The position numbers and the translations under genes are program-made. From assembly GCA_964467765.1 (NCBI GenBank), contig CAYXSS010000004.1:1-55654 (forward strand): a stretch of DNA of 55,654 nucleotides, in the 5' to 3' direction. A model generated the notes under the pieces. That model saw only the letters and a list, made by a program, of their open reading frames with translations, was not told the origin of the DNA and did not search any database. The stretch comes from an uncultured Candidatus Saccharibacteria bacterium. GTDB lineage: Bacteria > Patescibacteriota > Minisyncoccia > UBA6257 > 2-01-FULL-56-20. This document shows, piece by piece, positions 1-55,654 of the stretch; position 1 is the stretch's first letter, and each line of letters begins with the position of its first letter.

Positions 1-17
1 CACTGAGCTAATCGCGC
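1..17 (-). tRNA. 5' end of a tRNA truncated by the window edge (isotype not visible)
   Basis: Reverse complement reads GCGCGAT-TA-GCTC-AGTG: 7-nt acceptor strand, T8A9, D-stem GCTC, D-loop AGTG. Confidence 0.7.
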
Positions 18-64
18 GCTGTCATATGAAAAATATGATAAATCGGGGCAATAACATTTTCAAC

Positions 65-93
65 TTGACTTCAAAATAGAAAGGCAGTATAAT
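65..93 (+). promoter_or_regulatory. sigma70 promoter for ORF 125..376
   Basis: TTGACT(65-70)-17 nt-TATAAT(88-93). Confidence 0.75.
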
Positions 94-124
94 CTCAAGT
101 AGCATAATCAAAGAGGCGAATAAT

Positions 125-376
125 TTGTTGCCACACATTCCGAACGAAGAAGAAAAACAGCGAGCCAAGACGTTGGCAATGGAAATGCATAATCTCATCA
201 AAAAGAATTTCGCCGAATCTCACAATCCGGTAGCCGCCAAAAGAGTTCGAGAGATACGGCAGGAATTGGAACAACTGGGATTCGTTGTGAGCTGGAATGC
301 AGGCATCGCCGACTTCCAAAATCCGAAAAACATCGATGTTGAAGTAACGCTGTATCTGCCCAAGTATTTGAACTGA
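125..376 (+). CDS. hypothetical protein (83 aa)
   Basis: ORF with near-consensus promoter and AGAGG upstream of a TTG start; protein-like composition. Confidence 0.65.
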   Translation: MLPHIPNEEEKQRAKTLAMEMHNLIKKNFAESHNPVAAKRVREIRQELEQLGFVVSWNAGIADFQNPKNIDVEVTLYLPKYLN

Positions 377-513
377 TTTATCTTTTTTCTGCTGTGGCGG
401 TGTCGTTTATTGATAACCTGTGCATAACCGCACGGGTTATTTTAATTTTCATTGGAAAACTAAGGATTTTTTATATTTTCCTGTTGCAAAGACATTTTTG
501 ACGTTATACGCCA

Positions 514-560
514 GTGGGGGATAATAAAATTGTAGTGGTGAACTGTGGATAGATTTGGGG
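514..560 (+). promoter_or_regulatory. MraZ operator (10-bp periodic GTGG repeats)
   Basis: GTGG at 535 and 545, TTGG at 555, further GTGGG at 514, immediately upstream of mraZ; MraZ is known to bind such direct repeats in its own promoter. Confidence 0.65.
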
Positions 561-588
561 ATAAATAGCCATTTCTGTGCAAAACTAA

Positions 589-1020
589 ATGCTGCTAGGA
601 GAATATCAACACAATTTAGATCAGAAAGGTCGGGTGGCCATACCGGCGAAATTCAAAGAAAAGCTCGCCGCCGGAGCCATCATTACGAGAGGCATCGATG
701 GGTGCCTTTTTGTTTTTGCGAGCAAAGAATGGGACGACTTGGCAAGAAAGCTTGTTGCCTTGCCGCTTGCTCAGGCGAACTCGCGCGCTTTTATGCGGCT
801 GATGCTTGCCGGAGCAATGGACGTATCGCTTGATGCGCAAAGCCGTATTCTTATTCCGGATTATTTAAGAAATTATGCCGATCTAAAAAAGAAGATTATA
901 GTTGCCGGACTCTATAATCGCATTGAAATTTGGGATGCTGACCGCTGGAGCGATTACAAAAAGAAAACGGAAGGTGCTTCGGAAGAAATTGCGGAAAAAT
1001 TAGGTGAGCTTGGAATTTAG
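589..1020 (+). CDS. mraZ: division/cell wall cluster transcriptional repressor MraZ
   Basis: GEYQHNLDQKGRVAIP and DAQSRILIP duplicated AbrB-like motifs; 143 aa; precedes rsmH. Confidence 0.97.
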   Translation: MLLGEYQHNLDQKGRVAIPAKFKEKLAAGAIITRGIDGCLFVFASKEWDDLARKLVALPLAQANSRAFMRLMLAGAMDVSLDAQSRILIPDYLRNYADLKKKIIVAGLYNRIEIWDADRWSDYKKKTEGASEEIAEKLGELGI

Positions 1021-1022
1021 TT

Positions 1023-1925
1023 ATGGCTCATCAGCCAGTTCTTTTAAAAGAAGTCGTAAATTTTTTGAATCCCAAACCGGGGGATTTCATTGTCGACGGG
1101 ACAATTGATGGAGGAGGACATGCTGCAGAAATTTTCAAACGCATTTTGCCCGGAGGAAAAATTTTGGGCATCGATCTTGATGGCCGAATGATCGGCAAAA
1201 CAGCAGAGAGAATTTTATCCGAGGTAAAAATAAAAAGATCAGAAATCGAAAACAGCATTATCCTGGAACAAGGAAGCTATGCCGACTTACCGGAAATTTT
1301 ACGAAAGAAAAAACTACCGAAATCGGACGGACTGCTTTTGGATCTTGGTTTTTCCTCGGAACAACTGGAATCGGGCCGCGGATTCAGTTTTCAAAAAGAT
1401 GAGCCGCTCATTATGACATACAATGAAAATTTTGAGCCGGTAAAAAATATTTTACGAAAACTGACAGAAAAAGAATTGGCAGATATCGTTTTCCATTTTG
1501 GCGGCGAAAGATATTCAAGGAAAATCGCTAGGGCGATTCATGAAATAAAAAAAATCAAACCAATTATGACCACTAAAGATCTTCGCACCGTTGTTTTTCA
1601 AGCTGTGCCAAAAAACTATGAACGAGGACGCATTGATCCGGCAACAAGAACTTTTCAGGCGTTGCGGATTTACGCCAACAAAGAATTGGGAAACCTGGAA
1701 ACCGCTCTTAAGAATCTGCCGTTGGCGGTTAGGCCCGGCGGAAGAGCGGCGATTATAAGCTTTCATTCTTTAGAGGACAAGCTTGTTAAAAATTATTTCC
1801 GAAATTACGAAAAATCTGGATCGGGAAAAATTTTAACAAAAAAGCCGATTGTTCCGGGTGATGATGAGGTAGCGGCAAATCCAAGGTCACGGTCGGCAAA
1901 ACTTAGGGCAATGATTCTAGCGTAA
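1023..1925 (+). CDS. rsmH: 16S rRNA m4C1402 methyltransferase RsmH
   Basis: HQPVLLKEV, DGTIDGGGHA, DLGFSSEQL, RGFSF, TRTFQALRI, SFHSLED, NPRSRSAKLR. Confidence 0.97.
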   Translation: MAHQPVLLKEVVNFLNPKPGDFIVDGTIDGGGHAAEIFKRILPGGKILGIDLDGRMIGKTAERILSEVKIKRSEIENSIILEQGSYADLPEILRKKKLPKSDGLLLDLGFSSEQLESGRGFSFQKDEPLIMTYNENFEPVKNILRKLTEKELADIVFHFGGERYSRKIARAIHEIKKIKPIMTTKDLRTVVFQAVPKNYERGRIDPATRTFQALRIYANKELGNLETALKNLPLAVRPGGRAAIISFHSLEDKLVKNYFRNYEKSGSGKILTKKPIVPGDDEVAANPRSRSAKLRAMILA

Positions 1926-1939
1926 ACACAAAACGCAAT

Positions 1940-2227
1940 ATGACCTATATACAGCCGAATAAAAATGATTCATTGAATAAGGCCTTGTTTTTGCTTATAG
2001 GCGGAGTAATTTTCGCGTCTTTCGGACTTGTCATTTTGTATAATTATATCGTCAATTTGGAGTATGGCATAACTAACATGCGCCAGGAGATCAAAAAAGC
2101 GCAAACAGAAAACGTGGAACTACGCGAGAAAACCCTCGCCCTTTTTGACCCGGAAAATTTTAGGAAAATAATCAAAACAGATCTGGTTCAGGATAAAAAT
2201 CCGGACTATTTGGCGGTATCGAGATAA
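1940..2227 (+). CDS. FtsL-like cell division protein
   Basis: Single TM plus coiled coil, located between rsmH and the PBP gene (canonical ftsL position). Confidence 0.7.
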   Translation: MTYIQPNKNDSLNKALFLLIGGVIFASFGLVILYNYIVNLEYGITNMRQEIKKAQTENVELREKTLALFDPENFRKIIKTDLVQDKNPDYLAVSR

Positions 2228-2282
2228 TAAATTAATTAAAAAATCGTCGAATTAAAATTTTAATCATCTCTTCGGTGTAGCA

Positions 2283-3920
2283 ATGAAGCTGCGCTTCGGA
2301 ATACTTATCACCCCAATCTTCCTTGCCTATGCGCTTGTGATTTTCAGACTTTACGATTTGCAAATTTTACAAGGGAGTCAGCTTCTTGCTCGCGCCGGTT
2401 CGGATTACTTGGCTTTAAAATTTTTGCGTGCCAACAGGGGCGCGGTTTATTTTACCGATAAAGACGGAAATCTTTTGCCGGCAGCAACTAATAAAAACTT
2501 CCCGCTTGTTTACGCCGTGCCAGCCGTTATCGACGACTCTCAAGAGGCGGCAAATGCGCTTGCAACGATGGTTCAAAAGCCGGTAAAAGACTTGCAAGAT
2601 TCTTTCGCGAACAAAAAAGACCTTTACGAGCCGCTTTTGCATAGAGCCGACGCGGAACTGGCAAAAAAAATATCTTCTTTGGAAATAAAAGGGGTTTACG
2701 TTGACGATGAACCGGGCAGATTTTATCCCCTAGGGGAGTTGGCTTCACAGCTTTTAGGATTTGTTTCTCCAAAAAGCGAAGGGGTCGGCGACGTGGGAAG
2801 TTACGGACTCGAAGCGTTTTATGAAAACATTTTGAAGGGCAGGCACGGAGAAATTGTGGGCGGAAAAGTTTCTCGTCCAGCTCCGGGCAAAGATCTGATT
2901 TTAACGATTGACGCAAATATTCAAATCGAAGCCGGGAGAATTTTAAATAAGCTCGTGAAAGAACGCGGAGCGAAAGGAGGAACGATTATCGTTATGGATC
3001 CTAAAACGGGAAAAATTTTGGCATTGGAAAATAATCCCAGTTTCGACCCCAATGATTATGGAAAATTTCCTCTAACAAATTTTTTAAATCCAGCAATACA
3101 GCAAATTTACGAGCCCGGGTCGGTTTTTAAAGTGCTCACGATGGCTGCAGGAATAGATACAAAAAAAATTACACCAGATACGACTTATTACGACACCGGC
3201 AGCATTACTTTGAACGGTTGGACAATAGAAAACTACGATCTCAAAACTAATGGCCCCTATGGCAAAGCAACAATGACCAACGTGATTGAACATTCGATCA
3301 ACACCGGCGCTGTTTTTGCTCAAAGGAAAATGGGTAGAGAAATTTTCGCCGACTATCTCAAACGATTCGGTTTTTCGGAAAAAACCGGCGTTGATTTGCC
3401 ATCCGAGATTAAAGGCGACTTGCGGCGTTTGAGTCCCAAAGAGCGCGACGTGGTTTTTGCGACCGCTTCTTATGGGCAAGGAATTGCCGCTACGCCCTTA
3501 GAAGTAATAAATGCCATTGCCGCTATTGCTAACGGCGGCGTATTGATGAGACCATATTTAAACTCCGAACTTAAGCCACAAGAGATCAGAAGGGTAATAA
3601 ATTCTGATACCGCAAAACAGATTACCTCCATGATGATCTCTGCCGTGGACAAAGCCAAGGTTGCGCAAATCAAAGGGTATTCTGTTGCAGGAAAAACGGG
3701 TACGGCCTTCGTTCCGGATTTCAAACGCGGTGGTTATACTGAAAATGTTATCAATAGCTATGTTGGTTTTGCTCCGACAAACAACCCGCGTTTTATAGTT
3801 TTGATAAAACTGAACGAGCCGGAAGGAGCTCCCGTGGCGGCGCTTACGGTCGTACCAGCCTTCCGTGATCTCGCCCAGTTTATTTTGAATTATTACAACG
3901 TGGAACCGGATAGGCTTTAG
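2283..3920 (+). CDS. ftsI: class B penicillin-binding protein (FtsI/PBP3-like transpeptidase)
   Basis: N-terminal TM, RFYPLG, YEPGSVFK (SxxK), SIN (SxN), KTGT (KTG); dcw position. Confidence 0.9.
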   Translation: MKLRFGILITPIFLAYALVIFRLYDLQILQGSQLLARAGSDYLALKFLRANRGAVYFTDKDGNLLPAATNKNFPLVYAVPAVIDDSQEAANALATMVQKPVKDLQDSFANKKDLYEPLLHRADAELAKKISSLEIKGVYVDDEPGRFYPLGELASQLLGFVSPKSEGVGDVGSYGLEAFYENILKGRHGEIVGGKVSRPAPGKDLILTIDANIQIEAGRILNKLVKERGAKGGTIIVMDPKTGKILALENNPSFDPNDYGKFPLTNFLNPAIQQIYEPGSVFKVLTMAAGIDTKKITPDTTYYDTGSITLNGWTIENYDLKTNGPYGKATMTNVIEHSINTGAVFAQRKMGREIFADYLKRFGFSEKTGVDLPSEIKGDLRRLSPKERDVVFATASYGQGIAATPLEVINAIAAIANGGVLMRPYLNSELKPQEIRRVINSDTAKQITSMMISAVDKAKVAQIKGYSVAGKTGTAFVPDFKRGGYTENVINSYVGFAPTNNPRFIVLIKLNEPEGAPVAALTVVPAFRDLAQFILNYYNVEPDRL

Positions 3921-3936
3921 AGATAAAAGCAAAGCA

Positions 3937-5232
3937 ATGAATAACCTATTTAAAAAAATTCTCCGCTGGAAATTGAAAAAACTTTCGCAGTTTACTATTT
4001 CCAGGTTTCGTCCCGGGATTGTTGGTGTCACTGGCAGCGTCGGCAAAACATCGACAAAGCTGGCCATCGAAGCTGTTTTGAAGCAGGGGAGGAGAGTGCG
4101 CGCGTCTCGCGGCAACCTGAACAACGATCTCGGTTTGCCGCTCGCCGTGCTGGGTGATTGGAACGAGGCGGAATTAGGCCTTGTAAGCAGAAAACAGCCG
4201 CCGGGCACGGCGAAAATTAAGAAACTGTTTTTTTGGTTTAAGGTTTTGCTTTCTTCGTTTTTCCGCTTGCTTTTCGGCAGTCGATTCTCGTATCCGGAAA
4301 TACTTGTCTTAGAGTATGGCGCCGATCGCCCAGGAGATCTTAAATACCTCTTAAGCATCGCCCGCCCAAATATCAGCGTTATTACGGCCGTAGGCGACAT
4401 TCCCGTACACGTGGAATTTTTTGCCGGACCGGAAGATGTGGCGCGGGAGAAAGCGCGGCTAATAGAGCATCTCCCTGTGGCCGGCTTTGCGGTTTTAAAT
4501 TATGACGATGAAACAGTTATGGATCTCAAAGATAAAACAAGGGCGCATATCATAACGTTCGGGTTCGGCAAGGGCGCCGAAATAAGAATAACCAACTTCG
4601 AAAATCGTTCCGAGGCCGGCCGGCCGGCCGGGATTTCTTTCAAGCTTGAATACGGAGGGAGTTTTGTGCCTGTAAGAATAGAGAATGTTTTCGGCCGGGC
4701 GCAGGCCTACGCGGCAGCGGCGGCGACGGCGGTCGGGTTTGTCTTCGGTATGAATTTGGTGAAAATTTCAGATGCCTTGCGTTTATATTATAAACCGGCT
4801 AGGTCCAGAATGGAGCTCGTTGCGGGTATAAAATATTCCTACATTATCGATGATTCCTATAATGCCAGCCCGTATTCCATGCATGCCGCGATCGATACGT
4901 TAAAAAGTCTTCCGGCCAAAAGAAAAATTGCTGTTCTTGGAGATATGCTTGAAATTGGTAAATATACCATTGAGGCCCATGAAAGAGTCGGACGCCTTGT
5001 TGCCAAAGCAAAAGCCGCCGATATTTTGATTACCGTAGGAGCCAGGGCGAAACTCATTGCCGAAGCTGCGAAAGAGTCGGGTATGAGAAAAAATAATATC
5101 TACTCCTTTGACGAAGCTGCCGAAAGCGGATCTTTTCTACAGAATATTCTGCGTAAAGGCGATTTGGTGTTGGTAAAAGGGTCGCGGGCTATTGGTTTGG
5201 ATGCCATGGTCGAAGAAGTAAAAGCATTTTAA
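3937..5232 (+). CDS. murF: UDP-N-acetylmuramoyl-tripeptide--D-Ala-D-Ala ligase MurF
   Basis: GVTGSVGKTSTK P-loop, DDSYNASP, VLGDMLEIG, LVKGSR. Confidence 0.93.
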   Translation: MNNLFKKILRWKLKKLSQFTISRFRPGIVGVTGSVGKTSTKLAIEAVLKQGRRVRASRGNLNNDLGLPLAVLGDWNEAELGLVSRKQPPGTAKIKKLFFWFKVLLSSFFRLLFGSRFSYPEILVLEYGADRPGDLKYLLSIARPNISVITAVGDIPVHVEFFAGPEDVAREKARLIEHLPVAGFAVLNYDDETVMDLKDKTRAHIITFGFGKGAEIRITNFENRSEAGRPAGISFKLEYGGSFVPVRIENVFGRAQAYAAAAATAVGFVFGMNLVKISDALRLYYKPARSRMELVAGIKYSYIIDDSYNASPYSMHAAIDTLKSLPAKRKIAVLGDMLEIGKYTIEAHERVGRLVAKAKAADILITVGARAKLIAEAAKESGMRKNNIYSFDEAAESGSFLQNILRKGDLVLVKGSRAIGLDAMVEEVKAF

Positions 5233-5238
5233 GCAGTT

Positions 5239-5267
5239 TTGACTTTTTAGCAAAAGAGAACTTTAAT
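5239..5267 (+). promoter_or_regulatory. sigma70 promoter for ORF 5280..5630
   Basis: TTGACT-17 nt-TTTAAT. Confidence 0.5.
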
Positions 5268-5279
5268 TTATGTAAATTT

Positions 5280-5630
5280 ATGGCAAACACAAAGAGAGGT
5301 CCGGAATCGTCTTTTAAGCCGGATACGACTCCCAAAAACGCCGAAAAATCTGAAACAGAAGATCGAAGATCGACCCTGGAGGATTTTAAAGCAGCAGAAG
5401 AAATAGAAAGAAAATACGACGAGCTTTTACACGACACCAATCATCTTATCAGCGAAATCGAGTGCGGCAACATAATATTTGACACAAAACTCGATTCAGC
5501 TGGCAGGCTGGGATTTGAATTTCGTGACAGCGAAGGAAAACTGCTTTTTTTTCGCGGCGGAGACAGTATAAAAGAGTTGATAGGCCGTTTGGAAAAAGAG
5601 AAAGAGAAAAATAGTCGCAAGATAAACTAG
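5280..5630 (+). CDS. hypothetical protein (116 aa, charged)
   Basis: ATG ORF filling the gap after murF, with its own candidate promoter. Confidence 0.65.
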   Translation: MANTKRGPESSFKPDTTPKNAEKSETEDRRSTLEDFKAAEEIERKYDELLHDTNHLISEIECGNIIFDTKLDSAGRLGFEFRDSEGKLLFFRGGDSIKELIGRLEKEKEKNSRKIN

Positions 5631-5759
5631 CCTTCAAACAAGGACGGCTTGTCGCTATTATTTAAATCGCCGAACGACACGATAGTAAGAATTGCAACGG
5701 CCATCGTCAGTATGAAAATAATTGAAGGTGCGATTTCGCTGCGCGATGGGCACAATTTC

Positions 5760-5788
5760 TTGCCACGTATGAAGTTTGTACATATAAT
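5760..5788 (+). promoter_or_regulatory. sigma70 promoter for tRNA-Glu
   Basis: TTGCCA(5760-5765)-17 nt-TATAAT(5783-5788), 9 nt before the tRNA. Confidence 0.75.
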
Positions 5789-5797
5789 GTTCTTTGT

Positions 5798-5870
5798 GCC
5801 GGTATCGTCTAGTGGCCTAGGACACGGCGTTCTCAGCGCCGGAACCGGGGTTCGATTCCCCGTACCGGTA
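5798..5870 (+). tRNA. tRNA-Glu (anticodon CTC), CCA not encoded
   Basis: Acceptor GCCGGTA/TACCGGT, D-arm GTCTAGTGGCCTAGGAC, anticodon arm CGGCG-TTCTCAG-CGCCG, T-arm CGGGG-TTCGATT-CCCCG; followed by A-CAA. Confidence 0.97.
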
Positions 5871-5924
5871 CAATTTTTTCGGATTGCAATAAAACCAAGA
5901 TTAAAATTACGGTGGCGGCATAAA

Positions 5925-6413
5925 ATGAAAGAATGTTTCGACGAAGCAATTATTCTTGAGCGCGAGCCGATCGGAGATTTGGATATCAGAGTTACATTTC
6001 TCGGCAAGCAATTCGGAAAAATTACGGCTAAAGCAAAGAGCGCACGGAAAATTACCTCAAAACTTTCCGCGCACCTGGAGCCGTCATTTTTGAGCAAGGT
6101 GCGCTTTATTGAAAAAAATGGAACGCAAATCGTCGATGCTTTGAAAATCGGCAGGATAAGCGTCGGTTTATTAGACCTGTTGCGCTTGGCGAAGGTTTTG
6201 CACGACGGCGAAGCCAGTAATAAATTGTGGAATTCTCTTAAGACCGGAGAGCTTAATTGGCCACAAACCCTGGGAATTCTTGGCTGGGACCCCCGCCATG
6301 CCGAGTGCGCAATCTGCGGCAGCTCGCCGGCCGTTTTTCACATAGCAACGCAGGAGTTTTTTTGCAATGAATGCGGTTTAAAACCGGCTGCCGATGAAGT
6401 AGTATATATATAA
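5925..6413 (+). CDS. recO: DNA repair protein RecO (short form)
   Basis: True start ATG 5925 after the tRNA; OB-fold AIILER..GDLD..GKITAKAKSARK..SKLSAHLEP; C-terminal CAIC..CNEC Zn finger. Confidence 0.85.
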   Translation: MKECFDEAIILEREPIGDLDIRVTFLGKQFGKITAKAKSARKITSKLSAHLEPSFLSKVRFIEKNGTQIVDALKIGRISVGLLDLLRLAKVLHDGEASNKLWNSLKTGELNWPQTLGILGWDPRHAECAICGSSPAVFHIATQEFFCNECGLKPAADEVVYI

Positions 6414-6431
6414 AGCCAAAAGGCTTCTGTT

Positions 6432-8246
6432 ATGGAAAGCAAATTCGGAGAAAATTATCGCTCTCCTTGGGGTGGAATGGGGCAACCTGGTTTTTCCCGG
6501 GAAACCGAAAAGGATACGCGGAAAAAAGGAAAAAAAAATATTTGGTTGGCGGCGGTAATATCTTTTTTGATTCTCGTCGGAGTGGCCGGCTATTTTTATT
6601 TCTCTCCTTCTGCGCCCAGCGTCGGACTTGAATTTTCACGTCCTTCGGGAATTTTAGTCGGCGAACAATTTGATCTTTCGGTTTCGGCAACCAATGCTTC
6701 GGATGCGGTTTTAAAAAATTCTTACTTGTCACTTTTTCTTCCCGACGGCGTTTTTGCCGTGGGTCTTTCTCAGGGTCAGCGCGTCATAGAAAAAGCGATT
6801 GGCGATTTGGGGCCTGGGAGCGTTTATCCGGAAACTTTTAAGTTGATTGCGGCCGCTCCCGGTAGCAGAGTGGCCAGAGCGAGGGCGGTGTTAAGGTATT
6901 ATACCGGCGAAAATCCCAACGCCCAGTTTGAATCGTCGGCGGAGAGCGATGTTTTGATCGGCGAGTCGGCGGTAAATTTATCTCTGGAGGTGCCACAGAA
7001 TGTTTATAGCGGACAGAATTTCGGTTTTAAGGTTTCCTTTGCCAACAAATCTAATCAGGAATTTAAAAACGTTAAATTGAAAATAGACTACCCGCCATTT
7101 TTTACCTTTATTCGTAGTACCGTTCGCCCCGAAGAGCAGGGCAATAACAGTTGGGATCTCGGAGACTTGGAACCGGGCTCAAGCGGTAGCATAGCAATCA
7201 CGGGCAATGCCGTCGGACCGGAGAAGCTTTCGTCTAATTTTTCCGCGACACTTTCTTCCGGTTTCCAAGGGGTCAATTACAATATTAATTCGCAAAGCAT
7301 AGGCATGACCATTTCTTCGTCGCCCTTGGCGATCGACATAACCGTCAACGGAGCGAAAGATTATGTTGCCAAAGCCGGCGAAGACCTGGAGTACGTTTTG
7401 AATTACGTAAACAATTCCAGCGTAGTTATGCAAAACGCGACCATTCGCGCAAAATTTCTTGGAGAAATGTTTGACTTCGCGACCCTTCAAACCTATGGCA
7501 TTTTTGACTCGCTTACGAATACAATTAGCTGGCTAGGGGCAAACACGCCAGAGCTCTTGAATCTTGCGCCGGGTCAGAGCGGCAGCGTTGCTTTCAGGAT
7601 AAGAACGAAGAATTCGTTCCCGATTCGCTTAATCAGCGACAAAAATTTTTCGTTAAAAATTCAAGGAGAAATAGCTTCCAATACCGTGCCCCCGGGAACA
7701 ACAGCCGACAAAACCGTTTCGCTTACAAATTTTGAAACCAAGGTTGCCGGCCTTTTGGAAATTTATGCCAAGGCACTTTGGCGAGATGCGGATTCGGGCA
7801 TTTTGAATCAAGGCCCGTATCCGCCGAAAGCTAACCAATCTACGCAATATACGATTCACTGGATAATCAAAAACTATTCGACGGACGCAACGAACGTGGT
7901 TGTTTCTGCATTTTTGCAATCGGGAGCAAGATTTACCGGCCAGGTTAAAAGCAGTATCGACAGCGCCCCGATTTTTAACGCAAATTCAGGACTTGTGACG
8001 TGGAATGTGGGATCGGTGCCTGCTACGAAAGGCGTCGTAAGTTCGCCGATCGAGGCTGTTTTCCAGGTCGAGGTGACCCCATCTTCCAATCAAGTCGGGC
8101 AAATATTGAGAATTTTAGGAGAAACGAAAATAGAAGGAGAAGATTCTTTTACCGGCGGCGTGCTTGCAAATTCTGCACAATATCTCGACTCGGATTTGAT
8201 TTATGATAAAACAATAACAGTGCAAGACAAGCGCGTGCAGCCGTAG
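6432..8246 (+). CDS. large exported beta-rich protein (DUF11/Ig-like repeats)
   Basis: N-terminal TM anchor, repeated beta modules (WDLGDLEPGSSGSI, LAPGQSGSVAF, VTWNVGSVP). Confidence 0.75.
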   Translation: MESKFGENYRSPWGGMGQPGFSRETEKDTRKKGKKNIWLAAVISFLILVGVAGYFYFSPSAPSVGLEFSRPSGILVGEQFDLSVSATNASDAVLKNSYLSLFLPDGVFAVGLSQGQRVIEKAIGDLGPGSVYPETFKLIAAAPGSRVARARAVLRYYTGENPNAQFESSAESDVLIGESAVNLSLEVPQNVYSGQNFGFKVSFANKSNQEFKNVKLKIDYPPFFTFIRSTVRPEEQGNNSWDLGDLEPGSSGSIAITGNAVGPEKLSSNFSATLSSGFQGVNYNINSQSIGMTISSSPLAIDITVNGAKDYVAKAGEDLEYVLNYVNNSSVVMQNATIRAKFLGEMFDFATLQTYGIFDSLTNTISWLGANTPELLNLAPGQSGSVAFRIRTKNSFPIRLISDKNFSLKIQGEIASNTVPPGTTADKTVSLTNFETKVAGLLEIYAKALWRDADSGILNQGPYPPKANQSTQYTIHWIIKNYSTDATNVVVSAFLQSGARFTGQVKSSIDSAPIFNANSGLVTWNVGSVPATKGVVSSPIEAVFQVEVTPSSNQVGQILRILGETKIEGEDSFTGGVLANSAQYLDSDLIYDKTITVQDKRVQP

Positions 8247-8249
8247 AAA

Positions 8250-9701
8250 ATGGGAAAATCAAAAATAAAAACACAAAATCAGAAATCGCAGGACCCGTCT
8301 AATCAAGGCGGTCCCAAAAGTAATTTAAAAAACGCCGCCTTGATTGACAAAATTGTTTCTCTGTCTAGGAGGAGGGGGTTTGTTTTGCCAGGCTCGGAAA
8401 TTTACGGCGGACTTTCCAATTCTTATGATTACGGTCCGTTAGGCGTTGAGTTAAAAAATAATATAAAAAATTTGTGGTGGAATACTTTCGTTCGCAGAAG
8501 GGAAGACGTTGTGGGTATCGATGCCGCCATTATAATGAACCCTAGGGTTTGGGAAGCCAGCGGACATCTCAAAGAATTTAACGACCCTCTCGTTGAGTGC
8601 AAAAATTGCCACGAACGTTTCCGAGCCGATGAGCTTTTGGACGGCGATTGGGAAAAAGAAAAGAAGTTTTTGGACACACTTTCGGCTGCCGATCGCGAAA
8701 AACGCATCGCGCAGATTTTTAACAAATGCCCGGTTTGCGGAGCAAAAGGAAAATTTACGCCGCCGCGGGAGTTTACGTTGATGTTCAAGACTTTTCTTGG
8801 CCCCGCTCACAGCGAAAAGTCTGTGGCATACCTGCGCCCGGAAACGGCGCAAGGAATGTTCGTCGACTTTAAAAATGTTTCATCTGTTTCGCGGAAGACG
8901 CTTCCTTTTGGTATGGCCCAAATAGGAAAAGCATTCAGAAACGAGGTGACGCCCGGTAATTTTATTTTCCGCACGCGCGAATTCGAGCAGATGGAAATAG
9001 AATATTTTGTGCGAGAGAAAGACTGGGAAAAATATTTCGAAGAATGGCGGGAGGCGATGAGAGAGTGGATGAAGAATGTCGGCATAAATTTGAAAAAAGT
9101 AACGGAAAGAGAAGTTCCGGAAGGCGAGCGGGCGCACTATTCAAAAAAAACGATCGATTTCGACTATGATTTTCCTTTCGGCCGCAAGGAACTTTACGGC
9201 CTTGCTTACCGGACGGATTTCGATTTGCGCAACCACGAAAAGCATTCCGGTGAAAATCTTAAATATAAAGATTCGAAAAGCGGCGAGGAATTTTGGCCGC
9301 ACGTTATCGAGCCCACCTGGGGCGTTGACCGCACCGTACTTGCCGTGCTTTTGGATGCTTATACGGAAGAAAAAGAACGCGTTGTTTTGAGCCTAAAACC
9401 AGCCCTCGCTCCGTACAAAGCAGCCGTTTTTCCGCTTTTGGCCAACAAGCCGGAGTTGGTAAAACTCGCCAGAAAAATTTATGAACAATTGCTTCAAAGA
9501 TTCTACGTCGCCTGGGATGATCGCGGCAATATAGGAAAGAGATACTACTCGCAGGACGAGATAGGCACGCCGTTTTGTATCACGGTTGATTTTGATTCTC
9601 TTGAAAATAACGACGTAACGGTGCGCGACAGGGATACGGCAAAGCAAATAAGGATAAAAACGGAGAAATTAGCAGACTATTTTTCTGAACGCGTACGTTA
9701 A
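8250..9701 (+). CDS. glyS: glycine--tRNA ligase, homodimeric alpha2 type
   Basis: EIYGG..YDYGPLG, YLRPETAQG, IGKAFRNE, FRTREFEQMEIE, C-terminal anticodon domain GNIGKRY..QDEIGTPFCITVD. Confidence 0.96.
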   Translation: MGKSKIKTQNQKSQDPSNQGGPKSNLKNAALIDKIVSLSRRRGFVLPGSEIYGGLSNSYDYGPLGVELKNNIKNLWWNTFVRRREDVVGIDAAIIMNPRVWEASGHLKEFNDPLVECKNCHERFRADELLDGDWEKEKKFLDTLSAADREKRIAQIFNKCPVCGAKGKFTPPREFTLMFKTFLGPAHSEKSVAYLRPETAQGMFVDFKNVSSVSRKTLPFGMAQIGKAFRNEVTPGNFIFRTREFEQMEIEYFVREKDWEKYFEEWREAMREWMKNVGINLKKVTEREVPEGERAHYSKKTIDFDYDFPFGRKELYGLAYRTDFDLRNHEKHSGENLKYKDSKSGEEFWPHVIEPTWGVDRTVLAVLLDAYTEEKERVVLSLKPALAPYKAAVFPLLANKPELVKLARKIYEQLLQRFYVAWDDRGNIGKRYYSQDEIGTPFCITVDFDSLENNDVTVRDRDTAKQIRIKTEKLADYFSERVR

Positions 9702-10963
9702 TGAAATTCATCATTCGCGGCGGCAAAAAATTGAGCGGCGAAATTAAGGTGATGGGCGCAAAAAACGCCGCGCTCAAGGCGATGGCGGCATCGCTTTTGT
9801 TTTCCGGTCCGGTGACGATCGAGAACATTCCGCTCATCGAAGACGTTTTCCGTATGCGCGAATTACTGGAAGATTTAGGCGTGGGAATTGAAATTGGAAA
9901 CAGAACGATGATGATCCGCCCTTCGGAGATAAAAGGATCAAAACTGAAAAACGAAATCGCCGAACGCTTGCGAGCTTCGATTGTGGTTGTTGGGCCGCTT
10001 CTCGCGCGCAAAGGGCAGGCCGTTTTTCCACATCCCGGAGGCTGTGTAATAGGTAAACGGCCAATAGATGTATTTTTGGATGGCTGGCGTGCGATGGGTG
10101 CAAAAATAAAAGAAAACAAACGCGGATTTTTCGTTAAAACAAAAAAGCTTCGCGGCACGGATTTTACGTTTCGCATAGTTTCTGTTACGGGGACGGAAGC
10201 GTTAATGATGACCGCCGTTGCAGCTTGTGGCACGACGGTTCTCCGCAATGCCGCTATGGAGCCGGAAATTTCGGCGCTCGCTGAATTTCTAAACGTCAGC
10301 GGCGCGAAAATTTTTGGAGCCGGTACGCCAACGATAGAAATCAAGGGCAACGGAGGGAAACTCTTGCGCGCCAAGCACCAGATGCGCATCATACCGGACC
10401 GCATCGAGGCCGGCAGTTTCCTTATTTTGGGCGCCGCTCTTGCGAAAAAATTGAAAGTTGCCGGCTGTATTCCCGAACACCTTTCGTCGCTCATAGCATC
10501 GCTTCGGGCCGCTGGTGCCCCCGTCGAAATCGGTAAAGATTGGGTTTCTGTAGGTCGTCCGCACAAAATAAAATCCGTCAGTATTCAGACGAGAGAATAT
10601 CCAGGATTCCCAACGGATCTTCAGGCGCCATTTGCGGTTTTAATGACGCAAGCAGAAGAAGAAAGCGTTGTTTTTGAAACTATTTTTGAAGGACGTTTCG
10701 GTTATGTTGATGAGCTGCGGCGCATGGGAGGAAAAATTTTTGCTTCCGACCAGCATCGCATTGTCGTCAAGGGCCCCGATCATCTCCGTGGCCGGGAAAT
10801 AGAGAGCCCGGATTTGCGAGCTGGACTGGCGCTCGTCATCGCCGCTTTACTTGCCAAAGGCATCTCAACAATAGGAAACATTTATCAGATCGACCGCGGC
10901 TATGAAAAAATAGACGAGCGTTTGAGGCTGCTTGGGGCGCAAATCGAGAGGGTCGCGGTTTGA
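9701..10963 (+). CDS. murA: UDP-N-acetylglucosamine 1-carboxyvinyltransferase
   Basis: GAKNAAL, LRAS, PGGCVIGKRP (active-site Cys), PDRIEAG, YPGFPTDLQ, DLRAG, IDRGYE. Confidence 0.97.
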   Translation: MKFIIRGGKKLSGEIKVMGAKNAALKAMAASLLFSGPVTIENIPLIEDVFRMRELLEDLGVGIEIGNRTMMIRPSEIKGSKLKNEIAERLRASIVVVGPLLARKGQAVFPHPGGCVIGKRPIDVFLDGWRAMGAKIKENKRGFFVKTKKLRGTDFTFRIVSVTGTEALMMTAVAACGTTVLRNAAMEPEISALAEFLNVSGAKIFGAGTPTIEIKGNGGKLLRAKHQMRIIPDRIEAGSFLILGAALAKKLKVAGCIPEHLSSLIASLRAAGAPVEIGKDWVSVGRPHKIKSVSIQTREYPGFPTDLQAPFAVLMTQAEEESVVFETIFEGRFGYVDELRRMGGKIFASDQHRIVVKGPDHLRGREIESPDLRAGLALVIAALLAKGISTIGNIYQIDRGYEKIDERLRLLGAQIERVAV

Positions 10964-10995
10964 CCGTCGATTTGCTCCGTGTTAGCATAAGGTCA

Positions 10996-12003
10996 ATGTT
11001 TACGAAGAAAATCGGCATTGATTTGGGTACGGCCAACACGGTTGTTTTTGTGCCAAGCAAGGGATTTATTATCAACGAGCCGACGATTGTAGCGCTCACC
11101 AAGCCGGAGAATTCCGTGCTGGCCGTTGGCGTGGAAGCGAAAGAAATGATCGGCAGGACGCCGGAAGAAATTATGGCCTACCGGCCGCTCAAAGATGGCG
11201 TTGTCGCCGATTATTATATCACAAAAGCGATGCTTACCTATTTTATTTCCAAAGCCATCGGTTGGCTCAACGTTATCAGACCGGATGTTGTCGTTTCCGT
11301 TCCTGCCGGCATTACGCAGACCGAACGGCGCGCCGTCGTTAATGCTGCCAAGGAAGCCGGAGCAAAAAACGCCTTCATCGTTCGCGAGCCGATTTTGGCC
11401 GCTCTCGGCGCAGGTATTCCCATCAACGCCAGGTCTGGAAACATGATCATCAATATCGGTGGAGGCACGTCCGAAGTGGCTGTGATTTCTTTGGGCAATA
11501 TAGTTTCTTGGACTAGCTTGCGCGTTGCCGGCAATAAATTCGATCAAGCGATCAGCGATTACATAAGAAAGAAATATTCTTTGGCCATTGGCGAACAAAC
11601 CGCCGAAACGATAAAAATCGAGATAGGTTCGGCGCTGCCGACAAAGGAAAAAATGAGCCGTGAAGTAAGGGGTCGCGACCTTATAACAGGATTGCCGAAA
11701 GATGTTGTTATCACTTCCAACGAAATTGCCGAGGCTCTGAACCCGCTGCTTTTGGATATCGCCGGTTCGATACAGAATGTTTTCAACGAAACGCCGCCGG
11801 AACTTGTTGCCGATATTATGGAAAAAGGAATTATTCTTTCCGGCGGCAGCGCCCAGCTTCACAACTTGCCGGAATTTTTCCAAAGATTTTTGGGCGTGGA
11901 AAATTATATCGCCGAAGATCCGCTTTTCTGCGTGGCCAAGGGAACGGGTTTGATTTTGGATCACCTCGATACATATAAGCGTACATTGCTCAACAAAAGG
12001 TAA
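10996..12003 (+). CDS. mreB: rod shape-determining protein MreB
   Basis: IGIDLGTANT, RPLKDGV, TERRAV, IGGGT, GGSAQL, PLFCVAKG; probable start ATG 10996. Confidence 0.95.
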   Translation: MFTKKIGIDLGTANTVVFVPSKGFIINEPTIVALTKPENSVLAVGVEAKEMIGRTPEEIMAYRPLKDGVVADYYITKAMLTYFISKAIGWLNVIRPDVVVSVPAGITQTERRAVVNAAKEAGAKNAFIVREPILAALGAGIPINARSGNMIINIGGGTSEVAVISLGNIVSWTSLRVAGNKFDQAISDYIRKKYSLAIGEQTAETIKIEIGSALPTKEKMSREVRGRDLITGLPKDVVITSNEIAEALNPLLLDIAGSIQNVFNETPPELVADIMEKGIILSGGSAQLHNLPEFFQRFLGVENYIAEDPLFCVAKGTGLILDHLDTYKRTLLNKR

Positions 12004-12078
12004 AGATTATGAAGTACGAAGCGTAAAACACGGAAGCCGGAGAAATGGCAACAACCCGCGTTTTACAAGCCAAGTTTT

Positions 12079-12918
12079 ATGAATATTGTTGGTCACGACA
12101 ATGTAATCGAAAGCTTGAAGCGGCTAGCGAAAAATAAAACGCTTTCGCACGGCTACCTTTTTTATGGTCCGGCGATGGTTGGGAAGTGTTTGGTTGCGAA
12201 GTCGCTGGCAGGTTTTTTAGAAAACGGCGAATTTCATGCCACAGATATTTTAGTTGACGGAAAAGTTATCGCTCCGAACGATAAAGAAACCATAGGCATA
12301 GATGCCGTAAGGGAAATAAAAAATTTTTTATGGCAGAAACCGATAAAAAGCGAGAGACGGACGGTTGTTATAGATCGGGGAGAGAAAATGACAGCCGAGG
12401 CGCAAAACGCGCTCCTTAAAATCGCTGAAGAACCCCCGGCTTCTTCGCTTCTTATTCTTGTTGCGTCAGATGGGAAAGCGATTTTCCAGACGCTTGCTTC
12501 GCGCCTGGAGAAGTTTTATTTCCCAACCGTTAAAGAAAAGAAAATTTTTGCCTGGCTCAAAGACGAGCTCAAAATCAAAAGCGAAGAGGCCCGAAAGTTC
12601 GCTCGCGCCTCCTTTGGCGCCCCCGGCCTCGCCCTTTCTTTGAAAAACGACAAAAAATTTACTGATTTATTGCGCACAGCGGAAAAATTTTTAAAATTAA
12701 AATCGGGCAGAAAAGAGTTCATTAAAGATTTGATTGACGAAAAAGATTTCAAGTTCAGCAAATTTATCGACGCAGTTATTTTTTGCTTGGCCTCGGAGCC
12801 AAAAACGATGCCGACCTCTTTGTGGCACAGATTACTGGAACTCAGAAAAAGAAACGAAGATTTTTCTTTGAATCCTCGTTTGCAGCTGGAGAATTTAAAT
12901 ATTTCTAGGTATAAATAA
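12079..12918 (+). CDS. holB: DNA polymerase III delta' subunit
   Basis: IVGH..HGYLFYGP..VGK, IGIDAVR, MTAEAQNALLKIAEEPP, TLASR. Confidence 0.88.
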   Translation: MNIVGHDNVIESLKRLAKNKTLSHGYLFYGPAMVGKCLVAKSLAGFLENGEFHATDILVDGKVIAPNDKETIGIDAVREIKNFLWQKPIKSERRTVVIDRGEKMTAEAQNALLKIAEEPPASSLLILVASDGKAIFQTLASRLEKFYFPTVKEKKIFAWLKDELKIKSEEARKFARASFGAPGLALSLKNDKKFTDLLRTAEKFLKLKSGRKEFIKDLIDEKDFKFSKFIDAVIFCLASEPKTMPTSLWHRLLELRKRNEDFSLNPRLQLENLNISRYK

Positions 12919-12921
12919 TTT

Positions 12922-13485
12922 ATGCCATCGAACGCAGAACAACACCTCAAAGAACTGGAAAGTTCGCTGAAAGCGATAAAAGAAAAACTCGGAGAAGAGT
13001 TGCGGGCCATAAGAGGCAGCAGGCCGTCTGTTGATTTGCTGCAAGGTATCAAAGTAAATTATTATGGCCAGGAAATGCCTGTTAAGCAGCTTGGATCGCT
13101 TAGCGTTTTGCCGCCGCGCAGTATTCAGATAAGCGTTTGGGACAAGAATGCCGTAGGCCCCGTGGTTAAGGCCATCGAAAACGCAAAAATAGGTCTCTCG
13201 GTAACAAACGATGGCCAAAATGTTATTGCCACCCTTTCGCCTCTGATGGCCGAGAGGCGTGACGAGCTAACAAAACTTGTAAAGAAAAATGCCGAGGTCG
13301 CCCGCATCCAAGTTCGTGCTCGGCGCGACGAAACAATTAAAAAACTGAAAGACGCCGAAGGTAAGAAAGAAATGACGGAAGACGAGGTTTTTAAAACCAA
13401 AGAAAAAATCCAGAAAGCGGTGGATGATGCGAATAAGCAGATTGAGACACTGGTGGACGGAAAACTGAAAGAATTAGGAGAATAA
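12922..13485 (+). CDS. frr: ribosome recycling factor
   Basis: IRGSRPS, VNYYG, ISVWDK, ERRDELTK, RARRD. Confidence 0.95.
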   Translation: MPSNAEQHLKELESSLKAIKEKLGEELRAIRGSRPSVDLLQGIKVNYYGQEMPVKQLGSLSVLPPRSIQISVWDKNAVGPVVKAIENAKIGLSVTNDGQNVIATLSPLMAERRDELTKLVKKNAEVARIQVRARRDETIKKLKDAEGKKEMTEDEVFKTKEKIQKAVDDANKQIETLVDGKLKELGE

Positions 13486-14510
13486 TGGTCATATTTTTAA
13501 TAGTGGTAATCGGACTTTCCGTTTTGATTCTTGGCCATGAAGCCGGGCATTTTTTCGCCGCCAAGCTTTTTGGCATCAAGGTGGACGAATTCGGCTTCGG
13601 TTTTCCGCCGAGAATTTTTGGCCGCAAGAAAGGAGAGACCGAATATAGCCTAAACTGGCTGCCGTTCGGCGGTTTTGTTAAAATTGCCGGCGAGTATCAG
13701 GAAGAGGCTGTTCGCGAGGAAGATAGAAAAAAATTGTTCCTTTTTCAGCCGCTGTGGAAAAAAATCACAGTTGTTGCCGCCGGTGTTTTTATGAATTTCG
13801 TTCTCGGTTGGATTCTTTTGTCTGTGGTTTTGATGATCGGTTTGCCAACTGCCTTGCTTGTGGATAAAGTACAACCAAACTCTCCGGCAGAGACTGCGGG
13901 AATTAAAAACGGCGATATTATCACAGGATTTACGAGCGCCAATGATTTTATAAATTTCATTAACGGAAACAAAGGTAAAGAAATAAATTTGAAATTGAGG
14001 CGAGGGAATGAAAATATTGCCGTTCGCGCCACGCCGAGGGTTGTGATTTCTCCTAGAGAAGGGGCTTTGGGCGTATTTTTCGCCGAAGGCGGGGAAGAGA
14101 AGCGCGGGTTTTTCCCGGCTATCGCTGAAGGCTTGCGCCGTTCTTTTTTGATTTTTTATAAAACGGCAATCGGACTATTTGCGCTCGTCAAAAATTTATT
14201 AATCCGCGGTTCGCTTCTTGACGGCGTAGTCGGTCCAGTGGGAATTTTTACCGTTGCTTATAATACCGGCGGCTTGGGGCTTGCATATCTTGGTGAGCTG
14301 ATGGCTTTAATTTCTTTGAATCTTACGATTGTAAATCTTATTCCTTTTCCCGCTCTCGACGGAGGAAGGCTTTTGCTTTTCTTAGTTGAAAAAATCAAAG
14401 GCTCTCCACTGCCCCGCAAGTTCGAAACATATACAAATGCCGTCGGCTTTGCCATTCTTTTGGCTCTTATGATATTGCTTACGGTTCGCGACGTTGGCGG
14501 ACTATTATGA
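13485..14510 (+). CDS. rseP: RIP/site-2 metalloprotease RseP (M50, PDZ)
   Basis: HEAGH, GFGFPP, LPFGGFVK, PDZ (PNSPAETAGI), NLIPFPALDGG. Confidence 0.93.
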   Translation: MVIFLIVVIGLSVLILGHEAGHFFAAKLFGIKVDEFGFGFPPRIFGRKKGETEYSLNWLPFGGFVKIAGEYQEEAVREEDRKKLFLFQPLWKKITVVAAGVFMNFVLGWILLSVVLMIGLPTALLVDKVQPNSPAETAGIKNGDIITGFTSANDFINFINGNKGKEINLKLRRGNENIAVRATPRVVISPREGALGVFFAEGGEEKRGFFPAIAEGLRRSFLIFYKTAIGLFALVKNLLIRGSLLDGVVGPVGIFTVAYNTGGLGLAYLGELMALISLNLTIVNLIPFPALDGGRLLLFLVEKIKGSPLPRKFETYTNAVGFAILLALMILLTVRDVGGLL

Positions 14511-14539
14511 AAACCCGCACTTCGAGTGCGGGATATCTT

Positions 14540-14851
14540 TCATTTTTTAAGAATGTAGGTCCAGGCTGTTCTGCCGCTCTTGAGACGGACGGTCATCCTT
14601 ATGTAATAGCCCCCTTCGTACCGATCGGTTTTTGCGAGTATTGCTTCGTTAACCACAAGAACACTTCCGTGGATTTCATCTCCTGCAGAAAACACTGCAG
14701 CTAAATACGACTTGCCGTCTACCCGGATTTTTTCCGTTTTGTAATCAGGCAAGACGTCAGGGCTTTGTTTTAAAGTTTTTCTGAATAATCGTTTTTGTAC
14801 GGATCGCAGCATGAGCGTGCCGTAGCCAAAAAGATTATGGGTCTTTGTCAT
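14540..14851 (-). CDS. gamma-glutamylcyclotransferase (AIG2-like) family protein
   Basis: LFGYGTL N-terminal motif, DRYEG, AWTY; overlaps the iscU stop. Confidence 0.85.
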   Translation of the reverse strand: MTKTHNLFGYGTLMLRSVQKRLFRKTLKQSPDVLPDYKTEKIRVDGKSYLAAVFSAGDEIHGSVLVVNEAILAKTDRYEGGYYIRMTVRLKSGRTAWTYILKK

Positions 14852-15359
14852 GCCCCGCCTTGTTTTTCTTTTTCCAGTCAGCTATTGCTGCGCGGATGGC
14901 GTCTTCGGCTAGTACCGAACAGTGAATTTTTACTGGCGGCAGGCTAAGTTCGCGGACAATGTCGGTATTTTTGATTGTAAGCCCCTCTTCCACGGTTTTG
15001 CCCTTCAGCCATTCGGTAGCTAGCGAGCTAGAAGCGATAGCTGATCCACAGCCGAAGGTTTTGAATTTTGCATCTTCAATAAGGTCTATTTCTTCAACCA
15101 CCAGATTTTCATTGTTGTTGCAAAATGGGCATACTTGGATTGGCTCGCCGGTAGATTCAGCCGCTCCTAATTCCGTGCTCCAGTTACATTTTCTGCAGAG
15201 AACTTTCGTTTTGTGTTGAATCTTAACCTGTAATTTCATTACGTCGCCGCATTCCGGGGCACCGACAAGACCAGTGCCAACGTCAACGCTATCTTTTGGC
15301 AGAGACCCAACGTTTCTTGGGTTTTGGTAGTGATCCAAAACTTTGTCCGAGTAGGCCAC
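14835..15359 (-). CDS. iscU: Fe-S scaffold IscU with internal Zn-ribbon-like insertion
   Basis: MAYSDKVLDHYQNPRNVGS, GAPECGDVMKLQ, FKTFGCGSAIASSS, LPPVKIHCSVLAEDA; extra CRKC..CPFC segment. Confidence 0.93.
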   Translation of the reverse strand: MAYSDKVLDHYQNPRNVGSLPKDSVDVGTGLVGAPECGDVMKLQVKIQHKTKVLCRKCNWSTELGAAESTGEPIQVCPFCNNNENLVVEEIDLIEDAKFKTFGCGSAIASSSLATEWLKGKTVEEGLTIKNTDIVRELSLPPVKIHCSVLAEDAIRAAIADWKKKNKAGHDKDP

Positions 15360-15388
15360 GATGATCCTCTTTTGAAGATGCTAAAACT

Positions 15389-15417
15389 ATTCTACACGAG
15401 CCCCAGTCGTTGCGCAA
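15389..15417 (-). promoter_or_regulatory. sigma70 promoter for iscU
   Basis: Minus strand TTGCGC-17 nt-TAGAAT; AGAGGA Shine-Dalgarno 5 nt before the GTG start. Confidence 0.6.
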
Positions 15418-15419
15418 AG

Positions 15420-17237
15420 TTAGCGAGCTAACTTCACCACCGCCTTCGCAAAATCCCAAAATTCCGGATGGTTCTGGGTTTTTTTGAGCCACCACCACCA
15501 TTCGGCGCCCCAAAGATAATACTCATCGAACCCTGCTGCCTTTGCGTATTCGATCGTGCTTCTGAAGAAATCGAGATCGAAAGCGCGGAATTGTTCATCG
15601 AGGGTTGCCGAGCGCAGGGCTTTGTCGAGCCATGGTTCGGCGCCCAACTCGACGACAATGTATCTCTTTTTATAATCACGCGTGATAAAGCGCGAAAACT
15701 GTTCCTTGAAGCGGAAGAATTCGGGTGTCAGAGGATATTGTATGTATCCGAAAATTTTGTTTTGCACCTTTCTGTAAATTGATGTTCCGAAAACGTCTCC
15801 TTTGGACGCGGAGACGAACCAGATGCTTAACTCGCCGCTGTCGCTGATTAAGACCGGATGTGCCGGATCGATTTTTTTTACCAACCCTATCTCTTCGTCC
15901 AAAAGATCGCTGTTAAACCTGGGACAAATACCGAACGGCAGAAACGGTTCGTTTTCTATTTGCCAATATCGAAGAGCCGGACTGTTTTTGTAGCGTTCGA
16001 CTGTCCTTGATATATAGTCGAACACAACCATTTTCAGCTCCTTATCGTTCAAATCGTTTGTCCAGCCCGGGAAGTAACATTCTGGCCAGCGCGGAACTTT
16101 TTGTCCCACGGCGAGAATAACTTTGCCACCAGCTTTTTCTGCGGACTGCATTTGCCAATCTAGATCGGAGAAATCAAAAGTGCCGTTTTGCGGCTCGACT
16201 TTATCCCAATAAGCGACTAGCCGAAGATTCTTTATGCCCAAGTCGTCGAGAATGGCTTTATAGTTTTCTTTCCAATCAAGACCCATCGACTCGGAAAATT
16301 TTTGAGAAAACGTTACACCCCATGTAACCTGGCGCAGGGGAGCGGGGGAGTTGTTGGCTAAGTAATTGTTTATGCCAAGAATCGTGGTTCCGAAAACGAT
16401 GGCAACGACAGCGGTTATTTTACCGAAAAGCGCGTGGCCGTGAAATTTTTCCTTTAAAATCAGCCAGCCGCCCAGAAAAATAAAAACATACTCAAGGTTA
16501 ACCGTGGCATCGACGAGCGACGGCGGGCCAAGAACAAGCGAGTAATTTACGGCAAACGAGCCGAGGCCGGCCAGCGCCCGATTCAAAACGTAAGCAGTCT
16601 TATGTTTGAATTTTATTTCGGATCTGGAACGCAATATTTTCTTCCGTAGGTTTTTTGGTACAAGGAACAGGAGTGCTACGGCCGCGGCGCCTATTTTTAT
16701 CCAAAAAAACCCAGTTACAAAATTCGTGGAAAGAAAAATTATCTTTGAAACAACGCTTACAATGCTTAAAAGAAGGGCGCTTGCTACGGCAAGATAAAAC
16801 ATCTTTAAGCGCAGGTGTTTTTCCTCCGTTAAAAAAAGCGTTGCGCCGCCGATAGAAAGAATAAAGAACGCCGCAATTTCCAGAGTGTTTAAATTTTTCC
16901 CCAAAGCGAAAGAGCTTAGTATTACTGTAAATATGGGCGTGAGGGCCCCTATGAGGATCAACGCTCTTGAGGCCTCGCCTTCAAAAAGCGCAAGAAAATA
17001 AAAGAGTATGGCAAATGTAAAAAGCGCGCCGCCAAGCAATGCCAGGGCGATAATTTCTCCCGAAGATCTTGTAAATCCAAACGGCAGAAGAAATACCGAA
17101 GCCAATCCGATAATTGTCAGCCAAAAAGTATAACCCCACGGATTGGGAAACGATTTTTTAAGAAGGATCTTGTCGGCAACCGCCGAGCTTCCAAGAATAA
17201 GCCTCCCCAGCAGAGCGAAGTTGAGCCAATTTGTCAT
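15420..17237 (-). CDS. EamA/DMT transporter fused to a clan GH-A glycoside hydrolase domain
   Basis: ~10 TM helices in two repeats (aa 1-290), then LRLVAYWDKVEP..FDFSDLDW, GQKVPRWPEC, WQIENEP, VELGAEPW, LWGAEWW. Confidence 0.8.
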   Translation of the reverse strand: MTNWLNFALLGRLILGSSAVADKILLKKSFPNPWGYTFWLTIIGLASVFLLPFGFTRSSGEIIALALLGGALFTFAILFYFLALFEGEASRALILIGALTPIFTVILSSFALGKNLNTLEIAAFFILSIGGATLFLTEEKHLRLKMFYLAVASALLLSIVSVVSKIIFLSTNFVTGFFWIKIGAAAVALLFLVPKNLRKKILRSRSEIKFKHKTAYVLNRALAGLGSFAVNYSLVLGPPSLVDATVNLEYVFIFLGGWLILKEKFHGHALFGKITAVVAIVFGTTILGINNYLANNSPAPLRQVTWGVTFSQKFSESMGLDWKENYKAILDDLGIKNLRLVAYWDKVEPQNGTFDFSDLDWQMQSAEKAGGKVILAVGQKVPRWPECYFPGWTNDLNDKELKMVVFDYISRTVERYKNSPALRYWQIENEPFLPFGICPRFNSDLLDEEIGLVKKIDPAHPVLISDSGELSIWFVSASKGDVFGTSIYRKVQNKIFGYIQYPLTPEFFRFKEQFSRFITRDYKKRYIVVELGAEPWLDKALRSATLDEQFRAFDLDFFRSTIEYAKAAGFDEYYLWGAEWWWWLKKTQNHPEFWDFAKAVVKLAR

Positions 17238-18478
17238 ATATTGGGCCAGGTTTCGATAAGCTTTTTATATTCCCACGCGCTCGGCCTTATCTTTCTCTCC
17301 ATTGTTTTATAGTTTACTTCAATCAACCCGAAGCGCGGCCAAAATCCTTTATCCCATTCGAAATTATCCAAGAGAGACCAATAAAAATATCCGCGCACGT
17401 CAATGCCTTCGCCCAAGGCTTTTTTGATCCAGAGGAGATGGTCTTTAATAAAATTCGCTCGCAGAATATCGCGCCCGTCGGCAACGCCGTTCTCCGTTAT
17501 ATAAATCGGTTTTTTATAATTTGAAAGTTTTTTGAGCAAATGATAAATTCCTTCTGGATAAATTTCCCAGCCAACATCGGAAACGGCATTGCGACCATCC
17601 ATGATTTCTTTTGACGGAAATTGCATTTTGAAATGGAAGTAATAGTGGATGGTCAGAAAGTCGTTGTATTTTTTGCCCACGAGCCACAAGAAGAAAAAGT
17701 TGGACCGGAATTCTCTGTAGAATGCGGTCAACATGTCGAAAGGGTTTTTACTCGATGTTTCGATATGCAAAAGAAGATTGCCGAAGCCTGCTTGCGCATC
17801 CCCGTCTATTTCATGTATTGCTTTGTATGCATTTTTATGTGCTCTGGTCAGTTGTATAAAAGAACGGATAGCCGAAAAAAAATTCGCTTTTTGCGGTGGC
17901 CATTTGCCGACATAGTAGGAGTTATACACTATCGCCGTCGGCTCGTTCATGGTCAGCCAAAATTTTACGTCATTTTTTAGCGCCCGAACGATGCAACTCG
18001 AAAATCTGGAAAAATATTCTGGAAATTTTTTATTGTGCAGGCCGCCTTTTTTCGCAAGCCAGACGGGCAGTGTCCAATGCCAAAGCGTAACAAATGGCTC
18101 CAGGCCGCGCTCGCGCAACGCTTTTACGACCTCTTTGTAATGACCGATTTCTTTTTCGTCGAATTTTCCCTCTTCCGGTTCGATGCGCGACCACTCGATT
18201 GAGAAGCGATGAGCGTTGTGGCCCAATTTTTTGGCGACGTCAAAATCTTCCTTAAAACGACTATAATGTTCGCAGGCCTTGCCCGACAAATAATTTTCTT
18301 TCTGCAGGGGGCTTGGTCCTCCGGCTGGCGGATTTAAAATGAAATCCGGCCAATTTTTGGCCGAGGCTTCTTTGACAATCCGGTCGGCATTACTTTTTTC
18401 CCACTCCGACCAATCGTTGCGATTGCTGCCTTCTACTTGGTGGGCGGAAGTGGCAGCCCCGAATAGGAATTTACCCAT
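17234..18478 (-). CDS. glycoside hydrolase family 1 (beta-glucosidase-like)
   Basis: FLFGAATSAHQVEG, HRFSIEWSRIEP, TMNEP acid/base, ITENG nucleophile, WSLLDNFEW. Confidence 0.95.
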   Translation of the reverse strand: MGKFLFGAATSAHQVEGSNRNDWSEWEKSNADRIVKEASAKNWPDFILNPPAGGPSPLQKENYLSGKACEHYSRFKEDFDVAKKLGHNAHRFSIEWSRIEPEEGKFDEKEIGHYKEVVKALRERGLEPFVTLWHWTLPVWLAKKGGLHNKKFPEYFSRFSSCIVRALKNDVKFWLTMNEPTAIVYNSYYVGKWPPQKANFFSAIRSFIQLTRAHKNAYKAIHEIDGDAQAGFGNLLLHIETSSKNPFDMLTAFYREFRSNFFFLWLVGKKYNDFLTIHYYFHFKMQFPSKEIMDGRNAVSDVGWEIYPEGIYHLLKKLSNYKKPIYITENGVADGRDILRANFIKDHLLWIKKALGEGIDVRGYFYWSLLDNFEWDKGFWPRFGLIEVNYKTMERKIRPSAWEYKKLIETWPNI

Positions 18479-18543
18479 AATTCGATTATAACCCGTGGCT
18501 ATTATTCACAAGCCCCCCGACGATTTTTGCTACAATTTTTATC

Positions 18544-19140
18544 ATGGTAACCGGAAGGAATCCGCGGGAAAATTTTGCAAGAAAAGGTTTTACGATAATG
18601 GAGTTGCTAATAGTTATTGCCATAATCGCCGTTTTGACCATGGCGGTAATTTTATATATTGATCCCATAGAATCGTTACGAGCGTCGCGTGATTCCACAA
18701 GACTTAACGACATCGATTCTTTGCGGAAGGCGATTACTTTTTACGTTGCCGATTTGCAAAATCCGGAAATGGGGACATCGACAGTGTGTTATATTGGAAA
18801 CTCAATTGGTCCGAGCCTCGCCGGTTGTCAGCAATATTTCCAAACAGCAACTGCTGTCGCTACGAATACCAGTATCGATCTTAACGGAGCGGGCTGGGTA
18901 CCAATAGATTTCCGCCAGATAAGCACCGGTTTGCCGCTTGATCGCTTGCCGGTGGACCCCAAGGGCGTCAACGACCCCGATTATTTCTATTCATACATAG
19001 TAGCAACCAATTCTACGTTTAAGCTGGCGGCAAAAATGGAAAGTAAATTATACGGCTTTGGCGGAGCAAGAGACGTTGTTTCGACAGATGGCGGAATTTC
19101 TACCACCACGTATGAAACGGGAACAGACATTGCTTTATAG
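18544..19140 (+). CDS. type IV pilin-like protein
   Basis: Class III signal KG|FTIMELLIVIAIIAVL, RDSTRLND helix, LPVDP motif, Cys pair; extended -10 TGCTACAAT at 18528-18536. Confidence 0.9.
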   Translation: MVTGRNPRENFARKGFTIMELLIVIAIIAVLTMAVILYIDPIESLRASRDSTRLNDIDSLRKAITFYVADLQNPEMGTSTVCYIGNSIGPSLAGCQQYFQTATAVATNTSIDLNGAGWVPIDFRQISTGLPLDRLPVDPKGVNDPDYFYSYIVATNSTFKLAAKMESKLYGFGGARDVVSTDGGISTTTYETGTDIAL

Positions 19141-19165
19141 TTAAAGATCGCCAAAAACCGCGCCT

Positions 19166-19192
19166 AATGACCGCCTTGCTGCGGTCGTTTTT
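19166..19192 (+). terminator. intrinsic terminator after the pilin gene
   Basis: AATGACCGC-CTTGCT-GCGGTCGTT followed by Ts, between convergent genes. Confidence 0.55.
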
Positions 19193-19234
19193 CTTGGAAA
19201 AGAGGCAGGGGGACGGCAGTGCGATCGCTTAAAA

Positions 19235-20218
19235 TCAGACAGAGTTGATTTTAGGCCAGCGCGACTTGGAATAAGATTCTATTTCGCTAAGTTTGAGGGC
19301 CGTGGAAATATTTCCGGTTCTTATGTAAAAAAGTTCGTTGTTGTCGGCTTTGAAATATACCGGGCGTGGGCTGGGCAGGGCCTGAACCACGCAAACATCT
19401 TGTCCGTCGATTTCTTTAAATTGCAACTTGATCAAATTACGGAATTCCGGACCAATCATACTGTTGAAAGCTTGCGTGAAATGATTTTCAAATCCGTCGG
19501 CATCCTTTCTCTGCAGCGTCTGGTAGTCGCTCGCAAGCCCCAACGGCTTCCGCGTGTCGTTCACGCCTATTACCAGATACCCGCCGTGAGAATTAAGAAA
19601 CGCGGCCAAGGCTTTCATCGCTGATTTTTCCACGTCGCGGCTCGGTTGGCCTGTTTTGTAGTCAAACTTTAAAGAAGATTTAAATTCCAACCCGCCATGT
19701 TCTTTTTCCTTCAGCAGTTTATAGAGATCCGGTTCTTTGCCGAAAGAGATTTCTGATAAATTTTCTTGCTTGAACACGGTGGCAATTTTTTCTGGACGCG
19801 ATATGCCGTTCATAACAAGAGAGGCGTTGCCACTTTCAACCAAGAGAGACCCGTAATGGAAAATTTTCCCCAAGTGGCCGTATATGGTTTTTGTTTTGGG
19901 TTGATCCTCGAGCGGCAGAACCGCCTCTTTTTTGAAAAATACTCCGCTTGCATGCCTTAATGATGCCTGACCGATAGTATAGTGGTCGTAGTGCCAAGAA
20001 AGGAAAGCGTAAACCGTAAGCGCGAACTGGGCGCCAGCCAAAAAAATCATTTTCGCTGTTTGATAAGAGAGCAGATCGGAAAAAGAAAGCTGGGTATATA
20101 ATTCGTACTTGGCGTTGCCGAAAAGAGTTGCTACGAAATAAAGAAAAAAAGCCGCTGTTTCGATAATTGCGAATTTCCAGATCAGAATCATGGGGCTTTT
20201 TCTAATCGTTGCATTCAT
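19235..20218 (-). CDS. membrane bPH-domain protein fused to a Schlafen/AlbA_2 domain
   Basis: 2 TM, then bPH-like HASGVFFKKE..LGKIFHYGSLLVES..GISRPE; C-terminal EHGGLEFKSS, AFLNSHGGYLVIGVND, FYIRTGN. Confidence 0.85.
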   Translation of the reverse strand: MNATIRKSPMILIWKFAIIETAAFFLYFVATLFGNAKYELYTQLSFSDLLSYQTAKMIFLAGAQFALTVYAFLSWHYDHYTIGQASLRHASGVFFKKEAVLPLEDQPKTKTIYGHLGKIFHYGSLLVESGNASLVMNGISRPEKIATVFKQENLSEISFGKEPDLYKLLKEKEHGGLEFKSSLKFDYKTGQPSRDVEKSAMKALAAFLNSHGGYLVIGVNDTRKPLGLASDYQTLQRKDADGFENHFTQAFNSMIGPEFRNLIKLQFKEIDGQDVCVVQALPSPRPVYFKADNNELFYIRTGNISTALKLSEIESYSKSRWPKINSV

Positions 20219-20314
20219 AGTTAGAGCCTACCACCGCCGTTCTTGGGTGGCAAGAAAAACGAGCTCGAAAGAGAGGGATTGATTGGCTGGCAGCCCCTGA
20301 TTATAATAAAACCT

Positions 20315-21634
20315 ATGACACAAAAAACTTTTTTGTTTGCAGGAGTTTTTGGGTTTGCAATTTTTGCTCTTTTTGTCGCGGCGCAAGTTTACGCAGCTGC
20401 TCCGGTTTTGAGCCAGACTAACGTTACCGTTGGACTGGGGCAGACGGCTACGATATCATCCGCGAATACAAGCGTTTATTTGCTTTCGAATTCCGATCCC
20501 ACGAGAGCGTCTGTGTCAGCCAACGGAACGCAGGTTTCTGTTACCGGCAACCAATTGGGCTCGACAGCGGCATCAATTTGCACAGTCGGTACGGCAAACG
20601 AATGTACGACTCTCTATGTAACCGTGCAAGTGGCAAGCGTACAGCCGCTTACCTTAAGCCAAACAACGCTTTCATTGTCTATTGGCCAAAATCAGGCCAT
20701 AACTGTTTTAGGCGGAAACGGAAGTTATTTTTTGTCTGGCAATTCCAGCACAAGCGTAGTTTCTGCAACCCTATCTTCAAGCACGTTGACGCTCTCCGGC
20801 TTATCGGCTGGAGGCGCCACTGTGACAGTTTGTGATACCGCGAACAGCTGCGGATCGACAAGTGTTACGGTTTCCACCGCCGCCAATTCTTCGACGGCGC
20901 AGACAAATCAATATGTGAATTTCAATCCCTCCTCGCCTGCGGTTGTTGTCGGCCAGACGACTGTGGTATCTCTTTCGTCTTCCTATAGCACAACAGCCTT
21001 TTTTCTTAACTACAATTCCGATCCAAACGTTTTGCAGGCAAGCATAACCAGCAACACTCTTTCGTTATACGGTCTTAAAGCCGGTTCTGCTACGATAACG
21101 GTTTGCGTTGCCGGAGAGGGATGCAATCAGTTGGTCGTTGCCGTAACAGGTGCGGGTACGGCTTCGCAAAACACTACGCAAACAACTACGCAAGCGCAGC
21201 AAACAATAACGCAAACACAAACACAAACAACAACGCAGCAAGCTTCTTCGGCCGACCTGGGCGCTCTCCTTGCGCAGATTCAGGCAATGCAAAGTCAGCT
21301 GGCGCAAATTGCTACCCAGATTCAGTCAATGGCAAGCACCTTGTCGCAGCTTGCATCAAGGGTTGTTGCACAACTTAAACAGACTAGCGCCGCTGGCGGA
21401 AGCACGACATTCTCCGGCACATTCACACAATATCTTGGTATTGGTTCCGAGGGTGCGGAGGTAACAGCTCTGCAAAAATTGCTTGCGAAGCTCGGTTTTT
21501 ATTCCGGCTCGGTTACCGGTTATTATGGTTCCCTTACCGAAGCGGCAGTTAAGGCGTATCAGTCCGCGCGTGGTATCGACGCAGTTGGTTTTGTCGGTCC
21601 GGGCACGAGAGCGGCTTTGAATGCCGAAAAATAA
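20315..21634 (+). CDS. secreted Ser/Thr-rich protein with three Ig-like repeats, coiled coil and C-terminal peptidoglycan-binding domain
   Basis: Signal peptide from ATG 20315; three repeats each ending in a Cys pair; Q/T linker; LGIGSEGAEVTALQKLL..TGYYGSLTEAAVKAYQ..GFVGPGTRAALN. Confidence 0.85.
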   Translation: MTQKTFLFAGVFGFAIFALFVAAQVYAAAPVLSQTNVTVGLGQTATISSANTSVYLLSNSDPTRASVSANGTQVSVTGNQLGSTAASICTVGTANECTTLYVTVQVASVQPLTLSQTTLSLSIGQNQAITVLGGNGSYFLSGNSSTSVVSATLSSSTLTLSGLSAGGATVTVCDTANSCGSTSVTVSTAANSSTAQTNQYVNFNPSSPAVVVGQTTVVSLSSSYSTTAFFLNYNSDPNVLQASITSNTLSLYGLKAGSATITVCVAGEGCNQLVVAVTGAGTASQNTTQTTTQAQQTITQTQTQTTTQQASSADLGALLAQIQAMQSQLAQIATQIQSMASTLSQLASRVVAQLKQTSAAGGSTTFSGTFTQYLGIGSEGAEVTALQKLLAKLGFYSGSVTGYYGSLTEAAVKAYQSARGIDAVGFVGPGTRAALNAEK

Positions 21635-21763
21635 GCAAGAAGCACCACTCTCAGCCCAAAGTTATTTCCGTCTCGTTTCTAATCGGTTTAGGGAATTGTA
21701 TGAAAGCTTGGTATCAACTCGGAGTCTTCCGGATTTCGTGGTAAAATAAATAGAAATATCGCT

Positions 21764-22522
21764 ATGTTTTTCGTCTCTCTCTCTCTCTTCATAAAATTCC
21801 TTATGAGCCGCAACCCCATGTTTTATTTCGCATTGGTCACATTTGTAGCGGGAATCGTTAGTGCGATATATTTTTTCACTGAATGGCTGCGACGCGGCCG
21901 CCACCGTTTTTTTATATTGTATTGGGCTTTGGGTTTGCTTCTTTTATATTGGTTCCAAATACCGGTGATAATCGGTCTTGCGGGAAAGAAAATTGTATAC
22001 GCGAGCTTCAATCAATTGTTCTTGGTCAGTACGCCGATGACCCTGCTTGGATATCTGCTGATTTATCTCGGCATAAGATCGGTCGCGCAGCTGCCGCTTT
22101 CCAAGAAATCGTATACACTTCTTATTCTTTGGTTTATCGCTTCGATCATTTTTTACGCAGGCCAATACTGGGGTGCGACAGCGCCGACGCGTTTATGGCT
22201 TTTGGCGCCGATAGCGTTTTTCTTTTTACCGGTGCAAATTCTGAATCTCCACGCCATCATTGCGGCATACCGCAGAAAGGAGCTATTTGTGGCGGCAAGC
22301 GCCAAGGCTGGATTTATCGCACTTTCGACACAAGTGTTTACGGCGCTTTCTAGATACTCGTTCTTCGTGTACAAGGTCTTTGTTTATCCGCCGGAGTTCG
22401 CCATAGTGCTCATCAGATTTTCAGCTTTTTATATTTTTACCCAAATGTTAGGAATTTTATTCCTGATTATCGGTTTTCTGCTTATTTATAGCGGCTTGGC
22501 GCGAACGGGAAAATTGGCCTAG
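21764..22522 (+). CDS. multi-pass (about 7 TM) membrane protein
   Basis: About seven hydrophobic segments and no soluble domain; start uncertain (21764, 21803 or 21818). Confidence 0.7.
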   Translation: MFFVSLSLFIKFLMSRNPMFYFALVTFVAGIVSAIYFFTEWLRRGRHRFFILYWALGLLLLYWFQIPVIIGLAGKKIVYASFNQLFLVSTPMTLLGYLLIYLGIRSVAQLPLSKKSYTLLILWFIASIIFYAGQYWGATAPTRLWLLAPIAFFFLPVQILNLHAIIAAYRRKELFVAASAKAGFIALSTQVFTALSRYSFFVYKVFVYPPEFAIVLIRFSAFYIFTQMLGILFLIIGFLLIYSGLARTGKLA

Positions 22523-22673
22523 GCCGGCGAAAGCATCTCTTGAACAGCATGGCCTTCGATCGGCCTTGGTTGTTGGCGAACAGGTAGTTTCGTTTAATGT
22601 GCATAGATGCGGTGAATTTCGTAAACATAAGGTTGAGCTTGTTTGAAATTTTTGTTATTCTGATAATAAATTT

Positions 22674-23057
22674 ATGTCCAGCGACCTGTCCAAATATTGC
22701 CTGGCTGTTTATCCGGCAATTTTCATTGTCATGACGGCGGTCGTAATCTGCGGCATGCCGAACATGGATCCCGTGCACAGCATGGCGCAGCGATGCAGCA
22801 CGTCGAACTTCTCGAGCGCGCTTCCGCTGCAGAATCAAAACAGGATATTTCTCGGTCTTTTGTTTCTTGCCCTTGCGTCGTTCGTTTTTGTGCGCTCAAA
22901 AGCAATTAATAATTTTATTCAGATAAAATACAACGCGGCACCGTCAGAAATTTTTACGATTCGCACGTCTCTTTCTAAAATTTTTAATCACTTAGCCGAA
23001 GAATTTCGCAGAGGAATCATCAACTCCAAGATCTACGCCCCTGTTTTTTCTTTCTAG
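22674..23057 (+). CDS. small 2-TM Cys/Met/His protein heading the first metal/redox operon (putative leader)
   Basis: TM-CGMPNMDPVHSMAQRC-TM, C-terminus FRRGIINSKIY. Confidence 0.6.
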   Translation: MSSDLSKYCLAVYPAIFIVMTAVVICGMPNMDPVHSMAQRCSTSNFSSALPLQNQNRIFLGLLFLALASFVFVRSKAINNFIQIKYNAAPSEIFTIRTSLSKIFNHLAEEFRRGIINSKIYAPVFSF

Positions 23058-23139
23058 CAGCCGCTTGGTTTCGCTTTGTTTTAAGCAACCGCACGGCGAC
23101 CGCATTTTTGCGTATTATAAAACCTAATCATTCAAAATT

Positions 23140-23892
23140 ATGGAAGAACAAACTATAGAAAAAAAGTCCAAACAACCGAGCAATTTCATGCTCCCCGTTT
23201 CGATTCTTGTAGCCGGAGTTCTGGTTGCCGGTTCCGTCATCTATTCTGCCGGCAAGAACAATCTCGCCGCAAAGAATGCCAGCGGAAATTCAGGTACGCA
23301 AATACAGCAAACCGAGCAGCCGACGGCGCAAGCCCCGGACATCTCAAAAGTGAAAATTTCAGGGAACCCATTCGTGGGAAATCCGAATGCGCCGGTCACG
23401 GTGGCCTATTGGCTCGATTACCAGTGTCCTTTTTGCCGCAGATTCGAAACGCAATCCATGCCGCAGGTCTACGAAGAATATGTGAAAACCGGCAAGGTAA
23501 AACTCGTTTACAAAGATTTTCAATTCCTAGGACAGGATTCGCAAACACTTGGCGAGTTCGCCCGCGCCGTCTGGGAAGTTGCGCCGGACAAATTCTACTC
23601 TTGGCACAAAACAATGTACGAGAATCAAGGCACGGAGAATACCGGCTGGGCAACGCAAGACGTCATCATGCGCCTTACGACGCAAGAGATCGGTGCAAGC
23701 GACGCCGCGAAGGCACTCGCCCTCGTGCAAAGCAAAGGAGATCAATATCAACAGTTGATTGACGCCGACAAGGCGGAAGGATCATCTTTCGGCGTGAGCG
23801 GCACACCGTCATTCATCATTGGCAAACAGCTTTTGGTCGGGGCTCAGCCGTATTCGGTAATTAAACAGTTGATTGATCTGGCAGACAAGTAG
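23140..23892 (+). CDS. DsbA/BdbD-like membrane-anchored thioredoxin-fold protein
   Basis: GNPNAPVTV, DYQCPFC, GKVKLVYKDF, GVSGTPSF (cis-Pro), GAQPY. Confidence 0.93.
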   Translation: MEEQTIEKKSKQPSNFMLPVSILVAGVLVAGSVIYSAGKNNLAAKNASGNSGTQIQQTEQPTAQAPDISKVKISGNPFVGNPNAPVTVAYWLDYQCPFCRRFETQSMPQVYEEYVKTGKVKLVYKDFQFLGQDSQTLGEFARAVWEVAPDKFYSWHKTMYENQGTENTGWATQDVIMRLTTQEIGASDAAKALALVQSKGDQYQQLIDADKAEGSSFGVSGTPSFIIGKQLLVGAQPYSVIKQLIDLADK

Positions 23893-23894
23893 CC

Positions 23895-24428
23895 ATGGTG
23901 ATACTCCGCGCGCTCAAAATCGTTTTCCGGAATAAGGTATACGCATTTCTTGCCGGATTGATAGCACTGTTAGTTTTTTCTTTGGCGGCTTGGCTGCCGA
24001 ACTTGCGTGTTTTATTCTCTATCGAACTTAATCGTGCCGTATCGATCGGTGATAAACTTGCTTTTCCGTTGCGTCTGGCCGAATCAATCGCCACAAACTT
24101 CACAAAATTTTCCGCCTCATATACCGTCGCTACGGCCATCCTCTTCGGAATCAATCTTGCAATGACTGTTTATTTTTTCAAGAAAAGACAGGAAGACTTG
24201 AAGCGGGTCGGCACGGCAACCACATTCGCTGGTTTTCTAAGCGGCATGTTTGGCGTTGGTTGCGCCGCTTGCGGGTCGGTGATTTTGAGCTCCATGGGCG
24301 CAGGAGGGGCGCTCGCGTTTTTGCCGCTCCACGGCGGAGAGTTCGGCATAGCAGGGGTTTTGCTATTGGCTGTTTCAATCCTGCTGGTGGCCAAAAAAAT
24401 CGCTAAGACGTCGACGTGTGATGTATGA
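23895..24428 (+). CDS. 4-TM membrane protein with intramembrane CxxC
   Basis: GVGCAACGS, LAFLPLHG, C-terminal TCDV. Confidence 0.8.
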   Translation: MVILRALKIVFRNKVYAFLAGLIALLVFSLAAWLPNLRVLFSIELNRAVSIGDKLAFPLRLAESIATNFTKFSASYTVATAILFGINLAMTVYFFKKRQEDLKRVGTATTFAGFLSGMFGVGCAACGSVILSSMGAGGALAFLPLHGGEFGIAGVLLLAVSILLVAKKIAKTSTCDV

Positions 24429-24464
24429 TAGTAAATATCAACTAAATCATCTCTTAATAACGAC

Positions 24465-26153
24465 GTGATCAAAAAAATAATCGCTTCCGACAAAAACTAC
24501 TATCAATGCAAAGAGTGCGGCTTTCAGTATGTGGAGAAAAAATTGGCAGACAAATGTGAGGCGTGGTGTAAAAAGAGCCATAGCTGCAACATTGAAATTA
24601 CCGCGCATGCTGTAAAAAAAGGCAAAAACGACGAAGAAATCCGTTTGGCAAAAATCGAAGAAGGTGCAGCGAATAAAAACCGCACCTCCGTCTTGAAGAC
24701 AATATTCGGACAACCTTTATATATTCTTTCGGCTATTGATGGCGCTCTTGCAATCGGGCTTCTTTATTGGTGGTTGCTTTCTAAAACTACAACCTGGGTC
24801 GTTTTCTATGGAATGTACCGGAATGTGCCGCTTTATTTCTGGCCATATGTGCTCCTTACGTTTTTGAGCATGATTCTTTTCGGTATGAGCTTGGCCGTTT
24901 CTATTTACTCGTGGAAGCATTCCAAGTTGCGCAACGTAAAAGGTCAAAGCGGCAATGTTTTCGGCGCAACTTTCGGCGCGCTTGCCGCTGCCTGTCCTAT
25001 ATGCGGCTCATTCCTGCTTTCGGCAATCGGCATAGCCGGCGGAGTCGCCATCTTGCCGTTCAAGGGTCTTGAACTAAAACTCTTGAGCGCCGGATTTTTC
25101 GGCGTGGCGCTTTTCCTTTCCACAAAAAAGCTGTCCGAAGCCGCGGCGTGCGAGGCTTGTAAGGTGGACGAGGAGCCGTCAGACAGCTCAAAGGAGTCGG
25201 ATTCGCTGTTTTCATATCAGACGCTTCTTGCGATCTTCTTTTTGATTTTTCTTTTTGCTTCACCTCTTTGGAAAAGGGAGCTTATAGCGGCAAGCGTTGC
25301 CGCAAAAGACGGAACACTTCTTATGAATAACATTAGCCGCATTCAGAGCGCCCAAAACGGCAATGCGCTTTACAACGAAATAGTTGCCCAGGTGCTTCCT
25401 CAACAAGGATTTCAAACAAAAATTATTTTTGGCGACGCAATTGTCAAATTGGTTCAAAACGGCATCATTGATGCCGCAAAGTTCAGGGAAATATATAAAA
25501 ATCGCGGAATAAACGAAAAAGAACTAATTGTCCTCGCAGAACCTTCTTACGGGCCGATTAAAATAGACGCCAACAATGCCGGTATTATGATCAATCTTCT
25601 CTGGCCGCTTGGGCTTTCAAATAAAACCAGATTTAACGAGAAAAGCCCGGTCAAAGGAGAGTCGCTCTTTAATTTCGCGTCGACCGGAGGCTGGACGCTT
25701 GGCAAAGAAGATAACGGCGGAAAATACTTCAATAAATACGAGATTGTAAAACTTACGCCCGAACAGGAAGGGATTGCTTTAGATGTCGCGCAAAACACCT
25801 ATCGTCCGTGTTGCGGAAACTCCAGCTTCTTTCAAGACTGCAACCATGGCTCAGCGCTTCTGGGCTTGATCGAGCTTGGCGCATCTCAGGGGCTTTCCAG
25901 GGGCGAACTCTACAGGGTTGCTTTGCAGTTCAACTCATTTTGGTTTTCGCAGACCTATATTCAAACGGCGCTATACTACAAATTGGAAAAAAATACCGAT
26001 TGGAAAAATATCGATCCCGAAGAAATTATGGGCTTTAACTATTCGAGCGGCCCCGGATGGGCAAAAAACATCGCTCAGCCGTTTAAGGAAATCGTAGCCA
26101 AAAACCCAGGTCTTATGCCGCAAAAGCAAAGAGGAGCCGGTTGTGGCGTATAA
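24465..26153 (+). CDS. three-part fusion: Cys4 finger + CxxC TM domain + exported 'YRPCC..DCNHG' domain
   Basis: YQCKECG..KCEAWC..SC; AACPICGS; CEAC; NFASTGGW; YRPCCGNS..DCNHG; C-terminal GAGCGV. Confidence 0.85.
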   Translation: MIKKIIASDKNYYQCKECGFQYVEKKLADKCEAWCKKSHSCNIEITAHAVKKGKNDEEIRLAKIEEGAANKNRTSVLKTIFGQPLYILSAIDGALAIGLLYWWLLSKTTTWVVFYGMYRNVPLYFWPYVLLTFLSMILFGMSLAVSIYSWKHSKLRNVKGQSGNVFGATFGALAAACPICGSFLLSAIGIAGGVAILPFKGLELKLLSAGFFGVALFLSTKKLSEAAACEACKVDEEPSDSSKESDSLFSYQTLLAIFFLIFLFASPLWKRELIAASVAAKDGTLLMNNISRIQSAQNGNALYNEIVAQVLPQQGFQTKIIFGDAIVKLVQNGIIDAAKFREIYKNRGINEKELIVLAEPSYGPIKIDANNAGIMINLLWPLGLSNKTRFNEKSPVKGESLFNFASTGGWTLGKEDNGGKYFNKYEIVKLTPEQEGIALDVAQNTYRPCCGNSSFFQDCNHGSALLGLIELGASQGLSRGELYRVALQFNSFWFSQTYIQTALYYKLEKNTDWKNIDPEEIMGFNYSSGPGWAKNIAQPFKEIVAKNPGLMPQKQRGAGCGV

Positions 26154-26165
26154 AGTTAATGAGTT

Positions 26166-26252
26166 ATGAACGCTAATGTATCCCATCTGGCCGGAGGAAT
26201 GCTTGAGTGGGAGAAAAATGGTTATGAAATAATTAAAAAATATAATGAATGA
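26166..26252 (+). pseudogene. remnant of a rhodanese-domain gene (C-terminal end only)
   Basis: Translates MNANVSHLAGGMLEWEKNGYEIIKKYNE*, the rhodanese C-terminal signature; in-frame stops lie just upstream. Confidence 0.65.
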
Positions 26253-26784
26253 ATTAGAAAAAAAACCGCAAAGTTCTGGAACCGAACCATCCAAACAGGA
26301 GCTCTATCAGCTTAAAAGGTTGCAAAAAGAGGAGAAGCTTAAAATTGCGCACCGCAAACGCTTGGCTAAGAAAGCGGTGAATGTCGTTTTGATAATTTTA
26401 ATCGCGGGAGGAGCAATTTTTGGACTCGGTTGGTTTGTGTTAACTCGTCCCAGTTTACCGCCGACAAACGCTCAAGGTCATACCGAGGATATGCCCCAAT
26501 CGCACGTCAGCTACCAGCCGATACCGGACAGTATGCAGCGACACATGCTTGAGCACGCCGATGGCAGAGGCAAGCCCGGCATAATCATCCAATACAACTG
26601 CAAAAAATATTCTTGCGAGCCGGATTTAATTCAAAAACTCACCGATCTGGCAAAGCAATATCCGGATAATGTGTATCTCGCGCCGAATGATTACGATGCA
26701 AAAATTGTACTGACAAAACTGGGCCAGCAGGAAATATTGGAGAGTTTCGATGAAGATAAAATCAAAAAATTTATAGAATACTAG
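26245..26784 (+). CDS. membrane-anchored DUF3105-like protein
   Basis: TM anchor, QGHTE, RHMLEH..IIIQYNC..C. Confidence 0.7.
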   Translation: MNELEKKPQSSGTEPSKQELYQLKRLQKEEKLKIAHRKRLAKKAVNVVLIILIAGGAIFGLGWFVLTRPSLPPTNAQGHTEDMPQSHVSYQPIPDSMQRHMLEHADGRGKPGIIIQYNCKKYSCEPDLIQKLTDLAKQYPDNVYLAPNDYDAKIVLTKLGQQEILESFDEDKIKKFIEY

Positions 26785-26832
26785 CTCGCCCTGTCGAACG
26801 AGCCCGATCAATTTAAGAACCGGATAGTCATT

Positions 26833-27282
26833 ATGAATAAAACAACTTTAGTCTTCGTTACCGGATTAATCATTCTTGCAGGAGGATATTTCTGGTTGCG
26901 GAACGGCGCGAACCGGTCCGAAAATAGCGCCCCGTCTCTTGCGGTTCCCGCGCCAGGTTTCGAATCGACGCCGGAGAAAACGGTTGCTACAGAAGGACAA
27001 TCTCAGACAAAAGAAATAACGATTGCCGGCTCGGAATTTTCTTTCTCGCCCGCGAAAATTTCGGTAAAGACCGGAGAAAAAATCGCAGTGCGTTTTCAAA
27101 ACGCCGGTAAAACAATCCATAACCTGGAATTCGGTTTTCGAGGCATTACGACGCGCACGATAGATAGCGGGCAAAGCGATATGATTGAATTTACCGCCCC
27201 GATCGCCGGAGTCTACGCTTTCTTTTGTTCTGTTCCTGGTCATCGCGAGCGCGGCATGGAAGGAAGGTTAATGGTTCAATAA
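26833..27282 (+). CDS. exported cupredoxin (blue-copper) protein
   Basis: EFSFSP, HNL, FFCSVPGHRERGM give His/Cys/His/Met type-1 Cu ligands. Confidence 0.92.
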   Translation: MNKTTLVFVTGLIILAGGYFWLRNGANRSENSAPSLAVPAPGFESTPEKTVATEGQSQTKEITIAGSEFSFSPAKISVKTGEKIAVRFQNAGKTIHNLEFGFRGITTRTIDSGQSDMIEFTAPIAGVYAFFCSVPGHRERGMEGRLMVQ

Positions 27283-27323
27283 GATTGGCTGCGGATTTTC
27301 CAATTCTAGATTAAACGACTAGC

Positions 27324-27971
27324 ATGGCCAATCCGGAAGAATTTGAAAGATCAACGCTGCGGCTGTTTTGTATGTGGTCGTTGTTTTATGATTCAGCGAT
27401 AAGCCGATTGCTTTATTTCGACCCTGTTTATAAAAAAGCTATTGAAACTCTTGAAAAATTCGGCGACAAACTTTTATGCCGAAAGAGCAGATTTTTGGAT
27501 ATTGCTTGCGGCACAGGAGAAATGATTTTCCGCTTGGCCAAAAAATATCCGCATAGCGAATTTAGCGGCGCGGATTTTTCAAAAGACATGTTGCAAAAAG
27601 CGCTTGTCAAGACAGCCGGTGTTAATAATATAAAAATTATTCAAGCTAACGCAAGGAGCTTGCCGCTCCCTGAAAATTTTTTCGATATACTTCTCTGTTC
27701 CGATGCCCTGCATCATTTCTCCGAACCAGAACAAGTATTGAGAGAAATCAGTCGAGTAACCAAAAAGGGCGGGTTATTTCTTCTTCTCGACCCGGCAGTT
27801 GACAGTATTGTCTCGAAATTTATTTTTAAAATTTTTGTGGAAATTTGGGACAGACCGAAGAAATATTATTCGCGAAAAGAGATCACAAAATTTCTCAATG
27901 GGGCCGGATTTCGCATAAAAGCAATTTTTAGTTATCATTTTACCGACTTTTTCGTTTGTTATAAAACATAG
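27324..27971 (+). CDS. class I SAM-dependent methyltransferase
   Basis: LDIACGTG, GADFSKDML, LPLPENFFD, ALHH, KKGG. Confidence 0.9.
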   Translation: MANPEEFERSTLRLFCMWSLFYDSAISRLLYFDPVYKKAIETLEKFGDKLLCRKSRFLDIACGTGEMIFRLAKKYPHSEFSGADFSKDMLQKALVKTAGVNNIKIIQANARSLPLPENFFDILLCSDALHHFSEPEQVLREISRVTKKGGLFLLLDPAVDSIVSKFIFKIFVEIWDRPKKYYSRKEITKFLNGAGFRIKAIFSYHFTDFFVCYKT

Positions 27972-28102
27972 TTAATACCAAAGACGCGTTTGTTAAAACA
28001 CCATTATTGTTTTCAGATCAGGCAAATACCCCGCGCGTCTGTTTCGTCGAGTTAAGGATGAGCAAGGCCGGGTTATTTTCGCTTATCCACAAATCTGACT
28101 GC

Positions 28103-28131
28103 TTGACATATGGGGTATGGGGGTATAGGAT
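28103..28131 (+). promoter_or_regulatory. csoR promoter with G-tract operator in the spacer
   Basis: TTGACA-(TATGGGGTATGGGGGTA, 17 nt)-TAGGAT; GGGGGTA half-site typical of CsoR/RcnR operators. Confidence 0.75.
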
Positions 28132-28184
28132 ATAGTTAAGGTCGGAAACCGCAACATTATCAATTAAAAAACAAAATCTCGTTC

Positions 28185-28457
28185 ATGTTGGATCAAAAAC
28201 TCAAAAAAAGGTCGATTCATCGCGCAAAAATAATCAGAGGTCAAATTGACGGCCTCATTCAAGCCATTGAAAGGGAAGTGTACTGCTCCACGTTATTAGA
28301 GCGGTCGCTATCTATTCAAAGGTCGCTTAAAAGCCTCGACGCTTATATGTTAGAAAATCATCTGCGGACCCACGTAAGATATCAAATGAATCGCAAAGAA
28401 GGAATAAACAAAGCCGTGCAGGAACTTGTCAAAGTTTATACGCTATCGAATAAATAA
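28185..28457 (+). CDS. CsoR/RcnR family metal-sensing repressor
   Basis: RAKIIRGQIDGL, YC, LENHLRTHV; 90 aa, all helical. Confidence 0.92.
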   Translation: MLDQKLKKRSIHRAKIIRGQIDGLIQAIEREVYCSTLLERSLSIQRSLKSLDAYMLENHLRTHVRYQMNRKEGINKAVQELVKVYTLSNK

Positions 28458-28469
28458 TCATAAAAAACA

Positions 28470-28640
28470 ATGCTTAATCTGCTCAAAAAAAAGTGCCCGA
28501 CTTGCAAAATGGAACTCGAAAAAAACAAAAAATATCCCGAGGGCTGGGGAAAGGAGTTTTGTTCGGAAGGCTGCCGGGAGGAATACCGTAAAAAAATAGT
28601 AAAAGAACAATCCACTAAATCACACGGCTGCTGCCACTAA
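28470..28640 (+). CDS. YHS/TRASH metal-binding small protein (56 aa, missing from the ORF track)
   Basis: Manual translation MLNLLKKKCPTCKMELEKNKKYPEGWGKEFCSEGCREEYRKKIVKEQSTKSHGCCH*. Confidence 0.85.
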   Translation: MLNLLKKKCPTCKMELEKNKKYPEGWGKEFCSEGCREEYRKKIVKEQSTKSHGCCH

Positions 28641-28649
28641 GAGCAATAC

Positions 28650-29900
28650 ATGAAAAACAAAACTACTGGCGCAGTCTTGTTGGTTGGGGCAATACTATAT
28701 TTTCTTTTTACCACCTTTGTTGCCGGCCACGGCTTTCATCCGCTTAACACGCTGATCACAATCTTTCTCTTGGTTTTTGGATTTATAACCATCTTCAAAA
28801 CCAAAGAAGAAACGGCATCTTCTCAACCCCAAATCACTGAAACGACGCAGGAGGAGGCTCCGACGTTGCAACCAAGCCAAAAACTAAAAATCTTTTTTGT
28901 TAGTTTGGCATTCGGATTGCTCACCGCCATTATTATTGCCCTTACTTATTTAGCTACTTCTGCCGGAGAGACATTAACAACCATCCTTTCTTTTGCCGGG
29001 GGTGTATCAAATATTGTTTTGCCGTGCACCTTACCGCTCGTATTTATTATTGTCCCGCTTTCGATGGGAAAGGGGTATAAAAAGGGACTTATGATGGCAA
29101 TTCTTTTCAGCATCGGTCTTGTCGTGATGCTTGCGATTTACGGAGGGACAATAGCTCTTGTCGGAAAATATCTTGGACTAGATCAGGCGACGAAATATCT
29201 TTATATTGTTGCCGGCATCGCCGCCCTTATTTTCGGCTTGGCTGAACTTGCGCTGATATCCTTCGAAATGCCGTCGTATTCAAAAGTGCCGGCCTTTATT
29301 CAGCGACAACCCGACTACGCAAAATCTCTTTTCCTTGGTTTATTTCTTGGAAACGCAGGCATAGGTTGTCCGAATCCGGTTACGTACCTGATTTTGGCCG
29401 CCGCGGCCGGCACCGGGAGCGTGGCGGTAGGTGCTTGGTACATGGCGGTTAACGGTCTGGGCAGGGCGCTGCCGCTCATTTTTCTTTCGGTGCTAGGTAT
29501 TCTCGGAGTAAACGCAACGAATGGCATACTGAAGAAAAAGGTTGCGGTTGACAGGATAACTGGATGGGCGCTTGTGGTCATATCATCGTTTATTATCCTC
29601 AACGGAGTTTTCGGGCACCTTTGGTACGAGGGTTCGATTTTCCATGAAGGCCTAAACATGCTCTTTGGGAAAATTGGAAGTAGGGTTACGGAAGCAAACA
29701 TCGCGATTCAACAGTTCGAAACCGCGGTTCCGTTCGTCTGGTTGGGAGCGTGGATCAATCTTCTTTTGCCGCCAATCGTGCTTACCTGGTATTTTTTCAA
29801 GAAAAATGGCGCAATGTCGAAAAAAATGTTCTGGATCTTGCTCTTAGTGTTTATATTTTGGGGATTATTAACCATGCCCATCGGGGTCAAGATGGGATAA
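28650..29900 (+). CDS. CcdA/DsbD-type transmembrane electron transporter with extra TM helices
   Basis: VLPCTLP and GCPNP paired Cys in TM helices. Confidence 0.85.
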   Translation: MKNKTTGAVLLVGAILYFLFTTFVAGHGFHPLNTLITIFLLVFGFITIFKTKEETASSQPQITETTQEEAPTLQPSQKLKIFFVSLAFGLLTAIIIALTYLATSAGETLTTILSFAGGVSNIVLPCTLPLVFIIVPLSMGKGYKKGLMMAILFSIGLVVMLAIYGGTIALVGKYLGLDQATKYLYIVAGIAALIFGLAELALISFEMPSYSKVPAFIQRQPDYAKSLFLGLFLGNAGIGCPNPVTYLILAAAAGTGSVAVGAWYMAVNGLGRALPLIFLSVLGILGVNATNGILKKKVAVDRITGWALVVISSFIILNGVFGHLWYEGSIFHEGLNMLFGKIGSRVTEANIAIQQFETAVPFVWLGAWINLLLPPIVLTWYFFKKNGAMSKKMFWILLLVFIFWGLLTMPIGVKMG

Positions 29901-29912
29901 GTAGAAAATACA

Positions 29913-30128
29913 ATGACTCAAACAAAAAAATATTCAATCGGTGGAATGAATTGCGGAAGCTGCGCCGTATCGATCGAAATGCTACTTAAAAATCAACCAG
30001 GCGTGAAGTCGGCAAAAGTAAATTTTGAAAACAAAGAGGCAATTATCGAATTTGACGACGCCGCGTTTAATTTCAAAAAAATCGAAAAAATAATCAAGCA
30101 GATGGGCTATGTTTTAGGCGAAAAATAA
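29913..30128 (+). CDS. copZ: heavy-metal-associated (HMA) copper chaperone
   Basis: GMNCGSC, GVKSAKVNF, IKQMGY; 71 aa. Confidence 0.9.
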   Translation: MTQTKKYSIGGMNCGSCAVSIEMLLKNQPGVKSAKVNFENKEAIIEFDDAAFNFKKIEKIIKQMGYVLGEK

Positions 30129-30135
30129 AATAATC

Positions 30136-30390
30136 ATGATCAATATTCAGTTCGTTACAGTGCCCGGGTGCCATGAATGCGCCAAAGCGAAAAAAATTTT
30201 TGAGGAACTAAAACCAAGATACCCCGAAATGCAAATTACGGAAATTAACGCTACCTCTGCCGAAGGAATCGCGCTGGTTCAAAAATATGGCATTTTTTCC
30301 AGCCCCGGCGTTGTTGTTAATGGTGAATTGTTTTCCACCGGGGCGCTGAACAAAAACGAGTTTATAAAAAAATTGGATGCATTGAAATAA
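30136..30390 (+). CDS. small glutaredoxin/thioredoxin-like protein
   Basis: PGCHEC, SSPGVVVNG; 84 aa. Confidence 0.85.
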   Translation: MINIQFVTVPGCHECAKAKKIFEELKPRYPEMQITEINATSAEGIALVQKYGIFSSPGVVVNGELFSTGALNKNEFIKKLDALK

Positions 30391-30392
30391 CC

Positions 30393-30611
30393 ATGAGTTT
30401 GTTTTCAGTCGGTCTCGTACTAGATACAATCGGAAAAGTGTTTATCGGGCTCGCGGTACTAATGGTACATCGCCACATATTTAAAGAGGGCAAGATAGAC
30501 ACGGATGTGCTTGTGGCAATACGAAAAGAATTGGTTTTAACATTTACTGGCATCCTCCTTATCATCGTGGGCGCAATACTGCAATTAATTTTCGTCAATT
30601 TTTCTGGATAA
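30393..30611 (+). CDS. small 2-TM membrane protein
   Basis: Two hydrophobic helices flanking VHRHIFKEGKID; operon spacing. Confidence 0.75.
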   Translation: MSLFSVGLVLDTIGKVFIGLAVLMVHRHIFKEGKIDTDVLVAIRKELVLTFTGILLIIVGAILQLIFVNFSG

Positions 30612-30653
30612 AAAGTCGAAAAAAAAATAATTTAAAAAAAACAAATAAAAATT

Positions 30654-30848
30654 ATGAGTAAGGTTTTACTGGTTATAGGTTGGATCGCCTTCCTGTGCGG
30701 CACGCTTCTTTACTTTGTTGCCTGGGCGGCAATTACAGGAGGCGGCAATATGTGGGGAATCACTCCACAGTTCTGGTTCTACGACTCCATAGCCGCGGTG
30801 CTCATAGGTATTTTCTTGCTTCTGGCGTCGCAGTGGAAGAAACAATAA
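30654..30848 (+). CDS. small 2-TM membrane protein (paralog of 31947..32159)
   Basis: AW..G..WGITPQFWFYDSIA. Confidence 0.7.
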   Translation: MSKVLLVIGWIAFLCGTLLYFVAWAAITGGGNMWGITPQFWFYDSIAAVLIGIFLLLASQWKKQ

Positions 30849-30849
30849 G

Positions 30850-30921
30850 TCCAGTGTTAGAAGTCGCGCCCGCGCCAAACGCGCAGATTCGAAAGCCACG
30901 ACGCGGCCGTTTCTAACAGGA
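30850..30921. repeat. structured GTTAGA..TCTAAC repeat, copy A
   Basis: TGTTAGAA..TTCTAACA terminal inverted repeat; interior aligns with 54123..54193. Confidence 0.75.
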
Positions 30922-30943
30922 TAAACCAGAGAATTTTAACCCA

Positions 30944-31921
30944 ATGACATACGATCTTATTATTATTGGCGCTGGCGCTGCTGGTTATGGAGCTGCTATC
31001 TATGGCGGAAGATATCGCCTGAAAGTTCTTGTTATCAGTAAAGAATTTGGCGGAGAAACGGCTAGCGCCGGCACCATCGAAAATTATCCCGGAATTCCAT
31101 CAATCGGCGGTTTTGAATTGATGGAGGCCATGAAAAAGCAAGCAGAAAATCTCGGCGTCGAGACACTTGAAGCGGAGGTTACTGATATAAAAAGAAAAGA
31201 ACACTGCTTCGAAGTTTTTATAAGTAATACCGCCTATCAAACACATGAAATTATTTTTGCCCTTGGCGCAGAACGGCGCCGATTGGGATTTCCCAACGAA
31301 AAAGAACTTACTGGGCGCGGCGTGCACTACTGTGTTACTTGCGACGCGCCGCTTTATAAAGATAAAACGATCGCCATGGTCGGAGGAGGAGATGCCTCGG
31401 TCAAAGGAGCGGTGTTCGCGGCCGAATATGCAAACAAAATATTTCTTATCGTCCGCGGCAAAGAGGTTGTTGCCGAACCAATTAATCTTGAGCGAATGAA
31501 AAAACTTGGTGACAAGATAGAACTGCTCTTGGACACGGAAGTCAAAGGGTTGGTTGGTCAAAAAAAATTAGAAAAATTAAGGCTTTCCCGCCAGTTTAAA
31601 AACTCGGAAGAATTGATCGTTGACGGACTTTTTGTTGAAATCGGGGCGATTCCAAATGTTTCGCTTGCGAAATCTCTTGGCGTGGAATTGGATGAACGTG
31701 GATATATAAACGTAGACAACATGATGAAAACAAATATAGACGGAGTATTTGCAGCAGGAGACGCGACAAATCATTTCGGATCTTTTAAGCAAGACATAAC
31801 CGCGGCCGCAATGGGCGCTGTAGCCGCGACATCAGCTTATAACGATCATAAAATTCATGGAGACCTTTGTCTGACGCACGCCCAACCATCACAGCAAATA
31901 AATCAGAAGGTCGAAAAATAA
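30944..31921 (+). CDS. trxB: thioredoxin-disulfide reductase
   Basis: IIGAGAAG, IENYPG, GRGVHYCVTCD, VGGGD, GVFAAGD. Confidence 0.9.
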   Translation: MTYDLIIIGAGAAGYGAAIYGGRYRLKVLVISKEFGGETASAGTIENYPGIPSIGGFELMEAMKKQAENLGVETLEAEVTDIKRKEHCFEVFISNTAYQTHEIIFALGAERRRLGFPNEKELTGRGVHYCVTCDAPLYKDKTIAMVGGGDASVKGAVFAAEYANKIFLIVRGKEVVAEPINLERMKKLGDKIELLLDTEVKGLVGQKKLEKLRLSRQFKNSEELIVDGLFVEIGAIPNVSLAKSLGVELDERGYINVDNMMKTNIDGVFAAGDATNHFGSFKQDITAAAMGAVAATSAYNDHKIHGDLCLTHAQPSQQINQKVEK

Positions 31922-31946
31922 TTAATTTAAATCGAGAATAAACGAT

Positions 31947-32159
31947 ATGAAAAAATCATCGCTTATGCATGGAACGGCCTACGTAACCGGCTGGCTAAGC
32001 ATATTCGCGCTTATTGGTGCATGGGTAGCGGGAGAAGACGGAACGGCGCTTGGATTTTCAGGGCAACACCTCTATAACGATACGATAGCGCTTGCGCTTA
32101 TTACCATCGCTGCTCTTCTCTGTGCCACGCTTTATTGGCACCAAGAACAAAAATCTTAA
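31947..32159 (+). CDS. small 2-TM membrane protein
   Basis: AW..G..LGFSGQHLYNDTIA. Confidence 0.72.
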   Translation: MKKSSLMHGTAYVTGWLSIFALIGAWVAGEDGTALGFSGQHLYNDTIALALITIAALLCATLYWHQEQKS

Positions 32160-32198
32160 AGGTCGAAGAAATAAAATTATTAAACATTCGTACTATCT

Positions 32199-32459
32199 AT
32201 GCTTTCGCTCAAAAGATATGGCTGGCTCTGCGTGCTTGGACTGGAAGCGTTTTATGCGCTTTGTCTGGTCTACGGCCTGTTTCTTGCCGGAAGAGCCGCC
32301 GAACTCCACCATTCATTGTTTGAACTTTTACCAGGGTTTACGTGGGGAAACATTGGCAGTGTGATTCTGGGGGCAATTGAACTGTTTGTGTTTGCCTGGA
32401 TTTTCGCTTGGTATATCGTCTGGATGCATAACACAAGCATGGTTAAATCGGAAAAATAA
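32199..32459 (+). CDS. DUF5676-like small membrane protein
   Basis: YALC..LHH..LLPGFTW..GS..LG pattern, recalled from copper clusters. Confidence 0.7.
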   Translation: MLSLKRYGWLCVLGLEAFYALCLVYGLFLAGRAAELHHSLFELLPGFTWGNIGSVILGAIELFVFAWIFAWYIVWMHNTSMVKSEK

Positions 32460-32530
32460 TAAAAATAGTTTGATAGACTTGGATAGCATTACAATTGGTT
32501 AGTTGTCGGGTTGCTTAATTTTTGCCAACC

Positions 32531-32761
32531 ATGCACAATCATAACGACAAAAATAATTCTTCAATACTGCTAATGATGATTTTCTGCTCCACGCTGTTAA
32601 TAGTTTTGTTTTTTGCGGGAGGAGCGCTATTCTCCGCCAGCTACTTGTGGCCCATCGTTGTGATTGGTTTTATTCTGGTTCATTTTTGGATTGTGTTGCG
32701 AGGATACCGCTTACAAGACAATAAACGCGATGATCATGCCGCAAACGAATCGCAAAGCTAA
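32531..32761 (+). CDS. small 2-TM protein, DUF2933-like
   Basis: MHNH start, MMIFC in TM1, VHFW in TM2; probable ATG 32531. Confidence 0.6.
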   Translation: MHNHNDKNNSSILLMMIFCSTLLIVLFFAGGALFSASYLWPIVVIGFILVHFWIVLRGYRLQDNKRDDHAANESQS

Positions 32762-32775
32762 ACCAACATCGACCC

Positions 32776-34041
32776 ATGGAGAAGCCGATTTACCTGTTGA
32801 CATTATTGGTTCTGCTCGCCGCGCCGATTCAACTTATCTTAGCCGAAGAAAATGCCAGCAATGCCGTCGAGTCAAAAACAAGTCTGGGTGACTTAATTGA
32901 CGCCAAGAACAAGGAGCTTCAAAAGATTAAAGAAGAGATGCAGGCAGCGAAAAAAAACCTCGATAATACCGTGGCAGAGCGGAAGGGATTACAAACCGAA
33001 CTGCGCAACATCGATACAAATATAAAAACAATGGAACTTGGCATTCGCGCCGCACAAACAGAAGGCCAAAAATTGGGACTCGAAATACAATCGTTATCAT
33101 CAGAAATTAAAAACATAAACGGCATGATCGATTCCAAATTAGAAGCATTGCCGAAAATATTACGCGCCTATCATAGGGAGAGCGAGACGAACCCTCTGTT
33201 TATTTTGCTGCAAAAAGGTACAATTTCCGAGGCTTTCGCCGAAACGGTTTCCTTAAGCAATTTGCAGGCGCAAATAGCAACAACTATCGACGAGTCCCGC
33301 GATCTCAAGGATGAACTTGAAAAAAAACAAACCGACGTTTCCGTGAAGCAGGGGGAAATTGAACTGAAAAAACAGGATATTGCGGCCAAAAAAGCGATTG
33401 CGAAGGAAGAGGAGGGGCGCAAACAGACGCTTCTTGCGGAAACGAAAAACAAGGAATCGCTCTATCAGAAAAACTTCGATGATCTTGCAAAGAAGGCAAT
33501 GGAATTCGAGGCGGAAATAGAAAGGATAGAGTCCGCTTTGAGAAAGAACATCGATCTTTCGAAATTGCCGCCGCCAAAACCGGGCTTACTTGCGAATCCT
33601 GTTCCGGAAGCAAGATTGACGCAGGGTTACGGTCGGACGGAATTCGCTGTTAGGAATTATAAGAGTAAGTGGCATAATGGGATTGATCTCGGCGCACCAG
33701 TAGGTACGCCGGTTTATGCGGCCGAAGACGGAGAAGTTGTTGCCTTAGGAAATACTGACAAATACTGTCCACGCGGAGCTTACGGAAAATATGTCGTTAT
33801 CAAGCACGACAATGGTCTTAGCACCTTTTATTCGCATTTTTCCGCTTTTGTCGTAAGCGTAGGCCAGAAGATCGGCCGCGGAGAATTAATCGGATATGTA
33901 GGCAATACCGGATGGTCTACCGGGCCGCACACGCAGGTTACGGTTTACGCCTCGGATACGTATGCGATCACTCAATCAAAATCATGCGGACCTTTGCCGG
34001 TTGGTGGAGACGTAAACCCCCTAGATTATATTTCTTTGTAG
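32776..34041 (+). CDS. coiled-coil M23/LytM-domain protein (EnvC-like)
   Basis: Signal peptide, ~230-aa coiled coil, HNGID, GTPVYAA, YGKYVVIKH, GNTGWSTGPH. Confidence 0.9.
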   Translation: MEKPIYLLTLLVLLAAPIQLILAEENASNAVESKTSLGDLIDAKNKELQKIKEEMQAAKKNLDNTVAERKGLQTELRNIDTNIKTMELGIRAAQTEGQKLGLEIQSLSSEIKNINGMIDSKLEALPKILRAYHRESETNPLFILLQKGTISEAFAETVSLSNLQAQIATTIDESRDLKDELEKKQTDVSVKQGEIELKKQDIAAKKAIAKEEEGRKQTLLAETKNKESLYQKNFDDLAKKAMEFEAEIERIESALRKNIDLSKLPPPKPGLLANPVPEARLTQGYGRTEFAVRNYKSKWHNGIDLGAPVGTPVYAAEDGEVVALGNTDKYCPRGAYGKYVVIKHDNGLSTFYSHFSAFVVSVGQKIGRGELIGYVGNTGWSTGPHTQVTVYASDTYAITQSKSCGPLPVGGDVNPLDYISL

Positions 34042-34121
34042 AACAAAACAAGCTTTTTTGAATGTATCAATTCTGCTGGCAACAAAAAGATACTAGTTGG
34101 ATCAATTGTAACCAATAAATC

Positions 34122-34592
34122 ATGCTTAATAATCGAACGAGGTCGTTTTTATACGGAGCACTTGCAAGCACAACCTTGCTCGGAATGTATTTTACCGTAC
34201 TTACTCTCGTCTCTGGTTGGAGTTTCGCGCGAAGCCAATTCGCCACTTTTTGGTATTTCATTGTAAGTCTTGCTGTCGGATTCGGTGTTCAGATCGGACT
34301 ATATGTTCATTTGAAAAACATTATTCATGGCAAAGATGGCAACGGTAAAATATTGGGCGTGACAGGCACGACTTCTACTGCCGCGATGATTTCCTGTTGC
34401 ACCCACTACCTGGCCAACATCCTCCCTTTTCTTGGGGTAATCGGAGCTGTAACGTTTGTTGCTCAATATCAAGTAAGGTTATTTTGGGTGGGGCTGGCAT
34501 TCAACCTCGGCGGCATTGTGTATATGGTCAATAAAATAAATAAATTTTCCGCCAGAAGCGAATCGGCCTTGAGCGGAAAACAACCAACGTGA
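34122..34592 (+). CDS. 4-TM membrane protein with CCxH motif
   Basis: AMISCCTHYLANILP. Confidence 0.78.
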   Translation: MLNNRTRSFLYGALASTTLLGMYFTVLTLVSGWSFARSQFATFWYFIVSLAVGFGVQIGLYVHLKNIIHGKDGNGKILGVTGTTSTAAMISCCTHYLANILPFLGVIGAVTFVAQYQVRLFWVGLAFNLGGIVYMVNKINKFSARSESALSGKQPT

Positions 34593-35065
34593 AATACACC
34601 CGGCTCATAATTGTCGGCTTGGCATTCGTGTTTTTGATATACGTTGTTTTTGTCATTTTCAGAAACGCCGCAAATAAAAAAGGATTGATTACGAATACAA
34701 ATCCGATGCAAACAAATCAGGAGCAGACAAAAAGTCGGCGGTGGGAGACGAAAACCGACGATCAAGGCGGGGTTGCGATCGCAGTCACTCCGCTCGACAT
34801 TTCGCCGCAGTCGAAAGAATGGAAATTCGGTATTTCCATGAACACCCATTCGGTGGAATTAGATCAGGATCTTGTAAAATTGGCAGTTCTTGTTGATGGT
34901 CGTGGCAACGAATATAAACCCATCAAGTGGGATGGGCCAGTTGGCGGACACCACAGAGAAGGAACACTTGTATTTAATCCGATAACGCCAGCTCCAAAAT
35001 CGATTGAATTAAAAATAACCGGAATAATCGACGTGGTGCGAACTTTTAGCTGGCAAATAAATTAA
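34589..35065 (+). CDS. membrane-anchored exported His-motif protein
   Basis: TM anchor, MNTHSVEL and GGHHREG; overlaps the upstream stop (GTGA). Confidence 0.78.
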   Translation: MKYTRLIIVGLAFVFLIYVVFVIFRNAANKKGLITNTNPMQTNQEQTKSRRWETKTDDQGGVAIAVTPLDISPQSKEWKFGISMNTHSVELDQDLVKLAVLVDGRGNEYKPIKWDGPVGGHHREGTLVFNPITPAPKSIELKITGIIDVVRTFSWQIN

Positions 35066-35085
35066 AAACTGAATTTTTAACAAAG

Positions 35086-36210
35086 ATGGCAAATAACAAA
35101 ACAATCGCGCAAAAACTTCTTCTATCGGCAGGCATAAACATAAACGGCGACAATCCATGGGATATGCGTGTTTACAATGAGAAAACTTTTGACCGTGTAT
35201 TTCGCGATGGTTCTTTGGGATTGGGTGAGGCATACATGGATGGTTGGTGGGACTGTGAAAAATTGGACGAATTTTTTTATCGGATACTACACTCTCGTTT
35301 GGATGAAAAAGTAAAAAGAAATTGGCCGTTGCTTTGGCGAGCGGCGATGTCCAAAATTTTCAATCAGCAATCCAAGAACAGGGCTTTTGCCATAGGAGAA
35401 AAACATTACGACACGGGCAATGATTTATTTGTCCAAATGCTCGGGAAATCTATGGCCTACTCTTGCGGTTACTGGAGCGACAACCAGCCGGCCGATAATT
35501 TAGACGAAGCCCAAGAGGCTAAGTTCGATTTAATTTGCAAAAAGATCGGCCTGAAGAAGGGCATGTCAATACTTGATATTGGTTGCGGTTGGGGAACTTT
35601 TATGAAATACGCCGCCCTAAAGTACGGTGTTCGCGCCGTAGGCATCACTGTTTCCAGAGAACAGGCGGAGATGGCCAAAGATTTATGCAAGGGCCTGCCA
35701 ATCGATGTTAGACTGAAAGATTATCGCGACATTGACGAAAAGTTTGATCGTATCGTTTCGGTGGGAATGATTGAGCATGTCGGCTATAAAAATTATAAAA
35801 CATATATGCGAGTGGTTCGTCGCAACCTGAAAGACGGCGGGTTGTTTTTGTTGCATACTATCGGCAAAGAACAATCAACAACAACGACAGATCCGTGGAT
35901 AGCAAAATACATTTTCCCCAATAGTCATTTGCCGTCTATTAAGCAAATAGGTGCGGCCACAGAAAATATTTTTGTCATGGAAGATTGGCATAATTTTAGC
36001 GCCGACTACGACAAAACTTTAATGGCGTGGCACGCCAATTTTGAAAAGGCGTGGCCAAAATTGAAAAGCAATTACAACGAAAAGTTTTACAGAATGTGGA
36101 AATATTATTTATTGTCGTGTGCCGGCGCGTTTAGAGCGCGCAAAATCCAGCTTTGGCAAATAGTCTTTTCTAAAGACGGCGTGATAGGCGGCTGGAATAG
36201 CGTGCGTTAA
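35086..36210 (+). CDS. cfa: cyclopropane-fatty-acyl-phospholipid synthase
   Basis: GSLGLGEAYMDGWW, HYDTGNDLF, MAYSCGYW, LDIGCGWG, VSVGMIEHVG, YIFP, RMWKYYL. Confidence 0.96.
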   Translation: MANNKTIAQKLLLSAGININGDNPWDMRVYNEKTFDRVFRDGSLGLGEAYMDGWWDCEKLDEFFYRILHSRLDEKVKRNWPLLWRAAMSKIFNQQSKNRAFAIGEKHYDTGNDLFVQMLGKSMAYSCGYWSDNQPADNLDEAQEAKFDLICKKIGLKKGMSILDIGCGWGTFMKYAALKYGVRAVGITVSREQAEMAKDLCKGLPIDVRLKDYRDIDEKFDRIVSVGMIEHVGYKNYKTYMRVVRRNLKDGGLFLLHTIGKEQSTTTTDPWIAKYIFPNSHLPSIKQIGAATENIFVMEDWHNFSADYDKTLMAWHANFEKAWPKLKSNYNEKFYRMWKYYLLSCAGAFRARKIQLWQIVFSKDGVIGGWNSVR

Positions 36211-36224
36211 ACATATCAACAACT

Positions 36225-36920
36225 ATGCAATATATCTGGTTAATTTGGAGTTTGATGCTGATTGTGATTTGGCTTGTGATCTATGCTTCGCTCGGTTCAC
36301 GAGATAAACGAAAAGAGATGTTTAACGTCAGTTTGTGGACATCGCTTTTGGGGTTTACCGAACCTATTTTTGTGCCGGCATATTGGTCTCCGCCGTCGTT
36401 ATTTAATCTTGCTTTGAAAACAGGATTTGATATAGAGAGTTTAATTTTTTCGTTTGGCATAGGCGGAATTGCCGTTGTGCTTTACGAACGAATTTTCCGT
36501 ATAAGACACGAGATGATGCCATCTGCGGAACACAATCTTTTGCGCCACCGCTATCATGTTTGGGCTATTATTTCCGCCCCGATAATCTTCTCCGTTTTAT
36601 TGTTTACAACAAAATTAAACCCTATTTATTCTGCAGAGATTGCAATGGCCTCTGGCGGGTTGTTTACTTGGTACTGTCGGCCAGATCTCAAGAAAAAAAT
36701 GTTTATAAGCGCGCTGCTTTTTCTTGGCCTATATCTTTTCTACTTTCTCACGCTTATCGCAACAGCTCCGGGTTATGTTGAAAACGTATGGAACCTAAAA
36801 GCCGTTTCCGGGGTTTTGATTTTCGGGATTCCGCTTGAAGAATTGCTCTTTGCGACAAGCTTCGGATTTTTATGGTCGAGTATTCGTGAACACTTTTTAT
36901 GGACAAAGATAAAGAAATAA
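36225..36920 (+). CDS. lycopene cyclase domain-containing membrane protein (CrtYc/Yd-like, two repeats)
   Basis: GFDIESLIF and GIPLEELLF repeats in a multi-TM protein. Confidence 0.75.
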   Translation: MQYIWLIWSLMLIVIWLVIYASLGSRDKRKEMFNVSLWTSLLGFTEPIFVPAYWSPPSLFNLALKTGFDIESLIFSFGIGGIAVVLYERIFRIRHEMMPSAEHNLLRHRYHVWAIISAPIIFSVLLFTTKLNPIYSAEIAMASGGLFTWYCRPDLKKKMFISALLFLGLYLFYFLTLIATAPGYVENVWNLKAVSGVLIFGIPLEELLFATSFGFLWSSIREHFLWTKIKK

Positions 36921-37498
36921 ATAGCAGTGAATATCTAGCCTTGTTTTTTTCTTTTTGGATAACGGAGTTTGTCGTTCGATTTGTCATTTTTGGTTCATTT
37001 TTAAACGGCGTCTTTCCCGGCATAACCATTAACGGCTTCCGTGTCCATCACTATATTACAGGTTTTGCTCTTTTGTTTGTTTCAATTATATTAGCCCTGT
37101 TTCACAAAAGAAAAATTTTTTATCCGCTGCTCGGAATTTCTTCGGCGCTTATCATGGACGAATTTTCTTATTGGACCATTTTAAAAGTTGATTATTGGAA
37201 TCCATTAAATATTATTGCCCCGTTTTCCGCGGGAATCGGTCTCTTGTTTTTGCTGAAACTTAAGACAAATTTCTATTCTCTGCCAAGCATAAAGCGGGCA
37301 AAAATACATTTTTATTTTGTAACCTCAGAACTTGTTTTAATTATTTTATTGTTATCTCACCACACTCTTACGGCACAGGCGCAAGAACACTACTCTCTAA
37401 AAACACCGAAATCGTTTTCTCAAAGCATTCAAATCTTTAAGTCAGGACTTAAAAACCACCTGCTTGCTAACATCCTGTTCGCCACGAGAAAAGATTAG
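36899..37498 (+). CDS. membrane protein with HHY..G and DE motifs
   Basis: RVHHYITG, LIMDEFSY, several TM helices. Confidence 0.65.
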   Translation: MDKDKEINSSEYLALFFSFWITEFVVRFVIFGSFLNGVFPGITINGFRVHHYITGFALLFVSIILALFHKRKIFYPLLGISSALIMDEFSYWTILKVDYWNPLNIIAPFSAGIGLLFLLKLKTNFYSLPSIKRAKIHFYFVTSELVLIILLLSHHTLTAQAQEHYSLKTPKSFSQSIQIFKSGLKNHLLANILFATRKD

Positions 37499-37640
37499 CT
37501 GTGAAAACAACAGCGAAACAATTAATTTTGTCTTGCGAAAAGATAGGTTGGGCGCTGGTTTTGTGGTTAGGCTGGCACAGGTCCCGATTCATGAAACCGG
37601 CCGGTTTTGTTGCCAGAAATTGCGCCGTTCACAGTATTTC

Positions 37641-37671
37641 TTGACAAATAGGGGATGGGGGTATACCCTAT
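37641..37671 (+). promoter_or_regulatory. copA promoter with CsoR-type operator
   Basis: TTGACA at 37641, then ATAGGGGATGGGGGTATACCCTAT (ATAGGG/CCCTAT inverted repeat); shares ATGGGGGTATA with the csoR promoter. Confidence 0.78.
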
Positions 37672-37714
37672 ACATAAAGGGCTGAGCAGCGAACAATCGA
37701 TTTTTATATAGTTT

Positions 37715-40012
37715 ATGACTCAAAAAATACAAATTAACATTGAGGGAATGACTTGCGTGAGCTGTGCGCGAAACATCGAGGGCTTTGTCATGACCATCCC
37801 TGGAGTAAAATCGTCAGAAGTCAGCTTCCCGTTGGAAAAAGCTTTTGTTGAATTGGACGCTAGCGTTACCGCAGGTTCGGAGTTGGCTCAAAAAATTACG
37901 GCACAGCTCGGCTACAAGGCTTTTGTTGAAACAGAAGAGTCTGCGGCAGATAAAGAGACAAAAGTTCACCAGGAAGAAATAAGGCGCCAAAGAAACTACA
38001 CTATCGTTTCTTGGCTCATAGCCATTCCGGTGATGCTGGGCACATTTCGTGAGTACTGGATTTTGAGTTCGTTTGTCCCGGAATTTTTTGCCAACAGCTA
38101 TTTTCTATGGCTCTTAACCACGCCATTAATGTTTGGTCCGGGTTGGCAATTCTTCATCGGTACGTGGCGTGGGTTAAGGCATGGTTTCACGGATATGAAT
38201 CTTTTGGTTGCAACCGGTACTGGCGCGGCATATCTCTTGGGGGTCACGAATACTCTGTTTCCCAAAGCTGGGTTCGGCGGGCCGGAAGTGGCGTTTTTCG
38301 AAACAGCCGCGCTTCTAATAGCCTTCTTGGTTTTAGGACGCTATCTGGAAGCCTTGACGCGTGGCAGAGCTTCAGAGGCTATTAAAAAACTAATGGGGCT
38401 AAAGGTAAAAAATGCCAGAGTGATGAGAAACGGAAAAGAAGAAATCATTCCCATCGATTCCATTGCGGTTGGCGATCTCGTTGTGGTCAAGCCGGGCGAA
38501 AAGATTCCCGTTGATGGTGTTATGCGCGAGGGATATTCGGCCATTGACGAATCAATGATTACCGGCGAAAGCGTTCCGGTTGATAAAAAAACCGGCGATT
38601 CTGTCATCGGGGCTACTATCAACAAAAGCGGCTTGATAAAATTCGAAGCAGTCAAGATTGGGAAAGACACAATGCTTTCCCAAATCATAACTTTCATCGA
38701 AGAAGCGCAACTCGCCAAGCCGAAAATTCAGAAATTGGCGGATAAGGTATCGGCAAATTTTATCCTTATCGTTCATATTCTCGCACTGCTTGTTTTTCTC
38801 TTCTGGTTTTTCGTCGGCTACGATTACTTTTTTACCGCCGGAAGCAAATTTTTGCTTTCGAACATTGTGCTGTCATCCGTTCCTATATCGGTATTTGCTG
38901 TGCTCTTAAGCATCACGGTTCTTATAATTTCCTGCCCGTGCGCCGTGGGATTGGCAACGCCAAGCGCCATAATGGCCGGTACGGCGAACGGCGCCAATAA
39001 CGGAATCTTGATCCGCGGAGGAGATGCCCTGGAACGGGCATCAAAAATTGATACGGTTGTCCTCGATAAAACCGGCACGCTCACCAAGGGTCGTCCATCC
39101 CTCACGGATGTTCACAGCACTTCGGATCTAACCGAAACCGAAATTTTACGGCTAGCTGCATCAGCGGAAAAAGGATCGGAGCATCCGTTAGGCGAAGCGA
39201 TTGTTGAAGCGGCGAAAGAAAAAAAGCTGGTTTTTGAAACCGTTTCTGATTTTAAAGCGATTCCCGGCCAGGGAATCGAGGCTCTGCTTGGCACAAAACA
39301 AATCTACTTTGGCAATAGAAGGTTGATGAAAGATAAAAATATTCCTTTGCCAGGGGTCAATTTTACGGTAGAAAAACTTGAAGAAGAGGGCAAAACAATA
39401 ATGCTCTTGGCCGTCAACGGGAAGATCAAGGGATTTATCGGGGTGGCCGATACTCTCAAAGAAAACTCAGCTCAAGCGGTGAAAAAATTAAAAGAACTTG
39501 GTATGCGTGTCATCATGCTCACTGGCGATAATCCGAGAACAGCGCGCGCCATCGCAGAAAAAGTTGGCATTTCCGAATTTTTGGCAGAAGTTCTTCCCGG
39601 GCATAAGGCGGATGAGATTAAAAAATTACAGAAAGGCGGCAAAATTGTCGCTATGGTTGGCGACGGCATCAATGATGCACCGGCCTTGATGCAGGCCGAC
39701 GCGGGAATTGCTATCGGATCTGGATCTGATATTGCCAAAGAGGCCGGACAGATAGTGTTGATAAAAGACGACATTCAGGACGTTATACACGCTTTTGATT
39801 TAAGTAAGGCAACCATGAGAAAAATCAAAGAGAACCTTTTTTGGGCTTTTATATATAACGCGCTCGGCGTTCCCATCGCTGCCGGAATTCTCTACCCGGG
39901 TTTTAAACTTCTGGTAAGCCCGGAATTGGCAGCGTTGTTTATGGCTTTAAGCTCTGTATCGGTAACTCTGAATACGTTAAGGCTTAAAAGGTGGCGGCCG
40001 AAAACAACATAA
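37715..40012 (+). CDS. copA: Cu(I)-translocating P1B-1 ATPase
   Basis: N-terminal [40 protein letters not shown] and MALSS. Confidence 0.95.
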
Positions 40013-40026
40013 TAGTTTATCTTGCC

Positions 40027-40236
40027 ATGAAAATCATAAATTCAATTGTTGTGTCTCTGCTCATTACCGGCTTCTTCGTTGTTGGCGCCATACTAAAACA
40101 AAACAGCGTAAAACTAGATATTTATCTGGGAGCAATCTGGGTTTTTATCCTTTCGCTCATTGTTACTTTTTCTTTGTTACACGCTTCCGTGAAAAATGAT
40201 AATAAAGATTATAACGGACATCACCGATCGGAATAG
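40027..40236 (+). CDS. small 2-TM membrane protein
   Basis: ATG 40027; two hydrophobic helices; His pair in the tail. Confidence 0.6.
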   Translation: MKIINSIVVSLLITGFFVVGAILKQNSVKLDIYLGAIWVFILSLIVTFSLLHASVKNDNKDYNGHHRSE

Positions 40237-40287
40237 AAAATGACAAAAATAGTATAAAGGCCGGGAAAAATATAAAATTAAATTAAT

Positions 40288-41826
40288 ATGAAAAAAATTA
40301 TTATTGTCGCAGCGGTCATACTAGCGGTTGGTGGCGTGGTTGGGTATTACGTCAAAAATTCAGCCAACCCTCCTTATGAATTGGCAACGGTTCGAAGAGG
40401 CGACATCACCCAAGAGGTTTTTGCGAGCGGCAAGGTTGAAGCCCCAACTAGCATAGACTTGCATTTCAAAACTAACGGCAAGATGACAGTTCTTCGAGCG
40501 AAAGTTGGGAAAAAAGTTGAAGCGGGTCAAGTTTTGGCAAAACAAGAAACCGGCACGCTTGATGCGGAATTGGCAGCCATGCAGGCAAGTATTGACGTTG
40601 CGAAAGCAAGACTGGCCCAACAACAAGCAGGAGCCTCGCAAGAAGACATTGCGGTTGCCGAAACAGCGGTAACAAGCGCGAAACAAACAGTAATCGATGC
40701 CAGGCAAAATTTTATCGACAAACTTCAAGATGCGTACACGAAAGCCGATGATGCCGTAAGAGCGAAGGCAGATCAAATGTTTACTAATCCATTATCGGTT
40801 AATCCGAAACTGATTTTCCTTATGGCTGATTCAGGATTACAAAACGATATTGAATGGAGCAGGCTGCTTATCGAAGGAAATATTTTTTCGCGTTGGAAGC
40901 CCTATATTTACCAGCTCTCAATTGGCAGCAATCTCTCCGAATATGCCAGCACAACAAGGAAATATCTCGATGACATTAATATATTTTTGGATAAACTTGC
41001 GCTCGCGATCAATAATCCAAACAGCGTCTATGTGATAAACGGGATATCTTCTGCCATACCTTCCGGTTGGAAAACCGATATCTCGGCCGCAAGAATAAAT
41101 GTAAACGCCGCTATTTCCGGTATTAGCTCGGCCGAAGAAAAATTAAAGATTTCCGAGTCCGCCTTAAAGACCACCCAAGATCAACTGACTCTTTTAAAGG
41201 CCCCGCTGCGTTCTACAGATGCAGCAGTATTTGAAGCGCAAATCAGGCAAGCCGAAGCCCAAATGCAACAAGTCGAAGCGCAGATAGAAGAAATGGAAAT
41301 CATCACTCCTATCTCCGGAATTGTTACGGCAACAAACGGTAATGTCGGCGAAATAATCGATCCGAGTGTAATAGTTATCTCAATAATCTCCGACGGAGCC
41401 CTTCAGGTTAAAGTAAATCTTTCGGAGGACAATGTTGCTGGTGTTAAAGTCGGTCAGTCCGTACGGATTACCGCTGACGCCCTTCAAAGCGAATGGCAGG
41501 GCACCGTAGCCGAAATAGACCCCGCTGGCACGGTTATTAACGGCAGCGTTTACTACAAAACCACGATAATCTTCAATGGCCCCATTGATCAAGCGAGGGC
41601 CGGGATGACTTCCGACGTTTGGATTAAAACCGGATCAGCAACCGGCGCACTTATTGTTCCGGCAAGCGCCGTTCAAAAAAATGGCTCGACAAACTTCGTC
41701 CAGGTTTATAGGAATAAAAAAATAACAAATCAAAATGTAGCAATCGGCTTAAAAAGCGCAAATGGAATGGTTGAAATATTGTCGGGCCTTTCGGAAGGAG
41801 AAGAGATTGTAATTGGCGGTAAATAA
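40288..41826 (+). CDS. efflux membrane-fusion (MacA/HlyD-like) adaptor
   Basis: VRRGDI..ASGKV, lipoyl half-motifs (GKKVEAGQVL; PISGIV), long alpha hairpin, VEILSGLSEGE. Confidence 0.92.
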   Translation: MKKIIIVAAVILAVGGVVGYYVKNSANPPYELATVRRGDITQEVFASGKVEAPTSIDLHFKTNGKMTVLRAKVGKKVEAGQVLAKQETGTLDAELAAMQASIDVAKARLAQQQAGASQEDIAVAETAVTSAKQTVIDARQNFIDKLQDAYTKADDAVRAKADQMFTNPLSVNPKLIFLMADSGLQNDIEWSRLLIEGNIFSRWKPYIYQLSIGSNLSEYASTTRKYLDDINIFLDKLALAINNPNSVYVINGISSAIPSGWKTDISAARINVNAAISGISSAEEKLKISESALKTTQDQLTLLKAPLRSTDAAVFEAQIRQAEAQMQQVEAQIEEMEIITPISGIVTATNGNVGEIIDPSVIVISIISDGALQVKVNLSEDNVAGVKVGQSVRITADALQSEWQGTVAEIDPAGTVINGSVYYKTTIIFNGPIDQARAGMTSDVWIKTGSATGALIVPASAVQKNGSTNFVQVYRNKKITNQNVAIGLKSANGMVEILSGLSEGEEIVIGGK

Positions 41827-41829
41827 TAT

Positions 41830-43053
41830 ATGAACACCAACGATTTTAAAACAGCCGCCTTCATCGCCTATAAATCAATTCTGCGTGGACACAAGTCCAC
41901 GCTCGTTTTGATGGTTCTCATTTTGTCCTTGTCGTTCATCAATATGATGTTTATCTCTGGAATTTTGAAAGGTTTGTCGGAGTTATTCCCGCAGGTAATT
42001 ATAGAAAATTTGAGTTCTTATATAACCATAAGCTCTCAAGAGTCGCCGCGGGTTAAAGAATTCATTCCTAACCAATCCGCCCTTCGTGCAGAGATAGCCA
42101 CAATTCCGGGAATTGTGGCTACGACTAGGCGGTACGTACTCGCCGGCTCTCTTGCGTTTGATAAAGATCAAAGCGGGCAGTATAAGCGACTTTCCTCAAG
42201 TATCATGGGCGTTGATTCAAGGGAAGACGCAAAAATGATGGGCATCGATGAGCTTATAAAAGACGGCTCATTTCTGTCTAACAACGATACCGACAAGATT
42301 ATTTTAAGTTCCGCCTTGGCAGGCGGTTATGGAAATCTTGCTCCTAGCGACCTTGGGGGCGCGCGGGTTGGAGACAAAATTCTCGTAACATACGGAAACA
42401 GCGTTATGCGGACATATAAAGTGAAGGGAATTTACTCCGATCTTATGGGAATCTATGAAAACTTTATAACCTCCAAGGAAGCCGAATCGGTACTCGGCGT
42501 AAGCGACAGCGCCTCGCAAATTTTGGTGTCTGTTGATCCGGGTCGAACGACACTGGAAAATTATCGCGCACAAATCAAAGCGATTGCTCCAAATCTGAAG
42601 ATTCAAACTTACGAAGACTTTTTGGGTGCTTTCGGCGGTTTTTTAAATGCGTTGAATTTGATTGCGGTTATCGTAAGCGTTATTTCTATTGCCGTAGCAT
42701 CGGTTACAATTTTTGTTCTAATCTATGTAAACGCGCTTAACAAGCGCAGACAAATAGGAATTCTACGGGCTATCGGCATCAAAAGAACAATAATTATTTT
42801 CTCCTATGTGTTTCAAGCCTTGTTTTATGTGATCGCCAGTCTTGCGATCGGCTCTTTTGTGACCTTTGCGGTTCTCTATCCATTATTCTTGCGCTATCCC
42901 ATTGACGTTGAATTCGGTGCAATTAGCTTATACTTTACAGCCGGATGGATTATCTTCGGAGTTACGAGTTTAATTGCAACTGGTTTGTTGTCCGGGTATC
43001 TGCCGTCGCGCCTCGTTGCCAGAAAAGACATTCTCGCCGCTATTTGGGGATAA
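41830..43053 (+). CDS. ABC transporter permease (FtsX/MacB/LolE family)
   Basis: TM1, large extracellular domain, 3 TM; RRQIGILRAIG. Confidence 0.92.
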   Translation: MNTNDFKTAAFIAYKSILRGHKSTLVLMVLILSLSFINMMFISGILKGLSELFPQVIIENLSSYITISSQESPRVKEFIPNQSALRAEIATIPGIVATTRRYVLAGSLAFDKDQSGQYKRLSSSIMGVDSREDAKMMGIDELIKDGSFLSNNDTDKIILSSALAGGYGNLAPSDLGGARVGDKILVTYGNSVMRTYKVKGIYSDLMGIYENFITSKEAESVLGVSDSASQILVSVDPGRTTLENYRAQIKAIAPNLKIQTYEDFLGAFGGFLNALNLIAVIVSVISIAVASVTIFVLIYVNALNKRRQIGILRAIGIKRTIIIFSYVFQALFYVIASLAIGSFVTFAVLYPLFLRYPIDVEFGAISLYFTAGWIIFGVTSLIATGLLSGYLPSRLVARKDILAAIWG

Positions 43054-43069
43054 ATTTTTGTACATAATC

Positions 43070-43753
43070 ATGATCCAAGTAGAAAATCTCAAAAAAACAT
43101 ATCCCGGAAAAGTTCCCACGCCGGCACTGCGGGGCGTTTCCTTTGAAATTAACGAAGGGGAATTTGTGGCGATTATGGGCAGGAGCGGTTCAGGTAAATC
43201 GACGCTGCTTCATCAGCTTGGTCTTATTGACACTCCCACAGAAGGGAAAATACACATAGGAAACTCTGATGTTACCGCGCTTTCTGACGCCGAAAAAACA
43301 ACATTCCGGCTTCAGCAGCTAGGGTATATATTTCAGGAATACGCATTAATTACAGAGTTAACCGCACAGGAAAACGTTTGGTTGCCGGCATTGGCGTACG
43401 GCAAAGAGCCGGAACACTGCTGGGAGCACGCATCAAAGCTCTTAGATCTGGTTGAGCTCGGCCATCGCCTCGATCATTATCCGAACGAAATATCCGGCGG
43501 TGAACAGCAGAGAGTCGCCATTGCGCGCTCTCTGGTTAACTATCCGAAAGTTCTTTTTGCCGACGAGCCGACCGCTAATCTTGATTCCGCATCGGCAAAA
43601 ACGGTTTTGGAACTTTTCAGAAAACTGAATAAAGAATTGAAACAAACGATTGTGATGGTGACTCATGAGCCGGACGACAAACAATATGTTGACAGGATTA
43701 TTTGGTTATCCGACGGTTTGATCGAAAAAATTGAAAAGGTCGAAAAAAAGTAA
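43070..43753 (+). CDS. ABC transporter ATP-binding protein (LolD/MacB type)
   Basis: GRSGSGKS, ISGGEQQRVAIAR, ADEPTANLD, VTHE; start ATG 43070. Confidence 0.95.
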   Translation: MIQVENLKKTYPGKVPTPALRGVSFEINEGEFVAIMGRSGSGKSTLLHQLGLIDTPTEGKIHIGNSDVTALSDAEKTTFRLQQLGYIFQEYALITELTAQENVWLPALAYGKEPEHCWEHASKLLDLVELGHRLDHYPNEISGGEQQRVAIARSLVNYPKVLFADEPTANLDSASAKTVLELFRKLNKELKQTIVMVTHEPDDKQYVDRIIWLSDGLIEKIEKVEKK

Positions 43754-43775
43754 GAAATAAATTAAACAAAACACC

Positions 43776-43976
43776 ATGACTCAAAACCTGGGTAAATTGG
43801 ATAGAATTTTGCGGTTCGCGCTTGCCTTTTGGTGGCTTGGTCCGTGGGCGCCGCAGTACGATGCGGACTGGATTAATCTCGGCATAGCCATCGTTGGATG
43901 GATTGCTCTGATCGAGAGTTTTTCGGGGTGGTGTTGGCTGCATAAATTGTTTGGCATAGACAACAGAAATCAGTAA
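43776..43976 (+). CDS. DUF2892/YgaP-like small membrane protein
   Basis: NLGKLDRILR..SGWCWLHKLFG. Confidence 0.82.
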   Translation: MTQNLGKLDRILRFALAFWWLGPWAPQYDADWINLGIAIVGWIALIESFSGWCWLHKLFGIDNRNQ

Positions 43977-44115
43977 TCTTCGTCGCCCTATCGCAAGGAT
44001 TAGTAAACCGTTCATGTTTTTTCACTCTTCCGTGCGCAATTATATCTTGGCGGCGAAAGAAAGGGGACAAAGGTCGGCAAAAAAAACAAAACAAATAAAA
44101 AATTATTTATTAACC

Positions 44116-44397
44116 ATGGATACCTACGAAAAAATACTTTTAGCAAGCTTGGGACTCCTGGGTTTTTCGGCAAAGGAGGTTCAAAAAGCATTCAAAACCA
44201 TTGCCGGGAAAAAGCCGTCAAAAAAAGAATTGAAAAAAACGCTCAGCGCCCTTATAAAAGAGGGGCAGTCAAGACAAAAAGGCGCGGAGAAAAAGGCGCG
44301 CGAGTTGGTTAAAAAAGTTTTGAAAGAGCTTGATATTCCTACGCGAAGCGAGCTCAAGTCGTTCGAAAGAAAACTCTCAAACCACGGCAAAAATTAA
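44116..44397 (+). CDS. phasin-like amphipathic helical protein
   Basis: LLASLGL..EG..LKELDIPTRSEL; start ATG 44116; same operon as the UbiB kinase. Confidence 0.65.
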   Translation: MDTYEKILLASLGLLGFSAKEVQKAFKTIAGKKPSKKELKKTLSALIKEGQSRQKGAEKKARELVKKVLKELDIPTRSELKSFERKLSNHGKN

Positions 44398-44433
44398 AGA
44401 TGTTTGCAAAAGTTTAAAGAAGTTAAAGATATT

Positions 44434-45018
44434 ATGTCGATAAAAAAAGTGTTTGTCTTGTGCGGTCATCCAAATGCCGATTCGTTTTCTGGAGCAATGG
44501 CCTCTGCTTACGCGGAAGGCGCAGCTGAAGCAGGGTACGAAGTGCGAAGGATGAATGTTGGAGAGTTGCGTTTTGATCCTGTTCTGCATAGCGGTTATAA
44601 AACAACACAGAAATTGGAACCGGACCTTATTGTGTTCCAGGAAAACGTGAAATGGGCGGATCATCTGGTATTTGTTTATCCCAGCTGGTGGAATGCCATG
44701 CCTGCCATTCTCAAGGGATTATTTGATCGTGCCTGGCTTCCGGGATTCGCTTTTAATTTTGACAAGGAAACAAAAAAACCGATACAGCGTCTCAGCGGAA
44801 AAACGGCGCGTTTCTTTGTTATTGCCGGCGCCCACTCGCCGAACGAGGGATATTGGTGTAAGTGCAGAGACTGTCAACACGGTATTGAACACTCCGTAAC
44901 CATGCTCGCTGGAATTAAAAACACCGTTACGATTTTCAGCGAAGCCGAAGTCGTTACAGACCAAAAACGGCATGCTTGGCTTAAAAGTGTTCGGTTATTG
45001 GGGAGGCGCGGGGCTTAA
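44434..45018 (+). CDS. flavodoxin-fold NAD(P)H:quinone oxidoreductase family protein
   Basis: GHPNADSF, LEPDL, WADHLVFVYPSWW, PAILKGLFDR, PGFAF. Confidence 0.9.
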   Translation: MSIKKVFVLCGHPNADSFSGAMASAYAEGAAEAGYEVRRMNVGELRFDPVLHSGYKTTQKLEPDLIVFQENVKWADHLVFVYPSWWNAMPAILKGLFDRAWLPGFAFNFDKETKKPIQRLSGKTARFFVIAGAHSPNEGYWCKCRDCQHGIEHSVTMLAGIKNTVTIFSEAEVVTDQKRHAWLKSVRLLGRRGA

Positions 45019-45033
45019 AAATCATAAAAAACC

Positions 45034-46275
45034 ATGCAAAATAATTTTTCCGAAAAATTTGACGTTATTATTGTGGGTTCAGGGCCGGCTGGCGGAGAGT
45101 GCGCGAGAGAGCTTGCTAAAAGAGGGCGAAAAATTCTACTGATCGAGAAATCGACCGGCATTGGCCGGCCAAATTTCTCAAGTGGTGGTACGCCCCTGGA
45201 GACATTTCAAGAGTTTGGCCTTCCGCTTGGCGTCGGGCGCGGATCGTGGTCAAAAATTCTCATTGCCGCGCATGGCGGCGCGAAAACCTGGAATTACGGG
45301 AAGAGCCGCGGTTATGTTTTTGCCTTTGACGAATTAAAACAATTTCTCGTTGGCGAAGCTGTTAAATATGGAGGAAAAGTAATGATAAGCACCGCGGCCG
45401 AAGAACCGGTAATTGAAGACGGTTTTGTCGTCGGCGTCAAATGCAAAGGCGTATTCGGAGAAGGAGTAATAAAAGGAGGGGTTATAGTTGACGCTTCCGG
45501 CCCGGTCGGCGTTCTGGCTTCAAAAATCGGTTTACGCAAGACAGAGCCAGGGGCGGCCGCCATTGGCATAGAATTTATCGTCGAGAGAGTTCCGGATGAA
45601 TTTAAAAACGTTTTAGCATTCTATTTTAGCGATGCCTATGTTCCTCATGGATACGGATGGGTATTCCCGTTCGGCGAAAAGCAGCTCAAGGTCGGTATCG
45701 CGGTTTACAAGGCAAAAGAGCACGGCATTTCGGAGGCCGATCATGGCACAGCTGACATGATGGTTCTGTTTAAAAAATTTATAAACAAGCTTCCGCAGCT
45801 TGGCGACGCAGAACCGGTAGATTTGCATGGAGGAAATATCTATGTCACCGGCGGCATCAAAAAACATTCCTCAAACGGATTTCTAACTATCGGCGACGCC
45901 GCCATGCAAATCAATCCTATAGCCGGCGAGGGAATAAGGCACGCGCTTCATTCAGGCCGAATGGCCGCCGCGGTAATCGATAAGCAACTTTCGGAAGAAA
46001 ATGTCAGTCAAAAAGCTTTGGCTGAATACGACAAACTGTGGGCGGCATACGTGGGGAAAAAATGGCGGCTGAGCTATCTGATAGCCGAAAAACTTTACGG
46101 GGACTTGACGGAAAATCAGTGGAAATACATTATGCAAGTTCTTTCCGGCCTTTCCGCCGACGAAGTATTTAAACTGGGATTCGATTTCGATTTTCTGAAA
46201 GTGATAAAATTTAAAAACGTCCTAGGTGCGTTAAAAATTAAAGGCCAGCTTTTATCTTACTTGCTTCACAAATAG
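45034..46275 (+). CDS. geranylgeranyl reductase family FAD oxidoreductase
   Basis: DVIIVGSGPAG, VDASG, PHGYGWVFP, IGDAA..NPIAGEGI..SG. Confidence 0.85.
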   Translation: MQNNFSEKFDVIIVGSGPAGGECARELAKRGRKILLIEKSTGIGRPNFSSGGTPLETFQEFGLPLGVGRGSWSKILIAAHGGAKTWNYGKSRGYVFAFDELKQFLVGEAVKYGGKVMISTAAEEPVIEDGFVVGVKCKGVFGEGVIKGGVIVDASGPVGVLASKIGLRKTEPGAAAIGIEFIVERVPDEFKNVLAFYFSDAYVPHGYGWVFPFGEKQLKVGIAVYKAKEHGISEADHGTADMMVLFKKFINKLPQLGDAEPVDLHGGNIYVTGGIKKHSSNGFLTIGDAAMQINPIAGEGIRHALHSGRMAAAVIDKQLSEENVSQKALAEYDKLWAAYVGKKWRLSYLIAEKLYGDLTENQWKYIMQVLSGLSADEVFKLGFDFDFLKVIKFKNVLGALKIKGQLLSYLLHK

Positions 46276-46308
46276 ATGGACCAGACAATAACCACTTTAT
46301 AAAAACAC

Positions 46309-47991
46309 ATGATAGGCGATTTAAATCGCTTGCGGAAAATTCTTACGGTAATTTTCGAGGCAGGCGGCGGGATTTTGGTTGAGAGAATTCGCTTAAAATA
46401 TCTGGTGCCGTTGTCGTGCCGAATCCATTGCTTTTTTTTGCGCCGTCCTGCGGAGAAATGCCTGGTTCAAATGGGCGGGGGGCTGCAAACTATTTCTCCG
46501 GCAATCCTTCGCGAAGTTTTGGAAAAATTGGGACCGACTTTCGTTAAGTTGGGACAGGTGTTAAGTCTCCGTGCTGATTTGGTTGGCGAAGAAATTTCGC
46601 AGGAGCTTTCAAAGCTGCAAGACAACGTAACACCGTTCTCTTATGACGACGTCCGTCGAATTATTAAAGAGGAGTTAAAACAGGAACCCGAAATGGTTTT
46701 TAAGTCCATCGAAAAGAAGCCGATTGCTGCTGCATCGTTGGCTCAAGTGCACCGAGCTTATCTTAAAGACGGCACAGAGGTGGCGGTTAAGGTGCAAAGG
46801 CCCGACATCAGGAAAATCATAGAACAAGACGTTCATATTCTATTTTATCTTGCCCACCTTGCCGAACGTTTTGTTGCAGAACTGCGCCCATTCCAGCCTT
46901 TGCGCGTCGTCAAAGAGTTTGCCGACTGGACGCTTCGGGAACTGGATTTCAAAGCCGAAGGCAACAATGCCGAGCGATTTCGTTTTGCGTTTAAAGACAA
47001 TCCTAACATAAAAATTCCTCTTATTTATTGGAACCATACCTCCACTCGCGTCCTTACGATGGAATTTATTCATGGCGTCAAAGCCGACGATCTGGACGGT
47101 ATCAGAAAACTTGGCATAAATGCGCGCGAGCTTGCTCTCTACGGCGTCGGATCAAGTTTCCAGGAATTCCTTATCGACGGCTTTTTCCATGCCGACCCTC
47201 ATCCGGGAAATTTTTTCGCTCTCAAGGGCAATATTCTGTGCTTGCATGATTTTGGCATGGTTGGCTACCTTACCAAGGAACAGCGCAAGGAATTAGTCAG
47301 TTGCTTTGTGGCGTTTGTTGGCAAAGATACTGATAATTTTTTCAAACATTTCATGCATCTCGCCATTACCTCCGACAAGAGCGATGTTGCCGGCTTTCAA
47401 AAAGACGTATCAAACGCTTTAAGCGAGATTTTTTTCTCTCCAATTCAGCCAAGCGTCGCCTGGGTATTTTTCAGACTCATCAACAAGGGCACCAGAAAGT
47501 ACATAAGTTTCCCGGCCGATCTTGCCTTATTTGGTAAGGCGATAATCACAACCGAGGCAATGGGATTAAAACTTTACCCAGATTTTAATTTTAATAAAGA
47601 ACTGCAGCCGTTTGTTGATAAAGCATTGAAATACTATTTAAACCCATTGCGCACGCTTGAGGCCCTCAAAACGGATATTTTTGACTATTTGGAATTTTTA
47701 AAAACTCTCCCGGAACAAACCCAAAGCCTTTTGCAAAAGATTGAAAGCGGAGGGATAAGTGTAAAATTTGACGCCGGGGAATTATTGGAATTCAAAAAAG
47801 AATTTGATCGGCAAAACGACCTGCGTATTTTGGGAATGGTATTGGTGGCAATTCTCTTGGTTACAGGCGGATTTTTGTACCTTGAAGGGGCGAGGACGAT
47901 TTTTGGATTGAGATTAAGCACGGCGGGAACGGTAGCATCGGCGACGCTCTTTGTTTGGTTTATCATAAAACTAGGTAAGGGGCCAAAGTAA
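46309..47991 (+). CDS. UbiB/ABC1 atypical kinase with C-terminal TM helices
   Basis: LGPTFVKLGQ, AAASLAQVH, VAVKVQRP, ELDF..E, FFHADPHPGN, DFGMVG. Confidence 0.93.
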   Translation: MIGDLNRLRKILTVIFEAGGGILVERIRLKYLVPLSCRIHCFFLRRPAEKCLVQMGGGLQTISPAILREVLEKLGPTFVKLGQVLSLRADLVGEEISQELSKLQDNVTPFSYDDVRRIIKEELKQEPEMVFKSIEKKPIAAASLAQVHRAYLKDGTEVAVKVQRPDIRKIIEQDVHILFYLAHLAERFVAELRPFQPLRVVKEFADWTLRELDFKAEGNNAERFRFAFKDNPNIKIPLIYWNHTSTRVLTMEFIHGVKADDLDGIRKLGINARELALYGVGSSFQEFLIDGFFHADPHPGNFFALKGNILCLHDFGMVGYLTKEQRKELVSCFVAFVGKDTDNFFKHFMHLAITSDKSDVAGFQKDVSNALSEIFFSPIQPSVAWVFFRLINKGTRKYISFPADLALFGKAIITTEAMGLKLYPDFNFNKELQPFVDKALKYYLNPLRTLEALKTDIFDYLEFLKTLPEQTQSLLQKIESGGISVKFDAGELLEFKKEFDRQNDLRILGMVLVAILLVTGGFLYLEGARTIFGLRLSTAGTVASATLFVWFIIKLGKGPK

Positions 47992-47998
47992 AGCCATT

Positions 47999-48637
47999 AT
48001 GAACGGAACATTTGCGAGCAACAATGAAATACCAGGGGTCGGCGCCGTTCGCTTGCTCGGCATCGCAGGCATAGTAGGAGCTTCTTCGCTGCTTGCGGCA
48101 TTAACCGCCATGCATTTTCTTCGGCCGGAATTTAATTACGTTGCTGAATATGTGAGCAATTATGCCAACGGCCCCTATGGTTTTCTTTTTGCGTTATCGC
48201 TTCTCGTGCATGGTATAGGAAACGCAGCTATGGCGGTCGGCCTTGGTTATATTCTAAGCGACAGATGGGGCAAGACGGGAGCAGTACTTTTTGGGCTTGC
48301 TGCGGTTGGTATTATATTAGGAGGTCTTTTTTCTACCGATCCGGGCGGTTCGACGCGGACTGTTTTCGGCACCATCCATGCCGCCGCCGCCCTTGTTGCA
48401 TTTCCAATTGAAATTTTAGCCTTGTTATTTTTGAGACGCTCTTTTTCTCTGACTTCCCGCTGGAAATCATTTACCAGCACAACCGACGTTGTCGCCGCAA
48501 TCAGTGCTGCAGGATTCTTGATGGTGCTCGCGCTTCTTAACTTTTGGACCTTGCCGGGGCTGGTAGAGCGAGCCGTTAGTACGCCGCTTCTTGTTTGGGA
48601 GTTTTTTGTTGGCTTTCGTCTTGCTAGATATTCGTAA
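47999..48637 (+). CDS. DUF998 family membrane protein
   Basis: HFLRPE..YVSNYA.GP, FSTDP, GTIH, GLVER. Confidence 0.8.
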   Translation: MNGTFASNNEIPGVGAVRLLGIAGIVGASSLLAALTAMHFLRPEFNYVAEYVSNYANGPYGFLFALSLLVHGIGNAAMAVGLGYILSDRWGKTGAVLFGLAAVGIILGGLFSTDPGGSTRTVFGTIHAAAALVAFPIEILALLFLRRSFSLTSRWKSFTSTTDVVAAISAAGFLMVLALLNFWTLPGLVERAVSTPLLVWEFFVGFRLARYS

Positions 48638-48652
48638 TCATATCGACTTTTT

Positions 48653-49012
48653 ATGAAAAATTTTTTAACCTATCAATTTTTGATTCGTTCGGGCCTTGCA
48701 ATTGTATTTTTTGCTAATTCTCTAAAGGCTTTTTTTGCTCCGAAAGAATTCATCGAGATCGTCGAGCGCGCATTCTTTGCCGGTGCTTTGCCGGTATCCG
48801 CAGAAACGTTTGTGGTGATAATAGGAATCAACGATGTCTTGGTGGCAATTCTGTTATTGTGGGGCATTAGAACGCGGCTGGTTGCAATATGGGCGGTGCT
48901 TTGGATTATCGGCGCAACGGTAACACAGGCCGCGTTATTGGAAGCCCTGGAAGAGGTTGGTTTTTTAGCTATGGCGGTCGCGCTAATATATGATAGGCAA
49001 ATGAACACCTAA
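48653..49012 (+). CDS. DoxX-like membrane protein
   Basis: IRSGLAIVF, IGINDV..LLLWG..R..A; 4 TM. Confidence 0.65.
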   Translation: MKNFLTYQFLIRSGLAIVFFANSLKAFFAPKEFIEIVERAFFAGALPVSAETFVVIIGINDVLVAILLLWGIRTRLVAIWAVLWIIGATVTQAALLEALEEVGFLAMAVALIYDRQMNT

Positions 49013-51465
49013 TGAATCACGATCATAGCAACACAAACGGTATGCCGGCTCGTAACCAACGCCCGGAAGAAAAACCAGCCATACCCGTAAATGACAAGGG
49101 GGAGACGGTTTACACCTGTCCCATGCATCCGGAAGTTCGGCAGTCAAAGCCCGGAAGATGCCCCGGATGCGGCATGGAGCTTATTAAAGAGAAAAGAGGC
49201 AAAGAGACAGCCAAAGAACACGGAACGCATGATGTTTCAAAAATGAGCCACAAAGATCATGAGGCAGCCATGACAGATCCGAGAGTCGCAAAAAAAATGG
49301 AAGCGGATATGCGCCGAAGATTTTGGATTTCGTTTGTCCTGCTTGTACCGATTTTTCTTTATTCTCCGGTTGCCACCGATTATTTTAAATTGGAACTTCC
49401 ATCGCCGATTTCGGTGAACCTGCTTCTATTTCTCCTCACTACGCCGATAGTTTTTTGGACCGGCTCAATATTTATTACCGGTACTTATTGGTCGCTCAAG
49501 GCGCGTAAACTTAATATGGCGGTTTTGGTTGCAACCGGCGTTTTGGCCGCTTATCTATTCAGCGTTCTCCTCACTTTTGCTCAACCAAACGCCAGAACTT
49601 TCTATGAGGCAGCAGCGGCTTTGGTTACGTTCGTATTGTTTGGCCACTGGATGGAAATGCGTTCGCGGCGAGGTACGTCGGAAGCCTTGAGAGCATTATT
49701 TGATCTTGTGCCGCCGCAAGCAACGGTGATCCGCGACAGCAAAGAAATTGTCATCCCCAGCGTAGAAGTTATAAAAGGAGATATTGTGGTAATTCGTCCA
49801 GGCAATAAAATTCCCGTAGACGGAGAGGTTATCGATGGCGAAACCTACATTGATGAAGCGTTGGTAACCGGTGAATCCCTGCCGGTTCATAAAAAACTCG
49901 GCAGCCAGGTGGTTGGCGGCTCCATCAACCAACGAGGTTCGATTAAATTTAAGGCGGTGAAAGTCGGCGGGGAGACGGTGCTCGCGCAGATTATCAAAAT
50001 GGTGGAAACCGCGCAGAATTCTAAGGCACCCGGTCAAAGAATCGCCGATAAGGCCGCAGGAATTCTTGTTGTCGTTGCCATTGGTTCGGGATTGTCGGCT
50101 TTCATGGGTTGGTATTTTGCAGCCGGCATCGGCATGATTGGTGCGCTTACTTTTGCTGTTTCCACCGTCGTCATTGCCTGTCCCGACGCGTTGGGACTTG
50201 CCACGCCAACGGCCGTTGCGGTTGGCACCGGTCTTGGTGCCAAACACAACATTCTTATTAAAGACGCAACGACTCTCGAAAAAACTTCTAAAATCAACGC
50301 AATGATTTTGGATAAAACAGGAACGCTTACCAAGGGCGAGCCGGCGGTAACGGATATAATTTCATTCATCGAAACGAAGAGTCAAAACGTGCAAGCCGAG
50401 ATTCTTCGTGTCGCCGCGTCAATTGAAAAACACTCCGAACATCCGTTGGCCAAAACCATCGTGGACAAAGCATCAAAGGACAGCCTGGAACTTCTTAATG
50501 TTTCTAAGTTTGAAGCGGTCGCCGGTCACGGAGTAAAGGGTTTTATTGTCGGTCTTGCGGCCGGTTTGGGAAAAAAGTCTTCTCACCCGCTCGACACAGC
50601 GATTCAAAAAGAAGCAGAAGCCCTGCACGCGAATAAACCGGATGTCGCGGAATTTAAAGTAGAACCCGGCTTTGGATTACAGGGAAAAGTAAACAGTGAA
50701 GGCCGCCCCTCGCAAGGCGAGCCCAGTTCCGAAGGAGCTGGGCACCTGGTACTTTTGGGAAACCAGCGGCTTATGGAAGAACGTGGGATATTGGTAAATT
50801 ACGATGCGCGGCAGAAATTGGAGCAGCTGCAAAATGACGGAAAAACCGCTATGTTTTTGGCTCTCGACAACGAAGTAATCGGAGCTATCGCAGTTGCCGA
50901 TACAATCAGGGAGAATTCCAAACGAGCGATTGCAGAACTTCGTAAAAACGGCATAGAAATTATTATGATTACCGGCGACAATCAGCGCACCGCCGAAGCA
51001 ATTTCCAAACAGCTTGGCATTGACCGCGTGTTTGCGGATGTTTTGCCCGCCGATAAAGCAAAATGGGTTAAAAAACTTCAGGACGAAGGCAAATTCGTAG
51101 CCATGGTTGGCGACGGTATCAATGATGCGCCGGCGCTGGCGCAGGCGGACATTGGCATTGCCATTGGCGCCGGCACGGACGTTGCCATTGAAACAGGAAA
51201 CATTGTACTAATGAAATCCGATCCGTACGATATCGTAGCGGCAATTCGCTTAAGCAGGGCGACGGTCGTAAAAATGAAACAGAACCTTTTTTGGGCGGCG
51301 ATTTACAACGTGCTTTCAATCCCGGTTGCCGCAGGCGTATTCTATAACTCCCTTGGCTGGTCGTTGCGCCCGGAAGTTTCAGCGCTCCTTATGTCCGCAT
51401 CTTCGATTATTGTTGCGACAAATGCGGTTTTACTGAAGCGCGTTGAACCGCGCCTGCGTTTATAA
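49012..51465 (+). CDS. copper-translocating P1B ATPase with CPD motif and N-terminal YTCPMHP domain
   Basis: YTCPMHP..CPGCGM, His/Met linker, TGES, IACPDALGLATP, DKTGT, GDGIND, YN, MSASS. Confidence 0.93.
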   Translation: MNHDHSNTNGMPARNQRPEEKPAIPVNDKGETVYTCPMHPEVRQSKPGRCPGCGMELIKEKRGKETAKEHGTHDVSKMSHKDHEAAMTDPRVAKKMEADMRRRFWISFVLLVPIFLYSPVATDYFKLELPSPISVNLLLFLLTTPIVFWTGSIFITGTYWSLKARKLNMAVLVATGVLAAYLFSVLLTFAQPNARTFYEAAAALVTFVLFGHWMEMRSRRGTSEALRALFDLVPPQATVIRDSKEIVIPSVEVIKGDIVVIRPGNKIPVDGEVIDGETYIDEALVTGESLPVHKKLGSQVVGGSINQRGSIKFKAVKVGGETVLAQIIKMVETAQNSKAPGQRIADKAAGILVVVAIGSGLSAFMGWYFAAGIGMIGALTFAVSTVVIACPDALGLATPTAVAVGTGLGAKHNILIKDATTLEKTSKINAMILDKTGTLTKGEPAVTDIISFIETKSQNVQAEILRVAASIEKHSEHPLAKTIVDKASKDSLELLNVSKFEAVAGHGVKGFIVGLAAGLGKKSSHPLDTAIQKEAEALHANKPDVAEFKVEPGFGLQGKVNSEGRPSQGEPSSEGAGHLVLLGNQRLMEERGILVNYDARQKLEQLQNDGKTAMFLALDNEVIGAIAVADTIRENSKRAIAELRKNGIEIIMITGDNQRTAEAISKQLGIDRVFADVLPADKAKWVKKLQDEGKFVAMVGDGINDAPALAQADIGIAIGAGTDVAIETGNIVLMKSDPYDIVAAIRLSRATVVKMKQNLFWAAIYNVLSIPVAAGVFYNSLGWSLRPEVSALLMSASSIIVATNAVLLKRVEPRLRL

Positions 51466-51498
51466 CCTTACAACACACTTGAAGACGTGGCCGGTCTA

Positions 51499-51527
51499 TT
51501 GTAAATTAAACCGATACGAGGTATGAT
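51499..51527 (+). promoter_or_regulatory. sigma70 promoter for the last operon
   Basis: TTGTAA-17 nt-TATGAT. Confidence 0.55.
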
Positions 51528-51554
51528 GGATTTATTAAATTGAAGTAAAATAAC

Positions 51555-51890
51555 ATGGAGAAAAAAACAGCAATTGTTATTATGATAACTGCTCTTGTGG
51601 CCGGAGGTTTGTTGGGCTACTTTGCCAAAGGGTCGCGAACTTCATTAAGTACCAATTATTTGCGCGAAACGGCCAACCTTATGAAAACCGACGGTTCAAG
51701 CATGATGGAGCACGGACAAATGATGATGTCTGCTGGTCAGATGATGCGGCAAAAAGGCGAAAAGTATAAGGATCAAGAAATGATACAAGAAAGTCAGAAG
51801 TTGCAGCAACATGGTCAAATGTTGCAAGATGAAGGCACGACCATGATGGCCAGCGGCAATAGCATGATGCAAACCATGGGGCAACAATAA
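51555..51890 (+). CDS. exported Met-rich heptad-repeat protein
   Basis: TM/signal, then GxxMM heptads; 17 Met in 111 aa. Confidence 0.8.
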   Translation: MEKKTAIVIMITALVAGGLLGYFAKGSRTSLSTNYLRETANLMKTDGSSMMEHGQMMMSAGQMMRQKGEKYKDQEMIQESQKLQQHGQMLQDEGTTMMASGNSMMQTMGQQ

Positions 51891-51907
51891 CAAAGAAAGG
51901 CCGCTTT

Positions 51908-52345
51908 ATGTTAACGAAACCATTAACAATTTTGATTATCCCAAGCCTACTTGCCGTTGGTTTGTTTGGAATATTCGGGATAAATATGACAAATTACAAC
52001 GGTCAGCATTCTTGCCCCGTTTCCGCGTTGTCGAGCGACAACTGTTCGTCTTCCGATGGTCCGCTCGCCGAAATATTTCATCACGTTTCGGTGTTGCAGA
52101 ATTTTGCACAAAGCGTTGTTGGCACTAATGCTCCGTTTTTAACCCTTTCCGTTATTTTGATTATTGTGCTTTGGTTTTTCAGACTGACAGCGCCAAAAGA
52201 ACCGCTGGCGAAAATTTTTTCTCATAAAAGATACTATCGCGACAAGGCAGAGCTTCGCCAGCCAAAACAACGGCTTTTGCGCTGGCTTGTTTTGTGTGAA
52301 AAAAGAGATCCGCATGCACTGCGATGGGTGCATGACTATTCCTGA
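51908..52345 (+). CDS. 2-TM Cys/His protein (putative leader)
   Basis: TM-QHSCPVSALSSDNC..FHH-TM, C-terminus RWLVLCEKRDPH. Confidence 0.7.
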   Translation: MLTKPLTILIIPSLLAVGLFGIFGINMTNYNGQHSCPVSALSSDNCSSSDGPLAEIFHHVSVLQNFAQSVVGTNAPFLTLSVILIIVLWFFRLTAPKEPLAKIFSHKRYYRDKAELRQPKQRLLRWLVLCEKRDPHALRWVHDYS

Positions 52346-52384
52346 TCCACCAGGGATATTTAGGGATTTTGCCTTAAATTCATG

Positions 52385-52414
52385 CACCCGCCAAAAGGTC
52401 TTGGCGGGTGTTTT
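52385..52414 (+). terminator. terminator/attenuator-like hairpin before ccdA
   Basis: CACCCGCCAA-AAGGTC-TTGGCGGGTG-TTTT, perfect 10-bp stem. Confidence 0.75.
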
Positions 52415-52457
52415 GGTTAGCGGTTCGATAAATTCACCTTAAACAAAACAAAACATT

Positions 52458-53363
52458 ATGGAATTATTACTAAGCGCATCGTTAATAGCGGCATTCATCG
52501 CCGGAGTGGCGGCGCTCTTTGCGCCGTGCTGCATCACCGTGCTTTTGCCTGCGTATTTCGCATCTATTTTTCGGGAGCGATATAAGGTATTTCTGATGAC
52601 TTTCGTTTTTTTCTTGGGATTGCTTGCTGTTTTTCTGCCGATAGGTCTTGGCGTCGCGGCGCTCGGTCAGTTCTTCAGCCAATACCACAACGCCATTTTT
52701 GGAATCGGCGGCGTATTTTTGATTCTCTTGGGGCTTATCCTCCTTACCGGCAAGCATTTCTCAATGCCGTTTCGGGTTAGTCCGACCCTGAAAAAACATA
52801 ACGTGATTTCGGTTTTTGTCCTCGGCATTTTTTCTGGAATCGCTGTTGGTTGTTGCGCGCCGGTATTAGCTGGAGTTTTGGCCTTAGCAGTTCTTCCCGG
52901 ATCAATAGTCTGGGGCGGAATTTATACCTTGAGCTATGTACTCGGCATGGTTGCCCCGCTGTTCTTTTTGTCTCTTGTTATGGATAAAACCGGCATTACC
53001 CGGAAACTTAGCGGCTCGCTTCAGAGGCGTATCGAGTATTCGGTTGGAAGCAAAAAGTTCAACATCGCGGTTTCCGAAGCCATTTCCGGAATTACGTTTT
53101 TTACAATGGGAACATTGATTTTTTACTTGGCCCTGACAAACCGACTTTTTGTTCATTCTGGATATCAGGTAACTATCAACGTGTTTCTCACTAAGATTTT
53201 GAATTCGGTAAATGGTTTCATAAAGGTCGTACCCGAATATGTCTGGGCGATCATTTTACTGACAGCAATCGCCCTGATCGTGAAAATAGCAATAAATCAA
53301 TTAAAACAGCCCTCCCTTGCCCAAGAAGCTTCGGAGGACAAAGAACAAGAAGAACCTCGTTAG
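52458..53363 (+). CDS. CcdA/DsbD-type transmembrane electron transporter
   Basis: FAPCCITVLLP and GCCAPVL; YVLGM. Confidence 0.88.
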   Translation: MELLLSASLIAAFIAGVAALFAPCCITVLLPAYFASIFRERYKVFLMTFVFFLGLLAVFLPIGLGVAALGQFFSQYHNAIFGIGGVFLILLGLILLTGKHFSMPFRVSPTLKKHNVISVFVLGIFSGIAVGCCAPVLAGVLALAVLPGSIVWGGIYTLSYVLGMVAPLFFLSLVMDKTGITRKLSGSLQRRIEYSVGSKKFNIAVSEAISGITFFTMGTLIFYLALTNRLFVHSGYQVTINVFLTKILNSVNGFIKVVPEYVWAIILLTAIALIVKIAINQLKQPSLAQEASEDKEQEEPR

Positions 53364-53487
53364 AAGCCTAGCGCAGAAAAAATGTTAATTTTTTCTGCGC
53401 GGCGATAACGGGACATAGCCAATAACAAAATAATAGAATCCTATTTGAAATTGATCCTTGATCATATAAAAGTAGGCCTCTAACGAG
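53356..53487. repeat. MITE-like element with 15-bp terminal inverted repeats
   Basis: CTCGTTAGAAGCCTA..TAGGCCTCTAACGAG (14/15 match); internal hairpin GCGCAGAAAAAA..TTTTTTCTGCGC. Confidence 0.7.
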
Positions 53488-54120
53488 ATGAAAAAAAATA
53501 ACATGAAAACAATAGCATCAATTATAGTCGTGGTTTTGATCGTGGGCGTACTGTTCTACTTCGGCGGCAGAAGCAAAACCAGCGCTTTGCCCGCTACGGC
53601 AATCGATCCCATGCATGCCGGGACAGCTAATGTTTCTCCCGCCGCGTCGCTGAATAATCTGTTGAACAAACAAACGCCGTCATTCTCTTTCACGGACAAA
53701 AACGGCACTGTCTATTCGTCAGAAAATATGCGCGGCAAAAACGTCATTCTTTTCTTTAGCGAAGGATTGATGTGTTATCCGGCGTGCTGGAATCAAATCG
53801 TTGCCTTGGCAAAAGACGATCGATTCAGGACGGCAAACACTGCAGTTCTGACCGTGGTGGTTGATTCAAAGGACGATTGGCAAAAAGCAATAGACAAGAT
53901 GCCGGAACTTGCTCAAGCAACGGTAGTATTTGACGAAGGAGCGGTGGTTTCTAAAAAATTTAACATGCTTGGAATGCCGTCTTCCATGCACCCCGGTTCG
54001 CTTCCCGGCCATACCTTTGTTTTAATCGACAAAGAAGGAGTGGTCCAATACGTCTTTGACGATCCGCAAATGGGAATTCGAAACAATCAACTGATCTCCG
54101 AAGTCGCGAAATTAAAATAA
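53488..54120 (+). CDS. membrane-anchored redoxin (AhpC/TSA/ResA-like)
   Basis: PSFSFTD, RGKNVILFF, MCYPAC, FVLIDKEGVV; alternative start 53503. Confidence 0.85.
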   Translation: MKKNNMKTIASIIVVVLIVGVLFYFGGRSKTSALPATAIDPMHAGTANVSPAASLNNLLNKQTPSFSFTDKNGTVYSSENMRGKNVILFFSEGLMCYPACWNQIVALAKDDRFRTANTAVLTVVVDSKDDWQKAIDKMPELAQATVVFDEGAVVSKKFNMLGMPSSMHPGSLPGHTFVLIDKEGVVQYVFDDPQMGIRNNQLISEVAKLK

Positions 54121-54122
54121 AT

Positions 54123-54193
54123 TCCAGTTAGAGGTCGCGCTCGCGCCAAAGACGCGAGTTCAAAGGACCGCGGCGCGGCTATTTCTAACTGGA
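54123..54193. repeat. structured GTTAGA..TCTAAC repeat, copy B
   Basis: TCCAGTTAGA..TCTAACTGGA perfect 10-bp inverted repeat; inner CTCGCG/CGCGAG hairpin. Confidence 0.78.
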
Positions 54194-54201
54194 CAAAAAT
54201 C

Positions 54202-55221
54202 ATGGAAGAAGAAACAAAAAACGAGGTGTTCGAGGATATCCGGTCGGTTAAAAAACAACCCAAAACAGATCGCGTGCTTCCTGTAAGCATTTTTATCTCG
54301 GCAATAATAATTGCTGGCGCATGGGTGTATGCCGCAGGGCTTAAAAACATTCCTCAACGGCAGACGGCTTCGACACTTTCGCCATCTTTACAAAAAACCC
54401 AAGGATCGGAGCTGGAAGAAAAAGTAATACCGTCGGAGGGGGTTGTTTTGCCGGCTACGTGGGGCGATCTTGGCGCAAAACTTGTAAACGTGGGCGCGAT
54501 TGACGCCGACCAATTCAAAACGATCTACGAACAAAGAGGAAGTTTTACCGACGAATATAAAAACCTGTTGCTTGGGCAGAGCGACGGAAGATTAAAAATT
54601 ACACAGGATAATGCCGGCTATCTGTTGAATTTGTTTTGGGCTCTCGGCCTGGCGCAAAAAAATCAGATACTTGAATCAGGAGAAATGGTCGACCCGAGAT
54701 ACGGAGGTACTCAAAATTTTGCTTCGACCGGAGGTTGGACAATTGCCAAGGGAAACGCGATGGATCACTACAGCCGTCATGTATTGTTTAGGCTGACGCC
54801 GGAACAGCAAGCGCTTGTTGATAAAATCTCGAAAGGCATTTATCGGCCGTGTTGCGGCAATTCAACTCATTTCCCGGACTGCAATCACGGGATGGCGATG
54901 TTGGGTCTCTTGGAACTTATGGCTTCGCAAGGCGCAAGCGAAGATGAAATGTGGAGGGCGGCTCTTGCCGCCAACTCTTATTGGTTTCCCGACATCTATC
55001 TCACTGTCGCGACTTATATGAAAGACAAGGGGATTGACTGGAAAGATGTAAGTCCGCAAGAAGTGCTTGGGGCCGATTATTCAAGCGCTCCGGGATATGC
55101 GAGAATTTCCGCTCAAATCAGCCAGCCCCAGCCGGTGCGCAGCGGAGGCGGTTGCGGAATAGATACCGGACAACCTGTCCAACCGCAACCACAGCGTCGA
55201 CAAGGCGGATGCGGCATATAA
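54202..55221 (+). CDS. membrane-anchored exported 'YRPCC..DCNHG' protein (paralog of the C-terminal domain of 24465..26153)
   Basis: NFASTGGW, YRPCCGNSTHFPDCNHG, ELMASQG, two GGCGI tails. Confidence 0.88.
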   Translation: MEEETKNEVFEDIRSVKKQPKTDRVLPVSIFISAIIIAGAWVYAAGLKNIPQRQTASTLSPSLQKTQGSELEEKVIPSEGVVLPATWGDLGAKLVNVGAIDADQFKTIYEQRGSFTDEYKNLLLGQSDGRLKITQDNAGYLLNLFWALGLAQKNQILESGEMVDPRYGGTQNFASTGGWTIAKGNAMDHYSRHVLFRLTPEQQALVDKISKGIYRPCCGNSTHFPDCNHGMAMLGLLELMASQGASEDEMWRAALAANSYWFPDIYLTVATYMKDKGIDWKDVSPQEVLGADYSSAPGYARISAQISQPQPVRSGGGCGIDTGQPVQPQPQRRQGGCGI

Positions 55222-55245
55222 TTCCTGTTCATTAAAGATACCTTG

Positions 55246-55280
55246 AAGAAAAAGCGCCGATCTATTCGGCGGTTTTTCTT
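55246..55280. terminator. probable bidirectional terminator
   Basis: AAGAAAAAGCGCCGA-TCTAT-TCGGCGGTTTTTCTT between convergent genes. Confidence 0.7.
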
Positions 55281-55654
55281 CGTTTATCGCGACCCGCGCA
55301 GTTATTTATTTTCGTTTTCTTATCCACCCCGATAGGTTTTTCCATTAATAAAAATAATCCTTTATCTATCAATCCGAATAATCCCGATCTAGAGAATAAC
55401 GCACCTACATATCCCAAGGGAAACGCTAGTCCGGTCGTAATAGCGAGACCAATGCCCAGAATAGCCCCCGCTAACGAGAATGGATCGTTTAGTTGGACAG
55501 TTGGAAGATGAGTGCCCGCTATAAGTTTTGCTGTTAAAAGGAAAAGAGCGGTGCCCCACAAAAAACTCCAAATCGTATATTCAAACTCACCAATTTCACT
55601 TGCTTTAGTGAAATGTCGATAGGTCCAAACGAAACAAAAGCCCGGTATAATAAA
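55262..55654 (-). CDS. membrane protein, 5'-truncated by the window end
   Basis: Frame is open to 55654 (FIIPGFCFVWTYRHFTK..WSFLWG..); hydrophobic helices. Confidence 0.65.
   Translation of the reverse strand, partial: FIIPGFCFVWTYRHFTKASEIGEFEYTIWSFLWGTALFLLTAKLIAGTHLPTVQLNDPFSLAGAILGIGLAITTGLAFPLGYVGALFSRSGLFGLIDKGLFLLMEKPIGVDKKTKINNCAGRDKRRKTAE

Follow-up and report, generated by a model that had tools for sequence, protein, structure and literature searches.

A putative Cu(I)-handling surface thiol protein in a predicted Patescibacteria copper-stress operon

Genes of the two modules

The window, a stretch of 55,654 nucleotides from an uncultured Candidatus Saccharibacteria bacterium, contains two gene modules and nearby copper-related genes (Table 1). 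A sequence-only reading had proposed that both modules encode the same unnamed domain. BLASTP of the two ORFs confirmed that they are paralogous (113/275 identities, 41%; E = 5e-66), with residues 304–562 of the 562-aa ORF 24465..26153 aligned to residues 69–339 of the 339-aa ORF 54202..55221. The alignment shares the motifs NFASTGGW, LTPEQ, YRPCCGNS-x4-DCNHG, EL.ASQG, NS.WF and YSS, and Pfam searches agreed with the neighbors as first described. The domain is hereafter called DOM and its copies DOM-A and DOM-B, the only two in the source genome. Neither copy matched Pfam or NCBIfam at E ≤ 0.01 or any PDB sequence, in agreement with the earlier view that the domain has no characterized family.

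Table 1. Features of the window.
Feature	Position	Strand	Basis
Anchored DsbA-like thioredoxin-fold protein, CPFC	23140..23892	+	PF13462 7.6e-29, PF01323 2.3e-14
TM protein, 177 aa, stand-alone paralog of membrane CxxC module	23895..24428	+	Alignment A5
Small Cys-rich ribbon-like domain, CxxC...CxxxC...C..H, N-terminus of ORF 24465..26153	24465..24620	+	
Membrane module fused ahead of DOM-A	24675..25361	+	Alignment A5, long family members, AF2
DOM-A, paralogous domain (residues 304–562 of ORF 24465..26153), ends GAGCGV	25374..26153	+	BLASTP, conservation
DUF3105-like anchored protein	26245..26784	+	PF11303 25.3 bits, cut-off 25
Anchored cupredoxin, C..H..M pattern	26833..27282	+	PF13473 5.7e-12, PF00127 1.7e-10
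CsoR-type metal-sensing repressor	28185..28457	+	PF02583 3.8e-15
DsbD_2-type membrane protein	28650..29900	+	PF13386 1.6e-06, 28.6 bits
Small thioredoxin/glutaredoxin-like protein	30136..30390	+	PF13192 8.7e-11
Thioredoxin-reductase-like flavoprotein (TrxB)	30944..31921	+	PF07992 8.9e-44
P1B-type ATPase with HMA domain, CopA-like	37715..40012	+	PF00122, PF00702, PF00403
Second P-type ATPase, N-terminal HMBD metal-binding domain, heads module 2	49012..51465	+	PF00122 4.9e-51, PF19335 1.3e-12
Anchored Met/His/Gln-rich protein	51555..51890	+	Sequence
Two-TM protein, no named family	51908..52345	+	Consensus of relatives
Terminator-like hairpin, 11 pairs, 7 G-C	52384..52411	+	Consensus scan only
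CcdA-type membrane thiol transporter	52458..53363	+	PF02683 43.8 bits, cut-off 27.1; DsbD_TM 2.5e-11
Anchored thioredoxin-fold protein (CxxxC redoxin)	53488..54120	+	AhpC-TSA PF00578 1.2e-14
DOM-B, 339-aa protein	54202..55221	+	N-terminal TM helix, domain, tail

DOM-B consists of one N-terminal TM helix, an unnamed domain of ~240 aa (residues ~69–305) containing RPCC-x7-DCNHG, and a Gly/Pro/Gln-rich tail with GGCGI as its last residues. The domain is predicted to face outside, given the Lys/Arg cluster ahead of the TM helix. Same-strand genes and short gaps suggest that both modules are operons.

In module 1, the membrane module fused to DOM-A has a predicted TM helix with C-P-x-C-G, a loop with P..GLE.K, and another CxxC past the next helix; C107 and C110 are invariant in the 19 sequences of alignment A5. 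The stand-alone paralog at 23895..24428 is 26% identical to this module in A5, with the CxxC aligned, and returned no family from Pfam or NCBIfam. A fold search with the AF2 model of the fused module (pLDDT 74.4) gave no specific match. Neighbors were compared across 80 related loci. These are copy B's nearest relatives and also kin of one another, so counts among them are not independent. In five of the 80 the ribbon-like domain is a separate gene of 50–63 aa, adjoining the ATPase gene in four; its translation as a fusion in the window is uncertain, as TTG codons at 60 and 76 are possible internal starts. Relatives of the DUF3105-like protein were found in 6/80 loci. The DsbA linkage proposed for module 1 proved rare (5/80), and a dedicated TrxB link could not be upheld, with TrxB and the small thioredoxin present in 0/80.

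In module 2, the Met/His/Gln-rich protein matched no Pfam or NCBIfam family and had no relatives in the 80 loci. The two-TM protein encoded at 51908, with relatives in 64/80 loci, has a conserved C...CP...H outside and W-L-x-L-x-E-N-S-P at its C-terminus. The hairpin lies between its gene and that of the CcdA-type protein. Because the hairpin is strong and terminator-like, module 2 may be two transcripts, and CcdA, redoxin and DOM may be uncoupled from the ATPase transcript. The CcdA-type protein exceeded its profile cut-off and has Cys next to Pro in two TM helices, as expected of CcdA/DsbD proteins; a consensus of 18 relatives places vicinal Cys pairs in the first helix (APCC) and in a later one (CCAP). 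The redoxin keeps M-C-Y-P-A-C, S-S-M-H and P-G-H invariant across 14 sequences, and its closest PDB sequences were the Bcp-type peroxiredoxin 2ywn (6.5e-12), Etrx 4hqz and ResA, with further matches to Etrx 2yp6 and ScoI 4wbj.

Conservation and copper context of the family

The DOM family comprises 560 clusters at 50% identity. All of its named members come from Patescibacteria/CPR, where its distribution is patchy (33/401 sampled genomes of the phylum) and identity across distant lineages is 60–79%. In 118 diverse sequences, 36–61% identical to the query, W78, R147, C149, C150, D158, C159, N160, H161 and G162 are invariant. The candidate ligand-like set of three Cys and one His is therefore conserved throughout, as the sequence-only reading had supposed; Cu(I) is typically ligated by such Cys3-His sets. 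The spacing from CC to DC is seven in 261/261 members. The flexible tail ends in Cys-Gly-[Ile/Val], with its Cys within the final six residues in 240/246 complete members. The invariant R, D, N, N and FASTGGW loop, together with the high identity, look more like an enzyme active site than a simple chaperone, which speaks against simple Cu(I) handling.

Of the 80 loci, 39 have at least 5 kb on each side and 41 are shortened; 78 were counted for neighbors. The proposed association with CcdA-type and copper genes is seen repeatedly among the full-flank loci: a P-type ATPase on the same strand as DOM in 37/39, a CcdA-type protein and the TM C..CP..H protein each in 36/39, DUF1573 in 32/39, CsoR in 23/39, cupredoxin in 17/39 and HMA-DsbD_2 in 14/39. 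Of the 37 loci with CsoR, 28 have it upstream in the same orientation, and an exact ATACCC-N5-GGGTAT palindrome was found in 16/36 CsoR upstream regions; the window itself has no clean CsoR-type palindrome. A tight gene order, CsoR-ATPase-...-CcdA-DOM, recurs.

The patchy distribution and very high cross-lineage identity suggest transfer of a whole island, and 8/78 counted loci have no copper marker, though most of these are shortened. DOM might then be unrelated to copper, a surface enzyme or structural Zn/Fe-Cys protein that rides a mobile metal-resistance island and uses CcdA for folding only. We consider this improbable in view of the same-strand ATPase in 37/39 full-length loci, the recurring tight gene order, and the fusions that join DOM to HMA or to the ribbon domain linked with the ATPase.

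The supply of reductant appears to vary around DOM. A relay of redoxin and CcdA had been proposed; its CcdA-type member is constant (70/78 counted loci), with the gene at most 1.5 kb upstream of DOM on the same strand in 67/78, but the CxxxC redoxin occurs in just 16/78. The PCC/CCAP type of CcdA was found in 18/80 loci and is accompanied by the CxxxC redoxin in 13 of these; a 259-aa CcdA-like protein occurs in 55/80, together with DUF1573 in 52. Supply modules are thus interchangeable around a constant DOM. Among 35 long family representatives, many fuse DOM to the membrane C-P-x-C-G module and one (P0130) is an HMA-single TM-DOM fusion. A rhodanese domain adjoins DOM in three of the 35, pointing to sulfur or thiol chemistry and away from copper.

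A steady electron supply (CcdA in 36/39 full loci) would suit catalysis, and the vicinal CC plus Cys-x-His could form a Cys-bridged copper site that cycles copper between Cu(II) and Cu(I) using electrons via CcdA. DOM would then be a copper redox enzyme, along the lines proposed for CopG or of the Cu(II) reduction by CueP. Some loci have cupredoxins or a multicopper oxidase close by, although the oxidase is confined to 1/80. CopG has a CxCC site in a thioredoxin-like fold, to which the fold of DOM is unrelated. Cu(II) reduction is reported for CueP (PMC10907172). No direct evidence favors such an enzyme here, and we give it little weight.

Resemblance of DOM to CcmH

The AlphaFold model of DOM (pLDDT 97.4) is nearly all helical. 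Fold searches with it gave no clear match, the CcmH thiol-reductase domain being the sole standout; no thioredoxin-fold match was returned, which sets DOM apart from the CxxC or CxxxC thioredoxin folds of DsbA, TlpA and Sco. Among 48,161 chains, CcmH 2hl7 ranked first (Z 4.9, rmsd 3.2, 78/82 residues; runner-up Z 3.5), and the E. coli CcmH domain 2kw0 scored Z 4.3 with 78/81 residues aligned, values under 5 being weak. These two were the only ones of 56 Foldseek candidates to reach Z ≥ 2. CcmH folds as a three-helix bundle whose active loop joins helices 1 and 2, and at these scores the match of DOM to it is weak. The closest structural relative is a disulfide reductase and not a metalloprotein, a further observation against Cu(I) handling.

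Alignment of the DOM profile with 13 diverse CcmH sequences by hhalign was likewise weak (E 0.0037, probability 8.9%), with the Cys loop aligned; the score of 27.4 compares with 12.8 for a reversed control and 9.0–19.5 for 30 column-shuffled controls. The alignment pairs C-x-N-x(3-4)-D-[SC]-N and then a G-x-S-x-x-E helix. DOM has R-P-C-C where the CcmH redox motif is L-R-C-x-x-C, so that the leading Cys of the CxxC in CcmH falls on the invariant R147 and the trailing one, the exposed nucleophile of CcmH, on C150, which is the second of the vicinal cysteines. Of the two motif cysteines in CcmH, it is the exposed C-terminal one that makes the attack (PMC3884852). The CcmH profile PF03918 matched neither DOM copy and nothing genome-wide, although control genomes matched. 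At its core DOM shows a weak but consistent likeness to the CcmH thiol reductase, from which its scaffold looks derived; the domain has no named family but is not entirely without relatives.

Like CcmH, DOM is membrane-anchored and predicted to face outward, and its model has a helical core with the presumed active Cys in a loop preceding a helix. Both genes follow that of a thioredoxin-fold protein, and both proteins draw on a DsbD/CcdA-type supply, predicted for DOM from the gene order CcdA (52458), redoxin (53488), DOM (54202). DOM differs in size (~240 versus ~80 aa, including inserts and an additional subdomain at the N-terminus), in its vicinal CC, third Cys, His and tail Cys, in the Arg at the first CxxC position, and in its location in copper operons. 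PF03918, PF01578, PF05140 and PF13442 had zero matches in the 97.29%-complete source genome, the last three covering the CcmF/CcmI heme lyase and apocytochrome c partners of CcmH. Cytochrome c maturation genes are absent, and DOM has no cytochrome c client in this genome, in line with what had been noted for the region.

It is possible, if on balance unlikely, that DOM is a CcmH-like thiol-disulfide reductase rather than a copper binder. Electrons would come from the CcdA-type module, directly or via redoxin or DUF1573, and targets would be copper-catalyzed disulfides in surface proteins or the cassette's own Cys-bearing copper proteins, with the tail Cys as a resolving or shuttling thiol. By structure and by profile CcmH is the sole relative, with its nucleophilic Cys aligned (PMC3884852). 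Copper-induced Dsb-like reductase systems such as Scs are known (PMC10907172). The series CcdA, thioredoxin-fold protein, DOM parallels DsbD, CcmG, CcmH, with DsbE/CcmG directly ahead of ccmH in the plasmid records examined. The adjacent CcdA-type gene (67/78 loci), the rhodanese fusions (3/35) and the enzyme-like conservation also favor a reductase. On the other side, Arg replaces the first Cys of the CxxC, no client protein was identified, the HMA-TM-DOM and ribbon-domain fusions point to metal traffic, and Cys3-His is typically a Cu(I) ligand set.

Copper handling and comparable relays

By analogy, the DOM system would match the logic of Salmonella ScsB/C-CueP or Bradyrhizobium TlpA-ScoI, in which a Cys-ligand copper protein has its own reductant supply. 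In the TlpA-ScoI/CoxB and CcdA-Etrx-MsrAB relays, CcdA serves an anchored thioredoxin-fold protein that keeps the Cys of an outward-facing client reduced. The window shares this order up to a dedicated client, but here a new helical domain takes the place of a Sco or Msr fold as client, and in 55/80 DOM loci DUF1573 and a different CcdA-like protein replace the thioredoxin-fold step. Mer-type relays use the Cys pairs of MerP/MerT and the C-terminal CC arm of MerA, and Cox17 binds Cu(I) at a vicinal CC. The DOM system, with paired or vicinal Cys on both membrane faces and in a TM helix and with a flexible C-terminal Cys arm, resembles these by analogy only, as no homology was detectable.

In Salmonella, ScsABCD and CueP combine an envelope thiol system induced by copper with a Cu(I) protein that bears Cys (PMC10907172). 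CueP is a periplasmic Cu(I)-binding protein; in vitro it obtains Cu(I) from CopA or GolT, and ScsB/ScsC also pass Cu(I) to it. Like that system, the window has a cluster, here predicted to respond to copper, in which a DsbD-like reductant of the membrane is joined by thioredoxin-fold proteins and a putative Cys-dependent copper client, and a copper sensor (CsoR, 28185) and exporters (ATPases, 37715 and 49012) are encoded nearby. The differences lie in the regulator (CsoR versus CueR/CpxR), the monoderm-like CPR cell, the short CcdA-type protein or new C-P-x-C-G module as membrane partner, and the protein itself, for which no sequence or fold relation to CueP was seen.

Conservation, copper context, fusions, interchangeable supply modules, CcmH likeness, the missing cytochrome c client and these precedents together lead us to favor, tentatively and with slightly less than even confidence, a putative extracytoplasmic Cu(I)-handling thiol protein that is reduced by a membrane Cys relay in a Patescibacteria copper-stress operon. 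The DOM gene directly follows that of a CcdA-type membrane thiol protein, or is fused to the C-P-x-C-G membrane module, in a cluster that also encodes CsoR and a P1B-type ATPase. DOM would be the outward-facing, membrane-anchored working end of the operon. The membrane Cys module would ferry reducing power outward from the cytoplasm and hold the DOM thiols reduced on an oxidizing, copper-laden surface. The Cys3-His center, with the tail Cys assisting as a swinging arm, could capture Cu(I) leaving the ATPase, and DOM could then buffer the copper or pass it on, for example to nearby cupredoxin-type proteins. DOM is a widespread Patescibacteria surface protein that belongs to no named family and probably forms a so far undescribed component of copper defense.

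Two DOM copies and their neighbours in the window

The open reading frames 24465..26153 (562 aa) and 54202..55221 (339 aa) have in common a domain of ~260 residues, DOM, aligned by BLASTP at 41% identity over 275 columns (E 5e-66). The sequence-only reading had called the two frames paralogs, and every motif it named is present in this alignment. DOM occurs exactly twice in the genome (786 kb in 31 contigs, 97.29% complete). The neighbour genes proposed earlier for both modules likewise agree with the Pfam matches.

Features of the window (+ strand) and examples from related loci (L handles, relatives of the 54202..55221 copy)
Feature	Position	Place	Assignment
DsbA-like protein	23140	module 1	Pfam
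TM protein with CxxC	23895	module 1	
DUF3105-like protein	26245	module 1	Pfam, barely above cut-off
Cupredoxin	26833	module 1	Pfam
CsoR	28185	module 1	Pfam
DsbD_2 protein with P-C-T-L-P and G-C-P-N-P motifs	28650-29900	module 1	Pfam
Small thioredoxin	30136	module 1	Pfam
Thioredoxin-reductase-like flavoprotein	30944	module 1	Pfam
Second HMA-bearing ATPase	37715		Pfam
P-type ATPase with HMBD domain	49012	module 2	Pfam
Met-rich protein	51555	module 2	
Two-TM Cys protein	51908	module 2	
CcdA-type protein	52458	module 2	Pfam
AhpC/TSA-redoxin protein	53488	module 2	Pfam
D-C-C-x-E protein	L002:6276-6794, L003:6216-6728, L006:6249-6776	related loci	
HMA-DsbD_2 with cupredoxin	L012:7559-9007, L039:7846-9275, L036:1711-3462, L052:7803-9575	related loci	
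Stand-alone ribbon gene	L003:1504-1665, L032:1745-1936, L043:4370-4522, L080:8305-8484, L007:10870-11028	related loci	

The DsbD_2 protein, encoded directly 3′ of CsoR, is the third DsbD-clan membrane protein of the window, and the next downstream genes with a Pfam match are those of the small thioredoxin and the thioredoxin-reductase-like protein. Between the modules (35086-37498 and 44404-47991) lie genes for a cyclopropane-fatty-acid-synthase-like methyltransferase, a lycopene-cyclase-domain protein, a flavodoxin-like reductase, a geranylgeranyl-reductase-like flavoprotein and an ABC1/UbiB-type kinase, a lipid/isoprenoid set that is unexpected for a 0.79-Mb genome. The gap between the genes for CcdA and the redoxin contains a perfect 13-nt inverted repeat with a 4-nt spacer (53371-53400), which may act as an operator or fold as a hairpin in RNA. 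Public runs holding 51500-55300 comprised only four DNA runs from one study, labelled mine drainage metagenome; the label fits a metal-rich habitat, but the assembly may simply have been built from these runs.

Distribution and conservation of the DOM family

Neither copy matched a Pfam or NCBIfam family, and the DOM family profile found nothing among PDB sequences at E ≤ 10, so the domain stands outside named families, as had been proposed. The sole PDB sequence match to the single protein, a nanobody (E 0.98), was rejected. Matches in a protein atlas were confined to unnamed 'hypothetical protein' clusters, and openly accessible full-text literature gave no account of the family, of the fused C-P-x-C-G membrane module or of the other unnamed cassette members treated below. 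The family is large: a word-indexed search of 90%-identity clusters, in which 8,000 candidates were scored, gave at least 7,277 DOM-like proteins at E ≤ 1e-3. The best 120 of these (61–79% identity, apart from the query) are all hypothetical proteins without Pfam domains, and the named ones belong to Patescibacteria/Parcubacteria lineages. An exhaustive phmmer search of 50%-identity cluster representatives returned 560 matches at E ≤ 1e-3 and 204 at E ≤ 1e-30. Species-representative genomes hold at least 584 DOM-encoding places, the best 80 of which are all CPR by record title. Within the phylum of the window, DOM is patchy, occurring in 33 of 401 sampled genomes and 33 of 320 genera.

DOM is strongly conserved and predicted to face outward, and it combines a Cys3-His centre with a tail that ends near a Cys. 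Across an alignment of the two window copies and 116 representatives, W78, R147, C149, C150, D158, C159, N160, H161 and G162 (domain numbering; add 68 for the position in the 339-aa protein) are invariant, including the three Cys and one His on which the earlier assignment depended, and the FASTGGW loop and several further positions are at least 90% conserved. Among 270 DOM proteins analysed, the spacing between CC and DC is seven in all 261 that have both motifs, and most domains contain four or five Cys in total. A tail Cys falls within the last six residues in 240 of the 246 proteins with both motifs and a complete C terminus, mostly as terminal G-C-G-I or G-C-G-V.

A copper-export cassette with interchangeable thiol modules

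The neighbourhood of DOM was compared in 80 related loci, with ORFs called up to 7 kb on each side (41 loci were shorter on at least one side) and searched first with the window proteins and then with iterated HMMs that included recurrent unknown neighbours. Two loci (L048 and L070) are absent from the second count of 78 because a poor DsbA HMM captured their DOM ORF. Since the loci are akin to the 54202..55221 copy and to one another, the following counts, from the 39 loci extending at least 5 kb to either side, describe one widespread cassette and not independent events: P-type ATPase (37), CcdA-type protein (36), TM C..CP..H protein related to that at 51908 (36), DUF1573 (32), CsoR (23), cupredoxin (17), helical protein ending in D-C-C-x-E (16), HMA-DsbD_2 (14) and CxxxC redoxin (7). 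Of the recurrent linkage to CcdA, thioredoxin and copper genes that the sequence-only reading had anticipated, the CcdA and copper parts thus held, whereas the redoxin was infrequent and the dedicated TrxB link gained no support, none of the 80 loci containing TrxB or the small thioredoxin. DsbA was found in five of the 80.

The usual order on one strand is CsoR, ATPase, TM C..CP..H, DUF1573, a CcdA-like protein of 259 aa, the D-C-C protein (not in every locus) and DOM, often followed 3′ on the same strand by HMA-DsbD_2 and a small cupredoxin. In 67/78 loci DOM is preceded on its own strand by a CcdA-type gene at most 1.5 kb away; among the 37 loci with CsoR, 28 have it upstream of DOM. DOM is genetically tied to clusters of CsoR and P1B-ATPase genes as well as to a membrane thiol module. 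An exact ATACCC-N5-GGGTAT palindrome, which we take to match CsoR operators, is present in 16 of 36 CsoR upstream regions of the related loci. A scan of the window for TACCC-N(2-8)-GGGTA gave no site, only poor two-mismatch matches, and its CsoR and DsbA upstream regions contain no inverted repeats. The four one-mismatch sites directly upstream of DOM in related loci were close to the number estimated by chance and were therefore not used.

DOM is served by interchangeable membrane modules. The CcdA type of the window, with vicinal Cys pairs (APCC, CCAP), occurs in 18/80 loci, 13 of these with a CxxxC redoxin, and the 259-aa CcdA-like protein with HPC and FPC motifs in 55/80, 52 of these with DUF1573, which bears a C-M-C motif; two loci have both types and nine have neither. 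The third supply type is the fused C-P-x-C-G membrane module, which module 1 of the window shares with many of the 35 long family representatives (over ~375 aa). Its two Cys are invariant in an alignment of 19 sequences. Its AlphaFold2 model (pLDDT 74.4) gave no Foldseek match and only generic helical matches in a structural search (Z ≤ 7.9), so a link to DsbB, VKOR, DsbD or Mer is neither shown nor excluded.

The 14 relatives of the redoxin share M-C-Y-P-A-C, S-S-M-H, P-G-H and D-D-P-x-M without exception, a set in which several invariant Met and His residues accompany the CxxxC pair. The redoxin may be of Sco type, for which CxxxC plus His would speak; its nearest solved sequences, Bcp-type peroxiredoxins, pneumococcal Etrx proteins and ResA, rank above ScoI (4wbj, weak, 4.7e-4). 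The redoxin may supply reductant, bind copper as a thioredoxin-fold protein, or do both. A predicted complex of DOM with the redoxin domain scored 0.04 and 0.12 against a mark of 0.32 and has no bearing either way.

Several other cassette members have features of their own. Relatives of the unnamed two-TM protein (51908-52345) occur in 64/80 loci, usually directly 3′ of the ATPase gene; they carry a conserved C...C-P...H on the outer side and, at their cytoplasmic end, W-L-x-L-x-E-N-S-P. The D-C-C-x-E protein (~170 aa, soluble, helical, without Pfam match), encoded between the CcdA-like gene and DOM in 29/80 loci, may work with the membrane thiol protein from the cytoplasmic side. The Ig-like DUF1573 protein carries a T-S-C-M-C-T motif and G-M-P-G-H-G / A-H-G-P-A-G stretches; in 52 of the 55 loci that encode the 259-aa CcdA-like protein, the DUF1573 gene comes before it (for example L012:4451-4942 with L012:4948-5727), and the pair resembles the Ig-like and membrane domains of DsbD in split form. 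HMA-DsbD_2 proteins have a small cupredoxin directly after or fused, whose C ... C-G-M-G-M-Y motif resembles the CupA Cu(I) site, and the arrangement suggests a second copper route via a DsbD-clan membrane protein. ICMT/PEMT-family membrane methyltransferases are encoded near DOM in 9/80 loci (for example L006:7825-8448 and L013:6045-6698); as DOM ends in Cys-Gly-[Ile/Val], one may imagine, purely as speculation, that its C terminus is modified.

Among the 35 long representatives, three carry a rhodanese domain directly before DOM, one a cytoplasmic HMA domain and a single TM helix before DOM, one an AAA_14 domain and one a BNR C-terminal extension; the other 29 have no Pfam domain, and many of these show the C-P-x-C-G module by eye. 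The N terminus of ORF 24465 (24465-24620) is a Cys-rich ribbon-like domain (C-P-x-C-G ... K-C-E-x-W-C ... S-C-N ... H) in frame with the membrane module and DOM, although the fusion is in doubt, since translation of the membrane protein could begin at a TTG codon, at position 60 or 76. The ribbon is a separate gene of 50–63 aa in five of the 80 loci and adjoins the ATPase gene in four of these. Copper chaperone genes often adjoin an ATPase gene.

Our leading, still tentative, reading is that DOM handles Cu(I) through its thiols, which the membrane module would keep reduced. It is favoured because it makes sense of the setting in a copper operon and of the ligand set, of the fusions to HMA and to the ribbon, and of the Cys/Met/His motifs that all other outward-facing proteins of the cassette carry. 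TlpA-Sco is one precedent for such an arrangement. Another is Scs-CueP (PMC10907172).

CcmH likeness and the function of DOM

An AlphaFold2 model of DOM built on the 118-sequence alignment is mostly helical and confidently predicted (pLDDT 97.4, pTM 0.94). Foldseek gave no PDB match at E ≤ 0.001, and its only compact local matches were the periplasmic CcmH domains 2hl7 and 2kw0. 2hl7 ranks first of 48,161 chains (Z 4.9, rmsd 3.2, 78/82 residues, model residues 85–224), ahead of the next chain at Z 3.5, and in a second comparison of 56 chains only 2hl7 (Z 4.9) and 2kw0 (Z 4.3) reach Z 2. As these Z values are low, the match is a lead and not a fold assignment.

Searches with the E. coli CcmH domain returned, among the matches listed, only Escherichia/Salmonella-like sequences and, in a metagenome scan, only loci identical to E. 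coli; diverse CcmH sequences were therefore drawn from plasmid records, eleven ccmH genes joining E. coli CcmH from the annotated K-12 record. Profile–profile comparison pairs DOM 130–184 with the CcmH active-site region, at E 0.036 against the single E. coli sequence and E 0.0037 (probability 8.9%) against a 13-sequence CcmH alignment. The score of 27.4 (domain columns) lies above that of the reversed control (12.8) and above every one of 30 column-shuffled controls (9.0–19.5). DOM C150 pairs with the second Cys of the CcmH L-R-C-x-x-C motif, which, according to the review PMC3884852, is exposed and thought to make the attack. DOM N152, D158 and N160 pair with conserved CcmH N, D and N, whereas the first CcmH Cys pairs with invariant R147 and DOM C159 with an invariant CcmH Ser. 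DOM may well have descended from the CcmH fold; it lies outside the CcmH family as defined because the Pfam CcmH model had no match in the genome, control genomes being positive.

The genome encodes no cytochromes c: Pfam models for CcmC/CcmF/CcsA, ResB and the common cytochrome c domain were unmatched genome-wide, each being detected in controls, which extends the earlier claim that a cytochrome c target was missing. The CcdA-type proteins must therefore serve another client. The main rival to Cu(I) handling is that DOM is a CcmH-like disulfide reductase repairing copper-oxidized thiols; in its favour, CcmH is the only homologue detected, the conservation resembles that of an enzyme and fusions to rhodanese occur, and we regard it as possible but on the unlikely side. 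The readings overlap, since thiol exchange is also open to a copper protein that has Cys ligands and is supplied with reductant. That DOM is instead a copper redox enzyme seems improbable to us, and so, to the same degree, does its being a copper-unrelated passenger of a mobile island.

More speculatively, and we think rather doubtfully, DOM, the fused C-P-x-C-G module and the cytoplasmic Cys ribbon would form a new trans-membrane thiol relay, in which a Cu(I)-thiolate centre descended from CcmH, its C-terminal Cys serving as a swinging arm, passes copper (or electrons) directly through the membrane without the help of DsbD-type proteins; Patescibacteria, which lack respiratory chains, would then have recruited a fold of cytochrome maturation as their principal copper defence at the surface.

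Envelope thiol systems that are induced by copper and include a Cys-bearing client are known in principle; names are lacking for the DOM client domain, for the C-P-x-C-G module and for several further members of the cassette. A large part of bacterial diversity belongs to the Patescibacteria, whose conserved proteins are mostly without an assigned function. DOM is abundant among them, unusually well conserved, confidently folded without a clear solved relative and fixed in place in copper-export operons. The cassette offers a compact experimental entry point, as its clusters hold at least four more unnamed Cys/Met/His-rich families. If DOM binds or processes copper, it would be a new protein type in bacterial copper homeostasis and would also show surface-thiol protection in minimal-genome cells; if it descends from CcmH, a cytochrome-maturation fold would have outlived the cytochromes in its hosts.
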